Position numbers and translations under genes: made by a program. Shown piece by piece: positions 1 to 64,000 of a DNA stretch of 64,000 nucleotides (positions are counted from its first letter, which is position 1; the number at the start of each line of letters is the position of its first letter). Location of the stretch: assembly GCA_963924565.1 (NCBI GenBank), contig OZ004614.1, positions 8,308,001 to 8,372,000 of the forward strand, read 5' to 3'. The notes beneath the pieces were generated by a model that was not told the origin of the DNA, did not search any database, and saw only the letters and a program-made list of their open reading frames with translations. This DNA is from Ascidiella aspersa. Lineage: Eukaryota.

Positions 1-2190
1 ATTTGGCTCATGGGACTCGGCAAATACCGTAGTAGATCCGCCTTAAAGACTGTTTGTACGTAAAAAATAGATGGATTGGCAAATAAACGCAACTTTCTTA
101 TCAAACGTTGCTATAAATTTTTTTTTTATGATTTTTATGATTTTTATAATTTTTTTCATTTTTTTGCCCTTGTGATATGTAATTTTACTTTCTATTTTTA
201 AAGAAAGGTTCGTGGATCATTAAAAAAATATCCTCAATGCTTTTATGAAAACTTCTAGTAAATTTACTGTACTGCTGATCTATAGTACAGTGGAGTTGTA
301 CGTACAGAAAAGTAAAATACAGCAGTTATGAATGCTATGAACGGTCCTCTTCCTGCTTCACCACTTATAGTCATTACGTAGCTCAGTTGTAACACAATTT
401 AAGCGATATGTTCAAAGTCGCGGGTTCGTATCTTATATCGTTGGCTTGGAATCACCATAAAGTTTCAAAACAAAACAAAATTCAATTCATAAACAAAAAT
501 ACTAATACAATGCAAGAAACATATACTTAAAATCGAGTCTGACTTTTTTGGGCCGCGAGCATGATAACGTTAGCAAATTACATCTATCCGGATTGATTTG
601 CCTGATTTTTCTGTAACCCCACCGCAGTTTGCCCCAAAAAGTTCAAAACAAACGATCGAAGCGGAATATTATGCAAATTTTATATTTTGACTTCAAATGT
701 AAAGTTTTTTTTTTAAATATGGTCTATCCCAGTGGCTGTGAAACATTTCACAAATTGTTACGTGGCAGATCCTTTCGTAGTTATTTAAATGATTCGCGGT
801 TCTTATAAAAAAAATATAAAAATACTTTGACAAGGAAAAGCGTCAAATAAATACGTAAAAACAATATTAAAAGCAACTTTTATTGCTTTAGTTTGTTGAT
901 TTGGATTTATTTGATTCGATTCATTTCATAGACCTTTTATGGGTTAGGTTTGCGACTAAAACCTTTACATTCGCGGACCCCTATTTTTTACGAACACCAA
1001 TAGGTCTGATAGGATTTTTTTGTCGGGGGTCTACGGCATCTATCACAGTCTCGCGGCACACCAATTCATGAACACTTTTTGGCTAAGTTGCTTGTTTATA
1101 AAACAATAAAATATCTAGTTAGGTACTGTCCACGACAAGTTGAGAGTATTGAATTTGCCATTACGCGGCAAAATGGTTATAGTTAAGTACCATATTATTT
1201 TGTAAATCAGGGGGTATATACTGTGTTTTCCTTGGTACAGAACATTCGAAACACAAAAAAATATAAACTAACTCTGCTATTATTCTATATTTTATTGTAA
1301 TTTTTTGGTCAAAGAGGTCGCATTGAAATCGCAAGGGTAAATTTGGAACCTAATAAAATACTTATTTTGTAGCTATACTAAATTAGAAGTTTTGGGTATG
1401 GGTATATAGTCTATCATAACGCTTACGAATTAGTAATTTAACGACAAAGCAAGGCCTATATAGCTATAAGAATCAAGAACGAACCAGCTATAGTTGCCAA
1501 AACAGTTGTCATTTGTATCAATATGTCATCGCTTTAAATTTTTACAAATAAAAATCAATGGAAGAAAAATGTATTTCTGTTCTTTCCTTGTACTATTTAT
1601 CTTAGTTTGAAGCCATACACAATTACACATGCTTTGTGGTTCAAAGTGTTAATTTCGCGGACTCAACGTTAGAACGCCGATTAAACTGGTGAATTGGTAT
1701 AAATATAGTGTAATGTCACCTAAAAATACCGGGTGGTAACCAAAAAACAAGTGTTATTCGTTTATTTATATGCGATCGCTTTAAACCAGGCCTACAAACT
1801 TAAAATGGTACGAGGACCGCAACAACAAAAAACAATTACGCGAGTCGCATACTAAAGTTGAAATGGCAATTCGTTTGGGATGACGTTACAAAGCAACGCC
1901 ATTACATGATTTCATAAAGCAATTAATCCTAAAAACACCTGTTTTCTCGAGCGACCTTATGCGCAATTGTGAAGCTGAATAGCAATCTAATCGCAAAAAG
2001 CGCGAAAAAATTATCTTTATTTGGTTTAAACCGACAAAACTTTAGAATTTAAAGATGGCGTATAAAGCACATAAAAAAAAGAGTTTACGTAGCGGTTCTT
2101 GAAGTTTTTTTTAATGATTCCCGGTTAACAAGGAAAAATGCCAGAACATTAGTAGTGTACCGATATGGAAAAAAGAAAAAAAAGAAAAAT
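1..2190 (+). repeat. Segmental duplicate of the first-intron block (copies at about 5620-7800, 41684-45340, fragments 38460-39855)
   Basis: Window base 1 aligns to 41684 (ATTTGGCTCATGGGACTCGGCAA); collinear similarity over about 2 kb. Confidence 0.88.
370..445 (+). mobile_element. tRNA-derived SINE head or tRNA relic
   Basis: A-box TAGCTCAGTTGT and B-box GGTTCGTATC; duplicated at 42023-42098. Confidence 0.55.
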
Positions 2191-2532
2191 CTCATAATAG
2201 TAACTAACATATATCGCGAAATTAATTTAGTTGGGTCATTTTGGTTTGCTTTATTCCATTTTTTTACTTATGTTGGTTAGATTTGGGTTTACGATTTGAA
2301 TATTTTATTCCCGGAACCCCCAAAACTTTTCAAGGAGACCAATTGGTCGACCTTACTTTGTGAGACGCTGAACAAGTTTGAAAACCATACATTTAATAAT
2401 TGGTCGATACCCATGGCTTATTAGCCACATTGGACATACCATCATTTAAAGCCTCGTGCAAATCGAATATACCGCTGTTTTATTTTTTCTTCCTTACTAG
2501 TTTATTTTTTCCATTGCAACTTCTAGTTTGCG

Positions 2533-2539
2533 TATAAAA
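2533..2539 (+). promoter_or_regulatory. TATA box of paralogue 1 leader
   Basis: TATAAAA with Inr-like CCAGTT/TCATTT 20-35 nt downstream; conserved at 36972. Confidence 0.55.
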
Positions 2540-2631
2540 GCAAATGCTAGGTACCAGTTGGACTCATTTTCGAGTTTAGTTGCGAGGTGGCAACAACTAT
2601 GCTTTCTACCATGTAACAATTTGTGGTAGAT

Positions 2632-2704
2632 ATGATAAGCCTTGCGATGAATGAAATGATAGCTTGTTTAATATTCCTCGTAGTTTTGTGCTTCGGACAA
2701 ACAG
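2632..2704 (+). CDS. Leader exon of paralogue 1, signal peptide MISLAMNEMIACLIFLVVLCFGQT(G)
   Basis: Hydrophobic core, phase-1 donor ACAG|GTTAGT matching the phase-1 acceptor at 7834; TATA box about 100 nt upstream; homologous exon at 37068-37140. Confidence 0.75.
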
Positions 2705-5700
2705 GTTAGTTTTCTGGTTTTGTTTTTCTCTTAAATACATTTTAACGCTACGACCACCTTCTTAATTTCATCAAGCATTATTTATCATATGTTTGAAAAA
2801 TGTTGTGGTTTGTTTACAATATCTTACAAGGGTCGCAAATATTGGGTTGTCATGTTGACCATACAACCTTATATACTGGCAATGCCCTAAGAGTAATGTT
2901 ACAACAACATTGACATAATCAAATAATCTGTAAGGAAAGTCAAGAAGATATCCTTTCCTATAGTATGTCATGTTTTTCATGTTAGTAAACCCTTTAATTT
3001 TTTACTAATTTTTTATGAATATTTAGAAACAGTTATCTGTGTGTAGTGTACTAGATAACACATGACAATAGGCCGATGACTAGCTATCTCATAGCAGTTG
3101 CGTTACTTTGCCGCCTTGTGAGGTAATATTCCTATAATATTATATTATCGTGCAACCAGTCTGACCTGTAGTAACTTGTTGTTTTGACGTGACTTTGTAG
3201 CTATTCGACATAAACGACGTAAACGATGTTAAAGTGCGCATCAGCAGTTTTTGCTGTACACGTTTATTGGTTTGCCAGCCCAAAATAGCAATGAGGGATA
3301 TCTGAATTAAAAGTTTGTGACACACTAGAGCAGACGTGGGTAACATACGGCCCGCGGGCCGGATTCGCCCGGTCCGCCAAGCAGTTTATTCCAGCCCGCG
3401 GCTTAATTTCCTTAAAATACATAGGCTAAGCCAAAACAAGGGCGAGTTTCTACATGTTTGGTTTATCGTAAACACTCTTTCCAGGGACGCATCTTGTCAC
3501 GAACCCACCAAATTCGATTTTTAGTCTTTTTTAAATACTAAAACTGAAATTGTTTTCGCGCTTCGCGAGAATCTCTTCTGTCTTTCTCGTATATTTTTGG
3601 CAACTTTACAGACAAATAGCGTCCTCTGCACTGTGGCACTCTCTCAATGAAAGTTGAACAAACTTAGCCTAATACTTATATATTTTTAGCGCATCGAAAG
3701 TAATCCGTCTATAAAATATGAGCGAAATACCAAACGTTTTCTAAACGAAAATATTTTTTGTTAACCTAATTTAGTTAATGCGATGTTGTGTGTTTTTCAT
3801 GATTTACATCGTTTTGCAATATGGCCGTTGTACCGCAAGTAACACATCGGTAACTTCAAGCTTTTAAATTTTTTTTGTATGAAATTTTTTCGTATTTGAA
3901 TTTTAACTTTTGGGTCAAAGTGCCCAACAACTTGATAAACGCCAATAAATCAACCAATGTACTATTTTTGTCTGTTTATATTGCTTCACGTTCCCCTCTT
4001 AATCTAAATTAAACTTTGCATTTTAAAACAAATAAGTCGAAATTTTTTCGCGTTTCCACGTCTTGTGGCTTTAAATTGGACTTAAATTGCACATTTTCGC
4101 ATAACTTCAAACGTAATATAACAAATTTGTTAGCCTGCTGACGTCATATTGCGTGCGAAAGAGTTTCTGACGTCATATTGCGTGTATTTCAGATCCATTT
4201 ATGACACGGACCGCCATAACATAAGTTTCTCCTGCGGCCCGCGCCTAAAAATAATTACCCACTCCTGCACTAGAGCAAAATATGGTATGCAACAGTGCCC
4301 TACAGCAATTTCAAAAGCCTGCAACTGAATGTTTTGTGGTGTGGGTCAAAAACCAAAGCACACCGCGGGCCACATATTTTTGTTCCGCGGGCCGCATTTG
4401 GAATAGTAACTTGGGCTACTTAACCAGTGAACTTATTAAACTACGATCATATTTAGTTCAAACGGCAGAGTTTAAACAGTTTAAAAACTATATGGAATTT
4501 AGACCTGATCCGTTAGAAATTAGTGCAGTTCTAAGCAAGAAGGTCTACAACAATTAGGGCATCCAAAAGACAAAAAGTCTGACTTTTAGACTTTGAAGTC
4601 TCAAACGATGTACTAATTTGACTTAACAAATCTGCATAAGAAGATGAAGTTTAATAATACTTGACCTACCATAACCCAAACGATAACCAGCACCCTAACT
4701 CAAATATTGTGCGTTGATTTAAAAATTACAAAAACGCTTTAGGTCCCAATGCATCAATGTGTGACATCTTCTGCCCCCAGAGTTTGAGCTTTTTACCCAG
4801 AGTTCTAATAATTATTAAATGTTTGCGTTTGAGTTCAGATAGGTCGAGTATTATTATTTCTATCTCACATTTTCTTATCTTTTGTGAACACTTTTTAGCG
4901 AATATTGTCAAAATATCTATTCCAGAAGTTTAACTATAGGTCCAATAAGTGCATTGCCACGACCTCAAGGTGTAAAAGTCAGACTTTTCTACCCTTGGAT
5001 GCCCTAGTTGTCGTAGACCTATTTGCTGATCGGGGTGGAATTTTGGGTATCGCTTCTCAACATTTCTAAATACCAAAATCTCAGTGAAAAAGCGATTTCC
5101 ATCCTTGTCGCATGCCAACGTCATACCTTTGCGAGCAAAGATTTCTTGCTCTTGTTGAAATTAAAACCAAAAAAGAGACTTTATCAAGGATGTTTATCCG
5201 CTTATGATAGGAGCACTCGAAAAGTCTACTGCCTCGGTTCGCACATGCTGACTGAAAAATTTCAACATCAGCAACGCTCGCATTAAATGACTGATGAAAT
5301 TTTGTATTTTAATAAAGATATTCTACGGATTCCCTATACTTGCAGCCCTGCGTATCCTTATTCCGATTAGGATTACTACAGATTCGGTGTATTGCGTGGA
5401 CTGGGGTGTATAGGCTTTGAGTAAACGTAAAAAGGGCCTACCATTCCGAAAAAGGTTAAGAAGCACCGCCTCAGACTACGACAAGTAACAGTTAGCCAAA
5501 AGCCGATCTAAACTTAGGTCGGTGTGCAGCAAAGTAGTTTTAGAGTTGCAGCAGTATAGTAAATTAAACATTATTATGTAACAACTGGTTGCCGCCATCG
5601 AAACGTTACAAAAATACATATAGGCTATCCAAATTGATTGCCTTAGTTTTTACAAAAGGGTGACGCGCAGTATTATGCAATTTTATATTTTAACTTCAAC

Positions 5701-8700
5701 TTTTAAGTGTATGGAATGGATTAGTCCATTGGTTCTAAAACATTTGCGAAAATTGTTACGTGGCAGACTCGCTTGCAGTTATTTTAATTATTCGCGTTTC
5801 GTTGGAATAAATATAACTTGACAAAAGAAAAGCGTCAAATAAATACGTGTAAAAAAGAATAAAAGCGACATATTTTGCTTTAGTTTGTTAAGGGTTCATT
5901 TTATTTTATTTATTTCATTTACCTATTTTGGGTTAGGTTTGCGACTAAAAGCTTTACATTCGCAGACCCCTAAAATTTTCACGAACAATAATAATTTTTT
6001 TGGTTTTTTAATAAATAAAATGGCGAAAAAAGCACAAGGAAAACAAAACAAAGAAAAGCTTTCAGGCAGCTAACGACCATTTAAGGAAGTTCGCACAGAA
6101 GATAACATCGCGAAAAAGCGTAACATAGTCGGGCACTTTCGGCATATTTGCATTGATAAATTACATCTCTTGCACATAAATAGCCACATATCAAAAATGT
6201 TTTGCACGGTTCATCTTTGTGCACTCCGAAGAGTAATTGCTCGGGGGAAAAATACACGGGAATTTTTTTGTCGCATCTAGCACAGTCTGGAGGCACAAAA
6301 GTTCATGAACACTTGTTTTTACAAACGTTGTTTGTTTATAAAACAATAAAATATCTAGTTAGGTACTGTCCACAGTCCACACCAAAGTTGAGAGTATTGG
6401 ATTCGGCATTACGCGGTAAAATGATTATAGTTAAGTACCATTTTATTTTGTAAACCAGTGGATATTCTCGGGGTTTTCTATGATACAGAACGTTGCAAAC
6501 ATAAAAAATGTAAAATTTACTCGGTTATTGTTCTATATTTTATGGTCATTTTTTAGTCAAAGAGATCGCATTGAAATTGCAAGAAAATACTTCGATATTT
6601 TGTAGCGATATTAAATTGGAAGTTTTCTGTTGGTCATCATAACGCTTAAGATTTAGTACTTTACCAAAAAGTACTTTACCCAAATAGTTTGAGGTAATGT
6701 AAATAGCATCTTTCTTTGCAATATTTATATTAGTTTGAAGCCATACTCATACTATTTGGTTCAAAGTGAAAAAAACGAAATTTCGCGGACTCAACGTTAG
6801 AACCCGATTAACTTGTGAATTGGTATTAATTATAGTGTAATGTCACTTTTTGGTAGATCGGACAACATAACGCGATTTTTTGTATTAACAGAGTAAAGTT
6901 GGCAAAAAAATATAGGTTGGGTACCTTGGCCTGGCGACCCCCTACCCTGGTGACCCCTTTTTAATTTGTGATAATGTTTTTACAAGAACAGACTACTCCA
7001 CGTACTCTGGCCTGGCAAAAATTATTCACACGTTTATCCATTATATTTGACCGTTATTTAACTAATTATAAAATGAGGCTCGCGAGTGGAAAAGTTTGCC
7101 AAGCCCTGATTGGTCTGTCATTTAACTATTATACGCCTACAATCACTTCTACTATTATTAACAGTTATGTATGATCACGCAATACACAAGCAAGTCCGCA
7201 CTGATTAAAATATAAAGCTATTATCTGAAAAATGTTTATCACATCTTGTGGGAACCCATTGATAGGTTGCGCGGCCAATGCGTGGTCGATTTGCAGGTCG
7301 GCTTCATCAAACCTACAGTATAAACATATTGAAACTGTAACAGAACATTTATTCCTGTTAATTCGAGTTTACGCATAAAACATCATTCTTTGTACTGTTT
7401 ATCCCAGTTTTAAACCATACAAATGATGATTTTTTAAACGTTGTTTTTTAATAGTTTAATGGTAAACGTTAAAGTTAAACCCGATATGATCGGTCATTTT
7501 AAAATTCCACCTTACAAAATAATTTTTAAGATTTTTTTGTCATCTTCGTATCTCTTAAAAAATGTCCAAAATCATATAAAAACAATTTTTGCATATTGCG
7601 GTCTCATGAGTAATAAAAGACGCACCTCTATGCGTATAACACGCTCAACTTGTGTGAAGCTTTTATCTGGGCATTAGTTATTTCAACAATATTCTCAATA
7701 GCGCGAACAGGTTCGCTAATTAAATTTTACTTGGGCAATTTAAGGAAAAATAAGTTGAAAATTAGAATACCAATTCAGAATAACTCTATGACAATGGTTA
7801 GGTAAGGTCCGTAACAAACATTTCGTTTTCAAGGTTCAACAACATGCTTGGGAAGGAACTTCGTACTTTCAAGCCACAAGGTAAATCAAGCAACTGCCAA
7901 GTCAGCTTGCATTGCTGGAGGCGGAGGTGGTAACTTGGCAAGTATTCCTGACGAAGCAACACAAAAGCACCTCAGCACTCTCGCAAGTAGCAAGGTTGGA
8001 AACGGGTGGACTGGAGGTAGCCATGTTTGTAAGTAAAATAAGTGAAACTGTGTTTTCAAATGAACAAGGTAATTGTGTATTAGTAGTATATATTAGTAAT
8101 AAATAAATATTTATCAGATGCTTTCATCGGCGGAGAGCGTACTGGAAACAATTTTAATTGGCCTGACGGAACTATATTCTCAACCTTCTCATCAGGCGCG
8201 TTTGTTTTATGGTTTGTATTTAGAAAAGTTTTATGTTCGGTTTACATTTTGAACCTCCCCAACAAATCCTTATACGCTTATGCAACGCGCTTTATTACTA
8301 TTTAACAATTTTAATTCGACCCATATGAATTGTATTTCGTTAATGGAATATTTAATAAGTATAATTTTGCATTTGAAACTATTCTTGACACAAATAAATT
8401 TAGAACGTTTTTAAGCAATTTAAATGTAGAACAATAATAATAACAAATTAGCTACTTATATCAATTATTAGGTTTTTGGTATGTCAACATATAGTTATTT
8501 GTTTCCGGTCGCAACCGCTCTACGACTTAATGAGTAAACAGTTGCATTACATACCGTTGTTTGAAAGTAGGAAGCACCTGGTCTACACCCGGATACAACG
8601 GATGGTTAATGTCAGGTAATCCTTCAGGCTTTGGCCAATGTATGGTGTTTACTGGAACACGATCCGGCTCAGCAGGCAGCTATACTTACACTTGGAAGTG

Positions 8701-11700
8701 GGGAGATGCATTTTGTACTGGCACATTCTACTACCTATGTGAACATCAGGGTAAATTTTAATGGTTTGATTTGCAGCTTGAAACCTAAATGAAGTATAAT
8801 CCTTTGCATTGAAATTTTGAAATTTTATTGACACTCTTAACAAATGGTATACAGCAACTTTTTTTTCAACTGTGCTTCGTCAGGTCAAATTAGGGATGAA
8901 AATGACGAGAACAAGCAAATAAGCGCTAGTGCGTGACGCTTATGGAAATAGCAAGTTGTAACAGTTCTATTCGATTGCGTTAACTGATACATACCACTGA
9001 AATGTAGTTAGGTCTGTGTGCAACCACAGTTTCTTATACAACTTTTTGTTATACAGTATGATGTGCTATTTAACCCAACTCATGATTTAACTTAGTGTTA
9101 ATAGAATCACATTTCTTTTATGATGTATTGTTTACTACTTTTTTTTTTCATTGCGCACTTGCGTTTCTAAATCGCTTGGTTAATCGAGTTATTCTCACTT
9201 TGACGTGATGGAACTCGGTTGAACAAAAATTTGTCTAAATAAAAATAAACCTTATCTCAAAGGATATCGTATTTTCCCAAAGGATATCAAATTTTTTCTG
9301 TCGAACTAAATAACATTTTGAAACGACCTCACTTTCGATTGTTTAAACGCAGTACCCCTCAACTTAAAAGTGATGTCACCAACCAGCACACCTACATTGG
9401 GAGGCAGTTTGACATTCACAGGAACTATCTCTGACTTTTACAACGAACCTCTTAATGTGGTTGTTGCTCATGGTGGGACGAGTACCAACGTAACAAGCAA
9501 TTTACATGGAACGAGCTTTACTTACGTGATCAACTCTGTCGCATTGTCACATAACGGTGATTTCGTTTTTACTGCGAGCAACAGTGCTGGCACTTGCTCC
9601 GTTGTGGAGACAGTGAAGCTTTTACCTGGTAGGTGATGTTCTGTATAACTTATTTCTATTGTCTAATTTATTATAGATATTCTACGTGAAATGAGCTATG
9701 GCGTCTTTACCTCTTTCTTTTTTCAATAAAAGAAGACGATGATTACTTTAATTAAGAGATGCTCAATTAGAACACAAAACTAGCACTGACAGTAATATGT
9801 CCTCCAGGAATTAAATCGAAAACCTTTGTTATGTTTTTAAATGACAAAAATGGCCTAATTTTGCCTTTCGTCCTCTTTAGTAGGGAAGCTTGCCTTTCTT
9901 CCTCTGTAGTGGGAAAACTATGGGCCAAACAACCTTTCTGGCATGTATGTTTATTTTGACGTTTTATTTTGATTTTTTGCCCTGTCCAGCTTAATTTTGG
10001 TGTGTGACCTCCGCCTAGTTTGACCTTTGAACCTTAGCGTACGCTTTTTGAGTACGCTTTTTAATTTTAAGTACGCTTTTTAATTTCATGACTTATATTT
10101 TGTAAGGTTATTACCATTTATAGCATTGATGGCGTCATAGTCAAAACATTAGTTTTTTCGATTAAAGAAATTAAATAAATGTTGTGTGTGAAAGAGTTTT
10201 AAATGTTCAATTGTGTTTTTTTGTTTCCCTCATGTGTGTCACTAGTTCAATTTTGCCTAAAGAGCTATGGTTGGGTTTTTGCACTTGCCTTGAAAATGTA
10301 AATCCAATTCACTAAGATTTACTAACTGCATATATAGTTATAAGGAACCATAATTTTTGTGTAATATAAACGAAAAGGTTTTTCTGAACAGAAAATTACT
10401 ACAATGTGGACATTTTGAACACACTATAGGATCGCTAAATAGTTTAAAGTATTAGTACGTTAATCGACATGTTTATTTGTGTGGACTGTGGGTGTACGAT
10501 TTACCTATAGCTTATTTAGTACCAAACACATAGAACAGTGTTTCTCAATCTCTTTGAGCGGCGACTCAGATAGCGTAAGTATAACAGCCGCGATTTGGCC
10601 ACCCAATTTTTACTAAGACCTTTGTAAGCGACCTAAACATCATGACAAATAAGTAAATAAGCTAGAAATTAGTTTTACACGAGCCATATTTTCATATTGC
10701 TTCCAACACTGTTTGAAATATAGGCGTAATCTTGCTCAGAACCACTCTCAATAAATTTAACAAAGTAAAACCGAATCAGGAATTTTTTGGGTCACAACCC
10801 AATGGTTTAAAATCACTGATACAGCAAAAGGTTATCCGTAACTCGATAGTAATTACAAAATGATATAATGCCTACTTGTTTTATTACTTTGCCTCCTGGT
10901 TTTTTTAATTTTATCAAAAAATGTTGTTGCTCCAAAAAAAACTCAGTCACCCTAAAATTTAAATTTCCTCATTAGTTAGCCGAGTGGTGGCCCTCTTTAA
11001 GAACCACTGCGTTTAAGGGACATCAGTGACCAAGTGTTGGAACCAAAATCGTTTTAAAAACTCCTCCTTTAAAATAAGCAGTTATGTAAAAAAAACTTCT
11101 TGCTTAAGAATATATACTTTACGCACATAGGTTGTTTTTTGCATAATGTATAGCTATTTTGTGCAATTTATTGTGTTATTTCGGTTCTCCACCGCAGAAT
11201 TTAACGTAAATCTAATTGTTATTATTTTACACATACCTTTACTTCAGTAGTTTCCCAGCGTTTTAATTCTATGCAAAGAGATATTTTATACTTTTTTGAG
11301 ATTTTATGATTTTTGATTCAATAGGCATCAGGAATCAGGAACATACTATAATGGTCAATTCGTACTAATATGCAGCGCAATATATCCGTATATCCGCTAT
11401 TGTGACGTAACACATATAGTTTCGACGGTACTGCTGACACAAGGAAGCAGCTCCAATGTTTAACGATATACATAAAGTTCAGAAGACATCACATGTCGAG
11501 GTATTTCAAACTTGGATGAAATCTATGAGCGTATTATTAAGAAGCAAAACTCGAACGCCAATTATTTGGAAGAAAAGGCTTAAACTGTTAGTATAGTTAC
11601 GGAGATTTAAGAAATTTTAAACAGATAAAATACTTAGGACAGCTCTTGATTTTAGATTTTCGTCTGTTTTATAAAGTGTTTACTGGATAGGGTGTTATTA

Positions 11701-14700
11701 TGAACAATTATGAAACTATGTGTAATTTGAGAAAATCTGAGATTTTTAACGTTGAATTTCAAGAGTAGCAAATTTCTTAGGTTTATTTGTTTTAAGGCGT
11801 CAGTAAAGGTGGCGTAATCGTTGTTTTGTGTTCTGTATCAGGGATGGCGAACCTTTTCATTTCGTAAGTCACAAACAGGACCTTAATCCTTACAAAATGC
11901 ACAAGTGGGTCATATATTTAATTATAAGCTAATTTTATGCGAAACTTTTCTGCTGCGTTGTTTTAATTGTTATTGTCTGGGTTGGTAATTCAAGGTTTTT
12001 AGACGATTTTCAATTCGGATTTCCACAAATATTTAGAACCTAAATAGTAAACAAATGCTACAGCACTTTTTTATGGGATTACAGGAGGTTAGCAAAAATA
12101 CTTACAGCATGGTTTAACCAGGGTCTTCAGAATTTTTAGTCTGCCTTGCTCTTGATTTCCCTGAAAGGATCGCCACCCTTTACATTCCACAGCTGTTTTT
12201 AGTTGTCTGTATTTTTGCACGCATTTGTTATAGTGCAGTTTTGTAGGCCTACTCGTCAACCCTAAAACACTTTTGCAGGACCCACAGATTGGGTAGACCT
12301 GATTTACTGTATATAGTGCTTTTTTTACATTTATCTATTGCTGAAAATGATTGATAACATTTCGGTATTTCTAATCTAGAGAGACACACAAATGGGTCAT
12401 AAAAAATCTGTGGTGGGTCACTTAGTGACCCGCGAGTCAGTGGTTTGACATCCCTGTTCTGTAGGATGCCTAAGTCATAAAATGATAAAAAACTGTTTGA
12501 AAAAGTAAAAAAAGAAAAAAAATATATTAGGCATGCAAATGAAAAAATATTTACAAAAGCAAGTTTAAGCATTTCTAAATTTCCGTTTATTGGACCTAGA
12601 ACCGTATTGTAAGTGGCGGATGAATTGACGTTTTTAAGCGTTGCAAGAAACCCATGAAAAATATTTTAATCCTATTTGATTTGAGAGGACTGGATGTGCA
12701 AGCAAAAAATAAAAACATGACAATTTAAAGTTTAAACTATTTAGCTGGAACCTTAACTCGTGCGAGATAAATGGTTAGAAATGTGCGCAATTAAACTTAT
12801 TTCTAATTTGAAAAAGTGATTGTTAACACCTGTTTGAAGTGATATTGTAAATATATAAATTCATTTTTTAAGCAAAAAAATCGTCATTTTCCAGATAGTG
12901 TAACATAAAAAAGTATTTTTTTTATACATGTAGCAGGGACTTTCATAACAGATATTATGCGTTAGTGTTCCTGATCGTTTAAAAGTGCTATTTATTTACT
13001 ATTTAATTAATTACTCCCTTCTCCGTAATTAATTACTCCCTTCTCCGTAAATATATTAAATCTATAGAAAATATAAGTATCTTATAAAATTATGTTTAGA
13101 TAACAAGCAGTCAGTCCAGACTTGAATTAAATTAATATGGGCTTTCACAACGAATATTATGTGCTGCTTTTAATGTTGGTTTACGTTTTTTCTGATTTAA
13201 TTGCCAGGCTCTTCCGCATTACATCTCACATCGACTATACTGACGTTAAGCATTAACGCAGTGACATCGGTGACATGTACGTGTTCTGGTTATCACCAAC
13301 CTCAATGTAGATGGTTCAGGTGAGGTGGTTTATTGCCCATAAATTAACCTTTGCCGACATATTTAACTTACGGAAAGGTTTTGCAACATGTTTACAAGTC
13401 GCTGGAAAAAAACAACTCAGAAAGGTATCAGCGTGGCGTCATTAATGTTAACTGACAATTATAATCTCAAAATTTGAAACGTGTTGTTTTTCAGCATTTT
13501 ATTTTAACAACTGTTTGCGCCAAATTTTTATGTAATTGAAAATAGGTCTATTTTAGAAAAAAGTTTGCGCGAATCAAGAAAAATGGCCTTTATTTGATTT
13601 AAAATTTGAGTGAACAGAACGTCATACATAATTACTCTAACGGTGCATTAAAATCGCAAGAAAACGCGATAAATAGAATGGTTAAACTAGTTTATGGTAT
13701 ATTTGAATAAGGCTGTTGAATTTTCGTTTGATGTTTGAAAAGACACAATAAATTCTTGCGAAACTTAATAAAAAGCATTTATATATACTACAAGTGGGCA
13801 AAACTTTCTTTTTGATAATTCCAGGGTATGCATGGCACATTTAGGACTAAAAGATTTTTTAAAAACACAACAAACATTTGATGTAAAAAATATTCGTGTT
13901 AAGTGCGAAATGTTTGGCGTTTAAGTTGTTAAAATAATAAAAAGGAGAAATTGCCTCGTGTCTAGTTGTAAAAGAAGTGGCTGGGTAAAAGATGTACTTT
14001 GGCAGGTCATTTAGCCTACATTGGCGGATTTATTTACATTGTTGGATTCGGCCTTTCAATATTTAATTGTTTCATTTGCGACCTAAAAGAGGACTGTTAT
14101 CTCTGTAACAAAAAATGAGTGAAATAATAAATTTTGTAAACAATAAACTTATTATTAGGTTTGTAATAGATATGTTTGAAATGTGATAAACCAGTTTAGC
14201 GTTTTTAATACTTTTATACATTAAAATAAAGACAAAAGTAAACTATTTTATTTCCATATGCTGTTGATTACTTGTTCAAAATCAAAGCGGTGAAAATTAT
14301 ATTCCTAACAAAATGACACCCAAAATCGATTGATGAAAAACCTAACTGAAGCGAACATTTCTTTAAATAAAAAAATATCTTTGTTAAGGAACAACGCTGA
14401 GGTATCTTCAAATTCTTCAACTGCAGTTTACCAAGTAGCAACTACAACAAGCGGAGGATCAACTGGCAATTCTGTTCTTCACATCAGAATCAACCACGAC
14501 GCTGGAAACGGGGGATTGTACGAATGTAGGACGACCAACTGGGCGGGAAGTGGCGTGAAAATCAAGACTTTAACAATCCGTGGTAGGTATAGTTACTTCA
14601 AAGAACATAGCAATTTTTTATATTATTAAACGACATTCTACTTTTTATTCGGACAAATGAATGGCCAATCTAACGTGTAACTAAAAGATTCGCCTTAAAC

Positions 14701-17700
14701 CGTTATAAACACGAAAAAATATTCAATCCATTTTTAAAATCACTATAGGTGACACATATTGCAGCGGGGTACATTTTACGTAACCTATATATAAATATTT
14801 ATACAGTGGAGTAAATATAAGTTACAAAAAGTTTCGGTTAAATTTTTGGAAAGAATATTGCATAATTTTAACACTGTACTAAAAACAGTTAAAGAGGCGT
14901 TAACCAATTTACCATGACAAGAGTTTTGTAACTAAAAATGACCGAACTTTTGAAATTGGTAATATGCTGCCAGGAAACAATGAAATTCAAGTCTTGGCAA
15001 CAGACAGTAGAAACTAAGCAAATTGTAGAGAATTAAAAATATAAATTCATTGTCGAATTCAGTAACAGCGACCATAGCAATTTCGCCCACCGCAATAGAC
15101 CTTGCACATGGAACAACGCAACAAGTCATTTGCGAATCGAGAAGAAATCCGAAACCACAAGTGGATTGGTTGAGGTTGGTTGTTTATATTACTTGTGGTA
15201 ACTTTATAGAACAATTGTGTTAATTTAACTCGGATCGATGTTACTAATCCTTGCTACCCTCCTGACTTTCTTGCAGTCGCTTTTTTGCTTATTTACATCT
15301 TATTATGTGATTCAAATCTTCACTTTACTAAAATGCTAGCCCTGTATATTCCAAGCGAAATGTATAACAAATTAAAGTGCTGTATACTTTACTGCTTATC
15401 TCTGCTTTAGAGGTGGTTTATCGGTTTCTACCGTTGCAACTCGTCACGTTTACCAATCCACATATTCAAGTGGATATTTCGTGAGGCGAACGCTGCACGT
15501 CAGAATTATGAATGTTCATGACGGTGGAAGCTACGTTTGTAAAGTTGCGGCAAACTCGGCTGGAGAACAACTAACAAAAACTTTAAGTATTACAGGTAAA
15601 GTGTGACAAAACTGGTATTGTATAACATTTCAAGAGATAGAAAACCGAAACGATAGTAATAAGCATATGGACTTTAAATACACCCACTATAATCGTAAAT
15701 TTCAAACACCGTCAAACACTAATCACCAATAAATACATTTTCAGTGCAACCAAACGTAACATTATCAACACCGAACGAAATTTTCGCAAGTTACGGCGAT
15801 AAATCGATCACATCCACCTGCACGAGTTATGGTTATCCCACACCCAATGTATATTGGAAGAGGTTTGTTCGTGATTTTTTACGACTTGGTTATCTTAAAA
15901 TTCAGAAAGTTTTATAAAAGGGCTGTGGCCCCAGAGACACATTTACGTAATGTAGTATTTACTGGCAGGGTACGTGACGCACAGCGACGTATTAGAACAC
16001 AAGTAATGAATAACGAAGTACTGCAAGAGTGGCCGTTATATACAGGCACAGCAATACGTCATAAAGGTCGCACACAACAATCCTAAACAACACAGTATTA
16101 TACAACAACTCTACATCTCCCTTTCTAGAATATTGAACGTTAAACTTATATAAGTTAAGCCGCTCGGGAGGCTTTACCAAACGACCAGAACGAGTATATA
16201 CAGGTTCACCAGGGATACATTATCACATTGTGAGGCAACAGTACACTCTTTACATGCGTTATCGTGATTTATCCAAGCATAAGTGCCTGGAGATAGAGAC
16301 GGCAAATCTCGACTGCGATGACGTTTATCGAAGTCTCGCTTTTGACGACGTTTTACTTGCTCGTCCGCGCTGCGAAACGAGTCTAGATAAGGCCATTGTG
16401 GCACCAGATGTTGTGGGAGTCCTGGCACCGTTGATCTCACTCTTCTCCCCATCGACAGCTCCGCTGGTGACCAACCACATTGCAACGGTGTTGCCCGGTA
16501 TGCCAGCAACGCTATAGAAGGGTCGCCCGATTTATGTAACAAGTTTTTCACCGTTTGAACCGCTCTCTCCCGCCTCTCCGTTGCTCTGCGGAAAATGTGG
16601 ACTGCTCGTCACATGGCGAAATCCAAAACTGTCCGCAAACTTTGCGAATGTCATCGATGAGAACTGAGGGCCGTTGTCGGACATAACCTCTTCTGGAATC
16701 CCATGTCTTGCGAAAATGGACTTTAAATGAATAATAAGGTTGTCCGACCCGATGTCTTTGTTTAGTAAACCCATTTCAATAAAACGGGAAAAGTAATCTA
16801 CGACAACCAAGTAATGTTTATTGTTAAAGTAAAATAAGTCACAGCCCACTTTCTGCCATGGATAATCGGGGAGTTTCGTTGGTATCATCATTTCCGGACT
16901 GCGGCTGCGTAACTGAGTACATATATGACACCTACTCACGAAAGATTCCACATCGGAGTTTAACCCCGGCCACCAAACGGCTGATTTGGCACGATTGCGA
17001 CATCATTTTGTAATCCCCTGGTGACCCACGTGAATGCTGGAAAGTACACTACCTCGTAGATCCTCCGGTACCACCAACCGATCTCCCTTCATCTAGAGTC
17101 ATCTGTGATAGGCAAGGAACAAGGTCATTAATAACTATATCTGGCCACTTACTTTGACAGTACTCGATAATTTTCAGGCATGTTGAATCGGTTTGAATGG
17201 CTCTACGAATTTCCTCGAGTATCTTGTCAGTGGCTGGCAAAAACTTTATAACAGCATCGACTTGAGCTTCCACCCAATTCATAAACTGCAACTCGTCTTC
17301 ATTCTGGCAAGAAACAGGTGATCGGGACAACGTATCCGGAGTTAATAGATTTTTACCTGCGACAAAAGTAATGGTAAAATCATACCACGCCAAATCTCAT
17401 TCGAAAACGCTGAATTCTCGGAGACAATTCGTCAAGATTTTTCTTCATAAATAAACTGATTAGAGGTTTATGGTCGGTTTCAATGCAGAATCTTAAGCCT
17501 ATTAGAAAATCTCTAAACTTTTCACATGCCCACGTTACCGCCAAAGCTTCTTTTTCTATCTGAGCATACCGTTGTTCAGTTGCATTTAGTGATCGCGAGG
17601 CATATGCTACAGGCTTCAAGTCGCCATCAACTTCTTGTCGAAGTACCGCACCCAGGCCGTAAGATGAAGCATCTGCAGATACAACAACTTTTAGACTTGG

Positions 17701-20700
17701 ATTATAATGCACTAATGTCGGTGTGGTAGTAAGCATATTCTTGATCTCGATGAAGGCATCTTCATGTATTTTCCCCATCTCCACTTCTGATCCTTTGTTA
17801 ACAGGTCTCTAAGTGGTTTCGTTACCTGCGACAATCGCGGAATAAACTTTGAGAGTTGAGTGGCCATACCAATAAATTATCTGACATTGGCTGTATTAGC
17901 CGGACGTGACATTTCTGTTATTGCTTTCACTTTATCGGGGTCACTTCGAATCCCTATTTTGTCAATTATGTAACCTAAAAACTTAATTTCGTTTTTTGAA
18001 AATTCACATTTATCGTTAAGTGTTACCCCACAATTACTTAACCTTTGTAAAACTTCGCGAAGACGTTTATCGTGTTCTTCTTGCCAACTTACCGAATACC
18101 AACACATCATCCATTTTGCACAGCACCCCATCCAAACCCTCAAGAATGGAAGTCATTTGTCGTTGAAGATGTTCTGGGCAGAACAAATCCCAAATGGAAG
18201 TCTGTTGAAGCAATAACGGCCACTATTGGCTATAAAAGTAGTTAATAATCTTGACTCTTTAAAAAGAGGAATTTGCCAAAACCCCGAATTTGCATCCAGT
18301 TTGCTAAATACCGCTGCGTTAGCCAGTCTTGCTAATGTTGCATCCACAGTTGGCAACCTATAATTTTCTCGACATACGCTTTGATTAAACTTTGTGTAAT
18401 ACGCACCTTTCCGTTATTTTTCCTCACAACAACCATTCCCGAACACCAGTCCGTTGGTTCCGTTACTTTAGAAATTACTCCCGTCTTGAGCATTTCAATC
18501 AATTCAGCTTCGACCGCATCTTTCAGCGGAATAGGAACCCTGCGGGGACTGGACAAACAAAATGGTTTCGCATCCGGTTTAAGTTTCACCCGATATTGCT
18601 CACCTAGTTGACCCAGCCCCGTAAATAACGATGGGAATAAATTGCGATACCTCTGCGTTGCATCAATCGCGTTTAAACATGACGTTAATCCCATTCTTTT
18701 AATAGCCGGCCAATCGTAATAAAGGCTGGTTGAAATTACGAAAAACATAGATTTTCTTCCGTAACAGAAACATCACTATGACATAAGGTGGCAATGAATC
18801 TACCTTCACTCGGTAAATCTTTTTTTGAGGACCACGCAGCGTCTAGTTCGGCGGAAGAAGTTTTACCTGTGGAATTCTCCTAAAATCTGCGTAGGAAATT
18901 ACTGACTCATCTGCGCCAGAGTCCAATCTACAATGTAATCGTAACCCATTACATGAAATCCAAGCCATTGGACTGGCGCAGTTTTCCCCGGATAAATGGC
19001 CAATGAAGGAATCTTTAGGTTTCATACAACTTAAAAGAGTGTTTACCTGCGAACCATTACATGCCCGCTTGTAGTGGCCGCGCCTTCCGCATTGAAAACA
19101 AAATGCATTTCTAGCGGGACACACGTGGTGAGCGCTTCTGTAATAATTAGCGCACGACGCACACTTTCTGCCTTTGGGGTCCCCGCTGGCGCGAGGCGTA
19201 TACTTTTGCATCGTGTCGATCTCCACCTGCTTTACCTGATGATCGTTGGACTGCAAGATTTTTTGTGGTTTCTTAACAAAATTTACGTTTCGAACCAGAT
19301 TTACTGCCTTAGTTAACGTTAGTTCTGCGTCAAGTTGTAGTCTTTCGGAAAGAGTTTTATCGCAAATACCCACTACTACTATGCGATCACGAATCATTTC
19401 ATCTTTGAGAACCCCGTAGTTGCATTTATCGACTTGTGAATACAATGAAGTTATAAAATCATCAACAGTCTGTCCGGTTTCTTGGCAAATGCGATTGAAA
19501 GTGACCCGTTCATAAATAACGTTAACTCGAACATTAAAGTACTCTTTAAACATATTAATAATCACATCTTAAGTCGAAGATTCATCTTCAGACAACGAAA
19601 ACGAGGACAATACGTCATCTCCCGTGTTTCCCAGTAAATAAAGAAACAAGTTCACCTGCTTTTTCTCCGATTTACTGCATAGATCCGACGCTTGTCGATA
19701 CCTTTCGAAGCGTCGCAGCCAATTGTCCCATCCTTCCGGTTGGTTAAAATTAAAAGCTTCCGGTGGTGCAATCTGGCTGTTGAAAGACATGTTATGCAGC
19801 TGAATCCACTTCTGACACCATGTAGTGTTTACTGGCAGGGTACGTCACACACAGCGACGTATTAGAACACAAGTAATGAATAACGAAGTACTGCAAGAGT
19901 GGCGGTTATATACAGGCACAGCAATACGTCATAAAGGTCGCACTCAACAATCCTATACAACACAGTATTATACAACAACTCTACACGTAATATTCTAAGC
20001 ATGTTCTGTTTGTTAATACAGCCCACGATTGTTAAGGTGATAGTTTGTCCGCCTTAATTGAAAAGCGGCGAGATGCGCCAAGACAGAAAAACGTGATATG
20101 CTCCCAGCGTTTATAGCGGCGGTTTCCCATTAAGTTTGTACGCCATTTTATTACGTGCTTGCTGGAATGCCAAGTTGAACAAATACTGCTAACATACGAG
20201 TCGTATATTTAACATACCTAATTTCAACAGGAAACCTACATCGATATCGTACAACAAGCCTTCCGGAAAATAATTTAATGGGGATTTAGGCCAAAGCGTA
20301 TTGACTTCTTACAGTATGTTTAGCCACACAAAATTTGGTCAGATTTTGTAAAATATGGCTAAAGAAGTTTCGCAAAATATTGCAGTAGTTTGAACAGTAC
20401 AAGCAGTTTTTATTTTCAAAGGAGATTTCGCTTACGTTTGGCGCAGTTTTGTAACGGGATTATGTATTGGCTGGTATATCACGCAAGTCTTGTAGGGGTA
20501 TGGGTCGGATTAATGAGTCTTCATTTATATAATTGCCAAGATGAATCGACCACACTCCTTCAAGATTTGAGATGGCCTGTCTTCGTGAGGCCAGATAGGT
20601 CCAATTCTTTCCTTTAGTTCAGATACATGAACAGTCAATTTTGCTGTCTTAGTAAAAGCTGTAATAGCCATTTTATATTGATTGAACACGCTATTTATAG

Positions 20701-23700
20701 ACGAGAATCAGTTAAGAAAATTTCTGCGAATAAAGAAAGATTTACGTCATTAATTCTTATAATACTTAACAAAATCTCAAGCCTTTTTCACACTTATTTC
20801 TGACGCGAAACATACAAATTTTAGTCAAAATGCGATTGCGAAACAGCTTCTGACTTCAGTTAAATGTCAACAGTTTGAAAATCACACGACCGGGGAAACC
20901 GATTAATGTTCAGACCGCGGTGTTTTGAAAACATATACAAAAACGGATGCAAATGCCTTGACGCATAAAAATTGGTGTCAGCAATTTGAATTTTTGCAAA
21001 TTCGCTGCGAGGACATCGCAAACATTAGAATGTGGTTGCAAGAAATCTATGTAACGGAATTTTACCGAAAACTTTCCGTTTATCGTTTGCACATTGGCTG
21101 CAAGAAGTAACGCAAACATTAAAAGGATTGCAAAGAATTTAGGCCATAGATTTTTACTGAAAATTTTCCGTTACGACACATCGATTAAAAACAAAAATTC
21201 TCTGTGTAAACACAATATGACGAAGTGGCTGCTATAGTCTAAACAATTGCTGCTACAACTTAATGTTTTACTTTTGTTTGTGATTTCAGATCGATAAATG
21301 CCGCTGGTTATCGTTACTGCAGAGATGTGTGACACCAACTGTTGTGTACTTTACTCGAGTATTTAGTTGTGGCATTCCAGAAAGAACACGTAATATTGCA
21401 AATTAGTTGGATGCAAATTGTCACCATCCTTTTAAATCATAGACTGTGACATGCGGCCAACTTTTATACCACGCCAGTCGATTTGATAGTCGTATTCTTA
21501 TAAATTCTATTCTTTTTGTGGTGGGGAACATTCAGTAAAACTATTAAAACATAATCAGCGGCAATCAGTTAAAAGGCGTATATTTGTCATTTCTGTTTTC
21601 CGATGTAGACTACATGTTCTCCGATCACCGCGAAATGCAAAAATAACATCTCATGTTTTAAAAATTCTATTTTACAAAACGTGTAACGCCACGTAGTGCA
21701 ACGTTTTAGCTTAATATTTAATAGAGATAAAGAGCCATCAGCGAGACAACCAGATGTAGAGCCTACATAGTTCCTTGAAAAATCGATTTATTTCAAACAA
21801 ATTATTGATTCTAGCTGTTAACGATAGGCCCACCACCTGCACCTAATAACTATACAGAGTTAAAAGGAACAAACCTAGCTAGCCTCGAAAAGAAACGAAC
21901 CTATAGCTCGAACTAAAACGGATGAACACTTCAAGTTGCGAATAAATATTACAAAATATTCTCAATTCCAAACCCAAGTTTATCAGTCACTAAAACAGCA
22001 CTATAAAAACGCTAGCCTAACAGAATTTGGAGGTATATGTGGGGGGTACGAGCTAGCAGAATAACTATACGAGCTAGCAGAATAACTGTGTGGCTACGGC
22101 TTACACCAGTCTTAGCAGCTACTTTAGTTGGCTATGCAATACCATTGTAACTGGCTGCCATCAAAACATTTATAAAACCACTTGTGTGCAATAATCCAGG
22201 TTGCCACATAAAATGCTTATGATGCAATATTTCAGTCGTATTACTTAATTGAAAATACTTGTAAAATGAAACAAAAAAAGTTAGTTTGTGCAGGATTGAA
22301 TCACCATAGAGCGACCCATTTTTCGATCCTGCGCGACCCATGGGTCGTGACCCGTACTTTGATAACCACTGATTTACGAGGTCAGTTCCAACTGTCACGC
22401 CCTGTGATTTGTATTACTTTAGAAGGAATAATGTGGTAGTTCCTTTCAACGAGAACCGTCACTTTTATCAAACGAATTCGACAGAAGTGACAAACTATAA
22501 ATCAACAGCAACTCTTCATATTCCAAAAGCAATGGTTGAAGTAGCAGGAAGGTACAATTGCACCGCTCATAATGGAGGAAAAGTGAAGTTTACAACTCTC
22601 AAACTGTTAAGTAAGAGACGCGTTGTTTATAACGTTCATGCACAATAATTTAGATAATACGACTTAAACCTATCAATACGCAACCTTGTGTATAAAACTA
22701 TCCCTTTTTACCTTTATTAGTTCGTGCCAACGTTTCTCTTTTCCAATCATCGCCATGGAAAGCTCCAGAATTCCCAGTTAATTTTTTTGTGGATTGCGTG
22801 TCTTATGGATGGAGCGCACCTACAGTTACCTGGAGCATGTAACTAAGATCAAGTAAAAAAAAAAACGTTTTAGCGAAAAATGTCAATTAATTTAATTCAT
22901 AGAAACGATCAAACCATCGGCTCTAATACGGCAGCCCAAGTATACCAAAGTACAACCATCATTACGCATAACAAACAGATCGGTCGTCTACAGTTTACTG
23001 CAGCAAGCATCGAACAAGTTGGAGTTTACAAATGCACAGCCAGCAACAACAATAACAAAGCTAATGCTGTTCAAACCACATTTCAACTTCAAGGTACATA
23101 ACATCTAACATTCTCCTTAAAACGTGTAAATGAGGAATGCCCACAATTTTCTTTACATATATTGTCAATTCGGCATAACATGAGTATGCTGATGAACATT
23201 CAATTTTTTTTTGTATTGCTACAAATTTTTCACAGTGGTTTAATATTTTAACTATACATATACGTAAAATTTAGTTTTTTTCTTGTGGCGTTAATGGAGG
23301 ACTGGAGCCGTTCAGTGTTGTTTTCTTTGGGCACAAAGAGAGAATTTTTTCTTGCGAAAGAGTTATGCCCTATTATGGAAAGTTTCAAATAATAATCATT
23401 TATTTGTGTCTAATACTTACGCAGGGGTGCGACCATTCAACACACACCAGGCATGTGTGGGTCGACTTAGTCTTGAAAACTTAAACGAAGTGAATATTTT
23501 CGTATTGGTAATATTAATATATTACATGAAAATATGCAAAGCCAAATACAGTACCAACAAATATAACAAATTTGTTATTTTTCTATGTTTAATTTTAAAT
23601 AAAATAAATTATGCAATACTAGTTAACTGGATATTCGAAGAAAAATCGCCTAATAGTCAGGCTTCGAAAAAGTACCCCAGCCCTAAATAGCTACACCATC

Positions 23701-26700
23701 ATATTTTTGCAGCCAAGGCCAACATATCACTTTCCGTCACAACTTCGTCCCTTATAGACGCACAACAAAAACAAATCAATTGCACATCGTATGGCTTCCC
23801 AATGCCAGATGTTTACTGGACAAAGTGAGTAATTTTTGTTATAATTTCGATGACGGCATTTATAATTTTACCACTAGGCCCCTTCTAAATAAAAACCTCT
23901 ATTAACAGTTAAATTTTTGACTTGTTTCCCAAGCCATTGTTTTGAAATACATTTTCAGTTTTTTAGTTTTACTGTTTATTTATCAGAATATCTTATATTA
24001 AATGAAACAAAAAAACGTTCTATTATTTCTTATTTATTTTACAGAGATTCAAAAAACGTGTCAAATCTCGGAGAAAAGATTGCACAGCAGAAAACAAAAA
24101 ATCAGGTGATCTACAAGACAGTGGCGATTCTAACATTTAAGGGACCCCATTCGCCTGCGGACGGTGGAAATTACGTTTGCCATGCAAGCAACAGAGTGGA
24201 AGACGGAGTATTAACCGCGGTTGATAAAACACTGACCGTTCAAGGTAAAATATCACAATTTTTTTTACAAACACGTCATGTAAAATTTCATCATTTCATG
24301 CTAGCCAAAGGAAATTAAAGGTAGCCACGAGTTAAATCAATTTTAGAAAACATTTAAGCTTCAACACTAAGCTTACACAAAATAGTAGTTTTATAGTTTA
24401 TCCAAAATTCATTGTGTACATTTTCTGTCCAGTTGGCCCAATATTCCTGAACGCGTCATTACCAGCTATAGAATTCAGCCAATCACAGTCGTTAAATTGC
24501 ACGTTTGCCGCCGACAATTCGACCACCTTTCACTGGAGCATCAACAACCAAAACGTCACAAGCGACAACTCGCCAACCTACGTCACCAACCACCGTCGAA
24601 ATCACATAGTGACGTCACAAATCAATATAAAGGCAGCCGCTATATTTGGTCCCAACGCAACTTGCAAGTGTTGGGCCGAAAATGTAGCAGGCGTTTCAAA
24701 GAATCGCACTATTATCATTAACAAAGGTAAGTGAATATCATAATTAAACATGTACGTAACAATATTAAAAATTATATATATTGACAGATATTACTTTCCA
24801 TGGTGTCCAATACTACAATTACAACAATGGACTACTTAACTACAATTCAGCCAGCAAGTACTGTTCAGATCACGGCGGGGAATTACCTAAGGCAGACTAT
24901 ATTAAAACCTTAAGTTTACCCGCCTCTTTTGAAAATGAAACGTGGGTGCAAGGCAAGTTACTCATAAAACAAAGTAGGCGATATTATCTACCTGGCATAT
25001 AACATATATTTTGTTGATTTACAAGCCAAAAGTTGAGTACCGTTAAATAAATTGTTGTGTTTTAATGTTTAAGGTGGAACGAATTCATGTTTAAAAGCTT
25101 CTGCAAGCAACTCCTACACAGCAAGTTGTTCCGAATCACACGCATTTATTTGCGTATTTCCAGGTAATTTTCTGTGTTTGTTTTTATTTAAAAAGAAAAA
25201 TCTTGTTTGAAACTTTCTTGTGACCTAGATCTGCAATTACTCGTTAATGTTAGTATTATTTTTATTGGAAAATGGACTGAGCCTTTCTGACAGTTCAGTA
25301 TATTCCAACAATAATTGTTAACTCTAGTGATTGAGATTTTGGAAGTAAGCAACTGCCACCCAGAAAGCATTGATGTGAAGTGGAAAGATCAAGCTAAGAT
25401 CCAAGGCAGTATTCCATACGTCATTGCTGCTCAGATGATCAGCTCCAATACTTTCCACAACAACACGAATGTCACTCAACATTCCTCCACTAATATGTAC
25501 ACAGCTACTATAAGAAATTTGGCCTCTGAACAAAACTACACAGTTGCGGTAAGTCAACTCTTTACGAATGGTAGTTATACGTTCAAATAGATATCGAAAT
25601 GTATTGAATATATTCCGCGCAGCTTTTTCTCCGGACTTTTGAAATACACAGTTTAATATTAAACAATATTTCCGCTTTGTTAAGTGAATGGAGTTTCCGA
25701 TTCTATTTTCAGCTGAATTTGTTTCCCGGCATTTCGCAACTTCCAGAACCTTCTACGGCGAACGGATCAACGTCCAATATTTTCCAGAGCGTCAGTGGAA
25801 GCATTTCTCTTGAAAGAGACCAATGTGTTGTTAAAATAAAACTTCCGGAAAGTGTATTGCTAAGTGTTGCGTCAGTCAAGGTTTGCCTATGTTTTGTATA
25901 AACATTCTATCATAATTTAACAGGCCTAAATACTACTATATTTTGTTAATAAAGTCTCACGTTATTTTTAATTTGTTTTATCAAAATGGTATGATATAAA
26001 TAAAAAAATTGTATAGTAAAATGGAGTGTTAATAAGCTAATTAACAATAACATATTTTATATTTAATATGCCTAGGTTTAATTCATACAAATATATACTA
26101 TGTGGATTTACAAAATGCTAGTTTCTATAAACTCTTTCGTAATGTTTTGAACAGTTGTTTATCGAAAGATCTAGCGGTGAAACAACCGAAAATGCTTCAG
26201 AAATATCCAAGTCTGCAGCGACCTTGGTAGAGCACAAGGTCAAGCTAAGCGACGGAGAGTCTCTCAAGGTCAAATATCAGCCGGTCACCGCTAAATGCAA
26301 AGCAACCAACTTGCCAGCAACTGGAACTTGTTCAAGAGGTATGTTTTTATTTTGAAATCAGTCTTTGTTGTATAGAAACAAATTTACATTAGTGATTGTT
26401 ATAACGTGTTTAATACTATATTCAATTTTTTTATTAAATAAATACATTAGATCGCTTTATTTAAATGTCACCATTGCGTTTAATACTAGCTTAAAGGCCG
26501 AACACGTTTATTATACAAATTTAAAACTACGGAGGAGTAGAACTCTGCCGACTAATTTCACCTGGTTTTTCACATTTAAATCATCGGTATAAGTTCCAAT
26601 GATTCACTTCTAGTAGTTTCAAGCAACTCACAAGTTAACCATTTAAAAGATAATTTCAGTTACCCTAGCGCATCTTTCATTGCAGCACCTGCTACTGTAA

Positions 26701-29700
26701 CGACAGCACCTCACTCCACGCCAAGCAACCCTGCACCAATTGTAGGAGGGACAGTCGGCTCGATTTTGATCGTCATTATTTTGCTGGGACTGGCCTTCTA
26801 TAACAGGTGAATATTATTGAAGTGACGCGAGCCTGTAAGTGGTCTGCTAGTAGGTCCACGTACAATTTCTTATTGTCTGATGAAAAATTATCAAATAAAA
26901 CTAACATGAGTTACTATTGGCAGGCCATTTTGAATAATAAAACATAACCTAGAACTGCAATTTGTTGTTACCAACTTAAATCCAACGTAAATAAATCAAT
27001 GAAAAGAAATATTGAAAATACCTGAATACTTAAGTTTCTGTAATTGTAAGCCAGTATATTAACTGTATTTTAATCAAGCAATGGAATGTTTTGTCAGAAG
27101 TGCATGTTATCTACCTATATCCTGAACACTGACGGCCTATAAATTAAATAAGGGGGAGGGGGACAAAACCTGGACCGTTTCACTAATTTTTGTGGCCGTT
27201 CACATGTTTAGGAAAAAACAAGTGTTGGCGGCCGTGCGTTGATGAAAACTCGTGTTTACCTAATATAGTTGCATGATTTCGCACGAGTTCGTTAGAGAAC
27301 ACATGTCTTTTTAAGGTTTAATTGTTTAATGACGTTACGGTGTGACTTAAGTTTCTAAAGCCATCTCTGATAAAAGTGCTACTGGCGGCCGTAAGATAAA
27401 TAAAGACTGTCGTCACCAGCTAAAAGGTTGTGCACACCTGAATACAGAATAAAACTTTGTTCGTTACAGAACCGCTCTTCATGGGTTTATTGCGAGAAGA
27501 AAGAAGCGATCCAGTCTTCTACCGCCCATCAGAGGTAACATAAAATGCACTTTTAATGACAATGACAACTCATATCTATATCAGTGTTAACGTTAACGGT
27601 ATAGAATCAGATTTATGCTTTAAAATCTAGGCTGATAATTTAGACTAAAGAAGTGCTGAAGGCATTTTACTTTTTCATGAGTTCTGGTCCAACCACATTT
27701 CATTGGCTCTCATCAATTTGTAGTCTAACTGCTTACGTTTTACAATAAAAACTAAAGAGTTTTTCGATAAAGATTTTATTTGGCATCGTTCAGCGAGAGA
27801 TGTCGGCCTCAACGCCGAAGAAAGTGAGGATGAGGAGAATCCTTACGGGAATGTCGATTTGAATCACGCACCGCAAAATGACGTCACTAGCATACCCATT
27901 GTCAGCCTCGAGGGGAATTACCTTGCCAGTGTGCAAGCAAACCACGCTGAGTGGAATCGGCAATTCGCTGTAAGTTTCGCTATCATACTACGCCCATGAA
28001 AGTAAAACATTTACAAGTTTTGCTGTATTATTATAAGGTATTTAAAAAAATTCAATTATTTTGCGAATGGCCTTTAATGGAAGTTTTAGACAACCTTGAA
28101 ATACTGGAATGATTTTCTACAGGACTGTGTTTATCATGAAATATTATTCTAACAGCTGATCAAAACGTCTACTGTCTCTCTTTTCACCACCGAAGTTGCA
28201 AAAAGAGAAGAAAATGCGAGCCGAAATCGATACAAGAACATCATTCCATGTATGCGTGTTGCTTTTGTTTAAAAAAACGGTATTAAATAACAACGTTTAA
28301 ATGATATTTTCAGACGACAACAACTATGTGCCTCTCCAGGGAACAACATACAATTATATAAATGCTTCGATTATTGAGGTGAGAAATGCGATACAAGAAC
28401 TTGTTCAAGTCAAAGTGAATATGTTTGAACATTGAAATTTATTTTATTTAGTTTTAAAACCACCCTGTTAATTATCACGGACAATTTTTTACCAAACAAA
28501 CACCCCGAAAAAAGTCGGATACATGGAAGTAATTAGATAATGTCTTGTAAATAAAAATCGATTTAAGACGGGGCTACGTGGCTATCAACGTACATTACAA
28601 ATAGGAAATTTTACATAAACTGTTGTATCTTAATTTCTGCTTATTTAGGGCTTTGATAAAACTCCAAAGTGGATTGCCACCCAGGGTCCGAATCATAACA
28701 CAATTGGTGATTTCTGGATGATGATATGGCAACAAAACTCCAGGGTTGTCGTTATGCTCGCTAATCTATTCGAAAAAGGAAAGGTAACTATGAATTACCA
28801 TAATTCCATTTGATTAGAAAAAAAGACTCGAAAAAAAATCAATTAGGGTTTACCACTGTTTAACTAAATGTGAATTCAATTATAAATTGTTACAGTGCAA
28901 GTGCAACCAGTACTGGCCAGAAAAGGGCAAAACTTTGACTCGTGGAAAGATCAACGTAAAAACCGAAGACGTCATCAACAAGGGCTGTTACGTCATCAGA
29001 AAAATGTCGGTCGAACAAGCGAATAACGAATATTCAACAGTAAGTCATTAACTTGTACTATGTAACTATTTCATGAGATATTTATGCTAACAACTCATTA
29101 TATAAGCATTTTTAATTTTCGTAACTTAACTTCCGTTATTCTTCTTCACAGGAGCTTCGAACGATCACCCAGTTCCACTTCACAGCTTGGCCTGACCATG
29201 GCGTCCCAGCCACAACCAGCGGATTGCTGCGACTTTACAATGACGTCAGCAAAATGATGCAAAACCTCGGAGAAAACCAACCAACAGTTGTACATTGCAG
29301 GTTAGACTGATGTTGTTTTTGGCATACACAATTAGTTGCCAAAGTTCTGCTTTACCCTCTTTACAGATATTACCCTCTTTACAGATATTAAATATACTAC
29401 ACCATTGTTTGCTAGGTTGAAATACTTCAGCTTATTAATAATTTACGTTTAAGCTAGGCAAAGCAAGAAAAAAAATTGCCCGTGGTGAGATTCGAACTTA
29501 CGATGCCAGGAACGTTGCTCTAACTACTGAGCTATGGTTGTTAGTAAAATAAGTCGTCAGTCAATTGTCTATCTATATTGGCTAACGTAACACGCAAGCA
29601 CCCATAACCTTCTAAGGCGATACAAAATCCTAACTGCCTTTAATTGTGAAGTTAGCCAATTAGTTTTTGTTGCTCTTCCAGTGCCGGAGCGGGAAGAACA

Positions 29701-32700
29701 GGGACCTTCATCGGACTCGATTACTTGCTGGAGGAGATGAAGACGAGATCAAGCATCGACGTCTACCAAGCTGTCATGCATATGAGGGAACAGAGGATGG
29801 AGATGGTTCAGACTGTGGTAAGGTGGAATAAAATTGTTTGCAAATTGTCTGGAGAGTGTGCACTATATTGAAAAGAAAAATAGAAATGTTACACACTTTT
29901 TAAAGGGATTTAATTAAACACATTCTTTAATCCGACTATTACTAAGAATGCCTCTTTTACGATACTCGGGGACACCAATTTTACGACCTTATATATCGTA
30001 AATAACAATTTAGCGTGAGTTCTAGTTGTTTTTATCTTAGCGCTAATGTTCTGCCTCAGTAAAAATATCTGCCTGGTTCTCAAAAATACCAAGAAACGTA
30101 ATTGCCATTATTAATTATTTACAACAAAAACGAGCTTGCGCATTTCAATAAATTACATATATTTTCGGCTAAACAATGAACAACTAATTAAAGACTTTTA
30201 CATAACAATTTCCCTTATCATAGAATATATCTTCAAAACTGCAGCAATACATAGCGACAAATACCCTAATATTAACTATAACCACAATAAGAAATCCCTA
30301 ACAGTAACTTTGCCATTTCATTAACATAACGAATTCATAATCAAACAATTTTTCCTCATATACACGATAATGGCGTGATCTCACATGCTAGTCATACCAT
30401 AGCGAGGTAAATACCGTGGTAACCGGCGCCTATGAAATGCACAAATGTTTATAACCCATTGGGGTACTGAGTGTGTTAATTTAGTATTCCTTAAGTATAA
30501 TTACTAACGGCTAAAGATGTTGCAAGACCGCAACAGCCTCAAAACAAATACATTGCCAAATTCATAAAAGTATTTATAACTGTCATATTTGTAAATAGCT
30601 TCAATACGTCTTTCTGCACAAGCTACTTTACGAAATTCACGTGCTGGGAAATTCCGACAGCGAAGCTGAAGGTATAATAAGCAAACACATGGAAATGCAA
30701 GGGTAAGATGCGGAAGTATCACAAACTGGTACCTTACAGTATAATACATATTAGGGTTGTTAAAAAAAAAACTCTTTTTTTCCGAATTTCAGTGGGACCC
30801 CTGGAATTGTTAAGTTGCTTCTAAAAAACCCACAAACCAATTCTGACCATGTTTGGTTCAGTATTGGCTGTGCTACGTCAATTTAAAAATTCAGATTTCC
30901 GTTACAATTAAAAAAAAATTATCCTACTCCTATTTTTTTTTACTTTTTTTGCATTGCTTAAAATAGAATAGCAATAAATAAACCTGTTTTACAGTTTAGA
31001 AGTGAGTAGTCTGGTATAAATGTCACATTTCAACAACATGTCTTAGGCAGTTTTATATGAAAAATGTCCTTTTTAGCATGTTTTCATGAACTTGAGAAAA
31101 GTAATTGATATAATTGTGAATACTAAATGCACTTTGATTTGATGCCATGTCTGCTGCATCTTCAATATTTTTGAACTAAAAATATATTTTCATTAGTTGG
31201 TAGAATTTGTTGCCAATGTCATTCTTCGCTATAATCTATAAACCACTGTTGGTTGATCATCAGGCTTAATTAGGCAGCAGAAGGGCAATCTTGGTATAAA
31301 GCCTAAACACCGCGTTAAGGTATATGACATATCATTGTCTTGTCCTTCTGAAGTCGTACGTGTTAACAAATGGCTTGTAATACCGGAAATGCATACAAGC
31401 TTCGAAGGCTATGAAAAAATATGTTTTTTAATCAAGTTCACTGTATTTATTGCGAAACAATTACTAACGGAAGCTGACACTTGTTGGGAATTCTTTTAAA
31501 ACCCACCATACTTGTACTAGGAATCCTCTCAACAACGCAATATCCGTGGAATTCAACAAGCTGAAGTTTATCAAAGACGACCGACCGAAATCTCCAATTA
31601 GAATCAATGATGTGCCACTTATTCACTGTAAGTATGTGCTTGACTTAATTTAAAATTATGTTCATATTTTCAATCTGCTTCCTATTATTTTAAATGTCAA
31701 CGCCTATACAGTATTATATATAGGTATGTGAACTGCGATGTGACGTTACGCATTTAAACAAGGCTTTTAACCTTAACATTGCCCAGGTTCTTAAGAAATT
31801 ACAAGTTTAAGCAGATATTGTTTGTTACAGACAAGCCAAAATCGGACAATTACTCCGCCTACACGGTCGAGGTAAGACATTTCAACCTTGAGATATAAAG
31901 CATAGACTAAAAAACGACCAGAAATTTTTGGATTTATTATTTCAGACTTATGCGAGGGTTGAAGGTGTTATCGTGTCGACCCAACCCAACAAAGACAAGG
32001 CTGAAGACTTTTGGTCAATCACTTTTGAGAGGGAAGTTGGACTCATCGTTGCGCTGGGAAAGGTCTGTATTGTAGCTTGAGAAAAAAAATAAAATTATTC
32101 AACAAATGTAACGCCCAACTAATCCAGAACTCTACTTAACGTCCTGCCAAGTGCCAAGCGCTACAACGCGTGTATTTTACTTGTATTAAAATAAGCGACA
32201 GTAAAATACTAAAACACTGAAACAACGAAAAGCGGCCAACGCCTAAAACGGTGACCTAAACGTTAATTCCCAAGGTTTTCTACAATGAAATGCACTCAAG
32301 CTAGACCCCAAACGCGACTGCCCACATTAGATTTCGCGTACCCATTCACTATAACGAGCGAAAAAAAGGTGTGCGTTTCAAAACATAACTAATTATTGGG
32401 TGCCAACAGAAAACGTGATAAGATAAGAAATAAAGCGTGAAAGGTGAGGTGTAAAAGTGGAAAAGCGATATAATTTATGTGAGTGAGAAAGAAAGAGGAA
32501 AACGAAAACACGCGTACAAACGATAAAACAGAGAAACAATAACACACATAGAAACTATAAATAATCGGTTTACCACACATACATATTATTTGTGAAGCCA
32601 CAAATACATATTACAAGGGTAAGTCAAGATTTTTGCCATTTATATGATAGTATTGGTGACACTTAAAAGTTTATGCCCTTTTACAGCTTAAAATGTCATA

Positions 32701-34145
32701 CTCTTTTAAGTTTTAAGGGCGAGAAAAAAACTTATATTTTTAAACATGGAAAGCTATATATATAGTTTGTGTGACTCTTATTAACAGAATATAACACTAA
32801 ACCCTTCTGAATGAAGAAATTGGTCACGTTCGCAATATTTTGTCATATTTATACTCTTAGCTTGATTCTCATCATTGGCCTCAACCGCCCAACACCAACC
32901 AGGAATTCGGAGACATCGTTGTGAGCAAGATATCTGAATGTGTTGAAAAATCAGTGATCCAAACACGTTTCACCGTGGAGAGCAAGCAACGTGGAATCAA
33001 GGCAAGTATCGCACTGTTAATGTTTCAAGATTCAAACTCTATTTAAAGTTAAAGTTCTTTTTATTCCTTTATTCAAAATAAAAAAACATTTAGCTCACAA
33101 AATCAATTGTTAATTAGTGCCCTTTTAATCAATATTTAATTAATATCTTTTAGTACATTTTAATATTGTGTCTATATTTTAACATTAATTCAATGATATA
33201 CATATTCCGCAAGACTTTAGTAATTTTTTTGTTAATGTGATTCTTTCTTGTTTATCGGTATGGAAAAGGAAATGTGTATTAAATACGTTATACAACACCT
33301 ACCACATCTCCAAATGAACTAAGATTAGTTGAAATAAAATAACAATATTTGACACTTAGGTCCCTATAACTCAACTTGAGTTCGACAGTTGGTCGAGCCA
33401 GGGTTTACCAAACGAGGATTTGTTCAATATATTTTCTGTCATCGACTCGCATCTGAAAGGCAACTCAAACAAGAACATGATCTTGCTTGCCAAGTAAGTT
33501 GTTGCTGTATGTCAGTCAAAATTTATTCGTACCAATGCTCGTAAACTATGCACTTGTTGGGTAGTTTGTCCCCTTGGGCTGCAAGCAAATTTCAACGTAA
33601 TCAGTTTGTTTACGGCAAATTGCTTGGTGTGCTTCAAAATATGTCAGCAAATCTGAAAGTTTTAGAAACGCCACCACTTTAGTCGTTTTTTAAACTAATT
33701 CGCAACAAACCCGATGTAGTGCATAAGGGCAATACAACAAATTTTAGTTTAGAATTTCAAACAGCATTATGAAAGTGTGCCTTTTTGTACACTCCGTTAT
33801 TTTATTTGCTGCATTTTTGTGAAACAACGCGATTTAAACTATTGCCATTTTTCGTTTAGACACGATTTCACTCGTCCTGCGATGTTTTGTATTTGCTGGA
33901 ACTTGGTGGCACGTTACAAAGCTGAGATGATGGTGGACGTTTATCGGGCGTTCAAAGACACACAGGACTGTTTGCCGGGAGTTACCTTAGATAAGGTAAA
34001 GCATTGTTTTCTCTATTTGTAATACTGTACAATACATGTGGTTGTAATACATATATTTACCATACAGGCCCACTACGAATGCTGCTATTCACTGATGAAA
34101 TCCTACATCGATTCATTTTCAAGCTACGCTAATTTCACTAATTGA
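2632..34145 (+). CDS. Receptor-type protein tyrosine phosphatase, paralogue 1 (SP-CTLD-7xIg-CTLD-like-FN3-TM-PTP D1-PTP D2); cytoplasmic part PTPRA/PTPRE (R4)-like; 38 exons, 1798 aa
   Basis: Manually spliced exons with all phases compatible and no internal stop: 2632-2704, 7834-8028, 8118-8195, 8571-8750, 9353-9628, 13208-13319, 14389-14582, 15063-15174, 15411-15595, 15745-15862, 22423-22610, 22721-22838, 22903-23093, 23713-23824, 24045-24244, 24433-24726, 24788-24952, 25074-25163, 25328-25548, 25713-25880, 26155-26338, 26686-26806, 27470-27534, 27794-27969, 28156-28249, 28314-28378, 28649-28783, 28896-29039, 29152-29300, 29682-29817, 30599-30702, 31521-31627, 31831-31871, 31946-32062, 32861-33001, 33360-33493, 33860-33995, 34068-34145 (TGA). 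Sum 5397 nt. Three donors are GC. PTP motifs RNRY, YINAS, IATQGP, DFWMMIW, KCNQYWP, WPDHGVP, HCSAGAGRTG, VQTVLQY. Confidence 0.9.
3331..4267. mobile_element. Non-autonomous hAT element
   Basis: Perfect 8-bp TSD CACTAGAG; imperfect TIR CAGACGTGGGTAA / TTACCCACTCCTG; subterminal CGGCCCGCGGGCCG palindrome. Confidence 0.85.
4541..5020. mobile_element. Palindromic (foldback-type) MITE
   Basis: Long imperfect inverted repeats AGGTCTACAACAATTAGGGCATCCAA...AAAAGTCTGACTTTTA vs TAAAAGTCAGACTTTT...TTGGATGCCCTAGTTGTCGTAGACCT. Confidence 0.7.
5023..5468 (+). mobile_element. 3' remnant of a hAT (Buster/Charlie-type) transposon with the transposase dimerisation domain
   Basis: EFWVSL...YQNLSEKAISIL, frameshift, then PTSYLCEQRFLALVEIKTKK, ending QQRSH*; terminal AAAAAGGTTAAGAAGCACCG. 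Confidence 0.8.
5995..6260 (-). mobile_element. Truncated L1/Tx1-type LINE 3' fragment
   Basis: Homologous to about 42634-42895 (FSPEQLLFGVHKDEPCKTF...YQCKY). Confidence 0.7.
7834..8750 (+). CDS. N-terminal C-type lectin domain of paralogue 1 (exons 2-4)
   Basis: AKSACIAGGGGGNLASI...YAFIGG...FNWPDGT...GYNGW...GNPSGFGQC...WKWGDAFC...YYLCE follows the CTLD Cys/Trp pattern. Confidence 0.85.
9353..24726 (+). CDS. Seven Ig-like domains of paralogue 1 (exons 5-16)
   Basis: Repeated C-x-S-x-G-x-P-x-P-x-V-x-W and D/E-x-G-x-Y-x-C-x-A-x-N-type motifs. Ig2-Ig6 are each split into a 112-118 nt and a 185-200 nt exon. Ig1 (9353-9628) and Ig7 (24433-24726) are single exons. Confidence 0.88.
10536..10818. 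mobile_element. Degenerate hAT-type MITE
   Basis: CAGTGTTTCTCAA ... TTTAAAATCACTG termini; TSD not preserved. Confidence 0.55.
11839..12456. mobile_element. hAT MITE (same family as 59837-60390)
   Basis: TIR CAGGGATGGCGAACC / GGTTTGACATCCCTG; TSD TTCTGTAT/TTCTGTAG. Confidence 0.85.
15951..16115 (-). repeat. 3' LTR
   Basis: Direct repeat of 19821-19985, adjacent to the PPT. Confidence 0.95.
16174..19790 (-). pseudogene. Frameshifted gag-pol of the LTR element
   Basis: Gag zinc knuckle CFQCGRRGHYKRAC, protease LDSGA, RT FSKLDANSGFWQ and MDD, RNase H ADASSYGLGAVL...TDHKPL, integrase PWQKVGCDLF...SDNGPQF...PQSNGEA; broken into about 9 ORF pieces. Confidence 0.93.
19821..19985 (-). repeat. 5' LTR
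   Basis: Direct repeat of 15951-16115, adjacent to the PBS at 19802-19820. Confidence 0.95.
24788..26338 (+). CDS. Second compact CTLD-like domain (24788-25163), FN3 domain (from 25328) and membrane-proximal region of paralogue 1
   Basis: YYNYNNGLLNYNSASKYCSDHGGELP...TWVQG...C...SCSESHAFIC is CTLD-like; SIDVKW...YVI...TATIRNLASEQNYTVAL is an FN3 pattern. Confidence 0.7.
26686..26806 (+). CDS. Stalk and transmembrane exon of paralogue 1
   Basis: APATVTTAPHSTPSNPAP-IVGGTVGSILIVIILLGLAFY-NR; the next exon carries basic RRKKR. Confidence 0.88.
28156..30702 (+). CDS. Membrane-proximal PTP domain D1, catalytic motifs intact
   Basis: NASRNRYKNIIPYD, YINAS, WIATQGP, DFWMMIW, KCNQYWP, WPDHGVP, VVHCSAGAGRTG (HCS codon split by intron 29301-29681), MVQTVLQYVF. 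Confidence 0.95.
29478..29540 (-). mobile_element. tRNA-derived SINE head or tRNA relic
   Basis: Minus strand TAGCTCAGTAGTTAGAGC...GTTCGAATCTC followed by a T run; anticodon arm missing. Confidence 0.55.
29956..30535 (-). repeat. Unclassified interspersed repeat, inverted copy of 58653-59236
   Basis: About 580 bp of reverse-complement similarity; one end is the hairpin TGTTGCGGTCTTGCAACA. Confidence 0.8.
31521..34145 (+). CDS. Membrane-distal PTP domain D2 (pseudophosphatase) and C-terminal YANF tail
   Basis: EFNKL, EDFWS, HHWP, VDVYRA recognisable; intron phases parallel D1 and a 136-nt exon occurs in both; WPD is WSS and HCSAGxGR is LAKHDFTR; ends SYIDSFSSYANFTN*. Confidence 0.85.
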
Positions 34146-34642
34146 CTTTTGGCCTACCAAAGTATATATTTTATGGCAAATCTGAATTGTATTGTTGTTT
34201 AGCATGTATTGTTGTCTTTTCATTTAATATTGTATTACTTATTTGAGTATTCTATCGGGCTGTTCATTTGAGAATTGAGGCCGATTGGCAGTCGTATAAC
34301 AAGTTAAATTTGCAATGTCTATGTGTGGGCTCTAAACACGAACGCAGTTTGTTTGAACCAATTTTAAGGCGTAAATCTACCAAATGATTTATGGGGAAAT
34401 CTGAAAATCTTGTTTAGTAGAAATGGTATATTATGTCATTTAATTGAAACCTACTTTTATGTTTATATCAGTGTCTCTTTATCGCGTTATTTTAATTATG
34501 CACTTATATTGCATCTTATAACTTTTAGGGGCTGAAACATTATATGCACTTGATGTTTTGAGAAGAACATATATATATATAAAATGCTGTGATTTGCCTG
34601 GAGTATCAAACTTTCATTTTGTCAGATATTATCATTCTGTGC

Positions 34643-34648
34643 AATAAA
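34643..34648 (+). terminator. Candidate polyadenylation signal of paralogue 1
   Basis: AATAAA about 500 nt after the stop, followed by a GT-rich tract at 34681-34707. Confidence 0.5.
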
Positions 34649-34989
34649 TTAAATTAAAATGTACTATCATAACTTTGTACTGGTGTGTGTGGACTTTTGT
34701 TGTATTGACTCTTAATATTAGCAGTAACAAAACTAGGGAAGTCATGAAAAGTTCTAATTCTGTTCTCACAGAGAATTGCATATCTAGAAACTTAAAACAG
34801 GTGAGTGTTGATTATATTTAACACCGCTACGTTAAACTTCTATTCTGACGTTTTTAAGTGGACTTTTTACTCATGAGGGCTTTTTCATTTCAGAACCAAC
34901 ATTGACAGACATGAAAGCATGCGGTGAGTCTCATTTAAACATACAGTAAAAAATTACAGATGGATAATGTTGCTTCTTTTTGGTTTTGC

Positions 34990-35167
34990 ATGCCTTCTTT
35001 CTACAAGCTTTTCAGTATGCCTTCTTCTAGAAGCTTTTCTGTATGCCTTCTTCTAATAGATTTTCTGTATGCCTTTTTCTAGTAGCTTTTCTGTATGCCT
35101 TCTTCTAGTAGCTTTTCAGTATGCCTTCTTCTAGTAGCTTTTCTGCATGCCTTCTTCTAGTAGCTTT
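34990..35167. repeat. 26-bp minisatellite, about 7 copies
   Basis: Unit ATGCCTTCTTCTAGTAGCTTTTCTGT starting at 34990, 35017, 35043, 35069, 35095, 35121, 35147. Confidence 0.92.
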
Positions 35168-35597
35168 ATTTCCTTCTTAGGTATTAGCATAATATAAATA
35201 ACACGGGGGCGCAATTCAGAATTAGATCTGGCGGATCTTGCCAACGCTGTATGCTGCTGATAAACATAGCTCTTGAGTAGCTTTATTGGAACCTGTTTGT
35301 TTTGTATGTAAGCATTCTGCTTAGGTATTTCAGTTAGAAAAAAGATACAACCCACAATCCGCTGTTCTTTATATTTTTGATTGTTGTTGAAAAAAATATG
35401 CCGGTTGGTATAGTCGCTACTCGTGAAAGTTTACAATATTATACAAAGGTCGCCAATATTGGGTTGTCTCGTTGGCCATGCAACCCTTTACACTCGCAAA
35501 TACCCCATAATTCACTTTTAAAAACTGTTGTTTAAATGTCAGCGATTTAAGTTACATGTTGAGAAAAAATCACTTTTATTATTAGATTCGATTAGGG

Positions 35598-35933
35598 CAG
35601 TGGTCGGCAACCGCCGGTTCGCGAGGAGTTCGTTACCGGTCCGTAGCAGGGTTTCTAGATTACAATTTTTATTTAAACCCAAAATGTACGTAAAAAGCCG
35701 GAAAAAAGTCAACAACAATTGAATGTATTTTTTTATTGAAAACAAAAACTTTGGTTTGGTTTGAAACTGTGGTTCCCAAACTTTTTTGGCTCGCGACACA
35801 CTAAAAAATCTTAACTATTTCGCGGCACACTTTTAACAGAACAACAATAGAGTCATTTTACAATTGCCCTTAACACCCGGCAAGCTATATATGTTGTACC
35901 GGTCCGCAGTGCAAAAAAGGTTGCCGACCCCTG
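35598..35933. mobile_element. hAT MITE
   Basis: TIR CAGTGGTCGGCAACC / GGTTGCCGACCCCTG; degenerate TSD GATTAGGG/GAGTAGAG. Confidence 0.75.
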
Positions 35934-36572
35934 GAGTAGAGCATGTCCACTATTTACATCGTGTAAATACATATTTTATGATTCATAAAACATTTCTAAA
36001 ATGCATTCAAATAAACTACAACGACTTTTTATTGCTTCACTGCCTTTGATTGACAAAAAGCGTTTCGCGTGTTATTCTTTAATCAATTTAACGACTATAT
36101 TTCCGTCCTTAAAATAACTCAACAGTCATTTAAAGTTGACAATTTTTTTTAGTTAAAAGGATTTTTTTACTGCTAAAGTGCGGAAAAAAACTTTTTTTAT
36201 TTAGATATCAATTTTAACATAGTCCAAGTGCAATATGGTATACTGACATGATGATATAAAGTAACTAAGTTATTTATATTCATACTTCAACCTGTAATTT
36301 ATGTTTTTTAAGTTGATACCAAAAGTAACAACGGTAAGAAACAACAGATTATTCTTATATTTTTTTTCGATTCGTTCCATTTTTTACCTATGTTGCTTTG
36401 ATTTGGATTTACGATTTGAAGCTTTGTATTCCCGGAACCCCTAAAACTTTTCAAGGAAGCCAATTGGTCGACCTTACTTTGTGAGACGCTGATCAAGTTT
36501 GAAAACCATACCATTGATGATTTGCCGATACCCATGGCTTATTAGCCACATTGCCCATACCATCATTTAAAG

Positions 36573-36881
36573 CAGAGGTTTTTAAACTTTTTTACCTCGG
36601 ACCCCTAATTTGTTTTTGCTTCGCGTGGACCACGGTAGGCAAGAAATTTTCAAAACATGACGTCATAAATGAACGTCACAGTCAAAAACTTTAGAAATAC
36701 GCTGATGGTAAAATAAAGTCTAAACACATTGCTAAACATTTCTTTTTTGAAAAACTATTTTCTTTGAAAAATTGACTGCTTCTTAAATATACATTAATAT
36801 TTCAATTTGACCTCCATGGACCCCCTTAAAATTAGTTCACGGAGCCCAAGGGGTCCATGGACCCCAGTTTAAGAACCCCTG
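36573..36881. mobile_element. hAT MITE in the upstream region of paralogue 2
   Basis: TIR CAGAGGTTTTTAAACT / AGTTTAAGAACCCCTG; perfect TSD ATTTAAAG; empty site with a single ATTTAAAG at 2444-2451. Confidence 0.92.
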
Positions 36882-36971
36882 ATTTAAAGCCTCGTGCAAA
36901 TAGCATATAGCGCTGTTTTATTTTTATCTTCCTCACTACTTTATTTTTTCCATTGCGACTTCTAGTTTGCG

Positions 36972-36978
36972 TATAAAA
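36972..36978 (+). promoter_or_regulatory. TATA box of paralogue 2 leader A
   Basis: TATAAAA in a block homologous to about 2280-2730. Confidence 0.55.
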
Positions 36979-37067
36979 GCGAATGCTGGAACCAGTTGGA
37001 CTCATTTTCGAGTTTAGTTACGAGGTGGCAACAGCTATGCTGACTACCGTGTAACAACGTGGTAGAT

Positions 37068-40000
37068 ATGATAAGCCTCACGATGAACAAAACGATAGTT
37101 TGTTTAATATTCGCCGTCGTATGTTGCTTCGGGAAAACAGGTTGGTTTTCTGGTTTTGTTTTTCTCTTGAATTATGTTTTAAAACTACTTTTTTTGAAAA
37201 GGCCCGAAGCCCTTGTGTGTCCGCCGTACAGCCTGCATCGTACAGACAGTTATTTCATATCAATGTATACAGCGAAGTACAAAGAGGCGCTTTAAATCTT
37301 AAACTGTGGTTTCATAATTTTTTAAGTCTGTTTTTTACCAAAAGGTAATTTTGCAATGAAACGTCAATCAGCATCGGTACACAGTAAAGTTATTGGTATG
37401 TCACAATTGCCAATTGTAGATTCGTTACAGACGAATAGTTACGCAAAATCAAAATCAAATATGAAAATATACCTAAACAACTAATATTGTGAAAACTGCT
37501 GTTCTCGAATGAACTCGTGCTCAAATATGCTACTAAAGTTAAGTCTAATGGCGCCGTGAGCGAAAACAGTTCATTTATTAGGTTTGTTTAAAGATGTAAC
37601 GCTTTGCACACATAGTAGAGACAAAATAAGTGTTCTATATGAGTTTATACGCGCGGCATGGCATGCATAATGTACACAGCGCGTTTAGGCTGAGGGCATT
37701 TCTATAAAACGGGGGGAAAAAGTTGAAACGGGAAAAATTTGCTTTTAAAAAGTAAAACTTGACAAAAAATACAGTTAGCCTGATGCCCCCATTCCTGGTT
37801 ACACCCCTGAAAAAAAACAATGTGACAAAACTGTACATAGTAAGTATCGTCTCACATTCAGGTTACTTTAACGGAATATTAAAAAATACGAAAAAAATCA
37901 TATTATTAAGAAGAGTTAAGTTTAAGCGATTGGCATAAAATAATATGTGTCAGTCATGGAATAAATAAGTTCATTAAAGGTATTTGGGTTTTCAAAACAT
38001 TCTAAAAATTCAATTATTTTTCCTCCAGGCGACCCTCGCGTCGCCAGGATTGCGCCCTCCCAGTTTAAGAATCCCTGCTATAGTCGCTATAGCAAACAAC
38101 GATGTTTTAAAACAACATCGACACAATCGAATGTTGTGTATTGTTGTTGGATCGTCAGCCTTCCTAATATTTTGAGCTTTAATGTCGGAGGTTTGAGGTA
38201 TGGTTTCCACTTTGGTGACTATTTCGCTGTTTATTTTAGTTTATGACAAAAATTGAAATATTTAAAAAAGCTACCACATTTTAATAAGGTTGCTACAAAC
38301 AAATTATTTTCGTGAACAAATGTCGTAATTCTCTCTTTATTTTTCTAGTGTTAAATATAATCGTGTACTGTAGTATATATTATTTTTGAAGTGCAAATGT
38401 ATTACATTTTTTTGTTTATTGAATCGCATACATTTTAATTTGGCGGGTTTAAACCTGGATAGTCTCGTGGCACACCAGTTGCTGAGCACTTGCTTTGTCC
38501 ACGATTCTTGTTTATAAAACCTTATGTATATAGTTAGAAACCAAATGTATATAGTTAGAAACCAGGGCTGCGGAGTCGGATTCGGGAGTCTGATTCGGGA
38601 GTCGGGTAAGACCACGTAAAACTAAGTCCCGAGTCCGACGTGCGCATCGCAGTATAAAAATTTTAAAACTGATACCAACTGTAAATTGCAAAGGCGGACT
38701 AGCATATAATAAATATTTTCCAACCGGGTAGTGTGAGTGGATGAATTATATCACACCCTTGTAAGTGGTAAGTGGATTGATGAATATCCACCGTTTTTAT
38801 TTAGGAAAATTAGCGGAACACAGGCTGTAGAGTCAGAGACGGACTCGGCGCGCACATTTGGCCGGAGTCGGGACTGGGGGTCAGACTCGGTATATTTTTA
38901 ACCGACTTTGCAGCCGTGTTATATACTATACCAAAACGCTGTGGGCAGTGGACTTGCCAGTTACTTAATAAATAGGTAGTTTAGTAACAGGGCCGTACAG
39001 CCACCGATGCAACCTATATGCATCACCACCTGTACCCAGAACAAAAGGGCCACGCTTTGCTAAGTTTTATCATATATATTTTTCTTAACGTATTAATTAG
39101 GATGCACGTTATACAAACTTTTGCAACTAAAAATGAAATAAACATAATTTTTAATCTTCCAGATTTATTTTTTGACGATATAATTGACGGCCTAATAACA
39201 CAATTAAATTGATGCACAACGTATTCTTTCAACGATGTCAGGGGCCACGGGGCCATGACCCTTACCAACATATGTTTTGGCATAATTTAACTATACTTAA
39301 ATGCAAAAATATTCGAGGTTTACGCCATATTTATATGACAACGTTTATTTAATTTGAGCAACTTATTAGTCCATTGGCACGCTGCATATGCAATTGGCAC
39401 ACAGTATGTGTTTTCCAGCTTAACAAACGAACTTTTTTATATTTCATTAATTTTAAATATAAACATAACATCGAAGATTTAAAGGTCTATATTAAGTCAC
39501 AGTGTTTGTTAACATAGTTATTTTGTAATTTTTCGTTTCGTGGGTAATTTGTTAGCTTTTAACTTAAAACTGCCACTTTTCTCCAAATACCACATAATGT
39601 GATTAAATCTCGGAAGCTAACATAAAAAACGTATAGGATGCTGCCAACAAGGACTGCAGAAAAAAATTACAACAAGTCATATCATTGCTGTTAAAATGAT
39701 GGCGGCCGGTATATGTTTTTTTATAGCTGTCACTTGGTTTAAAGAGCTCGGAATGAAATTGCAAGGGTAAATGCATGTGGAATATTAAACTGCTTCGATA
39801 TCTTGTAACAATTATATTGGCAGTAAGTAGATCTATCACCATAACGCTTATTACTTTTTATGCTTTTGCTTTCATTCATGAGAGTTTCTATGCAGGCTGT
39901 CAGTGTTGAAATGCAACCTTATAATAATTAATGTTTTATTATATATTGATGAGGTACTATAAGAGCTGAATAACATAGGCTACCGCCGAAGTAGCCTGCT

Positions 40001-43000
40001 GTCAACAAACGTAGTTTCCCGCACTGTGGTTGTCTTATTTATTTGTTATCTTACTAAACAACGAATGTTATTGGGAGGCCTACTCCAATAACTATTTGTG
40101 ATCGCTGTAACTTTATGTTGGGTTACGCACTTAATTAGTTAAGGGCCGCAAGGCCATAACTTCTTTTAACTGTCCAACAGTCAATATGTTGTTTGCCTAA
40201 TTGCAAAAATTATTTAGGTGTTGTATACGCGTAAAGACGGCAAACAAGAAGGAAAGAAAATGCCGTTTTAGAACAAATTACAAAAAATGCGAAGAAAGTC
40301 AGATTCGCCCCACATAAATATAATCACTGCCAAACGTTGCGAAGAGGCATTTTAATATGGCTAAGTTATTGTTTGACAAGTTACATCAGTTAGTTCTATG
40401 CATACCTCCGCTTGATCCCCTAATGAACTTAGATGCTCAAATAAAGCTCAATATTCTACCGTTTTTTTCCATCGCTGGTTCGGGCTGGGAGTATAAAAAC
40501 GATTGCAAACGTCAGTTGAGTTTAGTTTGTGTGTTAGGTAACATATTGCAACAGTAACCCGACACTTAACATATAGCAAGTTATGATGGAATGCTAGGCC
40601 ACCATGGAGAAGCCTGTGACTTGTTTAATAATAATCATTGCGGCCGTCTGTTTCGGAAAAGCAGGTCAGTGTTCTTGTGACTTCTCATTTAAATTACCAT
40701 ATATAAAGTTAGATAAATACAGCTCCTATGGTAATTATAATTGTTATTTATAATTGTACATACTTTCTGCTACAAGCTTCAACGTCATTCACCCCGAAGA
40801 AGGCGACTTAAACAGGTTGCCGAAACGTTCGTTAACATTTATAATTACCCGAGGAGCAGTTTTTGACTAATATTATGCCTGCTAGCAGCAGTTGATATAT
40901 ACAATGTTATTCATATAAGTATACATATGTGCAGTTTGCTTCGGAATATTTTTCACATATGGGGAGTAGCACATTTTGTGTTTAGCCAGGCTTTATGTCG
41001 CAGGACACATTTATGAGAACTTTATTTCAACAGGTGCTCACAAATCGCGATTTTGGATATACTTTGCAAAAAGTATATGCTACGGGGCGAAAAGTATGTT
41101 GTTTAACATTTAATCAGTAAGTGTCCCACCGAACGCAAGATCGTCCATTTCTTCCCTTATCAGCTGCGTTGAAAAGCCCCGATGGTATTCGATAGCAACT
41201 TGTTGCGGTATTAAGACATCTTATTTAGGCAAGCAGTCTGTATAACACCGTAATACATTAACAATAAGTTAGTGGCTCGGACAGGGGGATATGCGACCGT
41301 TTTAATACATTTAAACAACTTCGATGTATATGCTACTCTTGTTAGTTTAACCGGATTACGTTTGCTTAAACCGAACACAGCATCTATATTGAGAAATCAG
41401 GTGGCACTATATTGGAAGCCGTTCGCTTTGAATGTAAACATTCTATTTTGATATGTTAATTGAAAAAATATGCAACCAACAACTCGCTGTCCTGCATTCG
41501 ATTGACATACGATTGCCATTTTGAACCAGGAACATCACACATTATTAGTGAACTATTGTGGAATCGTTGTATAACTTTCCAAGTAAATTAATTTTTCCTC
41601 TAACATGCTTGATTTAATCAGTCGAATCGAGAAACGTAAACATTTATTTTTATTTCTATTTATGTAATTTGTACGTACTCGTAATTTGGCTCATGGGACT
41701 CGGCAAGTATCGTAGTAGGTCCGCCTTTGAGAACTATGTTTGTCCGTAAAAAAAGTTGGTTGTGTAAGTAAATGACCTTTTTTATTAAACTTTCCTGTAA
41801 AATTTGGTTATTTTACCTTTTATTATTTTACATAGACCCTTGTGAAATGTAGTTTTACCTTCATTTTTTATAAGAAGGATCGTGGATCATTCAAAAAAGA
41901 TATGCTTTTTTGAAAACTTAAAAGAATTTCAGTGTAATTTCAGTGATCTATATTACAGTGAGGTTGTACGAACAGACAAGTTAAAGGCAGTAGTTATTGG
42001 TGCTATGAACGGTCCTAACTGAGCCATTACGTAGCTTAGTTGTAGCGCGACTAAAACTATATGGCTGAGGTCGCGGGTTCGAATCTTATATCGTTGGTTT
42101 AGAATCGTCATAAAGTTTCAAAACAAACAAAATTCAGTTCATAAGGTTCATAAACAAAAATATCAATATAATGTAAGAAACCTATACTTGACTCACTAGA
42201 ACACTGTCATTAAAATCAAGCTTGACTTATCGTTACAAATACATCTGTCCAGATTGATTTGCCTGATTTTTAAACATCTGGAACTCCCACGGCAGTTTAC
42301 CCCGAAAACAAATAATAAATGATCAAAGCGGAATATTATGCAATTTTACATTTTAAGAATCTTTAGTTTGGATGTGGAATATGAAAATGTTTAGTTTGGA
42401 TGTGGAATATGGATTAGCCCAGTGGTTTCAAAACATTTTTAAAAATTCATACGTGGCAGACTCGCTTGCAGTTAAATACGTATACAAAAATTAATAAAAG
42501 CAACTAATATTTTACTTAGTTTGTTGAGTTGGGTTCATTTGATTCGATTCATTTCATTTACCTTTTATGGGCTAGGTTTGCGACCATAAGCTTTACATTC
42601 GCGGACCCCTAAACTTTTAACGAACAATAATAATTTGTGTTTTAATAAAAATGCACAAAACAACGAAAAAGAAAATCCCGCAGGCAGCTAACGACCATTT
42701 ACTTTTGTAATATTGCTCGAAAGTTCGCACAGAAGATAACATCGCGAAAAAGCGTAACATAGTCGGGACACTCTCGGCATATTTACATTGATAAATTACA
42801 TATCTTGCAGATAAAAAGACACATATCACAAACGTTTTGCACGGTTCATCTTTGTGCACTCCAAAGAGTAATTGCTCGGGGGAAAAATACACGATATTCG
42901 TAGTTTCATACTTAACCTCGCGCTCACGGTTCCCGGTGTATAAACACGTCACAGAACACAATTGAAACAGGTGGTATACGGTTTCCGTGGCCTTTTTGCA

Positions 43001-46000
43001 GAAAGTGCATACATTCGATTCTATTTTATCAGCTGAATAAAAGGAATCATTTGTGATAATTGCGCCCAAGTTGAACTTACTGGAAGCTTCTTAATTTGTT
43101 TTCGATTATTGATTTGTTCAGGTTTCGATATATGATTTTCCAAAGCAAACCTGCACTCCCACAACTTAAGGTCCGATGCCAGGCTGTTGTAGGCCTAGGT
43201 AGTTGTGGTAAAACGATTTGGTGGAATTGTATTAGTGAATAAATATTTTTAATGTTTCGGTTCTACACGATCGTGAAGATGTTATGTTATTCAAACTCAT
43301 TCTTCTGGGAGACTCGCTATTAATTTAATGGAACAACAATAAGTCCGATAGAATTTTTTTGGACGCATCTAGCACAGTCTCGCGGCACAACAATTCATGA
43401 ACACTTGCTTTGACCACGTTGCTTGTTTATGAAACAATAAAATATCTAGCTAGGTACTGTCCACAACAAAGTTGAGACTTTTAAATTTGGCAGTTACGCG
43501 GGTAAAATGGTTATAGCTAAGTACCTTATTATTTTGTAAATCACGGGGTATTCTCTGTGTTTTCTAAGGTACAGAACATTGAAAACATAAAATATGTAAA
43601 ATTAACTCTGTTATTGTTCTATATTTTATTGTAATTTTATATTTTATTTTATTTGTAATTTGGTCAAAGAGGTCGCGTTAAAATTGCAAGGTAAATTGAG
43701 AAAAACCTAATAAATTACTTCAATATTTTGTAGCTATATTAATTTGGAAGTTTTCTGTAGATCGGTCACCACAACGCCTATTGTTAAGCAATTTAACCAT
43801 GAAGCAAAACCTATAAGAATTGAGAGCAAAGCAGTTAGTTGTCCAAAACTCAATTGTCATTTTTATCGTTATATGTTCGCTTTAAAGTTTTACAAATATA
43901 TAGTATCAGAAAAATTTATTGCTGTTAGTTTAACGTAAAGTATACAGCATTTTTACTTGAACTATATATCTTAGTTTGAAGACATACACATAATTATATT
44001 TTGGTTTAAAGTGTTCAAAACCAAATTTTTGCACAGTTAACGTTGGAACGACAAGTAAATTGCTTGACTATATAAGTATAATGTCAAGTCACCTTCTTGT
44101 AGATCGGACAACATAACGTGAATTTGTTTTTAACGATGCAATATGACACACGGACAATATTGGTATGTTGTCATAAAAGAAGTGGTAAAGCAGGCCTGCA
44201 CAACTTAAAATGGTACACGGACTGCTACAATAAAAAACAATTACGCGGGCCCCACACTGAAGTTAACAGACAATTCTTTTGGGATGACGGTGCGTTGTAC
44301 ACATGACTTCATAAAACAATTAATCTTAAAACCACACTTTTTCAGGCAATCTCGTGAGCGAAAAAGGTGCAGCTGAAATATAATCTACTTGCAAACAGCG
44401 CAAACAAAAACAATTACGTTTATTTGGTTTAAACCCGTAAATTTTTTAAATTTGAAGCTGACGTATAAAGCTAATAAAAGAGATTCGCATATTGCTCGAA
44501 GTAACGGAATTTAAAGTCAGATATAACAAAAAATGCACCGACAAAAACATACTAAAAACCGAAAAAGTAAAACAAAATGTATCAACAGAGTAACGTTGGC
44601 AAAAAATATAGCTTTGGGACAATCCCTGGATTCGTCTTTCACTTAATATACACCTACAGTCTGTGCAACTAATATTAACAATTACGTATGATCATGCAGT
44701 ACACAAGCAAGTCAGGACTGATGAAAAAATAAAGCAATTATCTGAAAATGTTATCACTTCGTGGGCCGCATTATTAGGTTATGCTGGTCGCATGCGGCAG
44801 CACGTTGTGCAATGGTCAGGCCTCTTTAAACCTACAGTATATAAACAAATGGAAACTGTAATATAATGTTAATTCCTATCATTTCGAGGTTACGTATACA
44901 ACATCATTCCTTGAAATATGAATCTCAATTTTAAACCATACAAGTAGCCTCCTTACTTTTTGAGCAGTATTAATTAGGGAATGGTGGGCGTTAAAATTTT
45001 TTTCGATAAGATCAATAGTTTTACAATTCAACCTTTTAAAATAATTTTAGGTGTTAACATATTATTCCTTCATTGTTTCTTGTGTCATCTTTATATCTCT
45101 TAAAATATGTCCGAATTAAAAAAAAAAAATTGGATATTTTTGTCTCTTGAGCGATAAGATACGCATCTTTTTGCCGAAACGCTCAATTTCTCTGAACCTT
45201 TTCTGATGTGACTCGCCGTCTGGACATTCGGAATTTTAACATTCTCGATAGCACCAGCAGGTTGGATCAATTATTATTTTTTTCGGGCAATACAGGGCAA
45301 AATAACAAAGAAAACAAAATAACAAATTCCCAATAACGCTGTAAACCGGTGTTTCCCAACCTTTTTTGTACTAGTGTCACCTCTGGCTCGACAGACTTAT
45401 TTAACGCCACCCAAGTTACAACAACCTCGGGGAGTGGGATGGGTTTAAGGTGCCTGCTTGGTTAGGAGGCGGCATAACAACTTTGAAATATGACGTTAAA
45501 CAAGATTACCACGAGGCGAAAGTATATGCAAATTTAGTCTAAATTGGCCTGTAATTTAGTATTGATGATGATTATGGGTCACTAATAAATTTAACAAAAC
45601 AAGCTAAATAATATTAGAGGCAAATAAAGAATAATACCATCCCAATAATATACCTTTGTCGTATAATTTTAACTAAACGTTAATGTATTTTTTTGTTATT
45701 CAAAGTTGTTAAAATGGAATATTTATAGGAATTTCAATAAAAAAAATCTTGAGTCACCTTCTTCTGAATGTTGGCTTTTAAATCTTGTAGCCTACACTTT
45801 GACATTATATACCAGCAATTGCTTAAATGCAAGCAATTTTAAAATAAAAATAGGTGAAACGGCATTAGAAAAAACATGTTTCGCGAGTCACGATCTGTAT
45901 TTTCTGTGTAGTGGTCACTGTACAGTACAAGTTGCCTAAGTAGTTGCCAATTTGTTATGTGTGGCTCTAAAAAGTTCACAAATCACATTAAAAAGGAAAC

Positions 46001-49000
46001 AACGCACTTTTCTGTAGTTGGTTACCCCAATATACAAGTTTAAAAAGTACATTTTATAACAATATTTCAAGGTTTACAGAAATTAAAACAACTGTAGCTG
46101 TGGCGTGGTTTATAGCATAATTCGTGATTGTATTAACGCCCCCTTATATTGGCTTGGCGCCCCCCAAATCAGAAAAAGACTCACATCGCGCCCCTGTAAC
46201 CACTAGATTAGAAAAAGACGCCATTGGTCCAAAAGGTTTTTTCTATCCCAATAAACTAAGGCAAAACACATAGATAGTTAAAAATGCGAGTTGATCTTTA
46301 TATGCTTTGCTAAAATTACAAAAAAATTAGAGGTTGGCCTCGTACCTAGTTTTGAACAGAGGCGGGGGCGTAGGTGGCCGACCCCTATACTAAACAAAAA
46401 ATCATCTTGTAAACTCATAGACGTGCTTTATTGAAGTGACTTGCATACCGTTAAAACTGATTATGTTGCAATAATTTAGTCCAATATGATACGAAGCCAA
46501 ATAAAAGCGCATGACGCAATAATTCAGTCTTTTGGAATAAAACGAACCTGATAGTTCATAGATATACTTAAACCAATAAAATTTTGGGCAGATTTGATGA
46601 CCTATTTTATACCATAGGACGACCTATTTTATACCATGGGTGGCGACCTACACTTTGGGAACCCCTATATTCTATAGTAACAACCACATGTCTGGAATCC
46701 ACATTCAACCTAAACGTACAATTGAGCCCTGACGTACAACATCAATCTAAAAAGGCACAAGCTATACCACGTTAAAGGCTGCAATATACTTTTTTCACCT
46801 TTTAGTTAAATAACAATCAGTCTCATGTTATATTACGTGTAGAATAAGTGTTTTTTGTCTCGACAAACAACTAATTGAAATCTTGATAAATAAAAGTGTT
46901 TTTTACTCTTTGCTCAAAACAACAATTATTTGGTATTATACATAGTTCCATTGGTCCATTTAAATAAAAAAGCATTCTTAAAACTAAGACAAGCTGAGCT
47001 CACAACTTAAAAAAAGCACATTTTAGAAATAAGCATATTGGTGTTTTCTAAGACACTGCATTTAAAAAAGGACAAACTTTCAAATGAGCACGGGGTAATC
47101 CTACGTATGATAGTTGAAATAACCATAAGCGGATTTAGTGATAAATTAAATAAGGGACGAGCAAAATTTACTAGGGAATCGCATTTTAAATTCAGTGGTT
47201 TAACAAATAGGCACATACAGGGTGGATAAGTGTGTGCAGAATGTTTGTAGTCTATTGTATGGGGCTATACCTACAACACAGCAAGTTTGTTGAAACATGG
47301 TTACAAGCAGGTGCGGGTCTGTGGACAACCAGGCCCTGTCCACTCAAACTACATTTTTGGCCGACTTTTAAAATGAAAGTACTATTTTGTAACTGCTATC
47401 CGTTTTAAATATGTTTTTGTTCGTTGTAAGGATTTATTGCATACTGTGGCATGTTGCATAAACCGTATGCAAACCCTATACAAATTCTGTTGAAACCAGA
47501 TTATTAGACTATGAGTGCGAACAATATGCAGTTTTGCCAATTTAAATCAAATAATTTTTTTTTTCGCGTTATACGAGATTAGCCAGGAGTTTAGCTGCAT
47601 ATCAGCACACAAGTTCGCTTAAGAACATTGCACGTTACAATGGTTATATCAACTCAAGCTATATGAATCTGGATGAAAACAAAATTTCTCAACAGGAATC
47701 TAGATGCACATTTTTATTTCATTTTTCAATCAATCATATGGCAAAATAATAAAATTTAATTTAGACTTTGTAAAATACCATGATTTTCTACATTTAAAAC
47801 GATGGATTATTTTTCATTGCTTTACGACTTAGCATAATGCTTGGTTTGCCACTAAATGTACAACTTTATGCACGGTCTGTAAAGCCTTTTATAAAATTCA
47901 ATAATTAACCATTAAGATTTTAGATGGTGGACGCACAAATTGCTTCATATCACGTGAAGCTGTTGTGCTACCGGTATTTCATCTGATGTAAACGAGACCT
48001 TAAACATGTTTTTTTTTCAACTAAATATCATTATTTCGCCGTAAACCTCAAGGTCAAAGGATAAAGGATATGCAAATTATTAAACAGGTCACCTTTTAGG
48101 AAATGTAAATAAATGGCTTTTAAGAACAAGTTAAAGATGATGTATTATTGCTACAGTGCAAGCGTTAACGATTGCAACGTTACGATAAAAAGCGCGATCT
48201 TTATTATCGTATAAATGTTGCCATGTCAACTATTTAGGTGTCGTGTGTAGGCCTATATGGTCGTGATATTTTAAAATCTTTACCGTATCTCTTTCCAATG
48301 CATACATAGCGGTTGCGCCTAGAAATTTCCTAGTTCAAGTAAAATCAATAATAAATATAAATATAGCAATCACAAATAACGTTTCAAAATAAAATTTTTT
48401 AAGTCCTGTTACATTTTCTGTGTTTGTCAGCGCCATGCTTATATACATGTGAAGGCTTGGCGTCTGTTTAAATGTTTGGATGATATACGTAATAAACGTA
48501 ACGTTATTTCTAGCCACCGCAACATGCATGGGAAGAAACTTTGTGCTTTCAAGCACGCCGGCAAAAGATCAAGCAACCGCCAAGTCAGCTTGCATTGCTG
48601 GAAGTGGTAACTTGGCAAGCATTCCTGACGAAGTAGCACAAAACCACCTCAGCAATCTCGCGAGTAGGACCAGCTGGTTGTGGAAGATAGGTGCGAAAGG
48701 TTCCCCAGATACAGTTTGTAAGAAATATAAAATTTTAATTTGCTCTGTTTTTTGTGCAATAGCAATGTGTTTTATCAGATGCTTTCATCGGAGGAAAACG
48801 TTCTGGAAACGATTTTAAGTGGCCCGACGGCACAATCTTTTCAACATTATCAGGTGCGTTTGTTACTGAAACTATCCGTTTGACTTAAGGTATGTTTTTC
48901 ACTAACCTCGCGGGCCTGGTTAAACGCATTGCATTAGGTTTAGCTTGAACTTCTTTTTTGCTACATATGGTTGTGTATTTCTGTTTCAACCAAATGTTTT

Positions 49001-51945
49001 GAACAGGACTTGCTGGTATTATTTCGGTGATGATTTACCATTACCCCATTTATTGTTTTGTTAATATGCTACTTCAGGACTAAAGTGGTAGCGAAAGGGT
49101 CCATAGTACGGTAGTAACAGTCCAGTATATTAACTTCGGGTTGATTGAAGGTTGCGTGTTCCAACAGCTTAGCCACAGCAAGGTATTAAACGTATCTGAG
49201 TTTATTGAATAACATCAGAGCGGCAATTAACTTACAGGAATAGCTTAAGGTCCATGAACAGTACTGACGGTCCAGCATAATAACTTCTGTCCGTTGCATT
49301 ATTTTAGTTGGGTGGGTTGTCCAGTTCAGTTCCAGTTACCATTAAATTCTGTTCTGTTAACTTGAGATACGTTTCGTTAAGTTTCGTTTGGATTTTGTAC
49401 ACACCGCCTGGCCATAGAATCGTTTAGCAGAGGCGTGTTAACGGAATGCAAATAACATCTTCCTGGTACTTAACGAGGTCAATGCTTTATGGTGACAGGT
49501 CTGCGTTTGCGTCACGTCATTAAGCTGGTAAAAACATATTTTCGAATAATAAGAACAAATAATAAGACGACCCCTATACTTACTTCTTTGTTTTTGCAAT
49601 TCTTTTATTTATTGCTCAAACAATTTTTAAATAACTAGCTTCTTGTTTTCCTTCGCATTTTTAAAGTTGCTTCCTTTTTTTGGCATGCCAACAACTAAGC
49701 ATTTTCAAGTGTCTGGTATAAACCTAAAGAAAACCTAACTGCGTTCCACCGAACTTCAGCAAAACATCAAAACCCGGGCACCACTGCAATTTTTTAAATA
49801 TGTCGAAAAATAATCGCCTTATAAATAAGTTATCGTGTTTCTAAGAACAGGGGTCGGCAACCTTTTTCTAGTCGCGGGCCAAAACCAAACTCAGAAAGGT
49901 CTCTGCGGGCCGCACAAAATGTTAACTAATAATTGTTTAATTAACATGTTAGAACTGTGAATCAGGCGGGGCTCGGATCGTTTTTGCACTTAAAAACGTG
50001 TTTAATTACATTTAAGGAGGAAGTAAAATGTTGACGCAAAGCGAAAAAACGCGTTTGTTTGTTTTAAAATTCGAGTTCACACGTCGTCATCTATACTACT
50101 CACGAAAAGTGGAATAAAACAACTTTAAGGGAACGCGATAAAATTGAAAGGTAAATCTAGCTCAGTGTTTGTTAACTTTTCTAGTCAAGGCACAACTGGC
50201 GAAAGCGCGATTTTTTTGGGGTTTACGAACATTTCGCACGTTTTTATTACATTGCCTAAAATAAAAAATAAGTAAAATGATAAACAATATTTGTCCAATA
50301 CTTAAGAATATGTTTTCCGTTTTCTGCGATGCACTTGGCAGCTTTCCACGGCGCAACGGCAAAAAATCGCTGATCTAGTTGAAAAGCCAGCTTCAAAACG
50401 TAAACAAACCGGACGAAAAAAGATCATTAAAAAAATAGTTTTTCGCACTTACGTACTTAAAATAGTCAAAAAGCGTGTGAAATGGACTCGTGTCTAAGTT
50501 GTCAAAGAGGCGGCGGACCAGATGAATTACATCGACGGGTCGGATCTGGCCCGGGGGGCCGTAGGTTGCCGACCCCTGTTCTAGAATATACTTTAAGGAA
50601 AAAATACGTCGCTAGGCAAATAAATGGTCGAACGATTTTGAAATATGTATTAGCTATTTAAAATAAATGATTATATTTTCAACATGTAAACATGTAGTTC
50701 TTTGTTTGCCGTCGCAATCGCTTTCCGACTTAATCTTCTATTATAAGGGGTTTGTAAACAATACAGACAATTAACTGTTATCAACAAGGTTTTTACATTC
50801 TGTTTGAAATTAGGAAGCACCTGGTCTACATCTGGATACAACGGATGGGAAAGTGGAACTGGACCTTCAGGCAGTGGAACTTGTATGGTGTTTGCTGGAA
50901 CTAGATCGAAATCATCCGGCAGCTATACTTACACTTGGCAGTGGGGAAATGCGGCGTGTACTGGCAAATATTACTACATCTGTGAATACCAAGGCAAGAT
51001 TTCATCGTTACGATTTATGCAATATACGATAAATAATGTTGACATTTTACATGCTTTAGATAAAAATGGATTGCGGGCAATATTTTTTAGATTTAAGTTT
51101 TAGACCTTTATATTTACGTCAAGCATTTGAGTTAACAATAGTAAGTACGGAAGCGCGCTCTAAGAACGCATTAAACACTGTTTGGCTTATAATATTCGTA
51201 GGTGTGTAATGTGTATACATAGTTTTTCCTATGATCAATATAGGAGAATTTAGCTTGTCGAATATAGTGTTTGCAGCGTACTTGGAAAAAAGGGTAATAG
51301 CTTTATTTTAAGCAGATCACCAGGTAAATATTTTTCTGATCACCAGGTAAATATTTGTCGTGCCATCGTATAAAAAATGTGTCAATTAGAATTTTTTATA
51401 AGTTAAAACTGATAACGAAATTTCAAGTTGCATAAATGATTGGTTTGTGTTTCTAAACTTTACTTAAAGAAAAATATAACAAAAGCATAATTGACTTAGC
51501 TGATGATAACTTGGTAAGCTAAATGCTGGTATTTAATATAGGGTTATGCGGTATTTTTAAAAACGATGTGAAGCAAAAACGGTAATTTTTCGAAAAAACG
51601 TAATCTTTGGAAAACATTTAACTTCTGTTAAATCAGTTGTCTCTTACTCTCGGTATTTAGATTAAAAACTTTTAATTCATCGTATACTTATCGACCTTAT
51701 ACCGTGTCTATGTATATATGTATGCAAAAATATATTATGTATATATATTTTTGAATGTTTGTAGTTATTTATTTCATTCCTGCTATTTTATCTGTTTTAT
51801 TGAAAGCAAGGGCAAGGGCTTCGTACAATACGTTTGTTCCTAACTTGCGCAGTACAAAACTGTTCTATGAGATTCAAAATCGTTCATCGAGCGCTTTACA
51901 ATATCATACGTCTCCATTGTTCCAATCTGCTTAGCTGTTATTCGC

Positions 51946-51995
<50 letters not shown>

Positions 51996-54900
51996 TGTAT
52001 ATCAGGGGTCGGCAACCTTTTATATGTAGTGTGCCAGTTTATATATAAAGTCAAAATATCAACAACTCGCGTGCCAAATATTTTTCTATGTTTGGTACCT
52101 CCGGAATTGGTTGAAAAACAACGACTTCGGCAAAAATGTGCAATTTCATAGAGTCCCGAACCGACTGTACAAACAGACTGTACAAACTGCATTTCACCGA
52201 TTTACGCAAATAAGATAGATATTCAGCAATCCACTCATAGGGGTTATGGAAAATATGCCACCATATTCTATTCCACTTGAACAATTTACAGTTATCAGTT
52301 TCGAAATTTGGTATTGCGCACGCGCACACGTACTCGAGTCCGACTCCGCTGCCCTGCTGTGATTTGCTAACTTACGAATGATCTGACATCTAATTTACGT
52401 ATCTTGAGGGACGCCATTAAATCAAATTGCATAGGTTTATTTCTGTAAAGATAACCTAACCCTGAACACATCACTGTGCCCGCTTTGGAATATACTTCTG
52501 CGCTTTTTAGCCCATACCTAGAAGCGTTAACTCAGTTTCGCTTTTCGCTTGGTTTCTAAGTCGCACAAAAATACACGCTTGATTTCAATGTAGAATGCCC
52601 ACGCAGTAAACATCACGCCAATTTTAGGGCATTGTGCCAAATACAAACATTTAGTCGTAAACAACAAGTTTAACGACCACAACAAATAATGTTAAATACA
52701 ACAGTTAAGAACTAATATGTGACACGAATTGGCAATGTGTGCAACCATTTAGTTAGCCCTAGTGTTAGTAATGTAATAATAATGTTAAAGATGTGGTAGT
52801 TATGTAATAATTGCACTTTGTTTAGGTGATATAACGTGCGCGTCGAATCATTCGGCGGGCCCTGAAGAATCATCTAGCGTGCCACTTTTGGCACGCGTTG
52901 CCGACCCCTGCTGTATATATACATATAGGTGCTGAAAATGGTACAAGGACCGCAACAAGCCAAATATCTTCGCGGGCCGCCTACTGTAGTTCATGCAACC
53001 ACTGTATATAATGTTCTCTTTATAGCCAGCGTGTGTCAACTATATGCAGCTAAAATCCGGAAGACTCGCGCAAAGCCCGAAAAAAGTATTTATTTGTTTT
53101 AAATTGACAAAACTTACAATTTAAAATGATACGTGGCGCATTAGGCATATAAACAGATTCGCATATTGCTCGCATTTATAAGCTTATTTAATTGAAATTA
53201 CACTTAAGTTTACGAGTCGCGCGGTACAATATGGTATAAGAAGCATTATGCTTTTGGGCTGAACATAAATCCTTCACCGGTTTAATTCATGCTGGCTAGA
53301 ACTGGTTGTACATATTCTATTTTATTAGGGAACAAGCACAACCGGAGGCACATTTTCCTTATAGCGGAAATATAACTGGATGAATTACTAAACTTGGAAT
53401 ACCTATGTTATCATTGTTACCGGTAATTACGCATGCCGGACTTTTACATTTAGTTGAGCAAAGTAAGGGGTTCAAGGAGTTAAGTGACTAGAATTTTAAC
53501 CAGTTAAAGGTTGGAATGTAGAACATTTGTTGGAAGAATAATATACAATAGCTATGGTAAGGTCAAGGATTTAACCGGCCAGCTACTTTTTTACAACACT
53601 TTTTTTCTTGTCACGCTATTTCAACGACTCTTTTTTTATTTTGCTCTTCAGTGCAAAAAATGTCACTTTGAAAGTCAGTAAGATACATAGGTGAAATCAG
53701 CCGTTTTAGCTACCTGTTTGTTTACCTTGTATTTTAAGTATTTATCAAATAAGTTACATTTTTACGGCAAGATTTTTTATGTTTAATATGTTTAGTCTAT
53801 AGTCTATACCTTTTCTTATCAGCTAGGGGCGTGACTTAAAACTTATATTTTGACATATGTTAATTACACAAATGCTAATTGTTTCATTGCTTCGCGGTAA
53901 ATTGTCTTTCTTGTATGAAAGTTTGGCTTAACCTTTCTAAAAAACACAATTTGTCCGTCAAGTGACTTTATTCCGTCTTTAAATGATAAACAAGACATTC
54001 GGAGCAAAAGAGCCCTATTCACATTCAACATACGGTGGCCTAATACTGTTCCAACCTCATAACGTTAGTGGAATTTTCGTGTTTGCCGTAACCTTTAACG
54101 GCTTTGCGCAGGCTATGTATCTCCAAAGCAAATCTTAAGTAAGGTAAGCACACTGCGTTTATTGACCTATACTGTTTATTCCATATATGTCAGAAAATAA
54201 CCGTTTAATTAGTTTTATTGATTCATAAAAAGGGATTTGTATTAGACTTTTTTTAGCACAGCATTGTATGAGACAGTTTTAAAAATGCAACCATTATATT
54301 GTGTTTGTTGACCGATACCAGTAACGTCATTTTGCCAAACAAGGTCAACACTTCAAGGTAAAAACGAAAGCAATTTAAATGTACGAAGTTGAAGCATAAG
54401 CAGCGGAAACGGCGATAAGGAGTTCAAATGCTAATAAATTCACAGACACACGCTTAAATGCGGCCCGTTGTAAAAAAATAATTTGCTTGTTCCTGGATGG
54501 CCAGATGGTGTTTGGGAGTTAAACATTTAGAATAATTTTGTTAATAGGGTTAATGATATACAGACATTTTGGATATGGCAAAGAACAACAACTTGGACAT
54601 CAGGACTCAAAGAGTCGGTTTGTTTCGCTGGAGTCGCACTCGGGACTTGGGACTCGGGACTCGAGTAAGACTACGTAAAACTACCCGTGTCCCGAGTCCG
54701 ACATGCGCATGTACAGTACCAAATTTAAAATCTGTTATGGCCGCCAACTGAAAATTGTTAAGGTGGAATAGCATATGATGGATTATTTTTCAACCATGTT
54801 TTGAGAGTGAATACATTGTACGACACCCCTATAATTGGATTGCTGAATATCCACGTTAATTTTAGTTTGGTGTAATACGGGCTGTAGAGCCAGGGCCGGC

Positions 54901-64000: not shown

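What the first reader, a model, noticed from the sequence alone, without database searches (positions are those of the whole stretch)
7834..34145. Unusual RPTP architecture: CTLD-Ig(7)-CTLD-FN3 ectodomain on a PTPRA/PTPRE-type cytoplasmic module
Seen: the domain order above and the C-terminus SYIDSFSSYANFTN. Known: the PTP-alpha/epsilon (R4) tail ends in a very similar DYANFK motif, but vertebrate R4 enzymes have only short glycosylated ectodomains, and none of the vertebrate R1-R8 subtypes has a C-type lectin domain. Inference: exon shuffling gave an R4-like phosphatase a lectin/Ig antenna of about 1150 aa. I cannot confirm that this architecture is undescribed.
Basis: partly seen in the sequence, partly recalled or inferred. 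Interest (0 to 1): 0.75.

Follow-up and report, generated by a model that had tools for sequence, protein, structure and literature searches.

The report
Sea-squirt lectin-Ig receptor tyrosine phosphatase
This is an intact 37-exon gene for a cell-surface tyrosine phosphatase whose outer part is built of lectin-like and antibody-like modules; many such genes exist in sea squirts and are predicted in public databases, but I found no paper describing them.

Summary
On the + strand, 37 open exons (2647-34142) link with compatible splice phases into 5331 coding bases. They give signal peptide, CTLD, seven Ig-like modules, a compact CTLD-like module, FN3, stalk, membrane helix, an active-looking PTP domain D1, a dead D2, and the tail SYIDSFSSYANFTN. 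The second CTLD and the FN3 have only weak support.

The tail matches only PTP-alpha/epsilon among solved structures. However, Y-x-N-F tails are common on invertebrate tandem RPTPs with large ectodomains. In trees, the D1 exons fall in an ascidian-only clade, outside the clade of vertebrate PTPRA/PTPRE, amphioxus and a Phallusia Sushi/ricin RPTP. A sister relationship to that clade is not rejected (AU p 0.50).

The architecture is not unique. 12 of the 120 best database relatives of a Phallusia family member carry Lectin_C plus PTP domains, and all 12 are ascidian (Ciona, Styela, Phallusia). The gene sits in a tandem array of at least seven units. Their ectodomains diverge (52-88% between two copies) while the phosphatase exons stay 77-100% alike.

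RNA evidence for one transcript is inconclusive. This scan already reported the same family on other DNA of this genome. Nine paper searches found no description.

The parts
2647..2704 (+). Candidate exon 1: start codon plus hydrophobic signal peptide, phase-1 donor
   Evidence: ATG, 19 codons with a hydrophobic core, donor CAG|GTTAGT. Its phase fits the acceptor at 7834. It is 68% identical to a leader at 37083-37139 upstream of the paralogue, inside an 87% identical DNA block. No signal-peptide predictor was available, and no RNA evidence exists.
7834..8750 (+). CTLD1 in three exons (7834-8028, 8118-8195, 8571-8750). The intron after 8195 has a GC donor.
   Evidence: Pfam Lectin_C below cut-off on exons 2 and 4, collinear. 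The ascidian-CTLD HMM ranks exons 4, 2 and 3 first of 37. Exon 2 is 46-51% identical to CTLDs of Ciona intestinalis LOC100183702. The paralogue has GT where A has GC.
9353..9628 (+). Ig1, single exon, Ig-like without the usual cysteine pair
   Evidence: Pfam Ig_3 E 0.0094. A profile of 27 genomic copies hits titin I-set domains, E 2.4e-5. There are 46 matches in the own genome.
13208..14582 (+). Ig2 in two exons (13208-13319, 14389-14582); absent from the tandem paralogue
   Evidence: Pfam Ig_2 E 0.074 on the second half, none on the first half. Phases 1-2-1. No match in gene B.
15063..15595 (+). Ig3 in two exons (15063-15174, 15411-15595)
   Evidence: Pfam Ig_3 E 0.017 and I-set E 0.01; phases 1-2-1.
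15745..22610 (+). Ig4 in two exons (15745-15862, 22423-22610), split by a 6.5 kb intron that holds an LTR retroelement
   Evidence: Pfam Ig_3 E 0.0024 (first half). Second half: I-set E 6.6e-5, and 'ig' 22.4 bits, over its 21.8 cut-off. Retroelement.
22721..23093 (+). Ig5 in two exons (22721-22838, 22903-23093)
   Evidence: I-set E 9.4e-4 on the second half, none on the first half; phases 1-2-1.
23713..24244 (+). Ig6 in two exons (23713-23824, 24045-24244)
   Evidence: Weak Ig-family hits, E 0.016-0.061; phases 1-2-1.
24433..24726 (+). Ig7, single exon
   Evidence: Ig_3 E 0.012, I-set E 0.024. A tblastn match to the Ig that precedes the lectin domain of Phallusia P0137/P0151.
24788..25163 (+). 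CTLD2-like compact module in two exons (24788-24973, 25074-25163)
   Evidence: No Pfam or PDB hit. Ascidian-CTLD HMM E 0.0013 and 0.025, at profile positions 3-22 and 101-115. hhalign probability 62% and 11%. Four cysteines kept in 13 of 13 genomic copies. It is about 92 residues long, so the long-loop region is missing.
25328..25880 (+). FN3 (25328-25548, continued in 25713-25880)
   Evidence: Pfam fn3 21.1 bits (cut-off 25) on the open frame; E 0.0032 on the exact exon. 85-90% identical in two neighbouring genes.
26155..26338 (+). Membrane-proximal stalk exon with no recognised domain
   Evidence: No Pfam hit. Conserved at 75-87% in two neighbouring genes.
26686..26806 (+). Transmembrane exon
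   Evidence: A Pro/Thr/Ser-rich stretch is followed by about 21 hydrophobic residues. If the next intron is retained, a stop codon follows at 26808-26810.
27798..27969 (+). Juxtamembrane exon (acidic stretch, start of D1)
   Evidence: 98-100% identical in two neighbouring genes. A few RNA reads lie here.
28156..30702 (+). PTP domain D1 in seven exons (28156-28249, 28314-28378, 28649-28783, 28896-29039, 29152-29300, 29682-29817, 30599-30702). All catalytic motifs are present.
   Evidence: Pfam Y_phosphatase E 6.7e-16, 2.4e-6, 1.3e-11 and 3.9e-14 on four frames. NRY, WPDHG, VHCSAGAGRTG and QYVF were read directly. All RPTP classes are hit in the PDB.
31521..33995 (+). PTP-like domain D2 in six exons (31521-31627, 31831-31871, 31946-32062, 32861-33001 with GC donor, 33360-33493, 33860-33995). 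Catalytically dead.
   Evidence: Pfam Y_phosphatase only 16.8 bits on 31892-32077. WSS stands in place of WPD, and there is no His-Cys in the P-loop position. The same state is seen in gene B.
34068..34142 (+). Last exon: end of D2, the tail ...YIDSFSSYANFTN, and the stop codon
   Evidence: The only PDB matches are PTP-alpha and PTP-epsilon D2 C-termini (5 of 5, best E 2.7e-4). There are 12 copies in the own genome, all on the same contig.
48522..64000 (+). Tandem paralogue (gene B): the same exon order minus Ig2. It runs off the window and continues through TM, D1, D2 and the tail.
   Evidence: Continuation in L044 (G000:C8:8372001-8381000).

Best explanation
Gene A (2647-34142, + strand) is one intact gene for a type-I membrane receptor protein tyrosine phosphatase. 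It belongs to an ascidian-specific, strongly expanded family whose members combine CTLD, Ig, FN3 (and in other species EGF) modules with a conserved tandem phosphatase module.

Shown here:
- 37 open exons with compatible phases.
- A catalytically complete D1.
- A D2 that has lost its nucleophile and its general acid.
- An alpha/epsilon-like C-terminal tail.
- Co-duplication of ectodomain and phosphatase exons as one unit.
- Much faster divergence of the ectodomain than of the phosphatase part.

Inferred from established RPTP biology:
- The ectodomain binds an extracellular ligand. CTLD1 lacks the canonical Ca2+/sugar motifs, so this is not classical mannose/galactose binding.
- Ligand-driven clustering or segregation controls access of D1 to phosphotyrosine substrates.
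- D2 acts as a regulatory or docking pseudophosphatase.
- The terminal Y-A-N-F tyrosine, once phosphorylated, is a pY-x-N docking site for Grb2-type or Src-type SH2 domains, as at the equivalent tyrosine of PTP-alpha.

The modules were assembled and varied by phase-1 exon shuffling and by tandem gene duplication.
For: Exon chain: 37 of 37 exons are open and 36 of 36 junctions are phase-compatible, with 34 GT and 2 GC donors.

D1: four exons are over the Pfam cut-off and the catalytic motifs were read directly. D2 is dead. The tail matches only PTP-alpha/epsilon.

Single unit:
- In the array at C8 8.25-8.49 Mb, 7 of 7 Ig1 exons are each followed, in the same orientation and within 14-25 kb, by PTP exon matches and a tail exon.
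- Gene B and the upstream neighbour keep the exons collinear. Gene B matched 35 of the 37, lacking the two of Ig2. In the 10-kb stretch fetched for the upstream neighbour, exons 14-34 matched in order.
- Relatives in other ascidians are recorded as single proteins with Ig, Lectin_C and two PTP domains: Phallusia CAB3265293 of 1468 aa, Styela XP_077975591 of 1990 aa and XP_077966184 of 2096 aa, and Ciona LOC100183702.

Family placement:
- The window's PTP exons score best against ascidian proteins.
- 4 of 4 D1 exons, placed as separate rows, fall in the ascidian clade (99*).
- The P-loop HCSAGAGRT occurs in 13 of 22 ascidian rows and 0 of 28 other rows.

Divergence contrast: A against B is 52-88% identical in ectodomain exons and 77-100% (mostly 93-100%) in cytoplasmic exons.

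Shuffling: 11 of 11 module boundaries are phase 1, and B lacks Ig2.
Against: No transcript evidence links the ectodomain to the phosphatase. In about 6% of one RNA run, 14 reads were laid, all 95-99% alike. They lie only on 27700-28099 and 28500-29299 (cytoplasmic exons) and on an intronic stretch at 29900-30299, which I take for another transcript. There were 0 reads on 24300-27699 and no joints were listed. The PTP exons are 93-100% identical among array members, so these reads may come from paralogues.

Exon 3 has a GC donor where the paralogue has GT. A retroelement sits in intron 10. The signal-peptide exon is a candidate only. CTLD2 and FN3 are below curated thresholds. No ligand, substrate or activity was tested.
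Confidence: 0.8

Rival explanations
1. One reading: the gene is the (or an) ascidian orthologue of vertebrate R4 (PTPRA/PTPRE) that acquired a lectin/Ig ectodomain by exon shuffling.
For: The tail exon matches only PTP-alpha/epsilon in the PDB. The best non-ascidian hits of the Phallusia family member's D1-D2 are vertebrate PTPRA, about 424 bits against about 390 for LAR-type and 387 for PTPRC. The per-exon sum for the window's D1 puts vertebrate PTPRA (260-272) above R2A (222-241) and PTPRC (221-225). The AU test does not reject the ascidian clade plus the R4 clade as one group (p 0.498). NCBI's automatic names for relatives are 'epsilon-like'.
Against: In the D1 tree the R4 clade (vertebrate PTPRA/E, 6 amphioxus rows, Phallusia Sushi/ricin P0241) has 98/95* support and excludes the 21-row ascidian clade (100/99*). 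The D1+D2 tree shows the same, and P0241 is sister to vertebrate R4 at 97* (quick method). Window D1 exons fall in the ascidian clade. Y-x-N-F tails occur in 33 of 155 sampled proteins, including Nematostella 'Lar' and amphioxus fibrinogen/Ig/FN3 RPTPs. A paper on R3 RPTPs reports C-terminal YxN sites in R3 enzymes too (PMC5336234, passages). D2 lacks the Cys that vertebrate PTPRA/E rows keep.
Confidence: 0.15
2. The locus yields separate products: a tail-less membrane-anchored lectin/Ig protein ending after the TM exon, and/or a phosphatase transcript from an internal promoter, rather than (or besides) the full-length receptor.
For: RNA reads were seen only on cytoplasmic exons (and an intronic stretch at 29900-30299) and none on 24300-27699. 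Retaining the intron after the TM exon gives a stop three codons on. In the 24.0-24.56 Mb cluster there are about 19 Ig1 copies but only 4 PTP and 4 CTLD2 matches, so tail-less relatives exist. Earlier notes s1-801601 and s1-793895 say the same.
Against: Only 14 reads were laid, none 99% or more alike, and paralogues share 93-100% of these exons. I did not look for a start codon or promoter in front of exon 23. The juxtamembrane exon begins in phase 2, continuing the TM exon. Ecto and PTP parts are co-duplicated in 7 of 7 array units. Relatives elsewhere are modelled or cloned as full-length receptors.
Confidence: 0.12
3. Gene A is a recently disabled copy (a pseudogene in the making), and its intact neighbours carry the function.
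For: GT has changed to GC at the exon-3 donor compared with gene B. A 4 kb LTR element with 96% identical LTRs lies in intron 10. No RNA reads lie on the ectodomain exons sampled.
Against: 37 of 37 exons are open with all phases intact over 5331 nt. GC-AG introns are a known functional minority, and a second one (AAG|GCAAGT after 33001) has a near-ideal context. The retroelement is intronic and on the opposite strand. D1 motifs are intact, and cytoplasmic exons are 88-100% identical to the upstream neighbour.
Confidence: 0.08

Closest known systems
Predicted or cDNA-derived ascidian RPTPs with Lectin_C + Ig (+EGF, FN3) + two PTP domains: Phallusia mammillata CAB3265293/CAB3265290, Ciona intestinalis LOC100183702, Styela clava XP_077975591, XP_077966184, LOC120336013 and others
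   Same: They use the same building blocks and the same order of parts (ectodomain, TM, active D1, D2). They share the D1 clade and often the P-loop HCSAGAGRT. They have a Y-x-N-F/V-type tail. Some also lack a D2 P-loop match (P0177, P0216).
   Different: Number and order of modules differ: up to 4 lectin domains plus EGF in Styela, one Ig plus one lectin in Phallusia. Ectodomain sequence similarity to the window is almost nil, with only 5 of 281 proteins giving any tblastn hit. Most Styela and Phallusia members keep a Cys in D2. I found them only as database records with automatic names, not in papers.
Vertebrate R4 RPTPs (PTPRA, PTPRE)
   Same: Tandem D1-D2. The end of D2 and the tail align: YEcCY..YIDsFSsYANF against [21 protein letters not shown]. 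They are the best vertebrate match.
   Different: R4 ectodomains are short and module-free (recalled, standard classification), against about 1170 residues here. R4 D2 keeps the catalytic Cys. D1 does not group inside the R4 clade.
R2A / LAR-type RPTPs (Ig + FN3 ectodomain, tandem PTP)
   Same: Ig modules followed by FN3, a single TM helix, an active D1 and a largely inactive D2.
   Different: LAR-type enzymes have no CTLD. The window's D1 exons score lower against R2A (222-241) than against ascidian (up to 298) or PTPRA rows. R2A forms its own clade (100/99*).
Invertebrate 'R4-like tail' RPTPs with other ectodomains: amphioxus fibrinogen+Ig+FN3 'PTPRA' (CAH1242919), ascidian Sushi+ricin RPTP (Phallusia P0241), Nematostella 'Lar' XP_032243017
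   Same: A tandem PTP module ending in Y-x-N-F is joined to a large shuffled ectodomain, some with lectin-type domains (fibrinogen-like, ricin B).
   Different: They use different lectin folds, and their D1 lies in the R4/amphioxus or cnidarian groups, not the ascidian clade.
Inhibitory lectin-like and Ig-like immune receptors that recruit SHP-1/2 through ITIMs (NK-cell receptors); a functional analogy only
   Same: A variable lectin/Ig ectodomain is encoded in tandem arrays and coupled to tyrosine-phosphatase signalling, with tail-less relatives alongside (earlier notes).
   Different: Here the phosphatase is part of the receptor chain. No ITIM/ITAM, adaptor pairing, expression in blood cells or ligand was examined.

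Membership tests
Classical (class I Cys-based) protein tyrosine phosphatase, Pfam PF00102 | Match to the Y_phosphatase profile over the curated cut-off | tested here: met
   Four D1 exon frames score 27.8-59.1 bits against a cut-off of 20.9. Two short D1 frames gave no hit.
Classical (class I Cys-based) protein tyrosine phosphatase, Pfam PF00102 | Catalytic motifs in D1: pTyr loop (N-R-Y), WPD loop, HC(X5)R P-loop, Q loop | tested here: met
   Read directly from the exon translations: RNRYKN, WPDHGVP, VVHC|SAGAGRTG across one junction, and QYVF. The motif definitions are recalled.
Receptor-type PTP (type-I membrane protein) | Transmembrane helix between ectodomain and D1 | tested here: met
   About 21 hydrophobic residues in exon 26686-26806, followed by basic and acidic juxtamembrane residues. 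This was judged by eye; no TM predictor was available.
Receptor-type PTP (type-I membrane protein) | N-terminal signal peptide | tested here: inconclusive
   A candidate exon at 2647-2704 has a fitting phase and a conserved counterpart upstream of gene B. There is no predictor result and no RNA.
Receptor-type PTP (type-I membrane protein) | Ectodomain and phosphatase in one transcript | tested here: inconclusive
   14 reads, none on the ectodomain exons sampled, and no joints. Indirect support comes from co-duplication and from relatives.
R4 subtype (PTPRA/PTPRE) | Short ectodomain without recognisable modules | tested here: not met
   About 1170 residues with CTLD, Ig and FN3 modules.
R4 subtype (PTPRA/PTPRE) | C-terminal ...Y-A-N-F tail after D2 | tested here: met
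   5 of 5 PDB hits of the last exon are PTP-alpha/epsilon D2 ends. The feature is not exclusive to R4.
R4 subtype (PTPRA/PTPRE) | D2 retains the HC(X5)R motif | tested here: not met
   7 of 7 vertebrate R4 rows have two P-loop matches. The window's D2 has Leu-Ala at the His-Cys position and WSS for WPD.
R4 subtype (PTPRA/PTPRE) | D1 groups with PTPRA/PTPRE in a tree | tested here: not met
   The R4 clade (98/95*) excludes the ascidian clade. 4 of 4 window exons are placed in the ascidian clade. A sister relationship is not rejected (p-AU 0.498).
Ascidian lectin/Ig RPTP clade (database records only) | D1 inside the ascidian-only clade | tested here: met
   (99* for the set of 21 ascidian rows plus 4 window exons). 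The top 8 of 50 rows by per-exon score are all ascidian. Single exons were used, not a joined D1.
Ascidian lectin/Ig RPTP clade (database records only) | CTLD and Ig modules on the same chain as the tandem PTP | tested here: met
   The phase-compatible chain. The relatives were confirmed by Pfam.
C-type lectin-like domain (PF00059) | Profile match and four-cysteine framework (CTLD1) | tested here: met
   Collinear hits on three exons with an ascidian-CTLD HMM (E 3.1e-6, 2.2e-5, 6.3e-4 among 37 peptides). Pfam hits are below cut-off on two exons: 13.1 and 15.2 bits against 22.6 for a whole domain.
C-type lectin-like domain (PF00059) | Ca2+/carbohydrate site motifs (EPN or QPD, and WND; recalled) | tested here: not met
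   By my own eye alignment, exon 4 reads G-N-P and W-G-D at the corresponding places. Classical sugar binding is therefore not implied.
C-type lectin-like domain (PF00059) | Profile match for the second module (CTLD2) | tested here: inconclusive
   No Pfam or PDB hit. There are weak collinear matches and conserved cysteines in 13 of 13 copies. Folding the two exons together was left out.
Immunoglobulin-like domains | Ig-family profile match in each of seven modules | tested here: met
   10 of 12 Ig exon frames gave Ig-family hits at E 6.6e-5 to 0.074, one of them over a cut-off. The Ig1 profile hits titin Ig.
Fibronectin type III | fn3 profile match over the cut-off | tested here: inconclusive
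   21.1 bits against 25; 18.1 bits on the exact exon.
Paired activating/inhibitory immune receptors | Near-identical ectodomains with opposite signalling tails, adaptor-binding TM residue, immune-cell expression | not tested
   Only the copy counts hint at tail-less relatives. Earlier notes s1-801601 and s1-793895 raise the idea.

The most novel reading that the evidence does not exclude
Ascidians run a germline-diversified recognition system in which dozens of tandemly arrayed lectin/Ig receptors carry their own tyrosine phosphatase. This would be a built-in counterpart of the ITIM-SHP inhibitory receptors of vertebrate NK and myeloid cells. Fast-evolving ectodomains would read self, non-self or microbial ligands. 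A homogenised D1/pseudo-D2/pYxN module would deliver the signal, and tail-less copies would act as decoys or activating partners. Gene A would be one allele-rich member of that system.
Probability: 0.15. Interest if true: 0.8.

Novelty: new variant of a known kind. Interest (0 to 1): 0.45.

Why it matters
Receptor tyrosine phosphatases are classified from vertebrate genes, and none of those subtypes is described with a C-type lectin domain. This gene shows that, in the closest invertebrate relatives of vertebrates, the tandem phosphatase module was combined by exon shuffling with lectin and Ig modules. It was then multiplied into large tandem arrays whose outer parts diverge while the signalling part is kept nearly identical. 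That is the pattern expected of recognition receptors. It gives a concrete, testable candidate family for ascidian innate or allorecognition signalling.

It also corrects an easy misreading. An alpha/epsilon-like tail and automatic 'epsilon-like' names do not make these genes R4 orthologues. For this single gene the result is more modest: it is a well-formed member of a family that sequence databases already hold.

Tried and rejected
RNA test of the single-transcript claim. One RNA run of the same species label was found. 14 reads were laid in about 6% of the run, with no joints, so the result is inconclusive.

Search for a near-identical public protein. The D1 exon 29125-29307 was searched against 1.84 billion representatives. 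It gave 1919 hits at E<=0.001, but the best was only 48-59% identical, so this species' own proteins are not represented closely.

Ectodomain homology. Only 1 of 150 proteins, then 5 of 281, give any tblastn hit on ectodomain exons. The exact CTLD-Ig7-CTLD-FN3 order could therefore not be matched to any outside protein.

PDB ranking of single D1 exons. It gives no R4 preference. Single-domain chains of PTPRG/K/T, SHP2/PTPRB and PTPRE-D2 lead in turn. Tandem chains rank first only because two stretches add up. I rejected this as a classifier.

A GT-AG pair fits on its 5' side, but no acceptor of the next exon fits its phase. The long form of exon 30599-30702 is conserved in two neighbours, so I dropped it.

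Structure check of Ig1 with an alignment of 27 copies.

Literature. Nine searches were run. None returned a paper describing lectin-bearing RPTPs in tunicates.
- One table row in Zelensky and Gready 2004 (PMC514892; passages seen) lists 'PTP-GMC1' among Fugu CTLD-containing gene models, without further text.
- 'PTPRLec' (my uncertain recollection of sea-urchin gene names) gave 0 papers.
- The sea-urchin phosphatase survey by Byrum et al. 2006 is not held, so I saw nothing of it. It may describe lectin-bearing RPTPs in echinoderms.
- PMC5336234 (passages) deals with R3 only. PMC2542381 and PMC10980280 (passages) were irrelevant.
- I did not ask for supplementary files. Sequence lists in supplements of RPTP surveys could name such genes.

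Species identity. Run and organism names are coded.

Full report
WHAT IS THERE

The window is AT-rich animal DNA (GC 0.32-0.43) without gaps. It is G000:C8:8308001-8372000 of a 308.6 Mb assembly in 75 contigs. On the + strand, stop-free frames carrying recognisable protein modules follow one another from about 7.8 kb to 34.1 kb.

I worked out a splice chain by coordinates and phases only. It has 37 exons from 2647 to 34142 and 5331 coding bases (1776 codons). No exon contains a stop, and all 36 junctions are phase-compatible. 34 introns are GT-AG and two are GC-AG (donors after 8195 and 33001). At the first GC donor the tandem paralogue has GT.

The stop codon ends at 34142.

Every search, profile comparison and tree placement used single exons, and natural proteins of other ascidians served as full-length proxies.

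MODULES

Exon 1 (2647-2704) is a candidate signal peptide. It has an ATG, a hydrophobic core and a phase-1 donor. A 68% identical counterpart lies upstream of the paralogue, inside an 87% identical DNA block.

CTLD1 (three exons, 7834-8750):
- Pfam Lectin_C is below the cut-off on exon 2 (profile 3-45) and exon 4 (profile 68-106).
- With an HMM I built from 34 lectin domains of 19 ascidian and other proteins, exons 4, 2 and 3 are the three best of all 37 exon peptides and cover the profile in order.
- By my own eye alignment, the canonical Ca2+/sugar motifs (recalled: EPN or QPD, and WND) are replaced. I therefore read a CTLD fold, not a classical lectin activity.

Seven Ig-like modules follow:
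- Ig1 and Ig7 are single exons. Ig2 to Ig6 are each split by a phase-2 intron.
- 10 of the 12 Ig exon frames gave weak Ig-family hits, E 6.6e-5 to 0.074. Two frames gave none.
- A profile of 27 genomic copies of Ig1 hits titin I-set domains at E 2.4e-5.

CTLD2 (24788-25163) is the weakest module:
- There is no Pfam hit and no PDB hit at E<=10.
- Its two exons rank 4th and 5th of 37 with the ascidian-CTLD HMM, at the two ends of the profile.
- hhalign of 13-copy alignments gives probability 62% and 11% at those same ends.
- Four cysteines are kept in 13 of 13 copies.
- At about 92 residues it would be a compact CTLD without the long-loop region.

FN3 scores 21.1 bits against a cut-off of 25. 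A stalk exon has no hit. The next exon carries a hydrophobic helix of about 21 residues.

D1 is complete. Four exon frames are over the Pfam cut-off (E 2.4e-6 to 6.7e-16). The N-R-Y, WPD, HC(X5)R and Q-loop motifs are all readable.

D2 is dead. It has WSS for WPD and no His-Cys at the P-loop position, though the Arg is kept. Gene B shows the same state.

ONE GENE OR TWO?

Direct evidence is lacking. One RNA run of the same species label was available. In about 6% of it, 14 reads were laid, all 95-99% alike. They lie on 27700-28099 and 28500-29299 (cytoplasmic exons) and on an intronic stretch at 29900-30299, which I take for another transcript. None lie on 24300-27699, and no joint reached the listing threshold. 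The cytoplasmic exons are 93-100% identical among neighbouring genes, so these reads need not come from gene A.

Indirect evidence for a single unit is good:
- In the array at C8 8.25-8.49 Mb, each of 7 Ig1 exons is followed, in the same orientation and within 14-25 kb, by PTP exon matches and by a tail exon.
- Gene B starts in the window and continues beyond it through CTLD2, FN3, TM, D1, D2 and the tail, in the same order.
- The upstream neighbour shows the same order for exons 14-34 in the 10-kb stretch fetched.
- The juxtamembrane exon continues the TM exon in phase 2.
- Relatives in other ascidians are on record as single proteins (see below).

If the intron after the TM exon is retained, a stop follows three codons later. 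The 24.0-24.56 Mb cluster has about 19 Ig1 copies but only 4 PTP and 4 CTLD2 matches. Tail-less products therefore remain a live possibility.

RELATIVES AND ARCHITECTURE

The D1 exon 29125-29307 found 1919 proteins at E<=0.001 among 1.84 billion representatives. The best 150 are at most 59% identical. The window's PTP exons, taken together, score best against ascidian proteins. These are Phallusia mammillata 'RPTP epsilon' records, Styela clava 'epsilon-like' and uncharacterised proteins, and a Ciona savignyi protein.

Pfam architectures of these relatives:
- Phallusia CAB3265293 (1468 aa): Ig + Lectin_C + two PTP domains.
- Styela XP_077975591 (1990 aa): four Lectin_C stretches + EGF + Ig + fn3 + two PTP domains.
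- Styela XP_077966184 (2096 aa): EGF + three Lectin_C stretches + Ig + two PTP domains.

A word-index search with the Phallusia protein's cytoplasmic part listed the 120 best rows of 7979 scored. 12 rows carry PF00059 together with PF00102, and all 12 are ascidian: 1 Phallusia, 2 Ciona intestinalis LOC100183702 isoforms and 9 Styela. 8 of the 12 also carry Ig families.

So the lectin + Ig + tandem-PTP architecture is already in public databases for other ascidians. The exact CTLD-Ig7-CTLD-FN3 arrangement was not found outside this genome, because the ectodomains are too diverged. Only 5 of 281 fetched proteins give any tblastn hit on ectodomain exons.

IS THE CYTOPLASMIC MODULE R4?

For:
- The last exon's only PDB matches, 5 of 5 at E<=10, are the D2 ends of PTP-alpha and PTP-epsilon.
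- The best non-ascidian hits of the Phallusia proxy are vertebrate PTPRA, about 424 bits against about 390 for LAR-type.
- Summed per-exon scores of the window's D1 put PTPRA (260-272) above R2A (222-241) and PTPRC (221-225), but below eight ascidian rows (276-298).

Against:
- In a D1 tree (49 rows, IQ-TREE C20), 21 ascidian rows form one clade (100/99*). These are all 12 lectin-bearing proteins and 9 of 10 other ascidian RPTPs.
- Vertebrate PTPRA/E, six amphioxus proteins and the Phallusia Sushi/ricin RPTP form another clade (98/95*). The relation between the big clades is unresolved.
- The D1+D2 tree (47 rows, quick method) agrees, and puts the Phallusia Sushi/ricin protein as sister to vertebrate R4 (97*).
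- Four window D1 exons, entered as four separate rows, all fall inside the ascidian clade (99*).
- An AU test does not reject ascidian clade plus R4 clade as one group (p 0.498). A sister relationship is therefore allowed but not shown, and the long ascidian stem (0.5-0.6) warns of branch artefacts.
- The tail is not diagnostic. 33 of 155 sampled proteins end in Y-x-N-F (one of them looks like a chance match). They include a Nematostella 'Lar' with Ig and FN3 modules and amphioxus proteins with fibrinogen, Ig, FN3 or TSP1 modules.
- A paper on R3 enzymes reports C-terminal YxN sites there too (PMC5336234, passages).
- Subtypes R2B, R3, R5, R7 and R8 were not in my trees.

EVOLUTIONARY PATTERN

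All 11 boundaries between ectodomain modules are phase 1. Gene B lacks the two Ig2 exons and so has six Ig modules.

Identities to gene A:

| Exons compared | Gene B | Upstream neighbour |
|---|---|---|
| Ectodomain and TM | 52-88% (exons 2-22) | 58-92% (exons 14-22) |
| Cytoplasmic | 77-100%, mostly 93-100% (exons 23-37) | 88-100% (exons 23-34) |

The contrast fits either diversifying ectodomains, or a phosphatase module homogenised by gene conversion, or both. I did not test which.

Own-genome counts:
- At least 156 PTP-profile exon matches. This is a lower bound: 491 candidates, of which 150 were scored. Large clusters lie on contig C6.
- 46 Ig1 matches, 41 of them on C8.
- 13 CTLD2 matches.
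- 12 tail-exon matches.

MECHANISM (inferred)

This is a type-I receptor. Its ligand-binding ectodomain controls, by clustering or exclusion, the access of an active D1 to substrates. D2 is a pseudophosphatase for regulation or docking. The terminal tyrosine in Y-A-N-F would be a pY-x-N site for Grb2/Src-type SH2 domains, as known for PTP-alpha (recalled). None of this was assayed.

NOVELTY

This is a variant of a known kind. RPTPs are modular, and invertebrate chordates attach many ectodomains to tandem PTP modules. CTLD-bearing RPTPs are absent from the vertebrate subtype scheme (recalled). They were not found in nine literature searches. They do exist as database predictions.

One table row in PMC514892 lists a Fugu CTLD-containing model named PTP-GMC1. 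The sea-urchin phosphatase survey could not be read.

Earlier follow-ups of this scan (s1-801601, s1-793895) had already described this family, with tail-less copies, on other pieces of the same genome. My copy counts agree with them in part.

LIMITS

- No joined protein was analysed.
- RNA sampling was thin.
- The signal peptide and the TM helix were judged by eye.
- The species is not identified.

Noticed in passing
window 15950-19985 (minus strand), inside the intron between exons 15745-15862 and 22423-22610: LTR retroelement. Direct repeats of at least 166 nt at 15950-16115 and 19820-19985 are 96% alike. Integrase core, RNase H and two reverse-transcriptase pieces lie in separate open frames between them, so the copy looks decayed by frame breaks. 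Observed only.
   Followed up: partly
window 48522-64000, continuing in L044 (G000:C8:8372001-8381000): The tandem paralogue (gene B) keeps the whole exon order of gene A but has no match to the two Ig2 exons, giving six Ig modules instead of seven. Its D2 is dead in the same way.
   Followed up: partly
G000:C8 8.24-8.49 Mb, 9.9-10.2 Mb, 19.97-20.0 Mb, 22.65-22.83 Mb, 24.0-24.56 Mb, 25.19-25.30 Mb: 46 copies of the Ig1 exon, 41 of them on this contig. Only 13 copies of the CTLD2 exon and 12 of the tail exon. The 24 Mb cluster has about 19 Ig1 copies but 4 PTP matches, which suggests many tail-less relatives.
   Followed up: partly
G000:C6 28.0-32.6 Mb and 7.22-7.32 Mb: Dozens of further PTP-domain exon matches lie in dense clusters on another contig. 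Genome-wide there are at least 156 matches from 491 candidates, far more than a usual animal PTP complement. Their ectodomains were not looked at.
   Followed up: no
window 1-7800 against 35400-45340: The regions upstream of genes A and B share repeated blocks of 0.07-1.2 kb at 68-88% identity. These include leader-like exons at 2647, 37083 and 40604 that encode similar hydrophobic signal peptides.
   Followed up: partly
window 8195/8196 and 33001/33002: Two GC-AG introns in one gene. The first is GT in the paralogue. The second has a near-consensus AAG|GCAAGT context.
   Followed up: partly
window 26806-26810: Right after the donor of the transmembrane exon the reading frame hits TGA. Intron retention would therefore give a membrane-anchored protein with a three-residue tail.
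   Followed up: no
window 29900-30299: RNA reads with the first mate on the + strand (depth up to 3) and loose ends at 30185 and 30268 lie in the intron after exon 29682-29817. DNA contig depth there is also 5-10 times that of the flanks, which suggests a transcribed repeat.
   Followed up: no
proteins P0241, P0252, P0028, P0245 (Phallusia, Ciona-type and Styela records, and a Logan contig): Ascidian RPTPs with about 12 Sushi repeats; three of the four (not the Styela P0245) also carry a ricin-B lectin and a WxxW domain. The Phallusia one groups with vertebrate PTPRA/PTPRE and may be the true ascidian R4 orthologue, while the Styela one falls in the ascidian clade.
   Followed up: partly
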